From: Candidatus Vogelbacteria bacterium RIFOXYD1_FULL_46_19 | GTDB lineage: Bacteria > Patescibacteriota > Minisyncoccia > Phycocordibacterales > XYD1-FULL-46-19 | Length of the DNA stretch: 64,000 nucleotides | Direction of reading: 5' to 3' | NCBI GenBank assembly: GCA_001824825.1 | Contig: MHTK01000002.1 | Location: 6,020-70,019, forward strand | Shown here: one piece after another, positions 1 to 64,000 of the stretch | Layout of the letters: each line of letters starts with the position of its first letter | Numbering within the stretch: position 1 is the stretch's first letter | Notes under the pieces: model-generated | What the model was told of the DNA's origin: nothing | The model's database searches: none | What the model saw: only the letters and a program-made list of their open reading frames with translations | Made by a program: the position numbers and the translations under genes

Positions 1-570
1 ACCAACCCCGGTGATGTGGTGACTGTCGCTTATGGTTACCGCTGGCGCAAGCACTTTGGACGAGACCAACTCGGCAAACTAATCGAACTACTCCAAAAAG
101 ATCCTAGCTCGAGACACGGCGTGATTGTGACATGGGACCCGGCGAGCGACGGCTTGGGTGGTGTGGCTAGGAAAAATGTCCCTTGCCCTTATACTTTTAC
201 AGTAAATATTATTGGCGGTAAATTGCATCTTCATAACATCATCCGCTCCAATGATATGATGCTTGGTATGCCGGCGGATGTAGCCGGCTTTGCTCTCTTG
301 CAATGTATGCTGGCTCAAAAATTAAACGTTAAACCTGGTATCTACACCCACTCCATTTCTAATGCCCATATTTATGATATCCACTACGCTGGGGCTCAGG
401 AAATTATTGACCGCAAGCATAACCATAAGCCAATCAACTTACACTTACCGGAAAATTCTTTCGATCGAGCTGAGAATCGTGATCCAAAATTGTATCAGGA
501 AATAGTCGACGATCTAGAGGCCCAGTATCACCCAGGTGAACCCATTAGTGGTTTAAAAATAGTTTTGTGA
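1..570 (+). CDS. thyA: thymidylate synthase (5' truncated by window edge)
   Basis: YGYRWR, PC catalytic Cys, RSND, HIYDxH motifs; frame open from base 1. Confidence 0.95.
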   Translation, partial: TNPGDVVTVAYGYRWRKHFGRDQLGKLIELLQKDPSSRHGVIVTWDPASDGLGGVARKNVPCPYTFTVNIIGGKLHLHNIIRSNDMMLGMPADVAGFALLQCMLAQKLNVKPGIYTHSISNAHIYDIHYAGAQEIIDRKHNHKPINLHLPENSFDRAENRDPKLYQEIVDDLEAQYHPGEPISGLKIVL

Positions 571-1064
571 AAACCTTTATTGTGGCCGCCATGTCGGCCG
601 ACGGCTTCATCGCCAAAAATCGAGATGAGGCTTCGACCAGCTGGACCAGTAAAGCCGACAAAAAACATTTTATTGCCCTCACCAAAAAAGCGGGCGTAAT
701 AGTAATGGGAGCGAAAACCTACGAAACTTTCGGGGCCCAGCCCCTGGCCGGTCGCCGTAATATTATCTACTCTCTCGACGTTGAATATGAAGGCGTTGAA
801 ACAACCACCGAACCCCCAGAACAACTACTCCTGCGACTAGAGCGAGAAGGTGTGTCTGAAGTAGCAATTTGTGGTGGGGCATCAATATATACCCTCTTTC
901 TAGATAATAATTTGGTCGACAAATTATATTTGACAGTTGAAGGGGTTATTTTTGGCCAAGGATTAAATTTACTATCAAAAAACTTGCCAAGACAGCTATC
1001 TCTTGTTTCACTTAACAAAATTGGAGACAATACGGTTCTATTAGAATACGACCTAATAAAGTAA
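567..1064 (+). CDS. folA: dihydrofolate reductase
   Basis: MGxKTYE, PLAGRRNII, ICGGASIY motifs; overlaps thyA stop. Confidence 0.93.
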   Translation: MKTFIVAAMSADGFIAKNRDEASTSWTSKADKKHFIALTKKAGVIVMGAKTYETFGAQPLAGRRNIIYSLDVEYEGVETTTEPPEQLLLRLEREGVSEVAICGGASIYTLFLDNNLVDKLYLTVEGVIFGQGLNLLSKNLPRQLSLVSLNKIGDNTVLLEYDLIK

Positions 1065-1065
1065 T

Positions 1066-1710
1066 ATGGCTATCCTAACCAAAGACCAGATTTTAAAACG
1101 AATTCAAACTGCTGACCTAAAATTCAAGCCAAGCTTAGATATTTTTCAGCTTCAGGCTCACGCAGTGGATTTGCGTTTGGGCTATACTTTTTTAATCCCC
1201 AAAAAGTGGCACCTAACAAAAGCCGGTCGAGAAGCTTTAAATATCAACTATTTTGATAAAAACAGGCCAGCTTACTTCGACATCATCGAATTAGAGGAAG
1301 GCCAGGTGTTTGACCTGTTGCCGGGAGAATATGTTTTAGTAAGCACTTTGGAATCTATTACTCTGCCAAGAGATATTATGGCAGTGCTTTACCCTCGGTC
1401 TTCCACCAACCGCAAAGGCTTGTCCGTCGATCTAACCGGCATAGTTGACTCAGGTTATGAAGGACAACTAGCCATACCTATTACCAATAACACTGACTCT
1501 CAAGTGATAAAACTTTATCCGGGCGAACGTTTTTGTCAACTTGTGTTTGAACAATTAGACCAAGCGGTGGATGCGCGCCAAAGTCGCTATCACCATAAAG
1601 ACATTATTGAAGGGTTTATTGCCAAGCACCTATCCAAAGACAACACTGAAATAAACTTAATCAAGAAAGGAGAGATAAAAAAACTTAAAAGCCAGTATAA
1701 AATTAAGTAA
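1066..1710 (+). CDS. dcd: dCTP deaminase
   Basis: AVDLRLG, RSSxxRxGL, VDSGYEG, YPGERFCQLVF. Confidence 0.92.
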   Translation: MAILTKDQILKRIQTADLKFKPSLDIFQLQAHAVDLRLGYTFLIPKKWHLTKAGREALNINYFDKNRPAYFDIIELEEGQVFDLLPGEYVLVSTLESITLPRDIMAVLYPRSSTNRKGLSVDLTGIVDSGYEGQLAIPITNNTDSQVIKLYPGERFCQLVFEQLDQAVDARQSRYHHKDIIEGFIAKHLSKDNTEINLIKKGEIKKLKSQYKIK

Positions 1711-1742
1711 AGAAAAACCCCCAGTACTGGGGGTTTTTCTTT
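1711..1742. terminator. bidirectional intrinsic terminator
   Basis: AGAAAAACCCCCAG-TA-CTGGGGGTTTTTCT between convergent dcd and rplK. Confidence 0.85.
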
Positions 1743-1751
1743 GTGTATATT

Positions 1752-1839
1752 TTATTTCACCTCCACCCACACATATTTTTCTGCTGAAAAATTGCGCGGG
1801 CCCGCCTCGGCTCGTCAGCCTCCGGCCGGTGGAAGTTGC
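1752..1839 (-). repeat. rplK 3'-end mirror element (antisense plus direct copy of the last codons)
   Basis: TATTTCACCTCCACCC at 1753 vs TATTTCACTTCCACCC at 1841; inverted GGTGGAAGT at 1828-1836. Confidence 0.6.
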
Positions 1840-2262
1840 CTATTTCACTTCCACCCCCATCGAACGAGCGGTGCCGGCAATAATTTTAGCAGCCGCGGTC
1901 ACGTCGTTAGCATTCAAATCCGGCATTTTCCTCTCAGCAATTTCATTAATTTGAGCTTTGGTAATAGTGCCAACTTTTTTAGCCACATTTTTACCCGAGC
2001 CTTTCTCGACTCCGATCGCTTTAAGAATCAAACTCGAAGCTGGTGGGGTTTTTAAAACAAAGTCAAAACTCCGGTCTTCATAAACCGAAATTTCAACCGG
2101 GATAATATCCCCTCTCATTTCTTGAGTTTTAGAATTGAACTGATTGACGAACTCGCCAATGTTAATACCAGCCTGACCTAAGGCTGGACCAACCGGTGGC
2201 GCTGGGTTAGCCGCCCCCGCGGGAATCTGCAGTTTTAATTTTTTGATGATTTTTTTAGCCAT
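1840..2262 (-). CDS. rplK: 50S ribosomal protein L11
   Basis: [26 protein letters not shown]. Confidence 0.99.
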
Positions 2263-2331
2263 AACGATAGAAATCTACCTTATTTTTGTAAAAATGTCCA
2301 ATTCAAGCTGATGAGCGAAAAATTCATTAAT

Positions 2332-2877
2332 CTAAATCTTCTTGACTTGGAGAAAATCCAACTCTACCGGGGTTTCGCGGCCAAACATCGATACCAGGAC
2401 TTTGACCTTGCCACGCTCGGAATCGATCTCGCTAACTTTACCTTCAAAGTCTTTAAACGGACCATCGACAATCACTACCGGCTCCTCTACCGACAAGTCG
2501 ATAGCGTGCTTAGTGGAGTCGTCGCTCATCCGGCGGAACAATTCATCCACTTCCTCTTTAGCGAGCGGCACCGGAATCACTCCCGAACCAATAAAGCCAG
2601 TTACCCGCGGCGTGTTACGTACCACGTACCAAGAATCGTCGGTGACGATCATATCCACCAAGACATAACCGGGGTAAATTTTTTCTTCTTCGGTCACGCG
2701 TTTACCCCCCTTAATTTTTACCTTTTTCTCGCTGGGTACCAAGACATTGAAAATTTTAGTTTCCATCCCCAACGACTCGATGCGTTGTTTTAGGTTTCTC
2801 GCCACCGCATTTTCATAACCGGCGTAAGTATGAATAGCATACCAATTACGCCCTTGGTCTAGTTCTTGTTTAGCCAT
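2332..2877 (-). CDS. nusG: transcription termination/antitermination factor NusG
   Basis: WYAIHTYAGYE, PGYVLV, GPFKDF, FGRETPVEL. Confidence 0.99.
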   Translation of the reverse strand: MAKQELDQGRNWYAIHTYAGYENAVARNLKQRIESLGMETKIFNVLVPSEKKVKIKGGKRVTEEEKIYPGYVLVDMIVTDDSWYVVRNTPRVTGFIGSGVIPVPLAKEEVDELFRRMSDDSTKHAIDLSVEEPVVIVDGPFKDFEGKVSEIDSERGKVKVLVSMFGRETPVELDFLQVKKI

Positions 2878-2881
2878 AGGT

Positions 2882-3061
2882 TTAGATTAAAAAATTTCTT
2901 AAAATAGTAGTGAAAATAAAATCAAAAGCCCCCAAGTAAAATCCAATGACAAAAGCAATCGCAATCACAATCGTCGTATAAGCAATCGCCTGATTTTTGG
3001 TCGGCCAGTTCACGTGCTTGAGTTCTCCCTTGGTGGACTTAAGATAGTCGATGAATGACAT
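2882..3061 (-). CDS. secE: preprotein translocase subunit SecE (59 aa, not in ORF track)
   Basis: Manual translation MSFIDYLKSTKGELKHVNWPTKNQAIAYT...; ELxxVxWP motif plus TM helix; directly upstream of nusG. Confidence 0.95.
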   Translation of the reverse strand: MSFIDYLKSTKGELKHVNWPTKNQAIAYTTIVIAIAFVIGFYLGAFDFIFTTILRNFLI

Positions 3062-3137
3062 AAATTAGAAATTATCGCTGTAATAAAAAAGCCCCGCGGG
3101 GCCCTTTCATACTACAAGGCTATCAAGGGAAAGTCAA

Positions 3138-3233
3138 CCCTGTGAAATAGGTAGTTTAAAGTCTCACTGTAAGCTCATAGTGATTCGGAGTACTAAATAT
3201 AAGCACAATATTCCGATGGCTTATTTCACAGGG
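3138..3233. mobile_element. 96-bp MITE-like element with 12-bp terminal inverted repeats
   Basis: CCCTGTGAAATA...TATTTCACAGGG, flanked on both sides by TCAA. Confidence 0.6.
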
Positions 3234-3284
3234 TCAACTCCAGCACCAATGCCTTAGTTGGTGCTGGGTGTCCCAACACTTCTT

Positions 3285-4712
3285 TTAACTCACACTAGGT
3301 AAGTCGCCTCGGCGGTAGCGCGTTAGGGGCAACTTGTTCAGCTGATTTAAAATAGGTGTAATAAATTGCCACGATGCAATAATTTCGCCGCGAGTAGGAA
3401 AGAGGGTACTGTCCCCCATCAAGGCGTCAAACAACAGCCGCTCATAGTCGGAAGGTATCAGCCGATCGGGCCAGCCGGTCGCATAAGCAAACTCCAGGTT
3501 TTTTTCTGTGACCAGATAGTCTAAACCCGGCTCTTTAGCCAGAAGCGACAGTGCCACCCCTTCGTTGGGTTGAATGGTGAAAGTTAAGACATTACCCACC
3601 TCTCCACTCTCCACCTCTACCGGTATCAACTTTAAATTTTTAAAGTAAATTTTGATCTCGGTTTTTTTAACCGGTAAACCTTTGCCACTTTCTAAAGTAA
3701 ATGGAACACCACGTAAGGGGCCAGTGGTTACAGTGGCGTTAATTTTAAAATAAGTTTCCGTAGTTGAGTAAGGAGCCACTCCGGACTCATTTAAGTATCC
3801 CTCATATTGGCCCCGTTGCACCGACTCTTTAAAATCAGAATGGGCCAGTTTTAAACCTTTTAATACTCTCTCCCGAGCCGCTCTAATACTAGCGGCTGTC
3901 AGGGTAGCCGGTGTCTCCATCGCCACCAAAGCGAGCATTTGCAGTAAATGATTCTGACCCACATCCCGTAAGGCTCCCACCTCGTCATAAAAAGACCCCC
4001 GACCCACTATTCCTTCTTGCTCTAAGAGACGCACCTCTACGCGGACAATGTGCCCGCGATTCCAAATATTGGCAAATAAGGGGTTGGCCAATCTAAAAGT
4101 AATAATATTTTGCAAAGTCTCCTTGGCTAAATAATGATCAATCCGAAAAATTTGATCCTCGGTAAAAATATTCTTAAGTTGGCGTTCTAAAGATCTGGCG
4201 GTTCCTAAATCACGACCAAAAGGCTTTTCCACCAAAAAACGCGTCCAGCCGGTACCAGCCCGCGCGCTTTCGCAAGCTTTAGCCAAGTGACTCTTTTTAA
4301 TTAACGGGAAAATCGTCGGATAAAGCGCTGGGGGCACGGCAAGGTAAAATAGCTTATTAGTACAAACACCTAAACTGTTATCTAAAGACTTAAGTTGTTC
4401 GCCTAAGCGCTCGTAAGCCGCCGGGTCGTCAAATTGGCCCTGCTCCAATACTATCAACTTTAAAAATTTTTTAAGACTAGTTGAACTCGCCCCACGGTGA
4501 TACTTGGTGAGACTGTCTTGAATCAAAGTTTGAAATTCCAGTTTAGATAAGTCACGCCGCATAAACCCCACCAGCCGGAACTGGCTGGGCAGCAACCCCT
4601 TTAGATATAAATCGAAAATGGCCGGCAACAGTTTACGCCGGGCTAAATCACCGGTAATACCAAAAACCACCACAATGGTGGGAGGTAAGGGCGTGGTTTT
4701 TGGTCTGGTCAT
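3285..4712 (-). CDS. zwf: glucose-6-phosphate 1-dehydrogenase
   Basis: GxTGDLA, EKPFG, RIDHYLAKE, RDVGQNHLLQ. Confidence 0.97.
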   Translation of the reverse strand: MTRPKTTPLPPTIVVVFGITGDLARRKLLPAIFDLYLKGLLPSQFRLVGFMRRDLSKLEFQTLIQDSLTKYHRGASSTSLKKFLKLIVLEQGQFDDPAAYERLGEQLKSLDNSLGVCTNKLFYLAVPPALYPTIFPLIKKSHLAKACESARAGTGWTRFLVEKPFGRDLGTARSLERQLKNIFTEDQIFRIDHYLAKETLQNIITFRLANPLFANIWNRGHIVRVEVRLLEQEGIVGRGSFYDEVGALRDVGQNHLLQMLALVAMETPATLTAASIRAARERVLKGLKLAHSDFKESVQRGQYEGYLNESGVAPYSTTETYFKINATVTTGPLRGVPFTLESGKGLPVKKTEIKIYFKNLKLIPVEVESGEVGNVLTFTIQPNEGVALSLLAKEPGLDYLVTEKNLEFAYATGWPDRLIPSDYERLLFDALMGDSTLFPTRGEIIASWQFITPILNQLNKLPLTRYRRGDLPSVS

Positions 4713-4744
4713 AAAACTTATTCTACCACCTCACTTCTAGATCG

Positions 4745-4966
4745 CTAAGCCGACGCCTCAGTCGAGGTGACAGTCGAATCCGGTCCTTGGGGCACTATAA
4801 GAATGGCTAGTAAGTAGCCAATAACACCAGGAAAAATACCCGTCATTAAAACAATTAAAATAAAAATAACGCGCAGTAAAACCGGGTCAATACTAGAATA
4901 CTCCCCCAAGCCACCCAAGACCCCAGCCACTGTTCGATCTTTTTGGCTACGATAAAGTTTTTTCAT
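4745..4966 (-). CDS. PspC domain protein
   Basis: KKLYRSxxDRxxAGVxGGLGEY plus TM helix. Confidence 0.9.
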   Translation of the reverse strand: MKKLYRSQKDRTVAGVLGGLGEYSSIDPVLLRVIFILIVLMTGIFPGVIGYLLAILIVPQGPDSTVTSTEASA

Positions 4967-5091
4967 AGATTCTTTAAATTTAGACTTTAATAATTATAGA
5001 TTTACTCTTTTTAAGCCGAAAAGCAAGGTCTACTTGCTAGTTTTTTTAAGAAGCCCCCGCCGTCGAGTGACGTCGGGGGCGATAGGTGCTC

Positions 5092-5409
5092 TTACACCAC
5101 ATGGCCGCAGCGAGCTAAGCTCTGGCGTATAATCGATAGATTCGACCTGGTCCTAGCATCGGTAATCCAGGGTGGCAAAGTCGCATCTCGATCAAGGCAA
5201 AACTGACGTGGAAGCGTAGGATGAGCAAGAATTACTCCCGCCCCTTTACCGCCCCAGTCTTTGGCCGGCCACACCTTGACCAATTTCAGATTTGAAGCAA
5301 GGATAAGATCCACGACTTCTGGCGGTAAAACAGGAGCCGGCCGAGCCAACTTACCCCTTCGAACCTCCAGTACATTTGGGTCTACCACATCCTTGTCCGG
5401 AGTATACAT
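5092..5409 (-). CDS. hypothetical protein
   Basis: 105-aa ORF with GGAGGTG RBS and a downstream hairpin at 5053-5080. Confidence 0.6.
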   Translation of the reverse strand: MYTPDKDVVDPNVLEVRRGKLARPAPVLPPEVVDLILASNLKLVKVWPAKDWGGKGAGVILAHPTLPRQFCLDRDATLPPWITDARTRSNLSIIRQSLARCGHVV

Positions 5410-5472
5410 AACTCACCTCCCTAAGTTGAGTCCTATTTCTACTCTTAATAAACCAGAAAACTCATGCGCTGT

Positions 5473-6477
5473 CTATATTCCCAAGGTCCGACCTAGGGAA
5501 GTAGCCACTTTGGCTTTAGCTTCGGCTAGGGGCATTAAAAGCAGTGCCCCGGCGGCGGCCCGATGCCCGCCGCCGCCGAAGGTGGCGGCAATTTTAGACA
5601 CATCAACCAGGTCGGGGTTCTTAGACCGGAGGGATAATCTAACTCGTCCCAGCTCCTTTTCCACCAAAGTGGCAACCACTACATAATCCCTAACCAAAAG
5701 TAAGTCCCCCGAAATCGACAAGCCTTCCGTATCGGCGTAATTAATCCCCGCTGACTCCAAATCAGAAAAACTTAAAGCTACCATCCCCGCTCGTCCCCCA
5801 GCCACTTCCTCAGCCGAATTAAGAGCTAAGCCCCAATACCGCAAAGCGCCCTTGGTCATACTCCGCTCCAGGTCTAAAACCACTCGGGTAGCTTGGGGAT
5901 TCACTTTTAAAAGTTCCGCCCCCACCTCGAGTGTACGCGGGGTCACTTCCGGATATTTAAAACCCCCGGTGTCACTATACAGGCCAGCGTATAAATTGGC
6001 CGCCATAGTAGCAGTCAAGGCCACATGCCAAGCGGTTAGTAATTCAAAAATTATCTCAGCGGTGGCTGGCCGCGACGAATCGATTAAGTTGATCTGACCA
6101 AAGCCGGGATTGGAGATGTGATGATCAATCACTACTGTCTTTAAGTGAGACGGAAACACTACCGCCCCCTTTTTAGAAATCATATTAACTGAAGCGGAAT
6201 CCAAAATTAAAAACAAATCAAACTGGCCCACCTCAATATCGGAGTAAGCGGTCGGGATAATAGTTTCAAAACCTGGCAAAGCGGCAAGTGACGGGGATAA
6301 ATCCGAATCACCACCAATGGCCACCACCTCCTTACCCAAACTACGACACGCTTCAGCGAGAGCCAGCACCGACCCGGCCGAATCAGGGTCCGGACTCGGG
6401 TGTAAATGCAGCAATATCCGGTTTGAATTTTTAATAGCGTTTAGAATCTCGTCGGCAATTTTGAAAAAATCATTCAT
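5473..6477 (-). CDS. DHH/DHHA1 phosphoesterase (NrnA-like)
   Basis: HxxPDPD, DHH, DTGGF, GGGGHRAAAG. Confidence 0.93.
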   Translation of the reverse strand: MNDFFKIADEILNAIKNSNRILLHLHPSPDPDSAGSVLALAEACRSLGKEVVAIGGDSDLSPSLAALPGFETIIPTAYSDIEVGQFDLFLILDSASVNMISKKGAVVFPSHLKTVVIDHHISNPGFGQINLIDSSRPATAEIIFELLTAWHVALTATMAANLYAGLYSDTGGFKYPEVTPRTLEVGAELLKVNPQATRVVLDLERSMTKGALRYWGLALNSAEEVAGGRAGMVALSFSDLESAGINYADTEGLSISGDLLLVRDYVVVATLVEKELGRVRLSLRSKNPDLVDVSKIAATFGGGGHRAAAGALLLMPLAEAKAKVATSLGRTLGI

Positions 6478-6543
6478 AAGTAAAAAACTAGTTTTTAAAC
6501 AAGCCCTTGAATTATAACCTATCCGAGGGTAGCCTATAAATCA

Positions 6544-7395
6544 ATGCCCCTCGTTCAACAATACCCCGCTCTACAGTGCCTGGCCACCGCCTGCGATAAT
6601 TTAAATATTCCGTATCGCTACCTAGACCGCCATCACAACTTTATTGAAGTTAAACCGGCCGGCTCTTTGTCTCTATTTTTTGCCAACGCCGCCACTCCCT
6701 TTAACTCTGATGTGGTAAACCGTATCTGTGCGGACAAAGAATTTACCTACCTCCTGCTAAACGAAGTGATCGCGATGCCGGCCACGCTTGGCTTTTTCAA
6801 CCCGGATTCACTCGATATTTACGAACTTTATCGCAATGTTAAATCAAGGACAGAAATTATTGAAACCATCCAACAAAATTTTTCTTGGCCCCTAATAATG
6901 AAACGGAACGCCGGCCAACAAGGCAACAATGTTTTTCTCTGCCCCACCGAAAAAGATTTACATCGCGCTCTAAAAAAAATCTACAATCCCAAGTCCCAGC
7001 AGTACGACTACGTGGCCCTGGCCCAAGAGTACATCAAACCAAAAGCGGAGTACCGCTTGATTTTCTTCCGTGAGAAACTTTTACTTGCTTATGAAAAAAG
7101 CATAGTCGGCGCCACCTTTAATGGCAATCTAAGCCCCCTACACTGGGACCAAGCCCAGGCAATACCAATTGAAGACCAAGCTCAGTTGGCCGCTTTAGCG
7201 GATTTCGCCCAACCTATTTTTGCGCCCTTGCCGGTCACTTTTGCCGGCTTAGACGTCATTGAAGACGAACAAGGTAAATTGTGGCTAATTGAAATCAATA
7301 CCCGGCCGGGCTTTAAATTTTTCATTCATTCCAACGGTGAACAACCCTTAATTGAGATGTATGAAAAAATTCTTCAGGCGATCTTGGCCCACTAA
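6544..7395 (+). CDS. RimK-like ATP-grasp ligase
   Basis: DKxxT, PLIMKxxxGxQG, QEYI, GLDVI, IEINTRPG. Confidence 0.8.
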   Translation: MPLVQQYPALQCLATACDNLNIPYRYLDRHHNFIEVKPAGSLSLFFANAATPFNSDVVNRICADKEFTYLLLNEVIAMPATLGFFNPDSLDIYELYRNVKSRTEIIETIQQNFSWPLIMKRNAGQQGNNVFLCPTEKDLHRALKKIYNPKSQQYDYVALAQEYIKPKAEYRLIFFREKLLLAYEKSIVGATFNGNLSPLHWDQAQAIPIEDQAQLAALADFAQPIFAPLPVTFAGLDVIEDEQGKLWLIEINTRPGFKFFIHSNGEQPLIEMYEKILQAILAH

Positions 7396-7399
7396 AAAA

Positions 7400-8005
7400 T
7401 TATTTAAACTTTAAGCGAGGTTTCCAATACAGCATCACGGCCATAAAGATTGCTCCCACCGCATTAAACACTAAATCGAGACCAGTATTAAAGTACCCAC
7501 CCACCCCGGTCGACGGCATAAAAACGACAGCGGCAAATTCCACCAATTCATTAATCGCCCCCAAGCCCAAGCCGCCCAAAGCGGCTATAAAAACTAAAAG
7601 CCCCCGACTACCCGTAAAATACCGCTTCGTGATTTCATACATCACCAAAGTCGCCACGGCAAAGCCAAAAGCGTGAACCACTTGGTCAAATTTTAGAATG
7701 AAAAACTCACCGCCTCGATCCACCAAAGGCAGTAAGCGATAAGCGTATAAAACGTCGCCAGCCACCAGCACACTCCCCCCGGCCATATGTAAGAGCCCCC
7801 AGAGTGATAAGCCCCAGATTGACCAGTGACTAAGTCTGGTGTATTTAATCGTGCCTAATATTAGGGCAAAAAATAAAACAGTGACCGCCACGTACCAAAT
7901 AAACTCTGCATCGCCCTTGAAAATATAATAGACACTAAAAACAAGTAAGTAACCACTGGTAAAAACTAAGGGTCGCCAAAACTGATACCATAATTTTTTA
8001 GTCAT
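7400..8005 (-). CDS. membrane protein (DUF2238-like)
   Basis: LLHMAGG, FDQVVHAFG, NELVEF, NTGLDL; multiple TM segments. Confidence 0.7.
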   Translation of the reverse strand: MTKKLWYQFWRPLVFTSGYLLVFSVYYIFKGDAEFIWYVAVTVLFFALILGTIKYTRLSHWSIWGLSLWGLLHMAGGSVLVAGDVLYAYRLLPLVDRGGEFFILKFDQVVHAFGFAVATLVMYEITKRYFTGSRGLLVFIAALGGLGLGAINELVEFAAVVFMPSTGVGGYFNTGLDLVFNAVGAIFMAVMLYWKPRLKFK

Positions 8006-8471
8006 ATTTATTACATAATGGACAAAGGACTTTCCACAAGCGAGCTAAGGCTAGGGCCACCGACCCGGTTAAAGCCAGCTGGACCGTGGGCGACCAACCC
8101 ACTTTAAAGACCGGCACCAGAGGCATTAGATCGTTATAAGCCCAGCGGCCAGTATAAAGAGCAAAGAGTTCGAACCCGACAGCAAAGATAAGAGCTAAAA
8201 CAGAGAGCCAGATTAACTCTTTTTTAATATCCCGCCCACCAACCAAGAACCTAGCTATAGCGGCCAAAAAGGTAATCACCACGGCATCAAACACAGCCGC
8301 CCGCAGTAAAATGAAAATGGTAATCGATTCCCCTTGGTAGTGGGTATACAAAACCTCATGTGTGAGCTCCCAGCCAGCATTAAAAATAAAAGCGGCCGAC
8401 CAAACAGCAATAAACTCCACAACTATATGGGGTCTAAAAGTAAGCGCTAGAACCTTGGTGGTATTACACAT
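7998..8471 (-). CDS. hypothetical membrane protein
   Basis: 4 TM segments; WE and GRWAYxxxMP motifs. Confidence 0.7.
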   Translation of the reverse strand: MCNTTKVLALTFRPHIVVEFIAVWSAAFIFNAGWELTHEVLYTHYQGESITIFILLRAAVFDAVVITFLAAIARFLVGGRDIKKELIWLSVLALIFAVGFELFALYTGRWAYNDLMPLVPVFKVGWSPTVQLALTGSVALALARLWKVLCPLCNKYD

Positions 8472-8607
8472 CCTATCAATTATATAAGATTTTTTAGTAG
8501 GATACCTCTACCCTATTAACAATAGACCAACGACAAGTAAGTTCAAGTGTATTAAAATGTAAATACTAAATATAAGATCTCTTATTTCGATCAATAAAAG
8601 ATATTCT

Positions 8608-11600
8608 ATGAATGAAAATAATATTGAGTCTAATATTCCCAAACTGGATTACAATAATCTCCGGCTAACTCTTCACGACCTAACCCGAAAATTAAAAAAT
8701 TTACCAAAGCCTGACTTGTCGGGCTTTGGACCATCTAGAATTGAAGAAATTAAAAAACAATTAGAGAAACTCGCACCAGAAATTGAGGCCATAATATCTG
8801 ACCCGGCTATCAAATCCGAAAATAAAGAGCTTCTAAAAAATCAACTAAACAGAATCGAGGATAGATTAAATAAAACCTCTGACAATGAAACAAGCCCTTC
8901 AACCACTAAAGGCAGTGCAACAAAGGAAGAAAAGGAAGAGCAACTTGAAGTGGTGAAAAAAGCTTTTTTGAACGCTAAAGATATTATTGACACCCCAGAG
9001 GTAGACCCGGCCGATAAAAAGTCCGCAGTTGAAGCTTTCTATCAAGCTCGACAAGATTACTACCACCAAATGGAAGGAGGAGAAAAAGTGCCCGAAGAAT
9101 TAAAAGATGCCAACTTGCGTATTGCTAAAGTGGAAAAAGACCTGCAAACTCCCACCAATCAGGAATCCATTAAATCACCTGCAAAAACCAAACTAAAGCC
9201 AGATGAAATAACTCTAGAACCGGTCGACAAAACCGCCGGTAGGGCAATTAAATTTTCCGACACCGACCATCGAGAAATACAATCCGCCCTAAAACCAGAA
9301 ACCGAAACAGACAGTGCTCTTGATAGTTACTGGCGACTAGTAGAAGAAACGGCTAACCCCCAAGTACCCCCAACCATTCAAACACCGGAAGAACAAAAAC
9401 GTTCGAGGGGGCAGGTTAAAACCAATCAATTTGTCCAAGACCATCTCGGAATGCTATCACGTGCCGAAAGAGAAAAAATACCCTCAGGATTAAAACCTCA
9501 AGACCCAATTCAAGAACACCCGCCGGTAGTGGAGCCAGCGGCCACACTAGGGGCCGAGGCAACTCCTGTGTTAGTAGACAACGAGGAAAAAAAACCAGAC
9601 GAGCTGACTGCCTTGCTGGAAGAATCAAAGGTGCAAGAACAAGCGGAACTAGACAAAATTACTCAAGCCATCAGTGAAACTACCACTTTAGACGAACTTC
9701 AAACAGCGATCGATAACCTAGGTGGCTTGCAAGGAAGCGACTACTATTCATCGGAAGATCTGAAAAAGCAAATAGACCGTTATTTAATATCGTCAAATAA
9801 ATTCTTTTTAACTGGAGCCGGTGGCTTTCGCGACAAAATAGTGGAACTAGTAAAGCTAGATTCAACTAAAAGCTCAGAGGCCAAACTCCAGGAGCTCCCA
9901 GGATTTAAATTTAGAGACGGAGCAACAAGTACAGCCAGTAGCAATCAAGTAGAGCCAGCAACATCTGAGGTGGGTTCAGAAACAGAAGAAAAAACGGAAA
10001 AGGATGAAAACCTTCAAGACTTATTAGAAGCACTACTAGCTGAAGCTGATGATGAAAAAAATGCGTCTTTAACTCCAAACAACTTCTCCTCGACCAAATT
10101 ACCAACCCTAGAAAACAATGATGATAACACGGAGTTACCAGCTTTAGATCCAGTATTTGTCCAAGAAATGATGGCTAGCCTACCTCCAGAGGAAGTAGGT
10201 TCAGCCACCAACTTTGAAAGCTTGCCGACACCCACTCAAGAAAAAATTAAAGTAGGACTATACAATCTGGGCTGGCAGTTTAAAAAAACTAAAAGCGACT
10301 GGATGGCTCTGGCTCTTGAAAGTATGACCAGCAAGAAAGTTTCCGCTGACGAACTAAAAAATTTAAGCCCAGGCAAGCGTTTAGCCCACGGCTTAGCCGC
10401 CAGCTATCACCGCGATAGCCAGCAAGCCGAATCGCGAATGAGGGAAATAGCCCAGTTAAAAGCTAGGGGTGAAAGTACAAGTTTACTGAGGCATAAGCTA
10501 GGCAATGTAGGCCAACCTTTAAGCACACTTGTAAAAATCGGCCGCACTGTGGCTGACTTAACTGGGGTGGCGATCATTAATCCAACCCGATATGTTTTAG
10601 CCGCCAGTATGATGGCCGGACGAGTAGCGGAAGCTGGTAAAGAAGCTCGTTTTTCCAGTCAGATAACACTAAAGCGAGCTGGTGTAGAAAAGTATCAAAA
10701 CGAGCTTAATTTTGAAGAGCTGGCCTTTGGATCACTAAAAGAAAAATTTCAGCAATTTGAAAATTTTAAAAATCGTAAAAATCATTTACGAAAAATTGCT
10801 CGCGGTATCGCCGCAATGCCTAAAAGAACAACTGGTATGTCGGAAGAAGAAAAGACACAGTTCCAAGAGAATAAATTCACTGGCAATGAAGAACAACTAG
10901 ACTCAGTAAACATCGAAAATGCTTTGACTAAAGTGTCCGATTTTATTGCCGACGGCGTCCAAGGACTTTTACGTTTCGATACCCAACAAAACATTAACGC
11001 CATTGATAAGAAACTCCGTAAGTTAGAAACAAATAGCAAACTGACAGCCGAACAAAAAGAAGCGGTCAAACAAAAAATATTCAAGGCTCATAGCCGGCGA
11101 ATAAAAGATTTAGAAAGAATGACCAGTCGCTATGCCACCATTGATGTTTTGGCTCACACCGCGCGCACTTTAGAATTTGGCGCCAAAGCCACTACAAACA
11201 TTATGATGGTGGAAAGTTTACTGTTGGCGGCTGCCAATATTTACGATCACTTGTTACAGCAAACAGACGAAACAGTAGCCACCACTAATCAAATAGAACA
11301 AATTGAGAAAACCATAAGTGATGATTCACAATCTACCCCAGATGAAACCAATAAATCAACAGAAGATACCGGTCGTTTGTCCTACAACTACCTTTTACCA
11401 AGTGATGAAATGGAAACACAATCTGTCCCTGTTGCTAATGTCGGCTCAACACCAACAGAAAAATTAACAGCAGGTGACCCAGTAGATGTTGAACCTCAAG
11501 CTTCAAGCGAGAGGGTTATCCCACCTGTTTATCAAGAACTAGCCAAGTCAACCTCTCCAGCAGAAAGCGTCACCCCAGATGGAGAAAAACTACCCCTCCT

Positions 11601-12942
11601 CGAACAAACTGGGGCAGAAGTGTCCTATGGTGATAAAATCAGCGTCATTTATGACATCGGTCGCGGGGGCGACTTCGACTCACTCGACCAAGCTCTGCGC
11701 CGAATTGTGGTTCAAGAATACGACTTTAGTAGCGGTGACAAAATTTTAAGCCCAGTGGAAGCGGCTCAACTTGAAAATGTCTTGGCCAATGTCCGGGAGA
11801 TATTAGGCGGACGCACGATCGCCAGCCTCGGGCCTGATGACTTAAAAGGGGTAGCGGAATTTTCAGGTGGCAAACTCACTATTACCGACTACCAAGAATT
11901 TGATCAGAAAATTCTAAGCCCCTTATTTGAGCGAGCTAGCGAAAACATTACCGCCGACTCCCCGGCTGTAAAATTTGCTCAAGCTACTTCCATCGACAAA
12001 TGGCAAGAAATGTTAAGTCAACGGTTTACCTCAGACGACTATAAAGTGGCCACCAACTTCACCGAATCTCCAGCCAGCCCCGCTGTCATCGAGCCTGAAT
12101 CGGAAATGTCCAAAATAAACATCTCCACCAACTCAAGCATCCAACCCACCTCGGCTGAGGAAATTCTAATAAAAACCAAGGTTCCGGAAACACCAGCTGG
12201 TGAGCAAATTACACTTAAGGGCCCCGAAAGCTACAACTCGCCAGCCCCTACCGAAACTCCCCGTATCCCTGATAGTAAACTGATTGATCGAATAGCTGTC
12301 GAAGAAGCCATAGTAAATCTAGGTTACCGCTATAGCCTCCCCACTCCCTTAGCCAGAGCGGTTATGGAATTGGGGCTATCTGATCAGGTAGAGGGCTTAA
12401 CTGAAAGCGGAGTTGCGAAGCCCGGCAGTCAGTTTGATTTTCTGATCAAAATCTGTGGCCCTGATGGCTTTAGTCAAATCTTAAATGACTTAGGGCAAAT
12501 TGATCGTAATCAATTAAATATCTTTAATCAGCTTCACACCGACGGGGCCACTATCGAGCAAATTCGAAGCGCCATCAACTTTACCGATAAGATAAAGTGG
12601 GAGACCGGCCGAGAACTAGCTTTGGCGCGGGCCATCGCCTTCAATAAAACCGAATATTGGCAAGCTGCTTTGGGTAAGGATCTAGTCCCCAATGGGCCAC
12701 AAACAACGAGATTTACCAAAGACGGTGACTTAGTCTTAAAGCAAATTGAAGGACTGAAAGGATCTCTCATTATTGACCCCAACCGACAAAAAATAATGTT
12801 GACCAATCTATTCGACCGGAAGGGTATCAAACTTGAACCGGACCGCTATATTAGTTTTAAAGATAAACCAATTGCTGAGGCTCTAAATAAAGCCCGGGAA
12901 ATAGTGGCTAGCGCTCGCCTACGTGCTACCAAAGCGACCTAA
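8608..12942 (+). CDS. large hypothetical protein, 1444 aa
   Basis: Long uninterrupted ORF, E/K/T/S-rich coiled and low-complexity regions, weakly hydrophobic central segments. Confidence 0.85.
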   Translation: MNENNIESNIPKLDYNNLRLTLHDLTRKLKNLPKPDLSGFGPSRIEEIKKQLEKLAPEIEAIISDPAIKSENKELLKNQLNRIEDRLNKTSDNETSPSTTKGSATKEEKEEQLEVVKKAFLNAKDIIDTPEVDPADKKSAVEAFYQARQDYYHQMEGGEKVPEELKDANLRIAKVEKDLQTPTNQESIKSPAKTKLKPDEITLEPVDKTAGRAIKFSDTDHREIQSALKPETETDSALDSYWRLVEETANPQVPPTIQTPEEQKRSRGQVKTNQFVQDHLGMLSRAEREKIPSGLKPQDPIQEHPPVVEPAATLGAEATPVLVDNEEKKPDELTALLEESKVQEQAELDKITQAISETTTLDELQTAIDNLGGLQGSDYYSSEDLKKQIDRYLISSNKFFLTGAGGFRDKIVELVKLDSTKSSEAKLQELPGFKFRDGATSTASSNQVEPATSEVGSETEEKTEKDENLQDLLEALLAEADDEKNASLTPNNFSSTKLPTLENNDDNTELPALDPVFVQEMMASLPPEEVGSATNFESLPTPTQEKIKVGLYNLGWQFKKTKSDWMALALESMTSKKVSADELKNLSPGKRLAHGLAASYHRDSQQAESRMREIAQLKARGESTSLLRHKLGNVGQPLSTLVKIGRTVADLTGVAIINPTRYVLAASMMAGRVAEAGKEARFSSQITLKRAGVEKYQNELNFEELAFGSLKEKFQQFENFKNRKNHLRKIARGIAAMPKRTTGMSEEEKTQFQENKFTGNEEQLDSVNIENALTKVSDFIADGVQGLLRFDTQQNINAIDKKLRKLETNSKLTAEQKEAVKQKIFKAHSRRIKDLERMTSRYATIDVLAHTARTLEFGAKATTNIMMVESLLLAAANIYDHLLQQTDETVATTNQIEQIEKTISDDSQSTPDETNKSTEDTGRLSYNYLLPSDEMETQSVPVANVGSTPTEKLTAGDPVDVEPQASSERVIPPVYQELAKSTSPAESVTPDGEKLPLLEQTGAEVSYGDKISVIYDIGRGGDFDSLDQALRRIVVQEYDFSSGDKILSPVEAAQLENVLANVREILGGRTIASLGPDDLKGVAEFSGGKLTITDYQEFDQKILSPLFERASENITADSPAVKFAQATSIDKWQEMLSQRFTSDDYKVATNFTESPASPAVIEPESEMSKINISTNSSIQPTSAEEILIKTKVPETPAGEQITLKGPESYNSPAPTETPRIPDSKLIDRIAVEEAIVNLGYRYSLPTPLARAVMELGLSDQVEGLTESGVAKPGSQFDFLIKICGPDGFSQILNDLGQIDRNQLNIFNQLHTDGATIEQIRSAINFTDKIKWETGRELALARAIAFNKTEYWQAALGKDLVPNGPQTTRFTKDGDLVLKQIEGLKGSLIIDPNRQKIMLTNLFDRKGIKLEPDRYISFKDKPIAEALNKAREIVASARLRATKAT

Positions 12943-12991
12943 ACAGCCCGACCCACCCGGGCCCCCACTTGAAGTTCTACCTTAAAAATAG

Positions 12992-13024
12992 TTATCCACA
13001 ACTATTCCACTTGGCTGTGGATAA
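12992..13024. promoter_or_regulatory. inverted pair of perfect DnaA boxes
   Basis: TTATCCACA at 12992-13000 and TGTGGATAA at 13016-13024. Confidence 0.6.
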
Positions 13025-13089
13025 CATCTCATCAATGTTATAATTACCACTATATTTACTAGCTTAAAAGTATTAACTGCCGTCTTTTT

Positions 13090-15237
13090 ATGAAATATTT
13101 ATTCAACTTATTAACCCTCGTGGCCCTGATTTTAATCCCCACTTTTGGACGAGCCCAATCAGGATCTACTGGCTACTGTTACAACTTCACCCGAAATTTA
13201 ATTCCAACATCAGTAGGAGCAGACGTTACCGCTCTACAAGATCTACTTCGCAGTGAAGGACATTTACAAATAGACAATTCCACTCGCTACTACGGCACGC
13301 AAACGACCGCCGCTTTAGCTAGCTGGCAAAGGGCTCACTGGCCCATCCCAGCCATTGGCCTCTTTGGTCCCTTAACTCGGGCAGCCTTTGTCAATCTCTG
13401 TCAGCAAGACGATAATCAAACAGATAATGAAACGGAAACCGGTACCACTCCCAACCTTAACCTATCAACCTCCGGCCCCAGCAAACTTACTACCGGCGAA
13501 ATAGGTACCTGGCAAGTAACTTCCAACGCGGAAATGGAACACACTGTCGTCTACAGCGCCAACTGGGGTGACAATATAATGACTCCGGCCTTTAGACGAG
13601 CCGGTCCTAGAACTGTCCCCTTTACTCACACCTACCAAAAAGCCGGAACTTATGAAATTACCTTTACGGGTGACCAAACCACTGATATCACCGAAGTAAC
13701 GGTTTCGGACCCCAGTCCAACCACCGACAACCCTGATACCAATGAAAACCCCACTAACGAGGCGAACGACGAAGATGATCCAAATAACACCGAGAAGGAC
13801 CCCACTATCTCTTTCACTCCAGAAATAAGTAGCCCTGTTAATCTTGAGCCCTCAGACTCAATTAACTGGGAAGTCAAAGCGCAAGACAGCAACAATGATT
13901 TAAGATCTTTATCTTACCGCTGGGTCGACCAGAGAACGACTAACAAAGTAAATTCTCCAACAACTAGAGGCACTAGCCAGCTAACCAGAACAGTCAAGCG
14001 AGTATTTACCAGACCAGGAACCTATACCCTCTCAGTCGCCGCCGAAGATGCGGAGAAACGAGTCACCACTGAAAGTATTAAAGTGGTGGTCGGCGAAGTA
14101 TCGGCCAATAACGCCGGGCCATCAATTATACTTAACCCTAACAACCTGGATGGATCCACTCACACTATCCCGGCCGCTGTTAACTGGAGTGTAACTGCCA
14201 CCGATCCAACAGGCAACTTAAGCTCTTTAACTTATAAATGGTCAGACGAAGTTTACACTCACTACGCGGCCAGCAACCTTAACACGAGCAAAATTACTCG
14301 ATCAATCAGTCGTAGTTTTGCTCGAGCCGGCGCCTACAGTTTAACCATCATCGCCATCGACCGCACCGGCAACAAGGTCAACAAAACTGTCAAGATTACG
14401 GTCAATTCTACTGTTTCTGGCACCAACTCAGCTCCCGCCATCCAAGTAAGGTCCACCCCTCCCTCTAGCGCCCCCAGCGCTAATCAAAGCGCTAATATGC
14501 TAGGTACGATTAGTGGCACGGCTCCGATGACTGCCACTTGGAATGTCACCATTACCGATGCCGACCGCAACCTAAAATCTCTAACCTATTGGTGGTCTGG
14601 TGACTCCGGTTCAGAAATTGTCATGAATGCTCCCAACCTCACCACCGGCACCGATTACCTGACGACTCGCATCACCAAAACCTTCACTTCACCCGGCCAG
14701 TATTCTCTAAACTTAGTAGCGGTTGACACGGCCGGCGAGCGAACCAACCGACAAGCCGGAGCTAATATTCAATCACCAGTAAATCTAAGCAGTTATGCTC
14801 AACCGATTTTCATTAGTGAAATTCCCAGCACTTTAACCGTCGGTCAAAGGCTACCAGTCACTATTAAGATGATGAATACCGGCAACAGTACTTGGTACAG
14901 AAGTCAGACTATCGGAACAGTTGACCGTTCATTTAAACTTGGCTCTCAAAGTCCTCAAGACAATATCAACTGGGGAACAGCTCGGGTTAATTTAGAAGAA
15001 GATGTGACTCCTGGTAAAATTACAACGTTTAACTTTACGGTGACAGCTCCTAGTGAAGCGGGCTTCTACAATTTTCAGTGGAAAATGCTCCAGGAAAACT
15101 TAGGCTGGTTTGGCCGAGCCTTCCCTATCAATCCTAAAGTGATCGAGGTCAAAGCTGGCTCGACCACTTCCTCTGGTGAACTTAGTCAACTAGCTTCTTC
15201 CCTCCAAGCCTTAACCCAATTACTGAAAAATTACTAA
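13090..15237 (+). CDS. secreted surface protein: peptidoglycan-binding domain, PKD/Ig-like repeats, NBR1-Ig-like domain
   Basis: Signal peptide; GADVTALQxxL...YGxxTxxAL; repeated F/YxxxGxYxL; MxNTGxxTW...APxxxGxYxxQW. Confidence 0.8.
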   Translation: MKYLFNLLTLVALILIPTFGRAQSGSTGYCYNFTRNLIPTSVGADVTALQDLLRSEGHLQIDNSTRYYGTQTTAALASWQRAHWPIPAIGLFGPLTRAAFVNLCQQDDNQTDNETETGTTPNLNLSTSGPSKLTTGEIGTWQVTSNAEMEHTVVYSANWGDNIMTPAFRRAGPRTVPFTHTYQKAGTYEITFTGDQTTDITEVTVSDPSPTTDNPDTNENPTNEANDEDDPNNTEKDPTISFTPEISSPVNLEPSDSINWEVKAQDSNNDLRSLSYRWVDQRTTNKVNSPTTRGTSQLTRTVKRVFTRPGTYTLSVAAEDAEKRVTTESIKVVVGEVSANNAGPSIILNPNNLDGSTHTIPAAVNWSVTATDPTGNLSSLTYKWSDEVYTHYAASNLNTSKITRSISRSFARAGAYSLTIIAIDRTGNKVNKTVKITVNSTVSGTNSAPAIQVRSTPPSSAPSANQSANMLGTISGTAPMTATWNVTITDADRNLKSLTYWWSGDSGSEIVMNAPNLTTGTDYLTTRITKTFTSPGQYSLNLVAVDTAGERTNRQAGANIQSPVNLSSYAQPIFISEIPSTLTVGQRLPVTIKMMNTGNSTWYRSQTIGTVDRSFKLGSQSPQDNINWGTARVNLEEDVTPGKITTFNFTVTAPSEAGFYNFQWKMLQENLGWFGRAFPINPKVIEVKAGSTTSSGELSQLASSLQALTQLLKNY

Positions 15238-15253
15238 AATTACTTTACAGTAA

Positions 15254-15294
15254 CAAGCAAACTCTCGGTCCCACCAGACCGAGAGTTTTTGTTT
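15254..15294 (+). terminator. intrinsic terminator
   Basis: AAACTCTCGGTC-loop-GACCGAGAGTTT followed by T tract. Confidence 0.75.
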
Positions 15295-15428
15295 GGTTTT
15301 ATTCTATCAAAAATATTTAGCTCACCTTACCAGCTAAGGTATAATATAAATTATTCCCTGACTGACAATCAGCCTATCTACCAACCAAATTGAAAGTGCG
15401 TTTTAACCCAATTATTTAAGTTTACATT

Positions 15429-16391
15429 ATGATTTGGATTCTAAACCTTGCTTTGTTTGTAGGATCAGCCAGCCTCCTATACATAGCTAGTGAAATGATT
15501 GTCTCTGGACTAGTACGCCTGGCTCGCTATTTTGGTTGGAAAGAGTTTGTGGTAGCTTTTTTTGTGATGGCTATGGCCGCCTCTTTACCTAATTTTTTTG
15601 TTGGCCTAACTTCAGCCCTTAAAAACATTCCTCAGTTATCCTTCGGGGATATTATGGGTAATAACATTATTGCTCTTACTGTCGCCGTCGCTTTAGCGAC
15701 TTTTTTTGCTCCCAAAAAGGAACTCCCAGCCGATGGTCAGACTATTCAGTCGACCCTTATTTTCACCACCGTGGCCGCCCTCCTACCCCTCCTACTCATT
15801 GTCGATAATGTTTTGTCCCGGGGTGATGGGCTAATTTTAATTTTATTTTTCCTGTCTTACATTTATTGGCTGTTTTCTAAAAAAGAAAGATTCACTAAAA
15901 CTTATGATCCAACTGACACAGCCAAGCTAAACTTATCCCAAGCCCTACTAACCACCACTAAAATTACCGGTGGAATTGGCATCTTGTTTGTAGCCTCTCA
16001 AGGCATTGTACTATCAGCCACCTTCTTAGCCACTGACCTAGGACTGCCTTTGATTTTGGTCGGTATTATAATTTTGGGTCTGGGTAGCGCTCTGCCGGAA
16101 ATTTATTTTGCTTTCAGTTCAGCCAGGCGGGGGGAAACCGATATGATCTTAGGTAACTTGATGGGTTCGGTTATTATCCCCGCCTCTTTAATCTTAGGAT
16201 TAGTGGCCATTATTCACCCCATCAGCAGTCAAAGCCTAGCGTGGATTGCTAGCAGCCGGATGGTGCTCCTTCTAGCCATCATTCTATTTTTTGTCTTCAC
16301 GCGTTCCAGTCACAAAATTTCCCAACGTGAAAGTTTGATTTTACTGCTAGTTTATCTCGTGTTTATAATGACCATCATTTTTTATAAGTAG
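15429..16391 (+). CDS. sodium:calcium antiporter family protein
   Basis: Two alpha repeats (ASLPN / SALPE; GNN / GNLMGS); about 10 TM segments. Confidence 0.9.
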   Translation: MIWILNLALFVGSASLLYIASEMIVSGLVRLARYFGWKEFVVAFFVMAMAASLPNFFVGLTSALKNIPQLSFGDIMGNNIIALTVAVALATFFAPKKELPADGQTIQSTLIFTTVAALLPLLLIVDNVLSRGDGLILILFFLSYIYWLFSKKERFTKTYDPTDTAKLNLSQALLTTTKITGGIGILFVASQGIVLSATFLATDLGLPLILVGIIILGLGSALPEIYFAFSSARRGETDMILGNLMGSVIIPASLILGLVAIIHPISSQSLAWIASSRMVLLLAIILFFVFTRSSHKISQRESLILLLVYLVFIMTIIFYK

Positions 16392-16404
16392 AAAAATGAA
16401 TGAT

Positions 16405-18069
16405 CTAAATTTTACCAACAATTGGTTTAACCGGTAATTTAACATAGAAAGTACTGCCATGGCCGGAACCCTCCGACTCCGCCCAAATCTTACCCTGGTG
16501 AGCCTCCACAATTTTTTTAGCGATAAATAGGCCGTGTCCAGTGCTGTGAACGTTAATCTTGGCTGATTCCCTGCCTTTGCCACCTTCAGTAAATAGCTTT
16601 TTCTGATCATCATTAGAAAGACCAACACCTGTATCTTCAATCGAAAAAAGATAATTATTTGTATCTTGAGTTAACTTAACTTTAATGCCCCCGGTTAATG
16701 TGTAATTTAAAGCATTGTCAATTAGATTTTTAAATACATGTTCCACCAGTTGACCCTGATCCCCGGTAATCAAACCTTCGCCACTCGGTAGCCCAACCTC
16801 AAAACTTAACCCTTTATGCTTGGCCTGTTTTTCGTAATCGAGGCTTAATTTTTTTATAGTTTCAGTTAAAGAAAAAACTTTAAAATTATACTCTACCTTA
16901 CCACTACTAAGATCGGCTGACTTTAATATATTTTCTACAGTTTGACGTCCTTTGGCGTTAGATTCAGACGCTTCCTTAATCAATGATTTTACTGATTCTG
17001 GAACCAATCCATAGTCACCGCTTAAAATTGACTCATACGCAAATTGATTCTTAGTTAAATAATTTTTTACCTCGTGGCTTAAAAAATGAAGAAAATCCTC
17101 CTGCCCTTCATTAGATAAAGCCAATTTGTCATTGGTCGCTTTTAATTGTAGAGAAATCATTTCCTCACGTTCCTTGGCTTTGATTTCTCTCTTAACCCCA
17201 CGAATAGTGATAGCACTTAATATAATATAAACGACTAAGGTCAAAACAATAACAAAATAAATATAGGTCAGATCTTGCACAAATAGAAGTGAAGCAATGA
17301 CCAAACCCTGAGTCACTAATAGGGCTTTGACCCCAATTAACTTAATGTTAAAAGTATGAAATTTAACAATTAAGTAAGACAAAATGGCAGTAAAGATGAG
17401 CATCCCAAACAAACCCAACTGTTCTAGGGCAAACAGACCCAAAACCGAAGCGACCTGCCACGTAAAAATTAACAAGGCCACGAAAAATATAAGCCCCAAG
17501 GAAAACAGAAGTTTTTGCAGTCGATCTTTAGGATTGGCCGCTCGCTTTACTTTAACCACCCCCACCACCACCAACCAGACAAAAATTAATCCGGAAACAA
17601 TGTTTTGATAAAGATCCATCGCTGGTGAGGTAACTAGTTCACAATTAGTTAAATCAAAATATAGAATATTCCACGGTGAAAAAATCAAAGCTCCGGTTAA
17701 GGCAAACAAAGCAAACCAGAACAACTTGTAAGTCATCTTTACCGGCTTATCATTAAGAAACACATATAGCAAATACAGTGAAACGAGGGGTATGGAAAAC
17801 TGAATAAGCTGAGACAGTGGCCAAATAATGGTAATTAGATTAACGTTAACATTTGTCCATAAGATAAGGTTAAAAAATACTAATAGACAAAATAAAATAT
17901 TTAAGATTAATAAAACTTTAACGGCTAAACTTTGACGATTCTTATAAAATAAATATATCCCTGATCCTAACGCGACAAAAAAAGCCGGTAAATGTGAGTA
18001 ATACAAAAGCGGCAAAGCATCAGTTGAAAATAAGAAGTAAATTGGCGGTGCAACGTCAGTACAAAACAT
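16405..18069 (-). CDS. membrane sensor histidine kinase
   Basis: Multi-TM N-terminus; SHEVK H-box; NLIDNA, DTGVG, GHGLF, GSTF. Confidence 0.92.
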   Translation of the reverse strand: MFCTDVAPPIYFLFSTDALPLLYYSHLPAFFVALGSGIYLFYKNRQSLAVKVLLILNILFCLLVFFNLILWTNVNVNLITIIWPLSQLIQFSIPLVSLYLLYVFLNDKPVKMTYKLFWFALFALTGALIFSPWNILYFDLTNCELVTSPAMDLYQNIVSGLIFVWLVVVGVVKVKRAANPKDRLQKLLFSLGLIFFVALLIFTWQVASVLGLFALEQLGLFGMLIFTAILSYLIVKFHTFNIKLIGVKALLVTQGLVIASLLFVQDLTYIYFVIVLTLVVYIILSAITIRGVKREIKAKEREEMISLQLKATNDKLALSNEGQEDFLHFLSHEVKNYLTKNQFAYESILSGDYGLVPESVKSLIKEASESNAKGRQTVENILKSADLSSGKVEYNFKVFSLTETIKKLSLDYEKQAKHKGLSFEVGLPSGEGLITGDQGQLVEHVFKNLIDNALNYTLTGGIKVKLTQDTNNYLFSIEDTGVGLSNDDQKKLFTEGGKGRESAKINVHSTGHGLFIAKKIVEAHQGKIWAESEGSGHGSTFYVKLPVKPIVGKI

Positions 18070-18072
18070 GGT

Positions 18073-18405
18073 TTATATGTTAAATTCTTCAGGGCCGGTA
18101 CAAGTCTCCCCTTCTTCGACCTCATCTTCGGTGCAATAAGTTATACGACAATTTCCCGTACGACAAAAATCATAACAATCGTCACGAGCAGAACATAGTC
18201 CATAATCTTCAGCAGACATCAGGGTATATTTATAAAAACTCTGACTATCATAAAAACAAGCTTCCACTGCTGGATCACAATTAATAGTTGTTTTTATTAA
18301 AAATTTTTGACTAACAACAACGTAAAAATATCCCCACCCGCTCACCAAGACCAAGACCGAGACTGAAGCTGCAAATATAATCTTGTTGAGGTCTTTAGGC
18401 TTCAT
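18073..18405 (-). CDS. hypothetical Cys-rich membrane-anchored protein
   Basis: N-terminal TM helix; 8 Cys including CDPAVEACF. Confidence 0.7.
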   Translation of the reverse strand: MKPKDLNKIIFAASVSVLVLVSGWGYFYVVVSQKFLIKTTINCDPAVEACFYDSQSFYKYTLMSAEDYGLCSARDDCYDFCRTGNCRITYCTEDEVEEGETCTGPEEFNI

Positions 18406-18573
18406 AGACTAATCCAAGATTGAAATTAAAAGACGAGGCCCTTTTCTAATATGGTATTTAAAAAAAATATAACAACCGTCACAATTACTAAAATAACTAC
18501 GGAATTGAAATAACCTAGATCTAACTTCTGACAACAACTTTGAAGAAACTTTCATTAACTAAGTATATCAGCT

Positions 18574-19491
18574 TCAGGCTACGAACAGAAGATAAGTACC
18601 CACCCCAACCACCACCATAGCAAGCAACTTCTGAAAGATATATTTCAGCTCAATTTTTTCAGCTACTAAATTAGGAAAAACCAGAGTTAGTATGATTCCC
18701 AAGATGAGAACACTTAACGGTTGATAGGAGTTAACCAAGAGAACCAAGGCCACTGGTGCCAAAATAAAAGAATAGGCAAACAGAAAGTTGCCGACTAATA
18801 CTAATATTTCGTTTAAGATATTTATAGAAAATACTCCAGCTGAATTTCTTTTTACCATATAAACAAAGCCTTGCCGACACGATCTAAATCCAATAACTAG
18901 AAATAGTCCGACTAGAGCTAAACTAAAACTCTGCCAAAATAACGATATCCACAAGCTCTCTTCAACCGCCGCCAATTTAAATAAGACTGATTCAAAAGAT
19001 GAAAAAAAAGCAGCCAGAGTCATGAGGAACGCAGTTTTAGTTTTAAGATGAAACCGGTTGTCGCGGTCCACATCAATGGAAATAATTAAGGCCCCGATAA
19101 TAATTAAGGCCATAGCTGCTAACTGCATACTATTTAAAATTTCATTCAAGATGAAAAAACCCAGGATGTAACCGAAGACTGGTACTAGTTGATAAAAAAC
19201 TACCACCACCGAAGCTTCATCGTCCGCCAAAGCCACAAAGTAAAGATATAGGGCGGCTGTTTCCAATAAACCACTGGCTATAAGAATAGCCAAATTAAAA
19301 GGTGTGACATTAAAAACCAAGGGATTTAACCAATATAAAACGGGCATAGCCAAAAAACCAATCAGTGAAGAAAAAACCATCAAAGTTGAAATACCGGCAG
19401 TTTTGAAGTACTTCTCCAGTAACAACTTGTCTATATGGTTACCAATACTCCACAGTATCGGAGCGGCTATGGCGACAAAAAACCAACTCAT
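18574..19491 (-). CDS. EamA/DMT family transporter
   Basis: About 10 TM segments with duplicated DMT topology; adjacent to the PurD-like gene. Confidence 0.85.
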   Translation of the reverse strand: MSWFFVAIAAPILWSIGNHIDKLLLEKYFKTAGISTLMVFSSLIGFLAMPVLYWLNPLVFNVTPFNLAILIASGLLETAALYLYFVALADDEASVVVVFYQLVPVFGYILGFFILNEILNSMQLAAMALIIIGALIISIDVDRDNRFHLKTKTAFLMTLAAFFSSFESVLFKLAAVEESLWISLFWQSFSLALVGLFLVIGFRSCRQGFVYMVKRNSAGVFSINILNEILVLVGNFLFAYSFILAPVALVLLVNSYQPLSVLILGIILTLVFPNLVAEKIELKYIFQKLLAMVVVGVGTYLLFVA

Positions 19492-19494
19492 ATA

Positions 19495-20859
19495 TTATCG
19501 CTTAATCGGAATAATAGAATCTTGATCACTAAATACAAACTTGGAAATGTGCTTTAAATATCCCCATTTAACGAGCTTTAAATAATCATGTTTAACAAAT
19601 TTAGCACCTATATCATGACGATAAAACATTTGGGGAATTTTTATGTTTAACAACAATTTATAGGCCTTTTGTCGTGCCTGACTTATAGTGGAACCAAAAC
19701 CTGTTACATACATTGCATACCCACGCCGATCGGAAATGTAATATTGAGATTGTACCTCCTTAGCACCACGTAAAGCCACTTCTTCAAAATGGATATGCTT
19801 TAAATCGGTTTGAGTTACTTTTCGACTAAAGTGGATATCAGTATTATAAGAAGAATTTTTATCTAATTTATAGTTATATGGGAAAGGAGGTAGGGCTACG
19901 GTTACCACCACACCATAACCTTTCTTCCATTTGAGGTTAAATTTTTGTCCTGAAGCAACCGCGAAGAGCAGATCTCCCCAGGGAGAGCTATTTATTTCAG
20001 ATTGAAGGTGTACAATCGGCGAACCTAAACGAGCAGTAGCCTCTAGAGGAAACGCCCCTTTTTGATTAACAATGCAGTTAACAGAAATATCCCCACGGAA
20101 GTTAGCTTTGACTAGAAAGGGTTTTAACTTGGCTAAAGTTTCAGTGAATAACTTATTTTTTTCATCGTTATCATACCAAGCCAGAGTTCCCATCTCGCTT
20201 GTTACTGGACCAATATCGCCAGGAAAGAGCCTGGTGTGTTCAAAATTAACTTCAATCGGACCAACCCAATCATATCCGTTGAAAAATCTTCCCACTCCCA
20301 TTTCAATACCATCAACATATTCTTGAAGAGTAATCTCATTCATCTTAAGTAAACCATTACGGTTGTAAGACTCTAAAACGTTAACCACATCCTCACCGGT
20401 GTCCATATGCCCAGTGTAAGTCAGACTTTTAAAACTATGATTATTATGCTTCAACACCCAACGCTTTGGGTTTTTTCTTATAAAAGAAATAGCACTCTTG
20501 ATATCAAAAAAATTTTTTAACTCAGCGATTTGTAAACCACTTACTTTAAAAATTTGTTGACCAAATTCACGGTCAGTTTCAAGTTTTTCACCTAGTTCTG
20601 AACCACCAAAAACAGTATAACCCTCCTCTCTCAACTTATCCTGAATAGCCCCATAACCAACATCATCAAAAATAATAAGGCCATCCGTTCCCACCCATGA
20701 TAAATCCTGGCGCCAATTATTAGTTTTTGGTACTAAATTATTAAAATTCTCCCGAGCTGATTTTTCCTCAATAAATAAATGCACATCATGACCTTCACGG
20801 TGAAGCAATAATGAAAGGTGACCCGCGATTAAATCGTTGGAGACAAAGAGTATTTTCAT
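19495..20859 (-). CDS. PurD-like (phosphoribosylamine-glycine ligase-like) ATP-grasp protein
   Basis: VFGG..LExDR, EHxRLFxGDIGPxTxEMG, LExTARLGxP, YRxDIG. Confidence 0.8.
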   Translation of the reverse strand: MKILFVSNDLIAGHLSLLLHREGHDVHLFIEEKSARENFNNLVPKTNNWRQDLSWVGTDGLIIFDDVGYGAIQDKLREEGYTVFGGSELGEKLETDREFGQQIFKVSGLQIAELKNFFDIKSAISFIRKNPKRWVLKHNNHSFKSLTYTGHMDTGEDVVNVLESYNRNGLLKMNEITLQEYVDGIEMGVGRFFNGYDWVGPIEVNFEHTRLFPGDIGPVTSEMGTLAWYDNDEKNKLFTETLAKLKPFLVKANFRGDISVNCIVNQKGAFPLEATARLGSPIVHLQSEINSSPWGDLLFAVASGQKFNLKWKKGYGVVVTVALPPFPYNYKLDKNSSYNTDIHFSRKVTQTDLKHIHFEEVALRGAKEVQSQYYISDRRGYAMYVTGFGSTISQARQKAYKLLLNIKIPQMFYRHDIGAKFVKHDYLKLVKWGYLKHISKFVFSDQDSIIPIKR

Positions 20860-20916
20860 GCTAAATATTATACATATTTTAGAATCTTTGTCAATACTAC
20901 AGATTTAGCTGACTAA

Positions 20917-21372
20917 TTACTTACGCCGTAACACCAGCATCCAGTGTTTGGAATTTTTCCGACCATTGTGCCAGCGTCGCATAAACTCGTTTTGCTTCAA
21001 TTTAAAACGCTCCCCCAGCCACGGATCGTTTAGAATTACTTCCGTTTCAGACAGTCCCACCACGACAGCGTAATGACCCTGATTGGTAGCTGGTTCGATA
21101 TAATTTACCATTACCGGCGAGCCTTTTTTTAAATAATATCCAATAAGGGCCAGACTACCACGACCAGCAAAAGTACAAGCAAAACCTAGTTGGCGTGACA
21201 CCCCCTCCAGGCGACGGTGACTAACACCATGACGAGGGTCGGTTTTAAGCTTGCGTTCTAACCAGGCTTCGCTTTTATGGCAGCCCCAGTGACCAAGCAC
21301 CGATTGCAGGGCCGCCGCTGCACAAGTATAGACTTTATCTTGTTTATAGTAAGGAGTCTGGAGAACGGTCAT
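20917..21372 (-). CDS. C39-like cysteine peptidase
   Basis: QxxxxxCAAA, GHYAVV, NDPW. Confidence 0.85.
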   Translation of the reverse strand: MTVLQTPYYKQDKVYTCAAAALQSVLGHWGCHKSEAWLERKLKTDPRHGVSHRRLEGVSRQLGFACTFAGRGSLALIGYYLKKGSPVMVNYIEPATNQGHYAVVVGLSETEVILNDPWLGERFKLKQNEFMRRWHNGRKNSKHWMLVLRRK

Positions 21373-21465
21373 TTATTTAGAGTAAAGAGTTATTAAAATT
21401 GAGGGCTCGTTCAGGCAAAGCAAAGCCCGTCTAAGGACGAGCTTTTGGAGTGCAAAGTGTAAATG

Positions 21466-21759
21466 TCATATTTCTTTTCCTTCCGACACCAAGCGCAAAC
21501 TCGAAGCTGATCCAAATTGGCCACAAATGCGGTCTTCCTCATCAATCACCGCTTGAGTTGACTGACTCCACCGGAACAGCCGCAGCACCCCGGTGGGCAG
21601 ATAACACATTTGCACCACCCTCGATCCCGCAATAAGACTGGTCGAAATAATTTCCCACCAGCGGCCACCACAACAAGAACACCTAAACTGCTGACCTGGG
21701 ACCAAATTGTTGAAATCAGATTCCGTGCGAATCACTTTACACCTCCTTTCTAAGATCAA
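21466..21759 (-). CDS. hypothetical protein (CxCC motif)
   Basis: ORF with a downstream hairpin at about 21422-21445; start uncertain. Confidence 0.4.
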   Translation of the reverse strand: MILERRCKVIRTESDFNNLVPGQQFRCSCCGGRWWEIISTSLIAGSRVVQMCYLPTGVLRLFRWSQSTQAVIDEEDRICGQFGSASSLRLVSEGKEI

Positions 21760-21866
21760 CCGACCTGTCTACATTAGAGCAAATTATTTTCTTTAAAGGA
21801 AGAGCAAGTAGTGGTTAGCACATTCAAACCATCAAAAAAGCCAAGCGGATAATAACCACTTGGCCA

Positions 21867-22457
21867 CTAAACAGGTTGCCAGACAAAGTAGCTCGTCTTG
21901 TCTGGGTCCGTTTCGACATAACCCTCCGGTTGGTACAAATGGACCGGCAGAACAGTTTCAAACAGGTGCGCCCGGTGCTTGGTCCCCAGCCCTGGATAAG
22001 AAATGGAGGCTTGAACCGGAAAGATTTTCGTACCTAGAAAATTTAAAGAAATATTATCTTCAATTCCCAGTTCCTCCCGTAGGCCACGGCTGGCTGCCTC
22101 GGTTGGTGTTTCGCCTGGTAACATTTTTTCCGACATACTGTAATCCAGACTACGCCGGTTCTCTCGACCGTCTCGAAACACTTGGCGGTCTTCCCTCAGG
22201 CGCAAGCGATCCGTCGGCAAGTCAAAGTAAACATTAATCCTAACTGCCTCAACACAGCGGACGAGCGGCCAAGTGGTCGAACCCTCGCCCCAGCTACACT
22301 CACCTAAGACCAGCTCGCGGTGTAAATGCTTGATGGTTTTGGCTCGGCCCTGCTCCCCCCAGCTACCAAAGGGGATATTATGGCGAGTAAGTAACTCTAA
22401 AAGAGCTTCAATATCCACTACCAATCCTCCTCGATCGGTTAAGTTCGAATTGTACAT
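21867..22457 (-). CDS. NUDIX hydrolase family protein
   Basis: EKxxPGETPxEAAxRGLREELG Nudix box. Confidence 0.85.
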   Translation of the reverse strand: MYNSNLTDRGGLVVDIEALLELLTRHNIPFGSWGEQGRAKTIKHLHRELVLGECSWGEGSTTWPLVRCVEAVRINVYFDLPTDRLRLREDRQVFRDGRENRRSLDYSMSEKMLPGETPTEAASRGLREELGIEDNISLNFLGTKIFPVQASISYPGLGTKHRAHLFETVLPVHLYQPEGYVETDPDKTSYFVWQPV

Positions 22458-22567
22458 CTACCCTATACTGCCCCAAAACGGCTGGGTTGGCAATTTAAAT
22501 AAAGGCTATTATACCCAGCACTTTAAAAAGAACCCGGAAAAAGCTTTTGCTCTTCCGGGTTCGTGCA

Positions 22568-24244
22568 CTACAGTGACTTCAAGAGCTGTGATGCCCGCTC
22601 CTCCGCCTGTGCCACATATGTCTTGTAATCAGGAATCCTAGTGAGAACCCCTTCAGATAAGGTATAAGTAGAATCAAGTCGTGCTTTTTCAAGGAAGTAT
22701 CGATCGTGGGACACGAGCAATATGGTTCCTCGATAGGCTTCGATTGTTTCCTCTAGAGCTTCGAGTGCCTCGAGATCGAGATGATTGGTAGGCTCATCTA
22801 GGACCAGCACATTGACTGATTGGGCGGAAAACAAAGCAAGAAGCAATCGAGCGCGGCCGCCGGGACTCAGAGTACCGATTGGCTGCTTAACTTGACTCTC
22901 CTCGAAACCAAACCTTGCAAGCTTGGCATATGAATCTTGTTCTCTGAACCCTGCGCGCTCCTTGAGGAATTCGAGAAGCGTGCGATCACGAGGCAAGCTT
23001 TCGTGCTCCTGCATCATGTTTCCGATTTTGACACCAGAACCGATCTCGATCGTGCCACCACGTGCCACCAGTTGACCAGTAATGGTCTTGAGAAGAGTTG
23101 ACTTTCCTGTGCCGTTTAAGCCCATGATGCCAACCCTGCTCCCATACCGCGCCTCAAATGACATTGGACCGATAGTGAAACCCTCCGGATATCCTGCTAC
23201 AACGTCAACGAGACGTATATCAAGCGTCCCGGGACCGACTTCGGCCTTGAGCGGAATCTCAAACGGATCGCGTTCGATAGGTTTTTCAACTTTCTCCATC
23301 TGGTCGATCCGTTTTTCAATTACTTTCGCTTTCCTTCCAGATCCTCCTGCGCGATCTCGCTTGAAACCTCGCAAGAACTTGTCATTGTCGCTTCCCTGCC
23401 AGTTCGATCCTTTGGCCGAAGCAGCTCTCTGCTGTCGTGCTTGATCAGAAAGTCGTTCAATCTCCTCCCGTTGGAGTCGATATTCTTCCTTCTGCCGAGC
23501 AATGCGTTTCGCCACCATCGCCAGGTAATCACTATATGTACCACCTGAGATGTTGAGTACGCGCGTATGTCGGTCAAGTTCCAAGATTTTCCTCACGACT
23601 CGATCAAGAAACCGGCGATCGTGAGAAATGACAATGCAAGCAGCATCAGACTTCCGGAGGAAATCCTCAAGCCAGATAAGTGCTGGTAGGTCAAGATTAT
23701 TTGTCGGCTCATCAAGGAGTAAGAGATCGACACCTTTGAGGAGAATCCCCGCTAGTGCCACCTTGCTTTTCTGTCCGCTACTTAAATCGGACAGACGATG
23801 ATCAATGCCGACGTTTTCAAGACCGAAACCTGCAAGCATCACTTTGATGTGATGCTCAAAGGCGTAACCATCGAGACGCTCGTATTGATGGTGCGCCTCC
23901 CCATACTCATCGGACTTCGCCTTGTCCTCAAGCTGAGAAGCAAGGGTCTCGAGTTTTTGTTCAAGAGCATCGACGCCTGTGATCCGCCTCAAGTACTCAC
24001 TAATCGTTTCATCGCCCGAGAGACTGGTGTCCTGCGGTAGATATCCGATGCACGTATTCTTAGCAAGTTCAATCTCGCCAGCATCAGGCTCCACCAATCC
24101 TGCAACGATCTTGAGAATGGTTGTCTTACCAGTCCCGTTGTCGCCGACTAATGCCACCTTCTGCCCTTTTGCCAAGGAGAAGGAGACATCGGCAAGCACA
24201 GTCAGACTGCCGTAATTTTTTTGAATGTGTTTTGCTTGTATCAT
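22568..24244 (-). CDS. ABC-F family ATPase
   Basis: Two ABC domains (GDNGTGKT, LSSGQ, DEPTN; GLNGTGKS, LSPGG, DEPTNHLD), no TM segments; AAGGAG RBS. Confidence 0.95.
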   Translation of the reverse strand: MIQAKHIQKNYGSLTVLADVSFSLAKGQKVALVGDNGTGKTTILKIVAGLVEPDAGEIELAKNTCIGYLPQDTSLSGDETISEYLRRITGVDALEQKLETLASQLEDKAKSDEYGEAHHQYERLDGYAFEHHIKVMLAGFGLENVGIDHRLSDLSSGQKSKVALAGILLKGVDLLLLDEPTNNLDLPALIWLEDFLRKSDAACIVISHDRRFLDRVVRKILELDRHTRVLNISGGTYSDYLAMVAKRIARQKEEYRLQREEIERLSDQARQQRAASAKGSNWQGSDNDKFLRGFKRDRAGGSGRKAKVIEKRIDQMEKVEKPIERDPFEIPLKAEVGPGTLDIRLVDVVAGYPEGFTIGPMSFEARYGSRVGIMGLNGTGKSTLLKTITGQLVARGGTIEIGSGVKIGNMMQEHESLPRDRTLLEFLKERAGFREQDSYAKLARFGFEESQVKQPIGTLSPGGRARLLLALFSAQSVNVLVLDEPTNHLDLEALEALEETIEAYRGTILLVSHDRYFLEKARLDSTYTLSEGVLTRIPDYKTYVAQAEERASQLLKSL

Positions 24245-24300
24245 AATTGTCTCCTTTCTTGTTATTTTACCACCGTTAAAGAACTTTTGCCGGACTTAAA

Positions 24301-24486
24301 GAACCTTTTCGATTCCTGACCGGAAACAAATCAGTTTGTTTCTTATCGGGAATCTTTCCCTACGGGAACGGTATAGGTTTTCCATTTTTTCACCTAACGG
24401 CTCAAAAATATGGAAGAACCTTTTCGATTCCCGATGGGCACTGATTTACCCAAAAAGAAAAACCCCTAGATAGAGGTTTTTCTTTT
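24301..24486 (-). repeat. tRNA-His mirror element
   Basis: Inverted 19-nt copy of the tRNA 3' end at 24423-24441; TTCCC-GTA-GGGAA hairpin; direct GATTCCCGAT copy. Confidence 0.75.
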
Positions 24487-24562
24487 TGGGGTGCCCATCG
24501 GGAATCGAACCCGAATTAGAGGTTCCACAAACCTCTGTGTTAACCGTTACACCATGGGCACC
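24487..24562 (-). tRNA. tRNA-His(GTG)
   Basis: Cloverleaf; anticodon arm GAGGT-TTGTGGA-ACCTC; G-1 and CCA encoded. Confidence 0.97.
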
Positions 24563-24630
24563 ATGTTTAATAAATGGTATGGAGTATTGAATCAATATCC
24601 TATACTAAATACCCCCATACACCCCACCCC

Positions 24631-25188
24631 CTACTCATACTTCGGCGGCTCCTCTTTTATACCAGACAAGTGGTTGGTAAGTCTAGCCAAAGCGTACAAT
24701 AGGCTCGATAGTCGGTTTAAGTAAGCGCGGGTATTGTCATCGATTGATCTAACTCCTTCCTCTTGCACCGCCACTACTCGTCGTTCAGCCCGGCGAGCCA
24801 AGGTCCGCGCGTAATCGAAATGGGCCGCCAGTTCTGTCCCCCCGGAAATGAAAAAGGTGTTAATAGGTGGCATTAGTTTTTCAATTTCATTAATTAAGGT
24901 TTCAGTGGCCACCACTTTGTCCCGACTTATTTTTTTATCCGCTCCGGCTAGCTCGGCTTGTACAATAAACAAATTTTGCTGGGTCTGGTGGACGAGTTCA
25001 TGGACCGGAACATTGTCCGGCGGTACAGCGAAGCCCGCTCGAGCTTTTTCCTTACAAATTCCTAAAAATGAGTTAATCTCATCCAAAGTACCGAGAGCCT
25101 CCGCGATACCGGAACTTTTTGATACCCGCTGGTCACAACCAAAAGTCTTGGTTGTACCCCCATCGCCTTTACCAGTGAACAATGCCAT
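24631..25188 (-). CDS. PduO-type cob(I)alamin adenosyltransferase
   Basis: TGKGDGGTT, GTLDEINS, RTLARRAER, YLNRLSS. Confidence 0.92.
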   Translation of the reverse strand: MALFTGKGDGGTTKTFGCDQRVSKSSGIAEALGTLDEINSFLGICKEKARAGFAVPPDNVPVHELVHQTQQNLFIVQAELAGADKKISRDKVVATETLINEIEKLMPPINTFFISGGTELAAHFDYARTLARRAERRVVAVQEEGVRSIDDNTRAYLNRLSSLLYALARLTNHLSGIKEEPPKYE

Positions 25189-25279
25189 AAAATCTAGTTT
25201 AGCAAAAAATGGGTAAAAAGAAACCGCTTCCGAGAATGATTATTTCAAACTCGAAAGCGGTAATCTATTAGCACCGCCA

Positions 25280-25552
25280 CTAGACCCCCGGGAGCAGTAG
25301 CTGAAACCCCAGGAAAGACTCCAATTGGGGCCAGCTATGTTTCCGAATGGTGGGACGACGAGACCCAACTTTCGTGCCAGCCCCCTCGATCACCTGACCG
25401 AAGAGAAGGGGTCGGCGGTCGGCTGGAATTTTCCCGCCCCGACGGTAAACGACATTGTTCACCGCCTGTCGCTCGCTTGAAGCCCAGGTATTACCCTGGA
25501 ATTTTACGAGTTGGCCGTCTTTTTCATAGACGGCGTAAAGTTCCCTTTTCAC
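25280..25552 (-). CDS. hypothetical protein
   Basis: 90-aa ORF with AAGGAGG RBS, TATAAT upstream and a terminator downstream. Confidence 0.6.
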   Translation of the reverse strand: MKRELYAVYEKDGQLVKFQGNTWASSERQAVNNVVYRRGGKIPADRRPLLFGQVIEGAGTKVGSRRPTIRKHSWPQLESFLGFQLLLPGV

Positions 25553-25635
25553 AAAACCTCCTTGGCCACGGAAAGCCGTTTAGAAATCCAACGAATCTTC
25601 TCTTATTATACCATAGTTAATATATAAAGCAAGGA

Positions 25636-25794
25636 GCTCGGGAGAGGACTTTCCCCCAACGGGGGCTGGTACTTTTCGTTTCATTCGCTTAACAGCTCAT
25701 TCTTATCGAAAAGTCTTTCAAGTCCCCACGCGACTAAAGCAGTTTAGTCGCTTCCCGAGCACAAATAAAAGCACCCGGTAGGTGCTTTTATTTG
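25636..25794 (-). repeat. tRNA-Leu mirror element
   Basis: Split antisense tRNA 3' end; CTGC-loop hairpin; direct 16-nt copy at 25636-25651. Confidence 0.8.
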
Positions 25795-25876
25795 TGCTCG
25801 GGAGAGGACTTGAACCTCCACGCCTTTCGGCACTGGTACCTCATACCAGCGTGTATACCAATTTCACCACCCGAGC
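25795..25876 (-). tRNA. tRNA-Leu(GAG)
   Basis: Cloverleaf with long variable arm; CTGGT-ATGAGGT-ACCAG. Confidence 0.96.
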
Positions 25877-25906
25877 ATTTACACGACTTATTGTAAGGAA
25901 ATCAGA

Positions 25907-25943
25907 GCAAAAAACAAGCCGGCGGAGCCGGCTTGTTTTTTGT
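25907..25943 (-). terminator. intrinsic terminator after rplS
   Basis: AAAAAACAAGCCGGC-GGA-GCCGGCTTGTTTTTT. Confidence 0.85.
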
Positions 25944-25947
25944 TTGA

Positions 25948-26451
25948 TTATTTGGTTTCAGTTTCGTCCGTAGATTCAAGAGCCTCAGAAGAACTTGCTT
26001 CAGTTTGATCGGCAGTTACTACTTCCACTTCCGGCTCAATCGCCTCTTCTTCCATTGCCACCTCATCATCAGTGTCTCCCACGCTGGCCTTGGTACCCAC
26101 TACCTGCTTCATGCGACGGCGGATTTCCTTAGCCGCCTTGTCCCTAATATAGTAAAGCTTAGACCGGCGAACTTTAGACTGCTTCACCACCTCAATCTTA
26201 TCGATCATCGGCGAATACAGCGGAAAAATTTTTTCCATTCCTACCCCACTGGCCACTTTACGAACCGTAAAAGTCGAACCAGCTTCGTGGCCATGCTTAA
26301 CGGCAATTACCAACCCTTCAAAAATCTGAATACGAGTTTTGCCTTTTTCTTGAATCTTTTGGTGGACCCGCACCGTACTACCAGGAACCACTTTAACCTT
26401 GGCTCTTTTGTCAGTATCAATAGGTGAAATTTTAAATATAGGTGCTTGCAT
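25948..26451 (-). CDS. rplS: 50S ribosomal protein L19 with acidic C-terminal tail
   Basis: [27 protein letters not shown]. Confidence 0.98.
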
Positions 26452-26463
26452 AACAGCGAAAGT

Positions 26464-27201
26464 TTAGCACGAGCCCCGAAGATTATCAAGGGCGACTGTC
26501 ATATCCTGGGGTAAGTCCGCCTCCAGGGTCACCTTTTGGCCCCCTAAGAGCGCAATCTGAAGCTTAGCCGCGTGCAGAGCTTGTCGCTTTAACCCCAAGG
26601 CTTCGGTAGGCTTGTTCTGGGCGTATAAGTGGTCACCTACAATCGGGTGCTGTAGGGCCTTAAAATGGGCCCGAAGCTGGTGAGTGCGGCCAGTCTCGGG
26701 CTTGGCCTCCACCAAAGAGTAGCCGGAAAAAGTTTCTAGAACTTTAAAAATGGTGCGGGCCGAACGTAAATGGCTAGCGGCCTTAGGGCTTGCCACTCGC
26801 AGGCGCGGGTCGCGTTTACTCCGACCAATTGGCAGATCGATTACTTTTTCTTCTTCCGGGTTGGCAAAAACCCCGTGGACAATAGCCAGATAGGTTTTTT
26901 TCACCAACCGATTCTTAAACTGCTGTTTTAAGTATTGGAAACTGGGCTCATTTTTGGCAATCACCATTACCCCGCTGGTATCGCGGTCCAGGCGGTGAAC
27001 AATCCCCGGTCGGGGAATCTCCCGGCCGTCTGGCATTTTCGCCGGTTCACCCACCTCCAGCGTATCCGGAAACCGGCCAATAACCCAGTCAGCTAAGGTT
27101 AACTCCGGCCGGCGGCCATCAGAGTGCACCGCGAGACCAGCCGGCTTGTCGATAGCCACCGTATTATCGTCCTCAAAGATTATGGTCGGTTCCAGATTCA
27201 T
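26464..27201 (-). CDS. RluA-family pseudouridine synthase
   Basis: DKPAGL, HRLDRDTSG, TGRTHQLR, GDHLY; start set at MNLEP. Confidence 0.95.
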   Translation of the reverse strand: MNLEPTIIFEDDNTVAIDKPAGLAVHSDGRRPELTLADWVIGRFPDTLEVGEPAKMPDGREIPRPGIVHRLDRDTSGVMVIAKNEPSFQYLKQQFKNRLVKKTYLAIVHGVFANPEEEKVIDLPIGRSKRDPRLRVASPKAASHLRSARTIFKVLETFSGYSLVEAKPETGRTHQLRAHFKALQHPIVGDHLYAQNKPTEALGLKRQALHAAKLQIALLGGQKVTLEADLPQDMTVALDNLRGSC

Positions 27202-27248
27202 TCTTGATAAAGTAATACAAATACGGTATTGTAGCAATGTTACAAGCT

Positions 27249-27322
27249 GCGCGCTTAGCTCAGTTGGCTAGAGCATCTCGTTTACACCGAGAGGGTCGGG
27301 GGTTCGAGTCCCTCAGCGCGCA
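27249..27322 (+). tRNA. tRNA-Val(TAC)
   Basis: Cloverleaf; TCTCG-TTTACAC-CGAGA; no encoded CCA. Confidence 0.97.
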
Positions 27323-27550
27323 CAAGAAAAGGCTGCTTCGGCAGCTTTTTATTGTGCGCACTAGGAAGTGCACTGCTGCACTTCCGTGAGGGACTCGAAA
27401 GGAGTTTCGTTATCAAGCACCTGCCAAAGGTGCCTTGATCGAAACTCACCAGCCCCCGTAGGGGGAGAGTCCCTCGATTCCCAAAATCAAAAGCCCAAAG
27501 CTTTCGCTTCAGGACTTTTGATTTTACAGCAACGCTGAGAGACTCGAACC
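27323..27550 (+). repeat. tRNA-Val mirror element
   Basis: TGTGCGC + hairpin + GAGGGACTCGAA antisense; direct GAGTCCCTC at 27467-27475; second antisense copy at 27533-27550. Confidence 0.8.
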
Positions 27551-27627
27551 AAGTTTCCACGAAGCCTGATTTTTTACTCGAGTTATTTTGCTTGTCGCCT
27601 TCGCGATCCTTCTGGTGGACTGCATCA

Positions 27628-27659
27628 CGCCGTAGGTTCGCAGTAGCGAACCTACGGCG
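27628..27659. repeat. GTAG-type REP-like palindrome
   Basis: CGCCGTAGGTTCGC-AGTA-GCGAACCTACGGCG. Confidence 0.6.
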
Positions 27660-27825
27660 GAGGGGGCTAGATTCTAAACTTACAGTTTCAGTCCCCTTGT
27701 TGGATAAATTTTTCGTCCTTCGGACTTAAATTTATGCTCAACAAAGCTTCGAATCCCTCCTTCCGCTTTGCGAAACCGTCCTTCAGACGGCTTCCGCAAA
27801 AAAGCTTTCGGGTCTCGCTTTTTTG
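27657..27825 (-). repeat. tRNA-Ser mirror element
   Basis: Antisense-like copy at about 27748-27768; direct copy GCGGAGGGGGCTAGATTC at 27657. Confidence 0.7.
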
Positions 27826-27912
27826 CGGAGGGGGCGAGATTCGAACTCGCGATGCCCTTGCGGACATGCTGGTTTTCAAGACCAGTGCTTTAAACCACTC
27901 AGCCACCCCTCC
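27826..27912 (-). tRNA. tRNA-Ser(TGA)
   Basis: Cloverleaf with long variable arm; CTGGT-CTTGAAA-ACCAG. Confidence 0.97.
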
Positions 27913-27960
27913 AAACAACCAGCGATATTAACGCCGATTGAATTTAACTTATGCTTAAAC

Positions 27961-28284
27961 CTAAACCGAACTAGTAGTGTTGTGCTCGGCACTCACTGTC
28001 TCACTCGAAGAAACTTGAGCTGGCGTTGGTACTGACTGCTGCGTAGTCACTGGCCTGGCTGATGTTTTCCAACCACTAAAAAATTTGGCCACAAACACCA
28101 GGTAAATTATTTCTAAGATACCAGCGGTTTGTAAAATCAGCATGGCAATATACCAGCCCTTATCCCCGCGGCGCGCGGCTTGCCACAAAGCCAAACCCTT
28201 CCACACTGTGGACCACACAATTAAAACCAGTATCACCCCCCAAAAAAGCGAAGCAAAAACTAAAATGTCGTTGGGATTTTCCAT
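27961..28284 (-). CDS. small membrane protein (DUF5652-like)
   Basis: WKGLALWQAARRxxKGW...GILEIIYL. Confidence 0.8.
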   Translation of the reverse strand: MENPNDILVFASLFWGVILVLIVWSTVWKGLALWQAARRGDKGWYIAMLILQTAGILEIIYLVFVAKFFSGWKTSARPVTTQQSVPTPAQVSSSETVSAEHNTTSSV

Positions 28285-28380
28285 AACTAAATACTAGCAG
28301 TTTCCCTCAACAAATCAACAGCCTATTTTCAACTACCTCTCATACTAGATCAGCCAGAACTGATGCTATATACTGGTTTA

Positions 28381-28767
28381 ATGCGCTTACTTGGAATTGA
28401 TTATGGATCCAAAAAAATCGGCCTGGCCCTCTCCGACTCCACCGGACGCTTTGCCTCCCCGCTAGAGGTAATACCAAGCTCGCTGACCACCGCCGAAACT
28501 ATTGCCAAAATTTGTCAGCAAGAGGAAGTAACCAAAATCGTGATAGGCCACTCCTTAAATTATGCCAACGAGCCCAACTTGATTGTGGCTGATAGCGAGA
28601 AACTGGCCGAGAAACTACGAGTCTTAACCGGACTAGAAGTAATTTTTGAGCCAGAAGTCCTAACCACTCGCGAAGCCGAAAGAACAGTAGGAAAAGATGA
28701 GCTACTCGACGCTAGGGCGGCTGCTTTAATTTTAAAAAGTTATATTGATCGCCACCACCATGACTGA
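28381..28767 (+). CDS. ruvX: Holliday junction resolvase-like RuvX/YqgF
   Basis: LGIDYGSKKIGLALSD, ExLTT, DARAAALIL. Confidence 0.93.
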   Translation: MRLLGIDYGSKKIGLALSDSTGRFASPLEVIPSSLTTAETIAKICQQEEVTKIVIGHSLNYANEPNLIVADSEKLAEKLRVLTGLEVIFEPEVLTTREAERTVGKDELLDARAAALILKSYIDRHHHD

Positions 28768-29356
28768 AAAATTAAATATTTATAAAGAAAAAATGCGCAG
28801 CTGGGCCAACAACCGCGCCGACCATAAACAGACCAGCTGGTGGCTGGCCCTTCTCTCTTTTTCCGAAAGCTCTTTTTTTCTAGTACCGCCAGATGTTTTT
28901 TTGATCGGGATTTTAATGACTAGTCGGCGTTTTGCCTACTACGCTTTTATTACTACTATTTCTTCCGTTTTAGGCGGGGCCTTTGGTTACTTGATCGGGA
29001 TATTCTTTTTTGACACCATCGGCCAAACTTTAGTCGACCTTTATGGCCTACAAGATGAAATGGCTAAAGTCGGACAGCTCTTTAACAATAACGCCCTTGT
29101 CGCTATTTTCCTGTCAGCTTTTACACCCATTCCCTACAAAATATTCACTATCTCGGCCGGCTTTTTCCATATTAACTTTATAATTTTTATGCTGGCCTCC
29201 CTCCTGGGCCGCGGTTTACGATTTTTCCTTGAAGCTTACGCGATGAAACTATGGGGTAAAACTGTAGGTAAAATGATTTACCACTACTTTAACTTATTTA
29301 CTTTCATTGTCGGGGCTTTGGTGGTTTTGGGTATTTTCTACTTTTACTACTTTTAA
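28760..29356 (+). CDS. YqaA/DedA (VTT domain) membrane protein
   Basis: ESSFFLVPPD, FTPIPYKIFTI, GRGLRF. Confidence 0.9.
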   Translation: MTEKLNIYKEKMRSWANNRADHKQTSWWLALLSFSESSFFLVPPDVFLIGILMTSRRFAYYAFITTISSVLGGAFGYLIGIFFFDTIGQTLVDLYGLQDEMAKVGQLFNNNALVAIFLSAFTPIPYKIFTISAGFFHINFIIFMLASLLGRGLRFFLEAYAMKLWGKTVGKMIYHYFNLFTFIVGALVVLGIFYFYYF

Positions 29357-29436
29357 CACTCACCACTCTACTGGCTACCGTTTTTAAATTTAGATATTGC
29401 AGTTGGTCAGCAAGTAAGGTATTTTAAGCGTATTCT

Positions 29437-29508
29437 GCCCTTGTAGTTCAATGGATAGAACAGCGGACTTCTAAGCCGTTAATGGGGGTTCGATTCCCTC
29501 CAGGGGCA
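29437..29508 (+). tRNA. tRNA-Arg(TCT)
   Basis: Cloverleaf; anticodon loop CTTCTAA; GGTTCGATTCC T-arm. Confidence 0.95.
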
Positions 29509-29940
29509 CAAAATAAAATTTCACAGGATTATATTCCTGTGAAATTTTATTTTGTGCCCCTGAGCAAGCAAACTGCTTGGCTTGCGTGAGGGAATCGAAA
29601 GACTTTTCGTTACCAAGCACCTGATAAAGGTGACTTGGTCGAAAAGTACCTGCCCGCCATCGCTATGCTCAGGCATTGGCAGGCGGGCCAGCGAGTGTAG
29701 CTCGAGATTCCCTCTAGAACTTGGCGTCCGGGAATCGAAGAAGCTGAGCTTGTCGCAACGAGGCTGTAGGCCGAAGTGAGACGCGAAGCCTGTACTGTTC
29801 CTGCTGTGCCCGCTAGAGCTTTAGCGTAAGCGGGTAATGAAAGATTCCCGATGTGTGTAAAGGAACCGAAAGACTTTTCGCTGCCGAAACTTATCGCAGT
29901 GAGCGTAGCGAAACGAGATGTGAAGCCTGTACCGTTTAGG
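29509..29940 (+). repeat. tRNA-Arg(TCT) mirror element with tandem second and third partial units and nested REP-like palindromes
   Basis: TGTGCCCCTG + hairpin + GAGGGAATCGAA; direct GATTCCCTC at 29706; CGGGAATCGAA...GATTCCCG at 29729-29850. Confidence 0.8.
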
Positions 29941-30220
29941 TTTTACTCTCCTTGGCTCGGAAATGAGAAATATTACTTTCTCATTTCACTCGCTCTACAT
30001 CAGCAATAAAAACGAAAGCCGCTTAGGGGTTAACCAAAGCGGCTGAATCACATTTGATGATATATAAACCAAGGTCGGACCTTGGGAAAGAAATTGGGGG
30101 CATTTGCTCTACATCCGCCGGTCCATCTGTTGCCAGATTTCGCTAACGGCCAAGGTGGGTCTCTTCCTGTTTCTAACGAAACAATCCGTAGCCACACTCA
30201 AGCAAATTTACACTCGCACA

Positions 30221-31396
30221 CTAACCTCGAACTTGCATTCTTTGGAATTCTCGCTTGAAGCCGTCATCAGGGTCGTCCACCTTGGATGAAGGTAGCTGAA
30301 TTACGGCCAGTTTGCCATTTCCGTCGGCTTTTTCTTCAATCCTCCTCTGCTCGCGCCGACGACGATTCCTTTCAAACTGTTGAGGTGATGCCGATTGCCA
30401 CACTCCTCGATCATCTTGGTAAACGACTTCTCCGTTCATTAGGGGATATTGATTACCCTCAGAGTCAGTATATACATGATCCTGCACCACAGTTTCCAAC
30501 TCTGCCAATTTTGCCATTTGTTCCTCCACCTCGACTTTCTTTGCTTCTAGTTCTTGGTGGAGGCGCAACTTTTCAGTTGCTATACGAGATGTTTCTTCTC
30601 TCCCTTCTCGCAGTTTTGAGTTAACATCCCGTAAGCGCTGGTGGGCAAGTTCTGTCACATGAACTCGGCTGAGTTTGGGTCGACCTGAGGACTGGTGATT
30701 CTCTGCTCCAAAGGAAGATTGCGCCGGTTCACGGCGCCACCAGGCCACCACTAGTAACGAAAGTACCAACAACAGCCAAACTAGGCCAGTGGTAAGATTT
30801 TGTTCAAACCAGCTTACCAGGCCGATCTTTTTTTGAACCGAAGCCGATTGTAGTTGCAACAGACTCAAGGCCTGCTCCAGTTTTCCATTAACTACTACCA
30901 TCTCCTCCTGGAGCTGTTGTATGTCGGCCATCCCTTTCGCGACAGCCGGAGTGAGTTTTTGAACCACACTAGCCGAGACTTGTTCAACCGACTCGTTACC
31001 AAGCGTAGTGCTCGTGGCATTTTGGAGACTCTCGATCATTTTCACAATCCGATCGAGTTTCTCAGGAATAACAGGGATGGGAGAAATCTCAACCTCGGCG
31101 GTAGGCACCGTGGCAACTACAAAGTCAGCTGGTACTGGCCGCTCGTACGTTCCTGCCAACATTTTGTAGAATGCCTTTTCGGCGTTCTTCATGTGATGCA
31201 GTTTAGCAAAAGCAACCTGGTACTCTTCGGGGTCTGGCCAAACCTCGCGAACAAGGTCATTGGCCTGATAATCTTGGATTACCCAGGGGCCTTGGCCCTG
31301 GACCATTTCAAACTCTCCGAGGCCAAGATCAGCCTCGGCGGTTACTGCTGTCGCCATGACCAGCAGCACCATTAGCATCCATGCGACGCGCTTCAT
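30221..31396 (-). CDS. hypothetical secreted/membrane coiled-coil protein
   Basis: Signal peptide at MKRVAW with GGAGGTG RBS; internal TM; C-terminal coiled coil. Confidence 0.75.
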   Translation of the reverse strand: MKRVAWMLMVLLVMATAVTAEADLGLGEFEMVQGQGPWVIQDYQANDLVREVWPDPEEYQVAFAKLHHMKNAEKAFYKMLAGTYERPVPADFVVATVPTAEVEISPIPVIPEKLDRIVKMIESLQNATSTTLGNESVEQVSASVVQKLTPAVAKGMADIQQLQEEMVVVNGKLEQALSLLQLQSASVQKKIGLVSWFEQNLTTGLVWLLLVLSLLVVAWWRREPAQSSFGAENHQSSGRPKLSRVHVTELAHQRLRDVNSKLREGREETSRIATEKLRLHQELEAKKVEVEEQMAKLAELETVVQDHVYTDSEGNQYPLMNGEVVYQDDRGVWQSASPQQFERNRRRREQRRIEEKADGNGKLAVIQLPSSKVDDPDDGFKREFQRMQVRG

Positions 31397-31575
31397 AGTA
31401 AGACACCTCCTTTCTATATCTTCCACCCAAAATCGATAATGTCTAAAACTACAGGTTTTAGACATAAGCTTCACATCATCTATGTGTAAAAGAACTCCGC
31501 TGTTACCAACGATTTCTACTTTAGAAACTTACATAAAATTAGAAATATGTCAATACCACACCAGACTACCCGTTA

Positions 31576-33015
31576 CTAGTCAAAGTCTAGGTTGTAGATC
31601 TCGCTAGTATAATCTCGGAGCTTATCCACGTCGCCCTTTAGAGCCTCCGAGCCCAGCACTACCACCCCCAGGCGCCTCTCCTCGCCATTTTCCGTCTTAA
31701 CCTTAAACATAAAGAGGCCAGTGTTCTGAGCCACATCGGTGAAACCGCTTTTGCCACCGATAAACCCGGGTTCCGTCTGAAAATTATTTTTATTACGGAG
31801 ACTAGCTAGTGCAAAAGACACTTGGCCAAAACTTGTGACCTTCCGACCCCGCGTAATATCTAAAAGCGGACGCCGATTATTCGCCAAATAGCGACCCAAG
31901 AGATAAAGATCCTGGGCCGACGATTGGTTGCCGTCCTCTAAACCGGACGGGTCACTATAAGTGGTCGAATTCATAAACAAATGTTTGGCCTTCTCATTCA
32001 TTAAAGTTAAAGTGTGGCCACGTCCTAAAAATTCACTCAAAACTTCCGCCGCATCATTGGACGACTCGGTTAGAAGTGGGTAAAACAACTCCACAATCCG
32101 GTAATTAACGCCAGCTAGGAGGCCACTGGTTTCCCCAAAACCTCGCTCTAACATAGTGTCGGTCACTAAAATATTTCGGCGCAAATCAATATGCTCAGCT
32201 ACCACCGTCGCGGTCATTAGTTTGGTAATCGAGGCTATCGGTCGGACAGTGGTGCTATCTTTATCAATTAATATTTCGCCAGAATCCAAATCAGCCACTA
32301 AGTAACTTTTAGCCGTTAGAGCCAAAGTGGGACGCGTCCGACTAGCTTTATATTTAAAATTATCGTCATAATCTAGGTCTACCACCAAAGCCGGTAAGCC
32401 CTTGGACACCTTGTTGAAAAAGGCTGGTGCGTCCGTATCGGATAATCTAATACAACCCCCGGAGACATCAGACACTATTTTCTCGCCACTAGCATAATAG
32501 GGCTCACCGTGGATGAAGTACTTGCCGTACAAGTGCACAGCCTGAGGCATATAAGCTTCGGCTGAAGCGGAAAAGGTGCGTTCGTTTTTATCCAATACTG
32601 AGTAAAGGCCGGCCGGTGTACCGCCCCAGCCCTGCGGATCACCGACCGCCATAATAGAAGTAGTGCCCACAGTGCCATTGGGACGAAAATGGTGAATTTG
32701 TTTGGTCGAAAAATTAACTTCAATAAACTCCACCCCCGATTCCAATAGTTCTTTTTTAGCCGTAGTAAAAGGACGAATAAAGCGTTCGGATGGTTCGGCA
32801 AAAATCGGGGCCATCGGTGCCGGCTGGTACTCAATATCCACAGCTGGAGTTGGGAAAGCGGTAGCCGCCAAACTCACCGAGGAAGAGACAGCCGTATAAT
32901 TTGAAACTTTAGCCACAATAGCCTCCGGCCCGTAATAAGCCACCGCTAAAGTCGCCGAGGCGGTAATTAAACTAACCAGTACAAAAAAGAGGGCCAGCCG
33001 TTCGAGGATTGTCAT
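31576..33015 (-). CDS. L,D-transpeptidase (YkuD) fused to D-Ala-D-Ala carboxypeptidase (S11)
   Basis: TPAGLY, IHG...SGGCIR; then SITK (SxxK), SSN and KSG motifs. Confidence 0.88.
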   Translation of the reverse strand: MTILERLALFFVLVSLITASATLAVAYYGPEAIVAKVSNYTAVSSSVSLAATAFPTPAVDIEYQPAPMAPIFAEPSERFIRPFTTAKKELLESGVEFIEVNFSTKQIHHFRPNGTVGTTSIMAVGDPQGWGGTPAGLYSVLDKNERTFSASAEAYMPQAVHLYGKYFIHGEPYYASGEKIVSDVSGGCIRLSDTDAPAFFNKVSKGLPALVVDLDYDDNFKYKASRTRPTLALTAKSYLVADLDSGEILIDKDSTTVRPIASITKLMTATVVAEHIDLRRNILVTDTMLERGFGETSGLLAGVNYRIVELFYPLLTESSNDAAEVLSEFLGRGHTLTLMNEKAKHLFMNSTTYSDPSGLEDGNQSSAQDLYLLGRYLANNRRPLLDITRGRKVTSFGQVSFALASLRNKNNFQTEPGFIGGKSGFTDVAQNTGLFMFKVKTENGEERRLGVVVLGSEALKGDVDKLRDYTSEIYNLDFD

Positions 33016-33169
33016 TTATTTAGAAAAAACCACTATCATATTTCCCATCATTATAATGCAAGTGTTTAATTATCTCAAAGTCATCCATTACCCGTGACAA
33101 AAAATTTTGGGCTAAAAAATGAACACTTTTTTATTGCGGTTGACCAGGGGCGTTGCTACAATGTAAATA

Positions 33170-33664
33170 ATGGAAGAGCAAAATTCATCACCAGAAAAAA
33201 GCACGAGCGGCCCCGCTACCGAGTGGCTAGATTACGAATACATTCACTACGAAAAAAGTTCTAATTGGTTTTGGATTGTGGGCTTGGCCGGACTCCTAGG
33301 CATCATTCTCTCAATCGTATTTAAGAACTTCCTCCTGGCCATCATTTTATTGATCGGCACTTTAACAGTCATGCTTTACGGGGCGCGGGTCCCAGAGCTG
33401 GTTCACTTTAGTATTACCAATCGAGGCATAAAAGCTAAAGATGACCTCTATCCATTCAAAGCCCTAAAATCCTTTTCCATTAAAGATGACGATTATCCCT
33501 TTAAACTAGTTATCGAATCCGATCGCTTGTTTATGCCCCACATTATCATCCCTTTAGGTGATGCAGAACCAGAAGAAATTAGAGCAATTTTAGCCAAATT
33601 CCTTCCAGAAGAGCCTTATGAAGAGTCTTTAATTGATATTTTAGCCGACAGTCTTGGGTTTTAA
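33170..33664 (+). CDS. hypothetical membrane protein (DUF5673-like)
   Basis: EYxxxEKSxNW, two TM segments, GIxxxxxxYPF. Confidence 0.75.
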   Translation: MEEQNSSPEKSTSGPATEWLDYEYIHYEKSSNWFWIVGLAGLLGIILSIVFKNFLLAIILLIGTLTVMLYGARVPELVHFSITNRGIKAKDDLYPFKALKSFSIKDDDYPFKLVIESDRLFMPHIIIPLGDAEPEEIRAILAKFLPEEPYEESLIDILADSLGF

Positions 33665-33706
33665 CTTAAAATGTGCTAGTTTTTTAGGGCTGATTAAGAA
33701 AAACGA

Positions 33707-33728
33707 TTTGCTCTCATAGTTCAATGGA
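33707..33728 (+). repeat. 22-bp duplicate of the tRNA-Arg(GCG) 5' end
   Basis: TTTGCTCTCATAGTTCAATGGA, identical at 33707 and 33824. Confidence 0.9.
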
Positions 33729-33826
33729 CCCCAAGTCAGATAGCTCACCAGTTCGCAAACCTGACGGGGCGAGATGTAGGCCAACAAAAGTTTCGGTATA
33801 ATTAAGTATAGGGTGTTTAACATTTT

Positions 33827-33898
33827 GCTCTCATAGTTCAATGGATAGAACGCTAGCTTGCGGAGCTGGTAATCCAGGTTCGAATCCTGGTGAGAGCA
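33827..33898 (+). tRNA. tRNA-Arg(GCG)
   Basis: Cloverleaf; CTAGC-TTGCGGA-GCTGG. Confidence 0.95.
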
Positions 33899-34073
33899 CA
33901 CGAATGAAATGGGTGGATCTGACCAGGATTCGAACTCGAAAGGGGTCGGGAAAACTGTAGTTTTCCCGTGGAGGAAGGCAGAGCGAAGCTCGTCGGAAAA
34001 CCGTCCGCGTGTCGCTGAAGCTTTAGCGGAGGCACAGGGTTTCCGAAAGGTGAGATTCCTGATGAGAGCACCA
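33899..34073 (+). repeat. tRNA-Arg(GCG) mirror element
   Basis: Antisense ACCAGGATTCGAAC at 33922-33935; direct GATTCCTGATGAGAGCACCA at 34054-34073. Confidence 0.75.
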
Positions 34074-34186
34074 CTCTATTCGTACAGTACCTAGACTAAA
34101 ATTTGGCGACGGCCAAATTTTGAGTCGAAAGAAAATCCTGGCAAGCCCCCCCTACCAGTAGCTAATTACCAACCTAGTAGGTAGCA

Positions 34187-34220
34187 AACAAAAAACCTGT
34201 CAGTGACAGGTTTTTTGTTG
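34187..34220 (-). terminator. intrinsic terminator after rpsT
   Basis: AACAAAAAACCTGTCA-G-TGACAGGTTTTTTGTT. Confidence 0.85.
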
Positions 34221-34238
34221 GAGTTTAAGTTTTTTAAT

Positions 34239-34514
34239 TTAGACGATCGCTTTAGCTTTCTTTATCATTTTAGCCAAACGTGACTTTTTGCGAGCGGCAG
34301 TATTTTTTTTGATTACTCCCCGCTTAGCCGCTTTGTCGATAGCTTGATAGGCAGCCGAGAGGCCCGCTTCGGCGCCGGCAACATCCTTATTAATAGTTAG
34401 TACTTTTTTAACAGATTTTACTTGTTCACGCATCGCTTTTTTGCGAGCATCGTTAAAAACTCGCTTGCGAGCACCTTTGCGCAATTCCTTTTTGGCTGAA
34501 GTCGTGATAGGCAT
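34239..34514 (-). CDS. rpsT: 30S ribosomal protein S20
   Basis: SAKK, IDKAAKRGVIKKNTAARKKSRL; start set at MPITT. Confidence 0.97.
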   Translation of the reverse strand: MPITTSAKKELRKGARKRVFNDARKKAMREQVKSVKKVLTINKDVAGAEAGLSAAYQAIDKAAKRGVIKKNTAARKKSRLAKMIKKAKAIV

Positions 34515-34651
34515 AGACAGAACGATACCGCATCTTCCGTGAAAATGCAAGGGTGGCTTAGAACAATATTATTGATCTTTATTAAGACTAAAGGAGTATT
34601 TGGTGGTTTTACCGGTTTAGCGGTCGATTCGGAACATGCTATGATTACCTT

Positions 34652-35233
34652 ATGATTGGCTACTTAAAAGGAGATGTCACACATTTTGACGACAAAATTG
34701 CCATTATTTCGGTAAGCGGCGTGGGTTACTCCGTCTATTTACCGGTTCACGTCTTAGTCGTGCTCGCCCTCGGTCAGTCGCTAAGCCTGTGGACACATCT
34801 AGCGGTACGAGAAGATGCGTTGGAGCTTTTTGGATTTACTGATCGGGAGGAACTAACCTACTTTAAACTCTTGATCGGCATTTCTGGCATCGGCCCCAAA
34901 AGCGCCTTAGCTATTCTGTCTCTGGCTCCGCCGACCACCTTAAGACAAGCTATTTTAACCAATAATACAGAGTATCTGACCAAAGTGTCAGGTATTGGCC
35001 GCAAAAGTGCCGAAAAAATTATTATCGAACTACGCGATAAACTAGGGTCTTTAGCTGACGGTGAAATAGGCTTACTGGATGCTGACAGTGATGTAGCGGC
35101 CGCCCTTTTGTCGCTTGGCTATCAGCCGAAGGAAATTCGTGAGGCCCTCAAAAATATATCTAACGATATAACCTCAACTGATAAAAAAATAAAAGAGGCC
35201 TTACGCTGGCTAAGCAGTGGTCGCAAAAGTTAA
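34652..35233 (+). CDS. ruvA: Holliday junction branch migration protein RuvA
   Basis: MIGYLKG, VREDALELFGF, SGIGPKSA, GIGRKSAEKIIIEL. Confidence 0.98.
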   Translation: MIGYLKGDVTHFDDKIAIISVSGVGYSVYLPVHVLVVLALGQSLSLWTHLAVREDALELFGFTDREELTYFKLLIGISGIGPKSALAILSLAPPTTLRQAILTNNTEYLTKVSGIGRKSAEKIIIELRDKLGSLADGEIGLLDADSDVAAALLSLGYQPKEIREALKNISNDITSTDKKIKEALRWLSSGRKS

Positions 35234-35239
35234 TTCACT

Positions 35240-36271
35240 ATGGGTCGCTTAACTATTTCAAATATTACAAATAACGAGCCGTGGCCAAATAAAGCTGAGG
35301 CCGAGGCACACTTTACCCAATCTGAGCTTTTTGGTCAGTGGCAAATTGAGCGCGGTTTTAAAGTACGCCGCTTGGTCTTAAAAGACAACGACCGGCCCAT
35401 ATTATGGTGGCAAGCCCTTACTGCTCCCCTAATAAGACGTCACACTCAAATCTATATTCCACACGGACCGATTGTTTTAGACCCCTCCGATTTGAACCCA
35501 ACTGTAATAAAGTTATTTAAAGAGGAACTCTTTAAACTGGCCCGAGAAGATAAAGCGGTCTTTGTCCGTCTTGATCCCCAAATCAAAGACTGGACCAAGA
35601 GTGCCCTAAACAAAAATGGCTTTAAGACCGCTCCGGCCTTTGCTGCCCACTCAACTCTAACCCAGCCTCGCTACGAGTGGATTATGGATTTAATCGGCAG
35701 TGAAACTGATTGGTTTAACCGTATGTCTAAAGACACACGCTACTCTATTCGTACCGCCCAGAAACGCGGCACGGTAACGGAAATCATTAACGAAAACTTA
35801 ACCAGTGAACTCAATAACTTTTACCAACTTGTCCTTGAGACCAGCAAGCGAAACAACTTCCGCCTTCACCCTAAGTCTTATTATGAAAAAGTTTTGAGTG
35901 AAACCAGCCGGAATCAGAGCGGCTTTATCGTGAAAGCCTCTTTCAACGGCATTCCCCTAGTCATGAACTTGATCACCACCGGTAGTCCCACCGCCCTTCA
36001 CGTTTTTGGTGGCTCGACGACCGTCCATCGTGACCAGCTAGCTTCCTACTTAGCTCACTGGGCCGGCTTTATTGAAGCCAAGCGCCAAGGAGCCACGACT
36101 TATAGTTTCGGCGGGATTAGTTTCGGTGAAGATCAAAATCCTTCCTGGGTGGACTTAACCGCTTTTAAACAAAAGTTCCCCGGCCACATCAAAGATTATG
36201 GCCCCTTGTATGATCTCCCTATTTCCAGGCTATGGTATTATGCCTATGTCACCGCAAAAAAATTCCGCTAA
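35240..36271 (+). CDS. FemAB/FemX-family peptidoglycan bridge aminoacyltransferase
   Basis: FTQSxxxG, YIPHGP, TRYSIRxAxKRG, FKQKF. Confidence 0.88.
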   Translation: MGRLTISNITNNEPWPNKAEAEAHFTQSELFGQWQIERGFKVRRLVLKDNDRPILWWQALTAPLIRRHTQIYIPHGPIVLDPSDLNPTVIKLFKEELFKLAREDKAVFVRLDPQIKDWTKSALNKNGFKTAPAFAAHSTLTQPRYEWIMDLIGSETDWFNRMSKDTRYSIRTAQKRGTVTEIINENLTSELNNFYQLVLETSKRNNFRLHPKSYYEKVLSETSRNQSGFIVKASFNGIPLVMNLITTGSPTALHVFGGSTTVHRDQLASYLAHWAGFIEAKRQGATTYSFGGISFGEDQNPSWVDLTAFKQKFPGHIKDYGPLYDLPISRLWYYAYVTAKKFR

Positions 36272-36274
36272 ATT

Positions 36275-37564
36275 ATGGGCCAACTTAAACTCCAACTAAA
36301 AAAAATTACCCCGACTTGGATGCTGTCACTGTACCATTATAAGATGTCCCTGGTGGGCGCCCTGCGTTATGGTTTCCCGTCGCGAAACATAAAAGTAGTG
36401 GGCGTCACCGGCACCAAGGGTAAGTCTAGCACTGTCGAAATTTTAAACGCTATTTTAGAAGAGGCCGAGTTTACTACCGCCTTAGTGTCAACAGTCCGGT
36501 TTAAAGTGGGAAATGACTCCGAGCCCAATCGGCTTAAAATGACCACCCCAGGACGTTTCTTTCTGCAAAAGAAAATTCGAGAAGCAGTAGAAGCCGGTTG
36601 TGACTATATTATTATCGAGATGAGTTCGGAAGGGGTTAAACAGTGGCGCCACAAATTTATTACCCTTAACGCTCTCTTGGTTACCAACTTGTCGCCCGAG
36701 CATATTGAATCGCATGGATCCTACGCCAACTACCGCGAAGCTAAACTAAAAATAGCCAAAGCTTTGACTCGCTCGTCGAAACCCCACAAAGTTTTAGTCA
36801 CCAATGGTGACGATCCAGAACTTGAGGTTTTTCGCCAGCTTAAAAATGTGACTCAAGTCTCCACTCACCTAGTAGATGCTAGCCCTCACACTCTGCTAGC
36901 CGACGGACTTTTCTTTACATATAAAAATCAAAAAATCCAAACCAAACTGGTGGGCGAATTTAATTTGTATAATATCTTACTCGCTGTCGCTTATGCCGAA
37001 CATGAAAATGTTGATTCGGAAAAAATAAAAAAGGCTTTAGAAAAATTTACTGGTGTCCCCGGCCGGCTAGAGCTTGTCACCAGCTCCGATCCAACTTTGG
37101 CCCGACGGCAAAATTTTAAAGTAATTGTCGACTACGCCCACACCGCCGACTCCCTGAAAAAAGTTTACGAGATTTATAAAGACCATAAAATAATTGCGGT
37201 ATTGGGCGGCACCGGTGGGGGGCGAGACCGGGACCGCCGAACTATCATGGGCGGCCTGGCCAACAAGTATGCGAGCTTAGTGATTGTGACGGATGAAGAC
37301 CCTTACGACGAAGACCCACGCCAAATTGCCGAGGCAGTGGCCACCGGCGTCACCAGTACCCCTAAAAAGATCATTATGGACCGACGAGAAGCTATCCGAG
37401 TAGCACTTAAAAGTGCTACAGGCGACTCGGTGGTGATAATTACCGGCAAGGGCACCGACCCTTATATTATGAGAGCGGGTGGTACCAAAGAACTGTGGAG
37501 CGACGCCGAGGTGGCACGGGAGGAGCTGGAGATGGTACTAAAAGAACGAAGTGAACAGAAATAG
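36275..37564 (+). CDS. murE: MurE-like UDP-MurNAc-tripeptide synthetase
   Basis: GVTGTKGKSST, EMSS, TNLSPEHI, VDYAHT, ITGKG. Confidence 0.85.
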   Translation: MGQLKLQLKKITPTWMLSLYHYKMSLVGALRYGFPSRNIKVVGVTGTKGKSSTVEILNAILEEAEFTTALVSTVRFKVGNDSEPNRLKMTTPGRFFLQKKIREAVEAGCDYIIIEMSSEGVKQWRHKFITLNALLVTNLSPEHIESHGSYANYREAKLKIAKALTRSSKPHKVLVTNGDDPELEVFRQLKNVTQVSTHLVDASPHTLLADGLFFTYKNQKIQTKLVGEFNLYNILLAVAYAEHENVDSEKIKKALEKFTGVPGRLELVTSSDPTLARRQNFKVIVDYAHTADSLKKVYEIYKDHKIIAVLGGTGGGRDRDRRTIMGGLANKYASLVIVTDEDPYDEDPRQIAEAVATGVTSTPKKIIMDRREAIRVALKSATGDSVVIITGKGTDPYIMRAGGTKELWSDAEVAREELEMVLKERSEQK

Positions 37565-37571
37565 CTTAGAT

Positions 37572-37726
37572 ACCCCGCCTCGCTTTTTACCTTTTCAATT
37601 TAAAGTAAGAGGTAACCCAGTGTGGTGTGGTAGAATTTTAGCCAACACGCTTCGCGCGTAACGTAAGGAATGGCCTATACGGCCCCGCGTGTTGAAAAAA
37701 TAATTAACAGTAAAAGCGAGGCGGGG
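37572..37726. repeat. 155-bp element bounded by inverted repeats
   Basis: CCCCGCCTCGCTTTT...AAAAGCGAGGCGGGG; internal CAACACGC/GCGTGTTG stem. Confidence 0.6.
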
Positions 37727-37766
37727 CGATGATTTTATAAAGCTCGCCTTCCCCGCTAAAAATTCA

Positions 37767-38055
37767 CCCTGTTTAGTAAACTTTAAATTTTTTCAAAAAT
37801 ATTATGTACTTTACATACGTTCTCCAATCTCAACTGGATAAAAAATTTTACACAGGTTTTACAAAAAATTTAAAGTTAAGATTTGACGATCACTGTGATG
37901 GTTTAGTAAATTCTACTAGCAGTAGACGACCCTTAAAACTAATTTATTATGAGGCTTGTTTGAATCAACATGACGCTACCTATAGAGAAAAATATTTAAA
38001 AACCACATATGGAAAACGTTTTATTAGAAATAGAGTCAAATCTTACTTAACAGGG
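37767..38055 (+). mobile_element. GIY-YIG mini-element with terminal inverted repeats
   Basis: CCCTGTTTAGTAA...TTACTTAACAGGG (12/13 match) enclosing the nuclease ORF. Confidence 0.55.
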
Positions 38056-38058
38056 TAA
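37804..38058 (+). CDS. small GIY-YIG nuclease
   Basis: YVLQS...YTGFTKNLKLRFxxH...LIYYEA...REKYLK. Confidence 0.92.
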   Translation: MYFTYVLQSQLDKKFYTGFTKNLKLRFDDHCDGLVNSTSSRRPLKLIYYEACLNQHDATYREKYLKTTYGKRFIRNRVKSYLTG

Positions 38059-38940
38059 ATGCCCGAACTACCCGAAGTTGAAACGGTGGCCCGTGACCTC
38101 AACCGTGTTTTAAAAAACCACGTTATTAAAAAGGTTGTGGTCCGTGTGCCCAAAATGATTTTACCGCTCTCGGCGGAAGATTTTGGTAGTGGCTTAAAAA
38201 CTTGGTCCATCGAGAAAGTCTCCCGCCGAGCCAAAATTATCGTAATAAATTTATCTAAACCCAAAGCTAAAGCCAAGAAATTTTTACTGATTCACCTCAA
38301 AATGACCGGCCAACTTATTTGGATGCCTAAAATCGGCCAAGCAGTAATCGGCGGCCACCCCCAGCCCGGCGGTGGTCATAATTTGCCCCACAAACACACC
38401 CACGCCGAATTCCACTTCCAAGACGGGTCAGTTTTGTATTTCAACGATATGCGTAAATTTGGCTGGCTTAAATTGGTGACTGAATCAGAAAAAGAAATCA
38501 TTCTTAGCCCGCACGGCGTGGAGCCACTGGCTAAAGATTTTAGTTTGACCATTTTTACCAACCTAATCACCAAGTACCCCAACCGCACTCTTAAGCACAC
38601 CCTGCTAGACCAAAAGCTGATCGCCGGCTTAGGCAACATTTATGTGGATGAAGCCTGCTTTAAGACCGGTGTTCTACCCACGCGTCCGGTTCATACTTTA
38701 TCAAGATCAGATTTAACAAAACTTCACCAAGAGATTGTGGCTGTTTTAAAACTCTCCATCAAAAAGAAAGGGACTTCGGCCCGCAATTATGTCCGAGCCG
38801 ACGGCACCAAAGGTGGCTTTGTCCCCTACTTAAATGTGTACGGCCGCGCGGGCTTAGCCTGCAAACAATGTGGCAACCTAATTTCGAAAACTAAACATGC
38901 CGGCCGGGGCACTCATTTTTGCAGTAAATGTCAAAAATGA
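38059..38940 (+). CDS. mutM: formamidopyrimidine-DNA glycosylase
   Basis: MPELPEVET, HLKMTG, DMRKFG, GLGNIY, C-terminal zinc finger. Confidence 0.98.
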   Translation: MPELPEVETVARDLNRVLKNHVIKKVVVRVPKMILPLSAEDFGSGLKTWSIEKVSRRAKIIVINLSKPKAKAKKFLLIHLKMTGQLIWMPKIGQAVIGGHPQPGGGHNLPHKHTHAEFHFQDGSVLYFNDMRKFGWLKLVTESEKEIILSPHGVEPLAKDFSLTIFTNLITKYPNRTLKHTLLDQKLIAGLGNIYVDEACFKTGVLPTRPVHTLSRSDLTKLHQEIVAVLKLSIKKKGTSARNYVRADGTKGGFVPYLNVYGRAGLACKQCGNLISKTKHAGRGTHFCSKCQK

Positions 38941-39012
38941 TATAGACCAAAGGGCCCTCATTTTTTCGTCACAGTTCGAGATAGAAAACATTAATTTACT
39001 ATGCTTTAATAG

Positions 39013-39138
39013 TAAAAGCCGACACAAATTCACCTTTAGTTTAACCAACTGAAGTTACCCTAAGCCTAGAACCGCCAACTAGGGACGGGCCCTGATACGG
39101 GGCAGGAAGGAGGGTGTTGAATTTAGTGTCGGCTTTTT
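39013..39138 (+). ncRNA. candidate structured small RNA
   Basis: 19-bp closing stem plus three internal hairpins; -10-like TATGCT upstream; T tail. Confidence 0.35.
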
Positions 39139-39253
39139 ATCTACCCATAATTTCAAAAAACCTAACCACACTAAGTGACTAGTTGTTATAGAAAGTGTCA
39201 GAAATAAAAAAATGAAACCCCCGATTCGTCAAAACGAATCGGGGGCTAATTCT

Positions 39254-39865
39254 CTACTTGCGAAAAGCGAGAAACCGGCAATTGCCACCCCAGCCATCTT
39301 CGAACCAACCCAAGCTCAAGACGCGCCGCGAGTCATTCCCGTCGAGGAAAGGCACACGACGGTCACCACACACCTCCGCACTAGAGCCAAGAGCGACAAC
39401 CAGAAACTCTTGTTGAACCTCGGGGCAAGTCGCCCCAAAAGCAAGCAATTCCGCGAGTGTGCCGGGGCGCAAACCACGTTTCTCGAGCTCGGCCAGCACC
39501 ACCTCGGACGACCTATCATGACCGAAGTGGACCAGCTCAGGCTCAAGCTCCACTTGCCCTTCCCCCTCCACTTCGAAAAGATCCGGGGTAATGTTGAGGT
39601 CGACCAAGTCGTAACAACCAGCGATCACCATCTGCTCGAGAGTCATAGTATAATCCACGACAATCTTGCAAATTTTCGCCACCAGACCAAGTAGCTGACG
39701 AAACGCAAAGCGATCCACCCTCTTCAACTTTCCCACCACGGCCGCCTCGTAGAGATCAGCTTGAAGTCCAGTTTGAACAAGGTCGTCACAAGCCTCTTCG
39801 GTGAGGCCTTTATGATCAGCCAAATTTATGAGATGTTTTGCATTGCCCAAAATCACTATACTCAT
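39254..39865 (-). CDS. hypothetical protein
   Basis: 203-aa ORF with GGGAG RBS and a terminator at about 39217-39245. Confidence 0.75.
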   Translation of the reverse strand: MSIVILGNAKHLINLADHKGLTEEACDDLVQTGLQADLYEAAVVGKLKRVDRFAFRQLLGLVAKICKIVVDYTMTLEQMVIAGCYDLVDLNITPDLFEVEGEGQVELEPELVHFGHDRSSEVVLAELEKRGLRPGTLAELLAFGATCPEVQQEFLVVALGSSAEVCGDRRVPFLDGNDSRRVLSLGWFEDGWGGNCRFLAFRK

Positions 39866-40049
39866 AGAATTATCTCCCAGTGTTACTCTATTTAGTAATA
39901 GTAGTTTAAGTTATCCTTGGTGGAAAAACCGCCAGAGAACTTATCTGCATAAGATAATACACTTATTTTAATACCTTATCAAGATACACCCAGCTCAGAA
40001 TATCCCTATTCATAGCCGCATTCTTAGCAATTTTTGAGTCTACTTAAGT

Positions 40050-40355
40050 CTATTTCACCTTTCGCTCCAACATTATCACCCTCTTTTCCAGACGGGCAAA
40101 TTCTTGTCGATCCACTTTTTGTTTCGTTTCATATTTAATATCTGCCAGGTCTAACAGTATCTGCCCCATCCGTTCGGTATGACTATCTAATTTTTTCTCG
40201 ACAACACTAAATTTAGTCTCCACCTTTTGGTTTAATCCTAACAGCCCCTCACCGAATATTTTGAACTGCGAACGCAGATCTTCCAACACGACCGTATATT
40301 GGTCTTTCTTAGGTGCTCCTTTATTGGCCTTGGATTCTGGAGTTTTCTTCTTCAT
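40050..40355 (-). CDS. hypothetical coiled-coil protein
   Basis: Heptad pattern; KVDRQEFARLEKRV. Confidence 0.75.
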   Translation of the reverse strand: MKKKTPESKANKGAPKKDQYTVVLEDLRSQFKIFGEGLLGLNQKVETKFSVVEKKLDSHTERMGQILLDLADIKYETKQKVDRQEFARLEKRVIMLERKVK

Positions 40356-40376
40356 AAATTGATTATACTCCCAGAC

Positions 40377-40844
40377 TTAAATCAGGCCAAACAAGGCTAC
40401 CCCGGCCGCCACTGAAACATTGAGCGACTCTTTCTTCCCCCTCATGGGGATTTCGGTAATAAGATCGCATTTATTTAAAACTGACGTGGGTAAACCCTTA
40501 GTTTCTTCACCTAAGACTAAAGCCCAACTACCCTTTAGCTTTAGTTTCCGGTAATCGACTGAGTGGTCCGTTTGCTCTAAAGCCACCGTTTTAAGGCCGG
40601 CTTTTTTAAGTTTGACCAGAATGGAGGCAATGGTTTTATGATAAGTCCAGGAAACAGATTTTTCCGCCCCTAAGGCTGTTTTAGCAATTCGCGAATTCAC
40701 CCGACCAAACCGGTCGACAGGGCATGGGGTGACACCGATAAGAAATATTTTTACTATCCCCACCGCGTCCGCCGTCCGAAAAATCGCCCCCACATTGTAG
40801 GCTGAACGGATGTTATAAAGAATTAAAAAAACTTTTCGTTTCAT
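40377..40844 (-). CDS. TrmH/SpoU-family RNA methyltransferase
   Basis: NVGAIFRTADA, LGEETKGL, IPMRGKKESLNVSVA. Confidence 0.95.
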   Translation of the reverse strand: MKRKVFLILYNIRSAYNVGAIFRTADAVGIVKIFLIGVTPCPVDRFGRVNSRIAKTALGAEKSVSWTYHKTIASILVKLKKAGLKTVALEQTDHSVDYRKLKLKGSWALVLGEETKGLPTSVLNKCDLITEIPMRGKKESLNVSVAAGVALFGLI

Positions 40845-40884
40845 CTTTTGAAACTATCAGGAATTAAACTAGAAGTAAACTTGA

Positions 40885-41106
40885 TGCCCCGTGCAAGATT
40901 CTGTCCCTACCTGCCCGCCAGCGCCTAAGCCAGCAGGGCGACTCGCCTGCCATGCAAGGTACGAACGGGTACCCCGCCCTGTGCACAGGGCGGGGTCTTT
41001 CGAATCCTGACGCAAGCCAAGTCCTAAAGCCGTCCGGACTCGGAGTAGGCCAGTTGACTTGCTCACGGGGCACAAAATAAAAACGCCTAGCGGCGTCTTC
41101 ATTTTG
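40885..41106 (-). repeat. tRNA-Lys mirror element
   Basis: Split antisense copy; CTG|C hairpin with a 29-nt insert; direct copy at 40885-40901. Confidence 0.8.
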
Positions 41107-41179
41107 TGCCCCGTGCAGGATTCGAACCTGCGACCGTTCGCTTAAAAGGCGACTGCTCTACCAACTGAGCTAACGGGGC
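41107..41179 (-). tRNA. tRNA-Lys(TTT)
   Basis: Cloverleaf; anticodon loop CTTTTAA. Confidence 0.96.
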
Positions 41180-41226
41180 AAAAGAGTTTAAACGCAAATT
41201 ATTCTACCTTAAAAATTTCACCTAGT

Positions 41227-41943
41227 CTACACCCCCAACACCCACCGCTCCAGCGCCACGTCCAAATCACGACTGCGACGCCTAGTCTCATGATATAAAA
41301 CCAACAACTCGCCCATTATCGACAGCAACTCCGCTTCGGTATAATTACGGCCAAACCGGCGCAACTTGGAAGCCACAAACGGCGCCACCGGCAATTTTTG
41401 ATTATCCGGCTCCCCGGCGGCTAGACTCAAGTTGACCACCATCCCCCACAACTGCCAAAACACCTCTTCGGCCACATAGCCCCGCAATTTGGCTTCGGCT
41501 AGAGTCAGCCATAACTTTTGACGATTTCTTTCACCGAAAGCATCGCCAATGGAATAAATAAAATTGTCTCGCTTGGCTTTAGACGTTACCGCCGAAAATT
41601 CTTTCAACTGAGCCCCGGCCTCCGTCAACCTTTTCTTAAGTAGGGCTAAAATTTTGGTCTCCACCACCACAAAAATATGTTCAGCCTGTACTAAACCGGG
41701 AAGCTCCGCCTCTAGCCACTCCAGCCCATTCGGCTGAGCTAAAATATCCCTTAACTCCACTATATGTTTAGCCTCAAACAAACCTTGAGCCGACACCAGC
41801 TCACTGGCCACCCGACTGTCAAAATTATCTTCATTAAATATAAAGTGTTCAGCCTCGGGCCGCTTGTGGTGCACCGCCGTTAAAAATTTAGCCGTATAAG
41901 CTAAACATTTGGCTCGGTCTGATCCGTAAAATACGTAAAGCAT
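41227..41943 (-). CDS. DNA polymerase III delta subunit-like (short HolA)
   Basis: MLYVFYGSD, xGLFxxK, PFVxxK, LERWVL layout typical of HolA. Confidence 0.65.
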   Translation of the reverse strand: MLYVFYGSDRAKCLAYTAKFLTAVHHKRPEAEHFIFNEDNFDSRVASELVSAQGLFEAKHIVELRDILAQPNGLEWLEAELPGLVQAEHIFVVVETKILALLKKRLTEAGAQLKEFSAVTSKAKRDNFIYSIGDAFGERNRQKLWLTLAEAKLRGYVAEEVFWQLWGMVVNLSLAAGEPDNQKLPVAPFVASKLRRFGRNYTEAELLSIMGELLVLYHETRRRSRDLDVALERWVLGV

Positions 41944-41960
41944 AATTTATTAGACCCAAG

Positions 41961-42743
41961 TTACAACTTTAGGGTAAGTAAAATTGGCGCATGATCTGAA
42001 CCCAAAACCTCATCCAAAATATCGGCCTGGACCACTCTCTTAGCCAAAGAAGTTGAAACATAAAAGTAGTCGATCCGCCACCCCACCCCTCGCTCGCGCG
42101 AGCGAGTTTTTTGATCCCACCAACTATACTTAACCATCTGCGGGTGCTTTAGGCGAAAGGTGTCCACAAAGCCCAACTCGGTAAACTGATCAAGCCAGGC
42201 CCGCTCCACGGGCATAAAGCCGGAGGTATTCTCATTTTGCTTGGGTCTCGCCAAGTCGATAGCTTGATGCGCCGTGTTCACGTCACCGCAAAATATAATA
42301 TTAGGTTGGATTTTTTGAAGTTTTTTTAGATGCTTGGTAAACTCCTGATAAAAATCCAGTTTATACTTGAGTCTCTCGGCACTAGCTCCCCCATTCGGAA
42401 AATAAACATTTAACAAGACAAATTTTTCAAAATGAAGTTCAATCACCCGCCCCTCCTGTGACAATAAGCTAGTGCCAAAATCTGTTACAATTTTATGTGG
42501 TACCAATTTGGAGTAAACCGCAACACCACTATAACCTTTCTTGGGAGTACAACAATGCCAATAAGAGTTATAACCATCGGGGTGAAGTAAATTTTCTGAC
42601 AAGTGCGAAGAATCGTGGGTCTTGGTTTCTTGAATACCCACTAGGTCGTAGCGCCCGGCTAACATAAAGTCAATAAAACCTTTGCGCTCAGCGGCGCGCA
42701 CGCCGTTAACATTCCACGATACCAGCGAGAGGGTTTGGGCCAT
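41961..42743 (-). CDS. xth: exodeoxyribonuclease III
   Basis: SWNVNG, QETK, GDVNTAH, GWRIDY, SDHAP. Confidence 0.97.
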   Translation of the reverse strand: MAQTLSLVSWNVNGVRAAERKGFIDFMLAGRYDLVGIQETKTHDSSHLSENLLHPDGYNSYWHCCTPKKGYSGVAVYSKLVPHKIVTDFGTSLLSQEGRVIELHFEKFVLLNVYFPNGGASAERLKYKLDFYQEFTKHLKKLQKIQPNIIFCGDVNTAHQAIDLARPKQNENTSGFMPVERAWLDQFTELGFVDTFRLKHPQMVKYSWWDQKTRSRERGVGWRIDYFYVSTSLAKRVVQADILDEVLGSDHAPILLTLKL

Positions 42744-42764
42744 AAAATTTAGTATAACATAGGC

Positions 42765-43367
42765 TTATGTTAGAACTTTTAAGACTTGGAAATCTTTAAA
42801 CAAAGTATTTTTAAGAGCTTGGTTATAAATAGCAGCGGCCGGGTGGTAAAGCGGTAATACCGACATCGCGAGCCCTTTAAGGGAACCCGGAATAACTCGA
42901 CCGTGAAGCTCACCAATCGAACGCAACCTTTCCGACGAATCAAACTTGTCTAAAATATATTTCATCGAGAAGCGTCCCAGGGTGGCAATAATTTCAGGTT
43001 CGATAATCTCAATTTGTCGATCCAGAAAAGGTCCGTAAAAAATTATTTCCTCCGGACTAGGGTCGCGATTGGCCGGCGGCCGGTCTTTAACAATATTGGT
43101 CACGTACACATCGGACCGTTTTAAACCAATCGAGTTTAAAAGCTCGTCTAAAATCCGTCCCGAGGCGCCACAAAAAGGTTTAGCGGTTAAAGCCTCGTTT
43201 TTACCAGGCGCTTCACCCACGAACATAACCCTCGCCTCATGGTTACCCTCACCAATGACCGGATAATATTTATTGGCTTGCCGATACTCATATAAAGGCG
43301 AGCTCGTTAAATTTAAAAGCTCATCCTTAATCTCTTTTAAGCCCTGATGTTTTTCGTCTAGAGTCAT
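42765..43367 (-). CDS. uracil-DNA glycosylase (family 4-like)
   Basis: GEAPG, PFxGxSG, RPPxNRDP, YHPAA. Confidence 0.93.
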   Translation of the reverse strand: MTLDEKHQGLKEIKDELLNLTSSPLYEYRQANKYYPVIGEGNHEARVMFVGEAPGKNEALTAKPFCGASGRILDELLNSIGLKRSDVYVTNIVKDRPPANRDPSPEEIIFYGPFLDRQIEIIEPEIIATLGRFSMKYILDKFDSSERLRSIGELHGRVIPGSLKGLAMSVLPLYHPAAAIYNQALKNTLFKDFQVLKVLT

Positions 43368-43627
43368 TTGGTTTTTTCCGATGAAAGTAACTTGGCTTTA
43401 GCCTTAGGACCTCCCCGATTGTACCCGCCCACCCCACCGTCGGAACGCACCACCCGGTGGCAGGGAATGCTGGGATTATAATTTTTACTTAAAATTATCC
43501 CCACCGCGCGGCAGGCCCGGGGATTCCCCGCCAAACGCGCCACCTCTTGGTAGGTTAGGGTTTGGCCGCGTTTAATATGTTTTACCACTTGATAAACTTG
43601 CTGGGTAAAGGTTGGGGTCTGTTTCAT
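43364..43627 (-). CDS. minimal O6-methylguanine-DNA methyltransferase (MGMT family)
   Basis: TYxEVA, RAVG, IPCHRVV active site. Confidence 0.92.
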   Translation of the reverse strand: MKQTPTFTQQVYQVVKHIKRGQTLTYQEVARLAGNPRACRAVGIILSKNYNPSIPCHRVVRSDGGVGGYNRGGPKAKAKLLSSEKTK

Positions 43628-43646
43628 AACCTTATCCTAACATTAC

Positions 43647-43700
43647 AAAAACCCCGCTTACAAACAATTTAAGCTTAAATTGTTTGTAAGCGGGGTTTTT
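43647..43700. terminator. 54-bp perfect palindrome (terminator-like)
   Basis: AAAAACCCCGCTTACAAACAATTTAAG|CTTAAATTGTTTGTAAGCGGGGTTTTT. Confidence 0.7.
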
Positions 43701-43714
43701 AATTTTTTGTTGAG

Positions 43715-43936
43715 TTAGATCTGAGCTTCAGCGGCGGCATCAACTTCACCTTCCGCAGCACCAGCGTCAGCACCTTCAGTTACGAAAGAACCAGCACCAG
43801 CATCACCGGTCACATCAATCACTTCAGCCTCGTTGTCAATTGCATCAACTGGAGTATCGTTCTGACCCATGTACCAGATAACACCAGCAATAATGATAAC
43901 AATTACAACGATAGCAATGATTACATTTTTGGACAT
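43715..43936 (-). CDS. small single-pass membrane protein with acidic tail
   Basis: N-terminal TM helix; A/D/E-rich tail; own terminator. Confidence 0.75.
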   Translation of the reverse strand: MSKNVIIAIVVIVIIIAGVIWYMGQNDTPVDAIDNEAEVIDVTGDAGAGSFVTEGADAGAAEGEVDAAAEAQI

Positions 43937-44050
43937 AATTGCTTTAGTTGTTTAGTAATCGACCTTTCCTTGATTGTCAATAATTAAACACTACCATTTC
44001 CGTGGTTTATTTTCAACATTTAAGCCCATGTGGATAATTAAACCCCAACT

Positions 44051-46414
44051 TTAGCCCTCTTGCAACTGACCCCAACTGGGCCCGGTTTCAATATTTACGT
44101 CTAGGGGGATCTCCGCGGTTAAAACCCCCTTCATTTCTTTTTCAATAATCACCCGCACCCGATCAACCACAGGCTGTTCGACCTCATAGATCAACTCATC
44201 ATGAACTTGAAGTAAGAAATGGGCCTGATTAATGAGCCCTGCTTGGCGGAGAGACTCATCAATCCTAATGGTCGCCAGCTTCACAATATCCGCTTCGGTG
44301 CCTTGGATCGGAGCGTTAAAAGCGGCCCGCTCCGCTTGAGCCCGCACAAAGGGTAGTTTAGATTTAAGCCCAGGGAAATAACGCCGCCGCCCAAACATGG
44401 TCTCAGTGTAACCACTAGTGTAAGCCGCCGCAATCACCGTATCAAAATACTCCCGCACCCCGGCAAATTGCTGGAAATAGTTGTCGTGAAAAGTTTGAGC
44501 CTCCTCCCGGGTCGAACCGAGATTGGCCCGCAAAGCATTAACTCCCATACCGTAAATAATCCCAAAGTTAATCACTTTAGCCTGCCGACGCATATCTTTA
44601 GTAACTTCTTCGGGGGCTACCCCAAACACCAGAGAGGCCACCGACCGGTGGACATCTTGGCCGGTTTTAAAAATTTCCAGCAGTTGCGAATCTTTGGACA
44701 ATAAAGCTAACACCCGCAATTCGATTTGCGAGTAGTCTCCGGCCACCCACACATGACCCGGGGTCGCCACAAAACCGCGGCGAATAGCCGCCCCGTAAGC
44801 GTCACTGGAAGGTATATTTTGTAAATTGGGGTCAGTGCTAGACATCCGACCAGTGGTGGTACCGGCTTGATTTAACTTGGAGTGGAGGCGGTTTTGCTCA
44901 TCAACCAACTTAGGAATCGCATCCAAATAGGTGGAGACTAATTTTTGTAGCTCCCGGTATTTAAGAATATCGGTCACAATCGGATGGGCGGCTTGAAGTT
45001 TAAGAAGCTCCGACTCCCTGGTCGAGCGGGCCCCACCGGCTGTTTTTTTCAAACCCTTCGTCGATACCATAAGTTTATCAAACAAAATTTCTCCCAATTG
45101 GCGCGGTGAGTTTAGATTAAATTCCTGACCGGCCACCGTGAAAATCTGTTGCTCCAACTTTTTAAGTTGACCGTGAAAATCTTTCGACAGTCCGGCTAAA
45201 TATTTTACATCCACCAAAATACCTCGCTGTTCGGCCTGTTTTAAAATCGGTAGCAGTGGCTCTTCAATTTCTTGATAAACCGCCAGCAAACTTTTTTCTT
45301 TTAATTCAGCCATTAAAGCCGGCCAAGCCTCTTCGAGGGTTTTTTTACCGGTATAATTCAGCAGGTCAGCCAGGTCGGGGTTGGTTTGATTGGAATCCAA
45401 AATCCACCACGCCACCGCTGCCTGGCGCCACAGCGAGGGGTCCACTTTTACCTCCACTTGATCCTCGGGGGCCACCACTTTCTTATCAGTCAACACCGCC
45501 CGGGCTCGAGCCAGCAAAGTTTTAAAGTCCAATTCCTGAAAAGTTTTTTCCACCCCTCCAAAATCTAGTGTATCCCGCCAGTAGTCACCGGCCAGAGTAA
45601 ACTCAATCGGGGCATCACGCCTGATAGTGGCCAAGGTTTTGGAAAAAAGGGCTTCCTCTTCACCTTCCTTCAACAAGCTAATAATCCGCGGTTTAATACC
45701 GGCGTCCAAAAACTTTTGCTCCCCACCTTTCTTCTGACCCAAGGTTTTATAAATTTTTTCAATCGAACCAAATTCTTGAATCAAAGTGGTAGCGGTTTTC
45801 TCTCCAATGCCCGAGATACCAATAATATTGTCAGACGGGTCGCCCCGTAAACCCTTAAAGTCGGTTAAATATTCCGGCGCAAAGCCAAAGCGGGCGCGAA
45901 CACTCTCTTCGTCATACAAAATAGTATCGTTTAAACCCCGCTTTAGAGTGTAAACCAACACCTGGTCCCCGGTTACCAACTGCATAGTGTCCATATCCCC
46001 TGAGGCGATCACCACCTGCAAATCTTTTTTAGCTTTAGTTTGCTCAACGATAGTGCCGATAATGTCGTCCGCTTCAAAACCCACCGCATCGTAAATAGGA
46101 ATCCCAAAAGCGGTAAAAATATCGCGTGAGCGATTCATCTGAGCCACCAAGGCCTCATCCGCCTTGGCTCGGCCAGCTTTATAGTTATCGTAAACTTTCT
46201 TCCTAAAGGTAGGTTCAGCCAAATCGTAACAAGCGGCCATATAGTCGGGCTTTAACTCTTGGATTATTTTTAAAAGCATGGAAGCCAAGCCATATAAGCC
46301 ACCGGTCGGCTCACCCGCGGCCGACACAAAATCGGGCAAGGCATGATAGGCCCGATGCAAAATAGCGTGAGCATCAAATAAAACCAGTTTCTGACTGTAT
46401 TTTTTAGTGGCCAT
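44051..46414 (-). CDS. polA: DNA polymerase I (5'-3' exonuclease and polymerase; 3'-5' exonuclease region much reduced)
   Basis: EADDIIGT, GDPSDNI, TGRMSSxxPNLQNIP, DYSQIELR, QVHDEL. Confidence 0.97.
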   Translation of the reverse strand: MATKKYSQKLVLFDAHAILHRAYHALPDFVSAAGEPTGGLYGLASMLLKIIQELKPDYMAACYDLAEPTFRKKVYDNYKAGRAKADEALVAQMNRSRDIFTAFGIPIYDAVGFEADDIIGTIVEQTKAKKDLQVVIASGDMDTMQLVTGDQVLVYTLKRGLNDTILYDEESVRARFGFAPEYLTDFKGLRGDPSDNIIGISGIGEKTATTLIQEFGSIEKIYKTLGQKKGGEQKFLDAGIKPRIISLLKEGEEEALFSKTLATIRRDAPIEFTLAGDYWRDTLDFGGVEKTFQELDFKTLLARARAVLTDKKVVAPEDQVEVKVDPSLWRQAAVAWWILDSNQTNPDLADLLNYTGKKTLEEAWPALMAELKEKSLLAVYQEIEEPLLPILKQAEQRGILVDVKYLAGLSKDFHGQLKKLEQQIFTVAGQEFNLNSPRQLGEILFDKLMVSTKGLKKTAGGARSTRESELLKLQAAHPIVTDILKYRELQKLVSTYLDAIPKLVDEQNRLHSKLNQAGTTTGRMSSTDPNLQNIPSSDAYGAAIRRGFVATPGHVWVAGDYSQIELRVLALLSKDSQLLEIFKTGQDVHRSVASLVFGVAPEEVTKDMRRQAKVINFGIIYGMGVNALRANLGSTREEAQTFHDNYFQQFAGVREYFDTVIAAAYTSGYTETMFGRRRYFPGLKSKLPFVRAQAERAAFNAPIQGTEADIVKLATIRIDESLRQAGLINQAHFLLQVHDELIYEVEQPVVDRVRVIIEKEMKGVLTAEIPLDVNIETGPSWGQLQEG

Positions 46415-46844
46415 AACTAATACTTCTAGTGGTGTCGTCAATAAATTTAAAATCAATATTCACCAGTTCCGCCGGTAAAACATCCGCCACTCGCTCCGGC
46501 CACTCGATAACTATTAAATGGCCAGGCTCGGATAACAAATCGGCGAAACCTAGTTGGACCAGCTCTTCCACTCGCTCCAGCCGATAGGCATCAATATGGA
46601 TCAGGCGCTTAAATTTTGACCCGAGTGGCAAATCATAAATTTTTTCAATCACAAAAGTCGGACTAATAACCGTCTCGATAATTCCGAGCGCCTCGGCCAA
46701 CCCTTGCGTAAACGCAGTTTTACCCGCCCCCAAGTCACCCCGCAGGGCCACCACCGTGGCCCGGTCAACTCCGGGAGATAGCTCATTTATAAAATCAGCC
46801 GCCAGTTGCTTGGTTTCCGCTAGACTTTTCGTGATCGTTTCCAT
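46404..46844 (-). CDS. tsaE: tRNA threonylcarbamoyladenosine biosynthesis ATPase TsaE
   Basis: GDLGAGKT, SPTF, HIDAYRL, IEW. Confidence 0.96.
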   Translation of the reverse strand: METITKSLAETKQLAADFINELSPGVDRATVVALRGDLGAGKTAFTQGLAEALGIIETVISPTFVIEKIYDLPLGSKFKRLIHIDAYRLERVEELVQLGFADLLSEPGHLIVIEWPERVADVLPAELVNIDFKFIDDTTRSISYGH

Positions 46845-46947
46845 AACCAAAATTGTAGCACAAGGACTCCCTTTGCCCACGCTGACCTCTGGTAACAAAA
46901 AAGCGCGCAAGGGTCTAAAGACTCTTGCGCGCTATCCACAGAACAAT

Positions 46948-47583
46948 TTATCGCTGGGGGCCTCGGACCACGCGGTCCGAGGATGACTTCCGTGGCCCTG
47001 GCGGGGGTGGCGTGTGCTGCTTCGGCAGGGCCGGCAGGTGCGCCGCGTCGGCCGAGCGAGACGGGGCTCGCTCCACACTCCGGCTGGGCGCCGGGGTGGT
47101 GCGCCGGCTCACACTGGGCGTAGACACCGAGCGCGACCGCGTCTCGACATGCGGGCGCGTCGTCGGCCCGATTGGACGCGGACGACTGGGCCGCTCGATC
47201 ACAATGGGTTGTGACTCGAGCTGGCGGTTTTCCACCCGCACGTCGTGGCGAAATTCCGCCCACTCTCTCGCTTCACGCGAGATAGTTTGAAGCTGACGCG
47301 TTTGTTCCCGCGCAGCCCGCTCGGCCGCGCGATCCTCGTCCCGCCGACGTTGCTCGTCCAGCCGCGCCCAGTCCATCGCTCGGTCGTGGGCTTGATCACG
47401 CTCATAGGCATCTTGCCGACGCAGCATGACCTGATCGCGGGGATCCTCATAAACCACAACAGTATTCCCCGGTTGGACATACTGTCCATTCCGGTAGTGG
47501 TACGTCATACCACTACCTGTCGAGGCACACCCACCACTAACCAACACCGCGAGCACCAACATCAATCCAACGAACTTACTCAT
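46948..47583 (-). CDS. hypothetical lipoprotein
   Basis: Signal peptide with SGGC lipobox; R/P-rich tail; GGGAGG RBS; GC-rich. Confidence 0.7.
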   Translation of the reverse strand: MSKFVGLMLVLAVLVSGGCASTGSGMTYHYRNGQYVQPGNTVVVYEDPRDQVMLRRQDAYERDQAHDRAMDWARLDEQRRRDEDRAAERAAREQTRQLQTISREAREWAEFRHDVRVENRQLESQPIVIERPSRPRPIGPTTRPHVETRSRSVSTPSVSRRTTPAPSRSVERAPSRSADAAHLPALPKQHTPPPPGPRKSSSDRVVRGPQR

Positions 47584-47713
47584 GTTAAAGTCCTCCCAGT
47601 TGAGGCCTAAGATAGGCCATATTTAGTTACTCTAGGTTTATTATATCACAATCAACAGCAATTTGTCAAGGCCTACCAGGTCGCCCTCTTTTAGCTCAAA
47701 CCTTCTCATAATC

Positions 47714-47760
47714 AGCTCAATTCTACGGTCAAGGTGTCACCTTGACCGTAGAATTGAGCT
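47714..47760. repeat. perfect palindrome with 23-bp arms
   Basis: AGCTCAATTCTACGGTCAAGGTG-T-CACCTTGACCGTAGAATTGAGCT. Confidence 0.85.
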
Positions 47761-47825
47761 CTTCGCACTTACCTATCCGGCCAGTCGTACAAGATAGGTA
47801 GGTTTTATAAACCAGTCCGTCCGTC

Positions 47826-47996
47826 GATCCCTGGGGCAAAGCCCCGCGGTACTCGCGGACGGCAACGGGGCTGGTTTTTTGCCTGCCCGCCATCGCTTCG
47901 CTCAGGCGCTAGCAGGCGGGGAAGAAGAAACGGCTCCGCCGTTCCATATCACTTTGCCTCCCATCCCCGCCACAAAGTGGACGGGGTATTCTCGGC
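47826..47996. mobile_element. IS200/IS605-end-like hairpins with a nested REP-like palindrome (47882-47920)
   Basis: ATCCC.GGGGCAAAGCCCCGCGGTA and ATCCCCGCCACAAAGTGGACGGGGTATT share an architecture. Confidence 0.45.
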
Positions 47997-48213
47997 ACCC
48001 AATAAAAATTTATTAAAAAATGTTTTGAAAGTTTAAACAACCCCGACGCAAACCTTCTAACTTAACGGTTTTTCACAATTTAAAGTCTTATGACTTTTTT
48101 CATCCACAGCGTCAATGTTGCTTGCCTAAAATTCGAGTGCTAGGAATAAACTTAGTAATACCGCTCGACTGTGAAATTGTGTTTACGCCGACAAGCAAGT
48201 ACAATAGATAGTA

Positions 48214-49911
48214 ATGTCGCCTACTTTCAATGAAGAAAAGCAAGAAAAACGCTTAGAAGAATTACATTTGAAAGAAGCCGAGGAACTAGCTCAGGTATTG
48301 TCGCAGCGTTACTCTCTGCCCTACATCGATCTTTCAAAAACATCAATAAATACCGATGCTCTTAAATTAATTCCCGAGGTAGTGGCTAGGGAGGCCGGGG
48401 TCGCCACTTTCAAGGTGATTGGTAAAAAGGTTTTTATCGCCGTCATCTCGCCCAACAACGATAAACTTAAAAGCATTCTGGAAGACTTGAAGCAAAAAAA
48501 CTACCAACTAACCGTTTACCTCACTTCCACCAATAGCTTAGACCGAGCTTACGAGCGTTATGCCGAAGTGTCTGACACCAAAAAAACTGAGGCCGGAATG
48601 ATTGATATTTCCAATGACAATATCACCGCCTTCCTGGAAGAATTTAAGGAGTTAGACGATATCACCAAGGCTATTGGTGATGAAGGGGTGCGCGTCGTGC
48701 GCGAAGGCGGGATTTCCACCATCCTGGAAATTATTCTTTCCGGCGCTCTGGCTATCGACGCTTCAGACATTCATATCGAACCGGAAGAAGAAGGTATTCG
48801 CTTGCGTTACCGCATTGACGGCGTCCTGCAAGACGCGGCCTCCTTTAACCCACTGATTTATCGGCCGATTCTATCGCGGATTAAGTTGGTCTCGGGTTTA
48901 AAGCTTAATGTTAAGCAGTCGGCCCAAGATGGACGGTTTTCCATTGGGGCGGGTGATGAAACCAACATCGAAATTCGAACTTCCATCATTCCCGGCGCCT
49001 ATGGCGAATCCATTGTGATGAGAGTTTTGAATCCGAAAAACATTCAAACCACCTTTAATCACCTCGGGATTCCCGACGACCTCCTAGAAATCTTTAAACG
49101 CGAAATTCACAAGCCTAATGGTTTGGTGCTACTAACCGGACCTACCGGCTCCGGCAAAACCACGACGCTTTACTCTTTTCTGCGTGAAGTTAATGATCCA
49201 GAATCTAAAATCATCACGATTGAGGACCCGATTGAGTATCACTTGAAAGGAATCAACCAAACTCAAGTAAATCGAGACAAGGGCTACACCTTTTTATCCG
49301 GCTTGCGTAGTGCTTTGCGCCAAGATCCGGATATTATAATGGTGGGCGAAATCCGCGACTCGGAAACCGCCAAGATTGCCATCAACTCCGCCTTAACCGG
49401 CCACTTGGTTTTCTCCACTCTACACACCAATAATGCAGCCGGCACCATTCCCCGTCTGATCGACTTGGGGGTAAACAGTAAGATTATTAGTTCGGCCCTC
49501 ACTCTCTCCATCGCTCAGCGCCTAGTTCGTCGCTTGTGTCCAACGTGTAAAATTGAAATTCCTCTGAGCGATAGCGAAGAGAAGCTTATTAACGAAGTGG
49601 TGGCCGGGATTAAAAAGAAAAAACCCGACTTTACGCCGGCTCAAACTACTAAAATGTGGTCCCCGGGTAAATGCCGAGAGTGTAATAATACCGGCTACAA
49701 AGGCCGCCAAGGGATTTACGAAGCCATTGTGATGGATGAAGCTATTGCCGAGGTTTGCGCCCAAAATCCGAATGAGCGCGATATTTGGCTCGCCGCCTTA
49801 CCACAAAGCATCCTCGATATGCGTGAAGACGGAATTATGAAAGTTTTGGCCGGGCTGACTTCCCTACGTGAACTTAGTCGAGTTATCGACTTATACGAAA
49901 AAACGGTTTAA
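48214..49911 (+). CDS. pilB: GspE/PilB type IV pilus assembly ATPase
   Basis: ASDIHIEP, QDGRF, GPTGSGKTTT, EDPIEY, LRQDPD, STLHTN, CxxC pairs. Confidence 0.93.
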   Translation: MSPTFNEEKQEKRLEELHLKEAEELAQVLSQRYSLPYIDLSKTSINTDALKLIPEVVAREAGVATFKVIGKKVFIAVISPNNDKLKSILEDLKQKNYQLTVYLTSTNSLDRAYERYAEVSDTKKTEAGMIDISNDNITAFLEEFKELDDITKAIGDEGVRVVREGGISTILEIILSGALAIDASDIHIEPEEEGIRLRYRIDGVLQDAASFNPLIYRPILSRIKLVSGLKLNVKQSAQDGRFSIGAGDETNIEIRTSIIPGAYGESIVMRVLNPKNIQTTFNHLGIPDDLLEIFKREIHKPNGLVLLTGPTGSGKTTTLYSFLREVNDPESKIITIEDPIEYHLKGINQTQVNRDKGYTFLSGLRSALRQDPDIIMVGEIRDSETAKIAINSALTGHLVFSTLHTNNAAGTIPRLIDLGVNSKIISSALTLSIAQRLVRRLCPTCKIEIPLSDSEEKLINEVVAGIKKKKPDFTPAQTTKMWSPGKCRECNNTGYKGRQGIYEAIVMDEAIAEVCAQNPNERDIWLAALPQSILDMREDGIMKVLAGLTSLRELSRVIDLYEKTV

Positions 49912-49914
49912 CCG

Positions 49915-50115
49915 AAGTTCCTTGTCATCAAGAATATAAACCTCCAAGTAATCTCTTTACTTGTGCAAATAAAGTTAGGTAAATTGGCCAGGATGGTTCC
50001 AGACATACTTGCTATAAAGCGAGCCACCAAAACGTCCTTTTCAACAAACCCGTTAAGCTGTAAACAGCCTAAATTGCTTGGAGGTTTATGTTCTTGATTC
50101 TTTCAAAGTAGATTT
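49915..50115 (+). ncRNA. candidate 6S RNA-like rod-shaped ncRNA
   Basis: 26-bp closing stem (49928-49953 with 50074-50099) with G-U pairs; central bubble with a small 3' hairpin; inner stem. Confidence 0.5.
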
Positions 50116-50262
50116 TTGAGTGAAAAGTAGCCTTTCTGCCTCCCGCGTCGCCCTTTTTACTAAAAATGCTATTATAGGCAAAGGCCGATAAATAGTAAAG
50201 GGGTGGCTTGGTTTTCTATCACCCAACTCAACTTTTCAGAATGTTAGCATAAAGTTTTATAT

Positions 50263-51282
50263 ATGTCAAGTAGCTCACCCATCATCCCCCCTCTCGGGAG
50301 TAGTGATTTAAAATCAGATACTTTTTTAGATAAATCCCTCCGCCCAGAAACCTGGAGTGAATATATTGGTCAACAAAACATTAAAGATAATCTCCGTATC
50401 CTGTTGGAAGCTGCTAGGCGGCGTAAGCACCCGCCCGAGCACCTCCTGTTTTATGGTCCACCCGGTTTAGGCAAAACCACTCTGGCCTACCTAATTGCCA
50501 AAGAGCTTGGCGTCCAAATTAAATCCACCTCCGGGCCGGCTATAGAAAAGGTCGGCGACCTAGCTTCCATCCTCACCAACTTAGAAGCCGGCGATATTAT
50601 ATTTATCGATGAGATTCACCGGTTAAATAAAATGATTGAGGAAGTTTTATACCCAGCCATGGAACAGGGCAGTCTAAATATCATTATCGGCAAGGGTCCT
50701 GGTGCTCGGGTAATCCAACTAGACCTACCGCCCTTTACCCTCGTCGCCGCTACCACGCGAATTGCCCTCTTATCGGCTCCTCTCCGCTCCCGCTTTTCCG
50801 GCGGGGTACATCGTCTAGAATTTTATTCCGACCAGGAAATCAGCACTATTATTGAGCGATCCGCCAGAATTTTAGGGATTAATATTGAAAACGAAGCGGT
50901 CGGTGAAATCGCCAAACGGAGCCGCTTTACCCCCCGGATTGCTAACCACTTGGTTAAAAGGGCCCGTGACTACGCCGAGGTTGAGGAACTACCGCTCTCA
51001 GTGGAAACTATTGCCAAGGCCCTCGATCTTTTAGGTATCGACCAGTTGGGCTTATCCGGAGCTGATCGCTCGGTCTTGGAAGTTTTAGCTCATAAATTTA
51101 ACGGTGGTCCGGTCGGCTTAAACACTTTGGCCACCGCCCTCTCAGAAGAAGAAGCTACGGTAGAAGACGTGTATGAACCCTTTTTAATCCAGTGCGGTTT
51201 GATAGAAAGAACTCCGCGCGGTCGCATTTTAACCAATCGGGGTTATGGACACTTGAATTTAAAACCTCCCGAACATATCTAG
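50263..51282 (+). CDS. ruvB: Holliday junction DNA helicase RuvB
   Basis: GPPGLGKTTLA, FIDEIHRL, PLRSRF, RTPRGR. Confidence 0.99.
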   Translation: MSSSSPIIPPLGSSDLKSDTFLDKSLRPETWSEYIGQQNIKDNLRILLEAARRRKHPPEHLLFYGPPGLGKTTLAYLIAKELGVQIKSTSGPAIEKVGDLASILTNLEAGDIIFIDEIHRLNKMIEEVLYPAMEQGSLNIIIGKGPGARVIQLDLPPFTLVAATTRIALLSAPLRSRFSGGVHRLEFYSDQEISTIIERSARILGINIENEAVGEIAKRSRFTPRIANHLVKRARDYAEVEELPLSVETIAKALDLLGIDQLGLSGADRSVLEVLAHKFNGGPVGLNTLATALSEEEATVEDVYEPFLIQCGLIERTPRGRILTNRGYGHLNLKPPEHI

Positions 51283-51331
51283 TCAGCCTAATCCATTTAA
51301 CACTTTTCTTTTTAATTTCTTACACCAAACT

Positions 51332-51868
51332 ATGTCCGGACATAATAAGTGGTCTAAAATAAAAAATAAAAAAGCCGTCGAGGACGCCAAAAAAAGCAAG
51401 TTATTTTCTATGTACAGCAAAACCATCACTATTGAATCAAAAAAAGCTGGGGGTGACATTAACTCACCCGGTCTGCGGGCAGCCGTTGAACGAGCCCGGG
51501 CGGTCAATATGCCAGCTGACAATATTAACCGGGCCGTCGAGAAAGGGCGCCCGGGTAATAACTCCAATTTGGAAGAGGTGCTTTATGAAGCTTTCGCTCC
51601 CGGTGGTGTGGCGATGATTATTGAAGGCATCACCGATAACAAAAACCGGACCACCCCAGAAATAAAACACTTATTATCTCTCCACCAGGCAAGTTTAGGT
51701 GGCACCAACTCTGCCTTGTGGGCTTTTACTAAAACTGATCAGGGTTGGCAAGCCGGCAGTCTGATGCCGGTGGTTGAGTCGGTAAAAAACAGTGTTCAGT
51801 CTTTAATTGAAGACTTAGAAAGCCATGACGATGTCAACCGTATTTTTATTAATGCCGAGTTAAACTAA
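51332..51868 (+). CDS. YebC/PmpR family protein (short form)
   Basis: MSGHNKWSKIK, TDNKNRT, HDDV. Confidence 0.95.
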   Translation: MSGHNKWSKIKNKKAVEDAKKSKLFSMYSKTITIESKKAGGDINSPGLRAAVERARAVNMPADNINRAVEKGRPGNNSNLEEVLYEAFAPGGVAMIIEGITDNKNRTTPEIKHLLSLHQASLGGTNSALWAFTKTDQGWQAGSLMPVVESVKNSVQSLIEDLESHDDVNRIFINAELN

Positions 51869-51871
51869 ATT

Positions 51872-52360
51872 ATGCTCATTTTAGGGATTGACCCGGGTTA
51901 TGATCGTTTGGGCCTGGCGGTAATACAGAAACTCCCTCACCAAAAAGAAACTTTGTTGGAGAGTTGTTGTATTACCAGTGCCAAGCAGGATGAATTTTCT
52001 CGCCGGCTGGCCACCTTGGGAGAGCCGATTGTTTCTATTTTAAACCGACTACCTATTGACGGCATTGCAATTGAAAATTTGTTTGTCACCAAAAATCAAA
52101 AAACCGCCACCCGAGTGGCTGAGGTTCGGGGAATGATTTTATACCTCGCTGGTAGCAAAAAAATTCCCGTGATTGAATTTACACCACCCGCTATTAAACT
52201 GGCGGTCACCGGCTTTGGTCGGGCTGATAAAAAACAAGTGACCGCGATGGCCCAAAAATTACTGGCCATCCCGCCGGAAACCAAGCGACTTGATGATGAA
52301 TTTGACGCTATGGTCATAGCCCTCGCGGGCCTGGCCCACGCCAGTACTTGGCTTAAATAA
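51872..52360 (+). CDS. ruvC: crossover junction endodeoxyribonuclease RuvC
   Basis: GIDPG, E, GRADKKQV, DDxxDA. Confidence 0.97.
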   Translation: MLILGIDPGYDRLGLAVIQKLPHQKETLLESCCITSAKQDEFSRRLATLGEPIVSILNRLPIDGIAIENLFVTKNQKTATRVAEVRGMILYLAGSKKIPVIEFTPPAIKLAVTGFGRADKKQVTAMAQKLLAIPPETKRLDDEFDAMVIALAGLAHASTWLK

Positions 52361-52374
52361 TATTTATCCAATTC

Positions 52375-52443
52375 TATCCCTTTACTCCAGACTCAGAAGC
52401 GTAGTCGCCTGACCGAGAGCGTCGAGTCTGGAGTAAAGGGATA
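52375..52443. repeat. 20-bp perfect inverted repeat with internal loop
   Basis: TATCCCTTTACTCCAGACTC...GAGTCTGGAGTAAAGGGATA. Confidence 0.75.
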
Positions 52444-52581
52444 CACTCTTAATTATCCACAGTGGGGCCATTAAAAATTTGCCAAGTCACATCTCTTTTG
52501 TTACAACATTTAAAATCTTCGACTTGATTTAAAGTCGCCTGAGTTTTAATAAATTAATTGCATAGCCAGTCAATATAATAT

Positions 52582-52743
52582 ATGGATGACGAGAATAACT
52601 TAAACAACAGCGACGAACTACCAATTCTTGACGAAGACTTGTTGGATTCGGAACTAACAGAAGATGAGTTAGATGAACTCTACGATGATGATGACGAGGA
52701 TGAAGCTTCTTATGAAGCTGACTACGACAACTACGACGAGTAA
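52582..52743 (+). CDS. hyper-acidic 53-aa protein (not in ORF track)
   Basis: MDDENNLNNSDELPILDEDLLDSELTEDELDELYDDDDEDEASYEADYDNYDE*, followed by a terminator. Confidence 0.7.
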   Translation: MDDENNLNNSDELPILDEDLLDSELTEDELDELYDDDDEDEASYEADYDNYDE

Positions 52744-52777
52744 GAAAAAAACCGGCGCTAGGGCCGGTTTTTTTCTT
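52742..52777. terminator. bidirectional terminator
   Basis: AAAAAAACCGGC-loop-GCCGGTTTTTTT. Confidence 0.8.
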
Positions 52778-53960
52778 ACTCGTCTCTTTTAACGGCCAGT
52801 TTAATAAACTTCTTTTTTCCTACCCGAATAACTTGATCTGAACTGGCGACAGCTGTCAGAGTACTAACCTTAGAATCCGGCAAAACGGTAATACCACCCC
52901 CGTCCACTAAGCGCTTATATTCAGCCTTCGACTCCACTAGCCCAGCTTTGATTAAAACATCGCGCAACATATCTCCGGCTGTGAAGTAAAAAACTTCAAC
53001 CCGTTCCGGCACCTCCGACGTTTGAAATTTGGCAATAAAGTCGGCCTCGGCCGCCTCCACTTGGTCGTCCCCGGCAAAAATCGAGACGATCTCGCGCGCC
53101 AACCTCATTTTAGCATCACGTGGATGCTCGGAGAGAATAGTCTCCACCTCAGCCGCCGGCACTCTGGTACAAATTTCAAAAGCTAGGGGCATCAAGGTAT
53201 CTGGCCAACTCATTATTTTACCGTACATTAGGGCTGGTTCATCTGATAGTGTCACCATATTCCCCTCGCTTTTACCCATTTTCTTCCCGGTCGGATCCAC
53301 TAAAAGTTTGGTCGTCAGCACAAATTTTTCCTGCCCTCGCCGCTTCATCATGGTCCGACCGGTTAACATATTAAAAGTTTGGTCGCTGCCGCCAATTTCA
53401 GCGTTAATATCCATCTGCACCGAATCATAACCCTGCATTAATGGGTAAAGAAACTCGTGTAAATAAATAGGTTCATCTCGCTTGAGGCGCTCCTGGAACA
53501 TATCTCTTTCAATCATTTGGGAAACGGTAAATTCCGACGCTATTTCCACCACCTCTTCAAAATTAAGTCGTCCCAACCACTCTTTATTAAAAACAAACTT
53601 AATTTGGCTTAAGTCTAAAATTTTAGCGATTTGACTTTGGTAGGACTGGTAGTTGGCTTTTACCTCTTCCGCCGAGAGTTTCCGCCGAGCCGATGTTTTA
53701 TCGGTCGGGTCGCCAATCATAGCGGTAAAATCGCCTATTAAGATGGTGATTTGATGTCCGGCCACTTGCAAGTCGCGCAATTTAAGTAAAATAGAGCCGT
53801 GACCAATGTGAATATGTGGCCCAGTCGGATCAAGACCTAGAAAAACCTTTAACTGGCCTCCACTTTGTAAGAATTCATCAAGCTCACCCGTTGAAGGGTA
53901 AATTCGCTCCAAACCGCGTTCCCATAAATTATCCGAAAAAACCGGCTGACTTGTAGACAT
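52776..53960 (-). CDS. tyrS: tyrosine--tRNA ligase
   Basis: GLDPTGPHIHIGH, YPLMQGYD, GGSDQ, KMGKS, S4-like C-terminus. Confidence 0.98.
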   Translation of the reverse strand: MSTSQPVFSDNLWERGLERIYPSTGELDEFLQSGGQLKVFLGLDPTGPHIHIGHGSILLKLRDLQVAGHQITILIGDFTAMIGDPTDKTSARRKLSAEEVKANYQSYQSQIAKILDLSQIKFVFNKEWLGRLNFEEVVEIASEFTVSQMIERDMFQERLKRDEPIYLHEFLYPLMQGYDSVQMDINAEIGGSDQTFNMLTGRTMMKRRGQEKFVLTTKLLVDPTGKKMGKSEGNMVTLSDEPALMYGKIMSWPDTLMPLAFEICTRVPAAEVETILSEHPRDAKMRLAREIVSIFAGDDQVEAAEADFIAKFQTSEVPERVEVFYFTAGDMLRDVLIKAGLVESKAEYKRLVDGGGITVLPDSKVSTLTAVASSDQVIRVGKKKFIKLAVKRDE

Positions 53961-54018
53961 AATATACCAAATGTACCACGGCTTACGCTTTTTTTCTAGA
54001 TATGCTAGCATTAGCCAC

Positions 54019-56463
54019 ATGAAAAGATGGAGGGCTTTTATTAAAATCTGGGGCCTAAAAATAGTTATCGTGATAGCTGGCCTTGGCCTTTTTTTGGGTA
54101 GTGCTGGTATTTTATGGGCCCTAACTTTACAAATTCCCGATTTTAACTCTTATTTCGACCAAAGAATAATTGCCGAATCGACCAAACTTTATGACCGAAC
54201 CGGCAAAATCCTCCTTTATAACGCTCATAGCGACATCCGACGGACCATTGTACCTTTGGACCAAATGTCCGACCATGTTAAAAAAGCCACTATTGCTATT
54301 GAGGATGTGGATTTTTACAACCACCGCGGTATTAAACCGACCGCCATTTTAAGAGCTTTTTGGGTTAATGTGAGTAGTGGCCGAGTAGAACAAGGTGGAT
54401 CCACCTTAACTCAGCAGGTAATAAAAAATACTTTGCTAACTAAAGATAAAAGTATTGCCCGCAAAGTTAAGGAAGCCATTTTATCTATAAAATTGGAAAG
54501 TGAGTTACCTAAGGACGAAATTTTAGAGCTCTACTTAAATGAGGTACCCTATGGGGGTAATCTCTACGGTATTGAAGAAGCTTCTAAAGCTTATTTCGGC
54601 AAAGAGTCTAAAAACTTAAGTCTGGCTGAAGCGGCTTACTTAGCCTCTCTCCCCCAAGCTCCGTCTTATTTATCTCCTTATGGTAGCCACCAAGACAAAC
54701 TGGAAGAAAGAAAAAATTTAGTTTTGTCCCGCTTGAAAAGTTTAGACTGGATAACCGATGAAGAATATCAGCAAGCCAAAGCCGAAGAAGTTTTGTTTGC
54801 CAAACCGGATAAAAACAGTATCAAGGCTCCCCACTTTGTGTTCTTTGTCTTGGAATACCTAGAAGATAAATATGGACAAGACACAGTTAAAAATGGCGGT
54901 TTTCGGGTAATCACTAGTCTAGATTGGGAACTACAACAAAAAGCAGAGGAAATTGTTTATCAGTACGGCACTCAGAATGCCGCCAACTACCAAGCTCGGA
55001 ATGCCGGCTTGGTGGCCTTGGACCCGCAAACTGGCCAAATTTTGGCGATGGTAGGATCAATTGATTATTTTGATTTGGAAAATGAGGGCAACTTTAATGT
55101 CACAACCGCCAGACGCCAACCAGGCTCAGCCTTTAAACCCTTTGTGTATGCCACCGCTTTTAATGAAGGCTACACCGCTGACACGATTGTTTTTGATCTA
55201 AAGACTGAATTCAACGCCAGCTGTAGCCCCGAACATATTCCACTGTCCTCTGGTATTACTTGTTACTCACCTACCAACTACGACGGCAGTACCGTTGGCC
55301 CTATTAGTCTTAAAAATGCCCTAGCCCAATCGAGAAATATTCCGGCGGTTAAAGTGTTGTATTTGGCCGGCCTAAAGGATTCTTTTGACACCGCTCGAAA
55401 ACTTGGTATTTCCACTTTACGAGATTACCGTCAGTATGGACTCACTTTAGTCTTAGGTGGTGGTGAAGTCACTCTCTTGGATATGACTAGTGCTTACGGT
55501 GTTTTTGCTAATGATGGGGCTCGTCAGCCCTACTCCTTCATTATGGAAATTAATGACCGCAATAAAAAAACTTTAGAAAAGTACAATAGTCAGAGTACCC
55601 AGGTTTTACCTCCAAATACTGCTCGCCTAATTTCTAATATCTTGTCGGACAACTCCGCGCGGGCGCCGATTTTTGGCACCAATTCTCAACTTAATATTCC
55701 CGGCTATCAAGTAGCTGTCAAAACCGGTACCACTAACGATTATAAAGATGCTTGGATTGTTGGTTATACTCCTAGTTTAGTGGTAGGAGCCTGGGTTGGT
55801 AATAATGATAATACCCCTATGGATAAACGAATTGCCGGGGTAATTGTCGCCCCTATTTGGAATACTTTTATGAAAGATTATTTGAAAAACAAATCAGTTC
55901 AGTATTTCATACCACCAGAACCAGCTCCTAGTGATGTTAAACCTATTCTAAGGGGTATTTGGTCTGGTTTGGCAGGTGGAGAATTGGCTGACGAAGGGGT
56001 TCATTCTATCTTGCACTGGGTTAATAAAAATAATCCCCAAGGACCAGTTCCAATTAACCCAGCTAGCGACCCTCAATACTACAACTGGGAAGCCCCAGTT
56101 CAGGCCTGGGCGGCCGCTACTGGTAACAACTTTTTACTTACCCCTGGTATTTTACCCAGTGGTCTAAACGAACCTACTAAAGAAGAATTCGGCTCTGATC
56201 GAGTGGAAATAAGATCCCTTAGAAATTCCTACAAGCCTGATGATAATATTACCGTGTCTTTAGACGAGACAAGGGCAGTAATAAAAGCTGAATTTTTCTT
56301 AAATGACAGGCTCTTAGGTACCGTCACTAGAACCCCGTTTCGCTTTTCTTTTGTACCAGAAGAATCAGCTGACTTAAGCTCAATAAATACTATTATAGTG
56401 ATTGTTTATGACTCTAAAGGTAATAAACAGCAACTAGAAGAAACTTTTAGACTAAACGACTAA
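54019..56463 (+). CDS. class A penicillin-binding protein (PBP1A family) with C-terminal Ig-like domain
   Basis: EDxxFYxHxG, GGSTLTQQ, RKVKE, GSAFKP, SRN, KTGT. Confidence 0.96.
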   Translation: MKRWRAFIKIWGLKIVIVIAGLGLFLGSAGILWALTLQIPDFNSYFDQRIIAESTKLYDRTGKILLYNAHSDIRRTIVPLDQMSDHVKKATIAIEDVDFYNHRGIKPTAILRAFWVNVSSGRVEQGGSTLTQQVIKNTLLTKDKSIARKVKEAILSIKLESELPKDEILELYLNEVPYGGNLYGIEEASKAYFGKESKNLSLAEAAYLASLPQAPSYLSPYGSHQDKLEERKNLVLSRLKSLDWITDEEYQQAKAEEVLFAKPDKNSIKAPHFVFFVLEYLEDKYGQDTVKNGGFRVITSLDWELQQKAEEIVYQYGTQNAANYQARNAGLVALDPQTGQILAMVGSIDYFDLENEGNFNVTTARRQPGSAFKPFVYATAFNEGYTADTIVFDLKTEFNASCSPEHIPLSSGITCYSPTNYDGSTVGPISLKNALAQSRNIPAVKVLYLAGLKDSFDTARKLGISTLRDYRQYGLTLVLGGGEVTLLDMTSAYGVFANDGARQPYSFIMEINDRNKKTLEKYNSQSTQVLPPNTARLISNILSDNSARAPIFGTNSQLNIPGYQVAVKTGTTNDYKDAWIVGYTPSLVVGAWVGNNDNTPMDKRIAGVIVAPIWNTFMKDYLKNKSVQYFIPPEPAPSDVKPILRGIWSGLAGGELADEGVHSILHWVNKNNPQGPVPINPASDPQYYNWEAPVQAWAAATGNNFLLTPGILPSGLNEPTKEEFGSDRVEIRSLRNSYKPDDNITVSLDETRAVIKAEFFLNDRLLGTVTRTPFRFSFVPEESADLSSINTIIVIVYDSKGNKQQLEETFRLND

Positions 56464-56471
56464 CTTCTTGC

Positions 56472-56729
56472 CTAGCTAATACGAGTAATTACAAAACCAT
56501 CTGGGTGGTTTTTAATAACTTTTAAAATAACTATTTGTCTTAAAAAAACTTCGGATTTAACTACTGGTGGCACATTTAAAATTATTTCAGATCCTCTAAT
56601 CAAAACTTGAGAATTTTCAATCTTTAAACCTGTTAAATCCTTAATTACCTCCACCACCACTTTTTTTTGTCTTTCACCTTCTCCCCCTAGGCGATTATAT
56701 TTATCTAATAAATTTTTTATCAGGTCCAT
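56472..56729 (-). CDS. hypothetical protein downstream of dnaN (possibly DciA/DUF721-like)
   Basis: 85 aa; position in the dnaN operon; alpha/beta pattern. Confidence 0.6.
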   Translation of the reverse strand: MDLIKNLLDKYNRLGGEGERQKKVVVEVIKDLTGLKIENSQVLIRGSEIILNVPPVVKSEVFLRQIVILKVIKNHPDGFVITRIS

Positions 56730-56733
56730 TATT

Positions 56734-57840
56734 TTAACGATTAACCGGCATAATTATATAAGAAAAACTTTTATTTTCTGTGCCTTGAATTAAAAGTGGA
56801 CGATTAGGTTCCGTCATTCCAATTAATAAATTTAAGGCCGGAATAGATTGAAATGACTCTAAAATATAACGAGCATTATAGTGAGCGGAAAAATCATTAC
56901 CCTCTATTTTAGCTTTAATTGTAGCCGTACTTTCACCAATATCCGAACTGGCTGAATAAATTATAATCTGTTCTTTAGCGGCATCTACATCTAGTTTAAT
57001 TTGATTAAATTTACCGGAAAAAATATTGGCCATTTTTAAAACTTGTCCCAAATCATCTTTACTTAAAGTGATAGTGGAAGTAGAAGTTTTGGGCATTATT
57101 TGCCGATAATCCGGATAAATACCATCAATCAATCTTGAGGTTAAATGAATTCCAACACTAGTAATAGATAATTGGTTACTGTCCGAACATAATTCTAATT
57201 CACCCTCTTCCCCTTCAAATACTTTTATAATCTCAGCGGCATTTTTTAAAGGAATAATCAGTCGGAAATCAACATCCTTATTTTGATTTGAAATTGTTAA
57301 CTTTTTTTCTGCCAATCTAAAGGAATCAGTAGCCACAAAAATTAATTCATTATTATTCTGGTAGATATAAACACTGGAAATTTCAGGTTTAATATCAGAT
57401 ACCGCCGCAGCATAAATAACAGATTTAAGTCCATAAACTAAATCGGTATTTTTTAACTTAAGTTTATTAGTGGTTGATATTTTAGGAATCAGTGGAAAAT
57501 CTTCATATTCTTCACTCTTTATAACCGTGTTATAAGTACTCGTTTTAATTAGTAAATTATTATTCTGTAACTCAACAGTTATTTTATCTTCATCTTTTAA
57601 ATTAGTTAGAAAATTACTTAGAGTAGTGGGATTACAAGAAGTCATTCCTTCTTCTAAAACCTTAGCCGGCAACTCCACTTCTAGACCAATTTCTAAGTTA
57701 GTCGACTTAATTACTAAGTTATTCTTTTTAACCTCTAAAATAAGGTTCTTTAAAACCGGTAAAGATAAATTATGAGAAGTAGCTCTTTCGGCGATTAGGA
57801 CAGCTTTCTGAAGTTTTTGTTTAGAGCATTCTATTTTCAT
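56734..57840 (-). CDS. dnaN: DNA polymerase III beta clamp
   Basis: STNLE, ATDSFRLA, SRLIDGxYPDY, IMP. Confidence 0.98.
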   Translation of the reverse strand: MKIECSKQKLQKAVLIAERATSHNLSLPVLKNLILEVKKNNLVIKSTNLEIGLEVELPAKVLEEGMTSCNPTTLSNFLTNLKDEDKITVELQNNNLLIKTSTYNTVIKSEEYEDFPLIPKISTTNKLKLKNTDLVYGLKSVIYAAAVSDIKPEISSVYIYQNNNELIFVATDSFRLAEKKLTISNQNKDVDFRLIIPLKNAAEIIKVFEGEEGELELCSDSNQLSITSVGIHLTSRLIDGIYPDYRQIMPKTSTSTITLSKDDLGQVLKMANIFSGKFNQIKLDVDAAKEQIIIYSASSDIGESTATIKAKIEGNDFSAHYNARYILESFQSIPALNLLIGMTEPNRPLLIQGTENKSFSYIIMPVNR

Positions 57841-58060
57841 ATTTTAAAAAAGTAGAGCTATTAAGGTTGTGGATAGGTGGATAAGTTACTTTAAGGTTGA
57901 TAATTAAGGAAAATTTTATAACTTAAATTGTTTAATTTGGGGATAAAGCATTGGATGAGTTGGGATTAACTTTTTCATTTTTTATTATTAGACATTAATC
58001 CCAACTTTAATCTTCTTTTACTTCTGACTTATACCCAAGTTAATCCACATAATTTATTGT
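57841..58060. other. probable oriC (dnaA-dnaN intergenic region)
   Basis: AT-rich; several DnaA-box-like 9-mers (TGTGGATAG, GGTGGATAA, TGGGGATAA, TAATCCACA); + strand appears to switch from C-rich to G-rich nearby. Confidence 0.75.
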
Positions 58061-59422
58061 TTAATTATTACTATATAGTTGTGATCTAATTTGTTCTATT
58101 TCTTGACCAAGTAAAGAGTCGGTTTTAGAGTCTTTTTTAATCTTCTCGTAGGCGTGAATAACTGTAGTATGATCTCGACCACCTAATTTTTGACCAATAT
58201 AAGGGTAGGAGGTGTTAAAGTCTTCTCGCAAAATATACATAATTATTTGACGCGGTTTTACTACCTCCTTTCGCCTAGTTTTCTCATAGAGAGTTTTTTC
58301 ATCCACACTGTAAAAATTAGCAATAGTTTTTATCACATCCTTATAAGAGATAGACTTTTTGGGCTTTATATTGCTTTTTAAGAGATGTTTAACCTCAGCT
58401 AAGCTTATTTCCTTCTTCTTAGCTTGAGCTTGGACAATAATTGATTTTAAAGTGCCTTCCAACTCTCTAATACTATCTTGAACCACTGAGGCTATATACT
58501 CTAAAACCTCGTCCGAGACTGGGGTGTTCAGGAAATTAGCCTTATTTTTTAAAATTGCTAAGCGGGACTCGTAGTCCGGTTTACTTATATCCACTATCAT
58601 TCCCCCTTCAAACCGAGACCGTAGTCGATCTTCTAAATGTTCTATATATTTAGGTGGTTGATCGGAGGAAAAAATAATTTGCTTGTTATTCTCATAAAAA
58701 TGATTAAAGAGATGAAACAATTCTTCCTGAGTTTTCTCTTTATTAGAGAAGAACTGAATATCATCCATAATAATCAGATCATATTTGCGATATTTTTCCT
58801 TAAACAGGTTTACTTTGTTGTTTAAAATAGAATTAACACAATCAATAGTGAAATTTTCCGAAGTGGTGTAAAAAACCCTCTTATTAGTGTTTAAACGGCT
58901 AATTTGGTTGCCAACTGCTTGTAAAAGATGGGTTTTTCCCACTCCAGTAACCCCGTAAATATATAGCGGGTTGTAATTCATCCCTGGGTTTTTAATTACC
59001 GCCTGGGAAGCGGCGTAAGCCACCTCGTTAAAAGAGCCCACCACGAAAGATTCAAAGGTGTATTTAGGGTTTAAATTACTATCCTGATTGATGTAGAGCT
59101 CATTTAGCCCTAAATCCGAAGAACTATGACTAGGAGCCTGGGTGGGAGCGGGATCGAGGGGTGGTTTGTCATCCCTTTTTACTATTATATATTCTAAACT
59201 TCTAACATTAGGCTCTATTTCCCTTAGGGCTTTTAAAATAAACTTGTGATATTTAGCTTTTAACCAGTCTTTAACGAAGGTGTTGGGAGTACTTAAAAAA
59301 ACCATCCCGTCGTCTAATTTATAAATGTAAGTGTTTTTAAACCAAGTGCCGAAGTTAGCTTTGGAAATATTTAACTCAATCTGAGCTAAGGCATTTTCCC
59401 AAAGTTGTTTATTTTCGACCAT
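58061..59422 (-). CDS. dnaA: chromosomal replication initiator DnaA
   Basis: YTFESFV, YNPLYIYG.TGVGKTHL, DDIQF, RLRSRF, GGRDHTTV. Confidence 0.99.
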   Translation of the reverse strand: MVENKQLWENALAQIELNISKANFGTWFKNTYIYKLDDGMVFLSTPNTFVKDWLKAKYHKFILKALREIEPNVRSLEYIIVKRDDKPPLDPAPTQAPSHSSSDLGLNELYINQDSNLNPKYTFESFVVGSFNEVAYAASQAVIKNPGMNYNPLYIYGVTGVGKTHLLQAVGNQISRLNTNKRVFYTTSENFTIDCVNSILNNKVNLFKEKYRKYDLIIMDDIQFFSNKEKTQEELFHLFNHFYENNKQIIFSSDQPPKYIEHLEDRLRSRFEGGMIVDISKPDYESRLAILKNKANFLNTPVSDEVLEYIASVVQDSIRELEGTLKSIIVQAQAKKKEISLAEVKHLLKSNIKPKKSISYKDVIKTIANFYSVDEKTLYEKTRRKEVVKPRQIIMYILREDFNTSYPYIGQKLGGRDHTTVIHAYEKIKKDSKTDSLLGQEIEQIRSQLYSNN

Positions 59423-59608
59423 AAGATAAGAATGAAAAAGGGTTAAGAAAAGTGGAGATAATTTTTCTAATTATAGGAGGATAAGCTATTATAACAAACC
59501 CTGTCTAATTGTTGATAACCGGTGGATTAGTTGAGGATAGTCATTATTTCATATTTGAGGCCTCGGGGACAGTTGCCAAGGCTATTTTTTTAATGTAGAC
59601 TAGCCTTC

Positions 59609-59743
59609 ATGTCACAAACCTATCAACCCAACAAGCGCAAAAGAGCCACTACTCATGGTTTTTTGGTTCGGAGTCAGTCGGCCTCAGGCCGGAAGGTTTT
59701 ACTGCGTCGTAGGCGTAAAGGACGGGCCAAATTAAGCGTTTAA
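59609..59743 (+). CDS. rpmH: 50S ribosomal protein L34 (not in ORF track)
   Basis: Manual translation [21 protein letters not shown]...[18 protein letters not shown]. Confidence 0.97.
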
Positions 59744-59745
59744 AT

Positions 59746-60087
59746 ATGCTTGATAGACCTTCTCGGGTCACTAAAGACGAAATTGGTACGATTTTAAAGC
59801 AGGGACGTACTTACCACTCCCCTAAAGTCTCCTTTAGGGTTTTTTACAAACCTAATACTAGTACGGCTTTTGGGGTGGTAGTATCTAAAAAGGTGGCGGT
59901 CCAAGCTGTAGTTCGTAATAAAATAAAGCGGCGGGTTAAAAGTATTCTAAGAAAAAATTTAGCTCAAACCAAAAGTGGCTATAAATCCTTATTTTTTATT
60001 AAAAAAGAGGGAGTGGAAGCTAGGTTTAAGGATTTAGAGGCAGATATTGTATACTTACTAGAAGCGGCGCGGATTTTAAAAAAATAA
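59746..60087 (+). CDS. rnpA: ribonuclease P protein component
   Basis: FGVVVSKKV, AVVRNKIKRR; follows rpmH. Confidence 0.95.
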   Translation: MLDRPSRVTKDEIGTILKQGRTYHSPKVSFRVFYKPNTSTAFGVVVSKKVAVQAVVRNKIKRRVKSILRKNLAQTKSGYKSLFFIKKEGVEARFKDLEADIVYLLEAARILKK

Positions 60088-60105
60088 TTAAATACTCCTT
60101 AAACA

Positions 60106-60834
60106 ATGATTGGTTTTTTTAATATAATTTTGTTTCAACCTTTGTACAATGCTTTGGTCTGGTTGAGTGGGGTGATGCCGGGCCACAGTATTGCCCTCGC
60201 GATTATTGCTTTAACGGTCATTATTAAAACTTTACTTACTCCTTTGTATCATAAGTCTTCTAAGACCCAACGCAAACTTAAAGAAATAGAACCGGAGCTC
60301 TCGAAGCTTAAAGAACAACATAAAGACGACAAACAACTGCAAGCTCAAAAAATGATGGAACTGTACCGTGAACATGGTATTAATCCCCTGACCGGCTTTA
60401 TGGTCCTTCTAATTCAACTGCCGATTATTTTAGCTTTGTTTTATGTTTTTTCTAAGGGTTTTGAGCTTAATTTGGATATTTTATACCCCTTTGTGTCGAG
60501 TCCAGAGGTGGTAGATCGAACAGTTTTTGGTTGGATTCTCTTAACGGAAAAAAGTTACTGGTTGGCTTTACTTGTTGGCTTGACTCAGTATGTGCAAATT
60601 CGCCTAACTTTGCCCCCCTTACCCCAGCGATTGCCTAAGTCCGATACCCCCTCTTTTAAAGAAGATTTAGCGCGCAGTATGAATATGCAAATGCGCTACG
60701 TGATGCCGGTTATTATTACGGTGATTGCCTCCCAGTTCCCTTCAGCGATCGCTTTATACTGGCTCACTGGTAACCTTTTTGCTATTGGTCACGAGTTAAT
60801 TGTGAGGAGTAAGGCGAAGAAACTAGTAGTTTAA
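60106..60834 (+). CDS. yidC: YidC/Oxa1 membrane insertase
   Basis: AIIxLTxxIK, ELYREHGINP, LIQLPI, LYW. Confidence 0.95.
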   Translation: MIGFFNIILFQPLYNALVWLSGVMPGHSIALAIIALTVIIKTLLTPLYHKSSKTQRKLKEIEPELSKLKEQHKDDKQLQAQKMMELYREHGINPLTGFMVLLIQLPIILALFYVFSKGFELNLDILYPFVSSPEVVDRTVFGWILLTEKSYWLALLVGLTQYVQIRLTLPPLPQRLPKSDTPSFKEDLARSMNMQMRYVMPVIITVIASQFPSAIALYWLTGNLFAIGHELIVRSKAKKLVV

Positions 60835-62040
60835 TTCACTAACCCACAAAGACATATCTTTCTTATTTTGAAGGACAATGTACCGTCCATCTTCGACTAG
60901 TTTAATTTTGTTAGTATCAAAATTTTCCGGCAAAGTGGTAACGACTAGAAAATCGTTTGAGTTATTTATTCCCACTACTACAATATCGTCACTAAAAGAT
61001 ATAATCCCTTTGTACCAATCGTCTGGGTATTCACCAAAAGGGATGTGACGTGGAGCTCCACAATAAATGTTTAAAGAATCTTCAGTCCAGACACATTTGT
61101 CGGCGAATGTTAAGAAAGGTAAGGGGGTAGAGTTTTTAGTTGCTGTGTCGTAAAGATTAAGACTAAGGCTTTGATTGGTAGATAATGAGTAAAGTATTTT
61201 ATTACCATCAGGGCTAGGAAGAATACTTAGACCATTAGAACTATTTGATAATAATATTTTTTCTAAACTTGGATTATTAGCAGTCTTTAGATATAAGTAT
61301 CCAGGATAACTTTTTGTAGGCTTGGTAGATAAAAATACTTTATTTTGACTTTGATCTACAAAGGTAGACCAATTAGAAGTTGGAGAAGTAAAGACTTCTT
61401 TCTTGTTTTCAAGATTAATGTTTGATAAATATAAATAATATAAGGAGTTAACTTTCTCAGTAGTTAAAATATTTTTACCCATTGTTTCAATTTCTTCGAT
61501 ATAAGAAGGCAAATTTTTAGGTTTTATGCCTGACAGAATGGATGATTCATTACTTAAGTTAGATATAGGAATATCAAAATATTGGTAATTTATCTTTGTG
61601 TTATTATTGGATCCCGCAAAAATTCTAAGGAAATCATCCCCGTTTAAAGCTGTTAGGGAATGGGGAGATGTAATGGTGGTGTTGGTTAGTCGGCTTTTAA
61701 TTTTATTAATAATATCCCAGGAAATAATGTTGCCGTTCTTTAGGTCACTATAAACTATATAATATTGATCTACTCCTAAATTTACCAAATCAAAATCAGC
61801 CACCAAATCATTCACTTTATATATCCCCTTTTCAGAATCATCATCTTTATCTAATAGACCAGGGTTTTGATTATTATTCTGGGCTTCATTTCCGTCATCT
61901 AAAGGAAAAAAACTGGAAAGTTTATTTATTACCGACGAGGTTTCTAGGTTGTTGGTTGGCTTAAAGAGTAGAAGTAAAACAACTACTCCAACTATTATTA
62001 CTAGAATAATCCCAATGAGTATTGTTTTTTTATTTAACAT
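60823..62040 (-). CDS. membrane-anchored beta-propeller-like hypothetical protein
   Basis: N-terminal TM; SPDGNKI; KCVW...YC...PDDWY. Confidence 0.7.
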   Translation of the reverse strand: MLNKKTILIGIILVIIVGVVVLLLLFKPTNNLETSSVINKLSSFFPLDDGNEAQNNNQNPGLLDKDDDSEKGIYKVNDLVADFDLVNLGVDQYYIVYSDLKNGNIISWDIINKIKSRLTNTTITSPHSLTALNGDDFLRIFAGSNNNTKINYQYFDIPISNLSNESSILSGIKPKNLPSYIEEIETMGKNILTTEKVNSLYYLYLSNINLENKKEVFTSPTSNWSTFVDQSQNKVFLSTKPTKSYPGYLYLKTANNPSLEKILLSNSSNGLSILPSPDGNKILYSLSTNQSLSLNLYDTATKNSTPLPFLTFADKCVWTEDSLNIYCGAPRHIPFGEYPDDWYKGIISFSDDIVVVGINNSNDFLVVTTLPENFDTNKIKLVEDGRYIVLQNKKDMSLWVSELNY

Positions 62041-62056
62041 AAAATTAAGTTATTTA

Positions 62057-62965
62057 TTAGCGAGCATCACAATGAACATGTCGATTTTCTACTAAAACAT
62101 AAGTAAAGCCAGCTTGTCGACAGTAGTCAGCAATTATATTTAGATTTGAACTAGTTACATTTCCTCCGGTTGGCTGAATATCAACAGCCCTACCTTCATA
62201 ATGTTCACTGCCGGCACTATGTCCAACACCCTCAGTGTGTGCCGCGGTAATTTGGGTGCTTAAATTGTGGTCGGAGTTTAGGTTTTGTTGAACCCAAACA
62301 GTTGCTTCGGCCACATCTCTATGAACACGATCAGTTCTGCCGGGGCCATTAATCCCACTATAACCATTAGCCACTGTAGCCCCGGCTTCATTCAAGGAAA
62401 CACACTCGGTGTTAGAGGCTTCATGACAATCACTTTGGGCTGGAACTGAACCACTTAATACGGCCCCGGGGCCGGCATTACCATTTCCTGTACCTGGATT
62501 TTGTGAATCTGGTCGAGTTGTGCCCGAGGTGCCAGTTGGGGCCGAAGGGCCGGAATTCATAGATTGTCCCACTCGGTCTAGACTAAAATTAATATTAACC
62601 AAATCAGGGTTAATGGTGTAGAGGATCAACCAAGAAGTTAGAGCGAGAACTAGTCCCCCGACGGCGGCGTAAACCCGCCGCTGACCGGTGGTTTTGGTAG
62701 CGACTGCGGCGCCAAAAATGTACTCCAACCCCCCCACCACAATCATTAAGACCGATATTAAGACGACTAGGCCCAAAAAGACATCAAAGGCTCTTTTGGC
62801 ATAATCGGAAAAATCAATCTGGGTTTCACCAGACAAACCGACCGCTGTCGGCTCTAACAGAGTATAGTTTTGGGCCCAAGACATTGTTGGTATTAAAAAT
62901 AGCCCCACCAGTATGAGGATGGTGGTGAAAGTTATAACCCTGGTTAGTAAAAGTTGTACCCGCAT
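62057..62965 (-). CDS. CPR-type pilin (TrbC/VirB2-like) fused to an M15/LAS-like peptidase domain
   Basis: LLEP, TM-GGLEY-TM-ILYTINPDL; C-terminal H(x6)D (HYEGRAVD) and HxH (HVH). Confidence 0.72.
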   Translation of the reverse strand: MRVQLLLTRVITFTTILILVGLFLIPTMSWAQNYTLLEPTAVGLSGETQIDFSDYAKRAFDVFLGLVVLISVLMIVVGGLEYIFGAAVATKTTGQRRVYAAVGGLVLALTSWLILYTINPDLVNINFSLDRVGQSMNSGPSAPTGTSGTTRPDSQNPGTGNGNAGPGAVLSGSVPAQSDCHEASNTECVSLNEAGATVANGYSGINGPGRTDRVHRDVAEATVWVQQNLNSDHNLSTQITAAHTEGVGHSAGSEHYEGRAVDIQPTGGNVTSSNLNIIADYCRQAGFTYVLVENRHVHCDAR

Positions 62966-62968
62966 AGT

Positions 62969-64000
62969 TTATAGGCCAAAGAAACTCTTATCTAATATAA
63001 TTTTAAAAGATTTAGAAGCTCGTCTTAAGTTATTATTTAAGCTTGATACGAAGATTTCGACATTAGCCTCTCCTTGATCTGCCTTTTTTTGGGTGGTATT
63101 TAGGACTCGTGGGGTCTCGACATTAGTGACAATTGGTTCGCTGTTTATCCGCCAGGTGTAGGTTAAGTAATTACTGGCTACTTCACTCTTGGTAAAATAG
63201 TAAGGCTCGACGATAAACGACTCTTCCTCAGCTTTTGATTGGTAGGTCTCGGCAATAGCTTCACTCGCTACTACCCCAGCCAGAGGTTTTAAAGGGTAGA
63301 TGATGATCTCCGGCACTGTGACCGGAACAGTTATTTTGCGGTAGGCTGTTGCGTCGGAGGTAGGAGAGGTAACGGTTATTTCGATGACAGGGGCGTCGCT
63401 AGAGGCGGAGGGAGCAGTTATTTCAATATAGTCTTTACCTCGGCCTGATTGTTGGACTAGATTACGATAATTATGACGCCAAGTAAAAGTGAGTTGGCTA
63501 GAAGGGATCAATCGTCCACTGGTGGTAGTTAATTGAGGGATAGCCGTGAGGCGGACGCGGCTACCTTCGGTTACTAAAGGAGCTCCTGGGTAAAAAGGGG
63601 GTACATAGGTGTCGGCTTCCCATAAAATGTCGACCTCGGCCGGAATAAAGATTAGTTGTTTGGCGATGGCCCGTCCTTCTTTGGTTTTCACCGCCACGGT
63701 AATAACCGTGATTTCACCAAGTTTACCGGTGGTAAACTTAAAGCTTTTCTCGCCGATCCCCCGTTGTTGTTCTTTATTATTTAAAGCCCAAGCGATGGTG
63801 CTTTCGTTTAAGTCGTAACCATAACCCGCCAAGGTAATAGTGACATCTGTTTGGGGGCCCGGTGCTTTGGGTAAGACCGTAGCCACTAGACTGCCACCGG
63901 CAGTGGTTTCTTGATAAGCCTCGGCGAGGTGGCTGGGGGTGAGTCCGACTACCAAAGCCATTAAGGTGGTTAATATAATTCCAACTGCTGAATATTTCTT
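62969..64000 (-). CDS. secreted Ig-like hypothetical protein (5' end probably outside window)
   Basis: DILWEADTYVPPFYxG; repeated YxW beta strands; frame open to the window edge. Confidence 0.75.
   Translation of the reverse strand, partial: KKYSAVGIILTTLMALVVGLTPSHLAEAYQETTAGGSLVATVLPKAPGPQTDVTITLAGYGYDLNESTIAWALNNKEQQRGIGEKSFKFTTGKLGEITVITVAVKTKEGRAIAKQLIFIPAEVDILWEADTYVPPFYPGAPLVTEGSRVRLTAIPQLTTTSGRLIPSSQLTFTWRHNYRNLVQQSGRGKDYIEITAPSASSDAPVIEITVTSPTSDATAYRKITVPVTVPEIIIYPLKPLAGVVASEAIAETYQSKAEEESFIVEPYYFTKSEVASNYLTYTWRINSEPIVTNVETPRVLNTTQKKADQGEANVEIFVSSLNNNLRRASKSFKIILDKSFFGL

Follow-up and report, generated by a model that had tools for sequence, protein, structure and literature searches.

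Units with reversed and forward copies of the neighbouring tRNA end: candidate gene-less mobile DNAs behind tRNA genes of a CPR-type bacterium

Behind each of the seven tRNA genes in the window, the 64,000-nucleotide stretch of DNA that was analysed, the tRNA-sense strand carries a reversed copy of the T-arm that ends in GAA and then a forward copy of the gene end that starts at tRNA position 57 (Table 1). The reversed arm matches at 10 to 12 of 12 positions and the forward copy at 11 to 16 of 17 at all seven genes, in agreement with the antisense and direct copies described in the first-pass annotation. The units formed by these copies are probably gene-less, non-autonomous mobile DNAs that fold single-stranded, pair their arm with the T-loop and T-stem of a tRNA gene, and insert with duplication of the gene end.

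Table 1. tRNA genes in the window and the units behind them.
Feature	Position	Strand	Parts
tRNA-His(GTG), target gene	24487-24561	-	
His unit 1	24337-24486	-	terminator-like hairpin; unbroken reversed acceptor and T-arm (T-arm part 24423-24433); E-type core; P3 GTA hairpin 24356-24368; no H1; forward copy from position 57, start 24354
His unit 2, cut off	24280-24344	-	H1-like hairpin 24320-24344; reversed T-arm 24308-24318; start of E-type core
tRNA-Leu(GAG), target gene	25794-25876	-	
Leu unit	25634-25793	-	terminator; reversed acceptor; H1 25728-25752; reversed T-arm 25717-25727; A-type core; P3 25653-25665; forward copy 25634-25651 (16/17)
tRNA-Val(TAC), target gene	27249-27323	+	
Val unit	27324-27475	+	terminator 27324-27352; reversed acceptor; H1 27363-27387; reversed T-arm 27388-27399 (12/12); A-type core 27400-27466, including P3 27453-27465; forward copy 27467-27475
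Val unit 2, remnant	27484-27548	+	hairpin; reversed T-arm 27538-27548
tRNA-Ser(TGA), target gene	27825-27912	-	
Ser unit	27657-27824	-	hairpins; Ser(GGA)-type reversed arm 27748-27758; D-type core; forward copy of own tRNA 27657-27674 (16/17)
tRNA-Arg(TCT), target gene	29437-29509	+	
Arg(TCT) unit 1	29510-29714	+	terminator; reversed acceptor; H1 29563-29587; reversed T-arm 29588-29599 (12/12); A-type core with nested palindromic mini-repeat; forward copy 29706-29714
Arg(TCT) unit 2 and further core remnant	29728-29940	+	E-type core; His-type arm 29728-29739; His-type forward copy near 29843
tRNA-Arg(GCG), target gene	33827-33899	+	
Arg(GCG) unit	33900-34071	+	reversed T-arm 33923-33934 (12/12); G-type core; forward copy 34054-34071, then an encoded CCA absent from the gene
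tRNA-Lys(TTT), target gene	41106-41179	-	
Lys unit	40884-41105	-	terminator; reversed acceptor; H1 with loop insert; reversed T-arm 40999-41009; F-type core; nested mini-repeat in P3; forward copy 40884-40901 (16/17)

The genome is of CPR type, 708 kb in size, and has 39 tRNA genes. Genome-wide, an arm matching at 11 or more of 12 positions was found downstream of 21 of the 39 tRNAs and upstream of none, and a forward copy matching at 14 or more of 17 positions was found downstream of 15 and upstream of 1. Hairpins with a CTGC loop number 18 in the genome, of which 14 lie no more than 500 nt behind a tRNA, 1 lies behind the tmRNA, 1 is in an orphan Asn-type unit and 2 are elsewhere; seven alternative loops gave 0 to 3 hairpins each. 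Given the contrast between downstream and upstream counts and the placement of the CTGC hairpins, the layout of arm and forward copy is not due to chance. Contigs from other samples span the His and Arg(GCG) units unchanged, and the units are therefore not assembly artefacts. The mirror-arm observation is confirmed and extends more widely than had been noted, with units at over half of this genome's tRNA genes and at many in its relatives; they are not behind every tRNA, as had been claimed, since about 13 of the 39 genes have none. The orphan Asn-type unit ends a 3.7-kb run of cassette-like genes. A scan for promoters and terminators found 9, against 8.6 expected.

The units follow one order: terminator, reversed acceptor, optional hairpin H1, reversed T-arm, a core with a three-way junction, and the forward copy from position 57. 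Cores range from 46 to 132 nt, with most at 65 to 75 or 86 to 89 nt, and belong to at least seven types. The earlier reading of constant parts joined to target-specific arms is supported, but that of a constant scaffold is not, the units having an architecture in common rather than one sequence. The right junction is fixed between core and position 57; the left junction is variable, often directly after C74 and at times past the terminator or inside H1. Forward-copy runs are scattered between 2 and 56 nt with peaks at 12 and 18, and a near-complete acceptor copy is present in 44 of 101 units. The H1 and P2 stems quoted in the first-pass annotation are present in the sequence. The Lys H1, with a loop insert of about 26 nt, is not the 25-nt hairpin described. 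At His, the arrangement previously read as the same parts rearranged consists of two units, a first one lacking H1 and a second one that has H1 but is cut off. The hairpin and arm of the remnant second Val unit have a close look-alike behind tRNA-Ile(TAT) on contig C5.

Covariation supports the folded form, as had been anticipated. All 9 pairs of H1 change on both sides, among rows preselected for pairing, and both sides are changed in 11 of 13 pairs of P1 and P3; none of 500 shuffles reached the observed level. P2 was left uncounted across core types because its registers differ between them. A pseudoknot linking the junction to the P3 loop was rejected by eye, the loop changing without covariation. 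Duplication of a pseudo-tRNA was also rejected, since the arm complements the 3' strand exactly and does not copy the 5' strand; the Val arm lacks the G-U wobble of the Val gene.

The GNA triloop is a stable hairpin motif in DNA. Among the core triloops, GNA was found in 46 of 90 on the tRNA-sense strand versus 1 on the opposite strand, with 37 of the 46 supplied by one homologous hairpin, some copies of which have GTT or GTG there. None of the 78 core tetraloops was GNRA or UUCG, compared with 38 of 534 in shuffles. The core loops may thus be of DNA type, although RNA and DNA folding parameters agree on the preferred strand (in 88 and 93 of 101 units, respectively).

Units were detected with a model of the H1 hairpin in 89 of the 111 genomes of the order, with no H1 match in the other 22. 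Among the best 30 model matches, which were chosen blind to tRNAs and include 3 from genomes used for model training, 28 sit 10 to 207 nt behind a tRNA or tmRNA, the location test covering the ends of both. Variable arm positions in this set matched the neighbouring gene in 147 of 168 cases, versus 88±6 after shuffling. Distinct metagenome matches, likewise picked without regard to tRNAs, lay behind a tRNA or tmRNA in 21 of 25 cases, and 100 of their 105 variable positions matched the neighbour versus 47±5.5 when shuffled. Together with the genome-wide counts, these blind sets uphold the view that the layout is neither an ordinary terminator nor a simple att scar. Behind a tRNA-Ala with an unusual T-loop base, the arm carries the mirrored change. 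Exact core patterns, which are too narrow, found 5 loci in one search and matched 5 of 301 genomes in another, and searches of IMG/VR (two patterns) and of a phage collection gave no match.

Arms follow the local tRNA, and a minority keep the arm of a donor. The statement that arms match their neighbour therefore holds with exceptions: in 6 of 101 units the arm is perfect for another tRNA end and the forward copy is that of the unit's own tRNA. In the window, the arm at Ser(TGA) fits tRNA-Ser(GGA) better, its core being 95% like the one behind Ser(GGA), and the second Arg(TCT) unit is foreign in its forward copy as well as its arm. This foreign forward copy weighs against the insertion reading, as does the possibility that foreign arms stem from gene conversion between existing units.

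The proposal that the units are non-autonomous mobile elements is supported by several further observations. At the Val(TAC) locus, 7 of 17 relatives were filled, with several different cores, 8 were empty, as sought in the search for empty alleles, and 2 were partial or cut. Core type B occurs in 43 units on 22 tRNA species, type A in 20 on 14, type E in 16 on 10 and type E2 in 9 on 8, and 10 core pairs that are at least 88% alike lie at different tRNA ends. At Leu(GAG), two species of one genus have the left part in common and different cores. Tandem stacks are present at Asn, Gln, Lys, Arg, Ile and tmRNA. Encoded C75 is found in 13 of 44 distal copies versus 11 of 84 genes in front of them (P = 0.03) and 48 of 200 unit-free genes; the signal is weaker than in a first, smaller set (12 of 30 versus 5 of 63). 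The distal copy thus tends to keep the original gene end, and the recipient's gene end stands on both sides of the unit. Collectively, empty loci, core movement, stacks, donor arms and the bias of the distal copy are marks of insertion with target duplication. No excision or empty-site joints were found among the joints listed from four metagenome DNA runs, where depth is low and contigs drop rare forms.

In the mechanism that we propose, the folded strand would be the non-template strand exposed during tRNA transcription. A nuclease or recombinase acting in trans, with a small GIY-YIG, an HUH or the host Xer protein as candidates, would nick the target between positions 56 and 57. Joining of the unit's 3' end to position 57 would turn the old gene end into the distal copy, and repair synthesis from position 56 would rebuild the gene end ahead of the unit. 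Fold-back copying, during insertion or afterwards, may then re-match the arm and so retarget the unit to its new host tRNA. More tentatively, the process may be a self-retargeting, DNA-guided insertion, in which an ssDNA of about 150 nt brings its own guide, duplicates the gene end on entering the T-loop, and has its guide rewritten from each target. One host or trans-acting enzyme might then serve any tRNA-like end, and the tRNA-linked repeats (TLRs) of Escherichia coli could be a branch of one overlooked class of mobile elements.

No helper gene was singled out in searches for GIY-YIG, Y1, tyrosine recombinase, RT, IS110 and Cas1 genes. Scanning of 91 of the 101 listed flanking ORFs revealed no recurring recombinase or nuclease (one of the 91 is a tyrosine recombinase), and the envisaged larger versions with a recombinase, HUH or GIY-YIG gene were not seen, nor was any other gene-bearing form. 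In genome G000, the sole tyrosine recombinase and the one Y1 gene are unlinked to units. Copy number correlated weakly with GIY-YIG genes (rho 0.37) and Y1 genes (rho 0.26); a Y1 gene is present in 33 of the 43 genomes rich in units, missing in the other 10, and present in 10 of the 22 genomes free of them. Genome G029, with its 15 units, lacks a Y1 gene and has a single GIY-YIG match. Cas1 and the IS110 gene were absent from all five unit-rich genomes tested. A tRNA-primed retroelement, or reverse transcription of mature tRNA, was rejected: CCA is encoded in 10 of the 44 distal copies, compared with 34 of the 200 genes without a unit, an RT was present in 1 of 5 unit-rich relatives, and that of G000 belongs to a DGR-like locus.

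Some of these observations admit a reading at the RNA level, which we regard as unlikely. The units would be RNA elements kept by the host, whose read-through transcript pairs the arm with the pre-tRNA, or yields a small RNA whose 3' end resembles that of a tRNA, as demonstrated for RrB of E. coli, and tunes termination, 3' processing or decay. The strong covariation agrees with this reading, and the read-through RNA at Val is predicted to pair its arm with acceptor and T-arm (z = -10). The units also persist between species, the Arg(TCT) unit being retained in G003 and G022 with compensatory changes, which fits host selection as well as it fits mobility. E. coli TLRs behind 5S are, according to the accessible text of the TLR paper, transcribed, processed and bound by CsrA or Hfq (PMC8144298). 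However, a terminator-like hairpin precedes the arm, H1 matches are missing at about a third of the tRNA genes here and in 22 of the 111 genomes, RNA-type tetraloops are absent from the cores, and stacking and core swapping are left unexplained. There was no sign of a self-cleaving ribozyme of known class, with no Rfam match beyond generic hairpins and no hammerhead core in the invariant columns; the earlier suggestion of an RNA that processes or cleaves thus went unsupported.

Somewhat less probable still are minimal integrative elements, in which both copies of a single-stranded circle pair to form an attachment site, and a tyrosine recombinase, either host Xer or a phage integrase, places this site at the T-loop; alternatively, the units would be domesticated decoy sites for such integrases. 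The succession of gene end, reversed copy, body and displaced gene end is the layout that such integration leaves, the distal copy keeps the old gene end, and the orphan Asn-type unit closes its cassette-like stretch. T-loops are known integrase sites, and CTX phage at dif and integron attC sites are precedents for folded single-stranded attachment sites. A donor tRNA end would be expected on one side, whereas foreign-arm units show the recipient's end on both; an Xer-like gene is present in 108 of 111 genomes, but equally so where units are absent, and the phage collections held no match. A passive by-product of template switching at terminator palindromes that reaches the tRNA end, with unrelated palindromic mini-repeats piling up at a tolerant site and spreading by slippage and gene conversion, is improbable: terminator stems often run perfectly into the acceptor, some forward copies continue into the terminator and some cores hold nested mini-repeats, but the junction is fixed at position 57, H1 is fixed in position and orientation and nearly absent away from tRNA ends, and core lengths are narrow with one three-way architecture across families.

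The likely reading as mobile DNA would explain the E. coli repeats, and this lineage, with hundreds of copies, empty loci, swapped cores and foreign arms, offers a testable TLR-like model. If true, an unknown enzyme joins DNA at a site set by a rewritable DNA guide of 11 to 20 nt and leaves the target gene intact, which bears on transposon biology, tRNA loci as integration hotspots and a possible programmable insertion tool. Were the RNA reading true instead, the units would represent a novel level at which minimal genomes control their tRNAs.

Among known systems, tRNA-targeting integrative elements, the CTX-phage attP and integron attC share features with the units: a displaced tRNA 3' end on the far side, a T-loop junction and a bulged fold-back site. 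Unlike integrative elements, the units are 100 to 200 nt long with no integrase gene between the copies, carry the recipient's end on both sides even with foreign arms, and have arms re-matched to more than 20 tRNA species. Casposons make a long target duplication at tRNA ends, and the IS110 bridge RNA has a constant scaffold with target-specific arms; both likenesses apply, but the units lack terminal inverted repeats and their two target copies pair with each other. IS200/IS605 elements use a 4- to 5-nt guide and insert without target duplication, in contrast to the units. These elements, their gene-less derivatives and REP/REPIN with RAYT are, in the accessible text, small single-strand hairpin elements moved in trans, a guide in the element picking the target by DNA-DNA base pairing and the transposase remaining attached to the DNA on the 3' side of the cut (PMC5934647); in these respects they resemble the units as proposed here. 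In engineered IS608, the extended pairing lies upstream of the cleavage site, whereas the units would pair mostly downstream, and they have no constant terminal tetranucleotide.

Rfam searches of the window at gathering score and at E ≤ 10 returned only tRNAs and weak generic hairpin matches; RF00391 (RtT) did not match, although it does match the E. coli Tyr and Lys TLRs. The layout was not found described in the largely openly readable literature, and two 2026 genome-language-model preprints contain no such family in their accessible text, though their supplements may list these clusters. The nearest description concerns the TLRs (tyrT/tyrV 178-bp repeats, RtT RNA), which lie behind tRNA genes in 1 to 5 copies per locus with an 18- to 19-bp copy of the gene 3' end, have been unexplained in function since 1978 and, in the accessible text, are given neither a reversed arm nor mobility (PMC8144298). 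In 10 E. coli tRNA genes tested, forward copies matched at 18 to 19 of 20 positions; a reversed arm matched at 10 of 12 positions in the three tyrV repeats and at 9 of 12 in tyrT, whereas the arms of Lys and Arg looked shorter on inspection, and GNA-loop hairpins preceded the forward copy. The verdict that no described family has this layout was therefore too strong, even without a sequence or model match. The units share with TLRs the location behind the gene (28 of 30 and 21 of 25 blind matches) and tandem copies of one to five per locus. Forward copies start at 58 or 59 in TLRs and at 57 here, the arm here is longer, spanning T-loop and acceptor and split by H1, and more than half of the tRNA genes are occupied, with several interchangeable cores. 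The TLRs appear loosely to follow the same grammar in a different sequence.

The genome from which the window comes (708 kb in eight contigs) has 39 tRNA genes, seven of them in the window, and one tmRNA gene. By eye, units, gene-less folded elements containing reversed and forward copies of the end of the gene that they follow, were present at about 26 of the 39 tRNA genes and at the tmRNA gene. A 12-nt complement of tRNA positions 54-65 (at least 11 matching places, within 250 nt) was detected downstream of 21/39 tRNA genes and upstream of 0/39, and a forward copy of positions 57-73 (at least 14/17 matching places) downstream of 15/39 and upstream of 1/39. Thus, the reversed arm followed by a forward copy that the first-pass annotation had described behind tRNAs was borne out. 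Its claim of an element behind every tRNA gene failed, as many of these genes lack a unit. It had also taken the Lys H1 as a plain 25-nt hairpin, which proved to contain an insert, and His as a rearranged version of one element, where two units were found instead; arms said to match the adjacent tRNA were foreign in the Ser(TGA) unit and the second Arg(TCT) unit. Hairpins with the CTGC loop of H1 numbered 18 in the genome, compared with 0-3 for each of seven control loops, and the 14 located behind tRNAs were all in tRNA sense. Two of the window units were spanned by contigs from other samples with zero differences. The seven tRNAs were the sole Rfam matches in the window; over 24000-42000, searching at E<=10 added only weak generic hairpin matches. 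Genome size, gene content and a core motif also present in named Patescibacteria records indicate a CPR bacterium.

Behind the gene end (57-74) come, in turn, a terminator-like hairpin, the reversed acceptor, H1 (in some units), a reversed copy of positions 64 to 54 that ends in GAA (the arm), the core and the forward copy. Seven or more core families could be distinguished, with lengths that mostly fell at 65-75 or 86-89 nt, and a single three-way junction was predicted for all core types. In this junction, P1, formed by the arm with the forward copy (8 bp), is followed by a short GAA linker, P2, a second linker and P3, and the forward copy begins 0-1 nt past P3. Covariation was found at 11/13 pairs of P1 and P3 (28 units) and at 9/9 pairs of H1 (40 hairpins preselected for pairing), both counts being inflated by kinship.

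A covariance model built from H1 plus the arm matched 89/111 genomes of the order, with 1-24 copies per genome, and, at a stricter cut-off, 2/140 sampled genomes of the phylum outside the order. Among the 30 best loci, selected without regard to tRNAs, 28 were behind a recognised tRNA or tmRNA gene; of the remaining two, one was a tmRNA-like end next to smpB that had escaped recognition, and one was a contig edge. In this set 147/168 variable arm positions matched the neighbouring gene, as compared with 88±6 after shuffling, with four rows one base off register. A metagenome set of 31 hits, reduced to 25 by removal of six duplicates, gave 21 hits behind a recognised gene and 100/105 matches (47±5.5 shuffled); the other four were judged by eye to be at unrecognised tRNA-like ends or contig edges. 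In both of these blind sets, arms largely match the adjacent gene. The units are a real, abundant, order-wide family.

Parsing of 311 tRNA genes in the fetched loci yielded 101 units, an earlier pass having retained 73/91 candidates; match rates from both passes are biased because a partial tRNA match was required, and the real test is that of the blind sets. Among the 101, arms were perfect for the neighbouring tRNA in 66, and for 90 the base at position 57 agreed between the gene and its two copies (the arm and the forward copy). In a single case, a T-loop base change in one tRNA-Ala was mirrored in its arm. Six arms fitted a different tRNA end perfectly in units whose forward copy was the neighbour's own; two of these may be single-base deletions.

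Occupancy differs between relatives, and cores are exchanged. At the tRNA-Val(TAC) locus, seven of 17 relatives carried a unit, with different cores, eight were empty and two were partial or cut. Each large core family was found on 8-22 tRNA species, and ten near-identical core pairs were located at different tRNA ends. Units also occur in tandem stacks, and some distal copies extend through the terminator into H1. The evidence for mobility and target matching is good. Encoded C75 was present in 11/84 unit-bearing genes, 48/200 unit-free genes and 13/44 distal copies, and the distal flank was identical to the gene's flank in just 6/44. We read the distal copy as what is probably a displaced old gene end, the C75 effect being modest and stronger in the first set. 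Copying of mature tRNA as the origin of the units is disfavoured, since distal copies showed no CCA enrichment. Across the fetched loci, 230/234 tRNA genes encode C74 and 34/234 the full CCA. Five loci (L144, L168, L256, L257 and L265) have in common a small recurrent hairpin, about 12 nt long, that interrupts the forward copy just past position 58, a hint of another cut site, 58|59.

On balance, we lean towards the units being mobile DNA that moves as a single strand, is non-autonomous and uses its arm as a guide. An exposed strand, guided by the arm, would be nicked and joined at 56|57; the gene end would then be rebuilt by repair synthesis, and the arm re-matched through fold-back copying. 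The data establish the layout, the junction, the duplication, the exchange of cores and the differences in occupancy, and from these the exposed strand, the guiding, the nick and the sequence of steps are inferred. The tRNA-sense strand gave the better fold in 88/101 units as RNA and 93/101 as DNA. GNA triloops, which are favoured in DNA, made up 46/90 core triloops on the tRNA-sense strand, with one on the opposite strand, and GNRA or UUCG loops were found in 0/78 core tetraloops versus 38/534 in shuffles. The loop evidence for DNA is suggestive only, because 37 of the 46 GNA triloops come from the P3 region. A functional read-through RNA is unlikely; this reading stays alive because the read-through transcript is predicted to unfold the acceptor and T-arm. 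Integration of fold-back circles or decoys by a recombinase is a rather unlikely source of the units, and passive template switching is an improbable one.

The genome has three GIY-YIG matches and encodes one Xer-like recombinase, one Y1 transposase and, within a DGR-like locus, one reverse transcriptase (RT); all of these lie outside the units. The 91 flanking ORFs included one each of GIY-YIG, tyrosine recombinase, rve integrase, LAGLIDADG and a weak transposase-type HTH, and no helper enzyme was identified among these ORFs or the candidate families examined. Unit number correlated weakly with gene counts (GIY-YIG, 0.37; Y1, 0.26), which general mobilome load could explain. One genome (G029) with 15 units lacked Y1 genes and had a single GIY-YIG match; among five unit-rich genomes, RT was found in one and IS110 and Cas1 in none.

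Further features are listed in the table. A tRNA was within 1.5 kb at 8/30 top GIY-YIG loci, and the layout of a GIY-YIG gene between direct repeats resembles an element of its own, directed at the 5' ends of tRNA genes.

Features observed in the window, on contigs C2, C4, C6 and C8 of its genome and at fetched locus L173
Feature	Location	Strand	Remarks
Palindromic mini-repeats	window ~29650-29690, 29800-29835, 40905-40960; C4 near 6400		Nested in unit cores and duplicated tRNA D-loops; common elsewhere in genome
Longer forward duplications	tRNA-Pro(TGG) C2:109667; tRNA-Gln(TTG) C8:21151; tRNA-Ile(GAT) C6:313636		Located behind these genes; span anticodon arm to 3' end
Off-pattern H1 pair	C8 near 21277; C4 near 26213		One upstream of tRNA-Gln(TTG), past duplicate of its 5' end; other with B-type core, no tRNA nearby
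Five same-strand genes	C6:177000-181000		Between tRNA-Asn unit array and orphan Asn-type unit 3.7 kb off; seemingly own promoter and terminator per gene, cassette-like; sequence past both Asn-type distal copies duplicated
Long irregular hairpin	window 37590-37760	+	6S RNA-like by eye, no Rfam hit; directly precedes next feature
Stand-alone 84-aa GIY-YIG nuclease gene	window 37804-38058	+	
Small GIY-YIG gene (L004)	C6:243816-244260		Just upstream of tRNA-Thr(TGT); flanking direct repeats of promoter region and tRNA 5' end up to D-loop
Same GIY-YIG and direct-repeat layout	L173:940-1345		At tRNA-Gln
DGR-like locus (L003)	C6:198000-200500		RT; small accessory ORF; template and variable repeats, with differences mainly at adenines

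The mobile guide-arm reading can be compared with IS608, for which DNA-guided targeting is demonstrated in the available text of PMC5934647; the guide extension there sits across the cut from the side proposed for the units. The units also resemble the tRNA-linked repeats (TLRs) of Escherichia coli, defined in the accessible part of PMC8144298 as repeating 18-19 bp from the end of the gene upstream, with 22 copies at ten loci and no known function. In the ten E. coli tRNA genes tested, TLR forward copies and GNA-loop hairpins were present. The reversed arm matched at 9-10/12 places in the Tyr TLRs and was shorter by eye in the Lys and Arg TLRs (9 or fewer in the 12-nt test). The model of RtT, the Rfam RNA family of TLRs, matched the Tyr and Lys TLRs and neither the Arg TLR nor the window. 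Available portions of two preprints report a tandem GA motif in RtT and, in a mobilome study, raised coverage at the tyrT-rttR region, with RNA-gene signals attributed to heteroduplexes, not circles. In a search of mainly open-access literature, neither the reversed arm, nor H1, nor this CPR unit family was found described. The units appear to work like elaborated TLRs and by sequence are not members of that group; they are a new variant of a known, unexplained, TLR-like kind.
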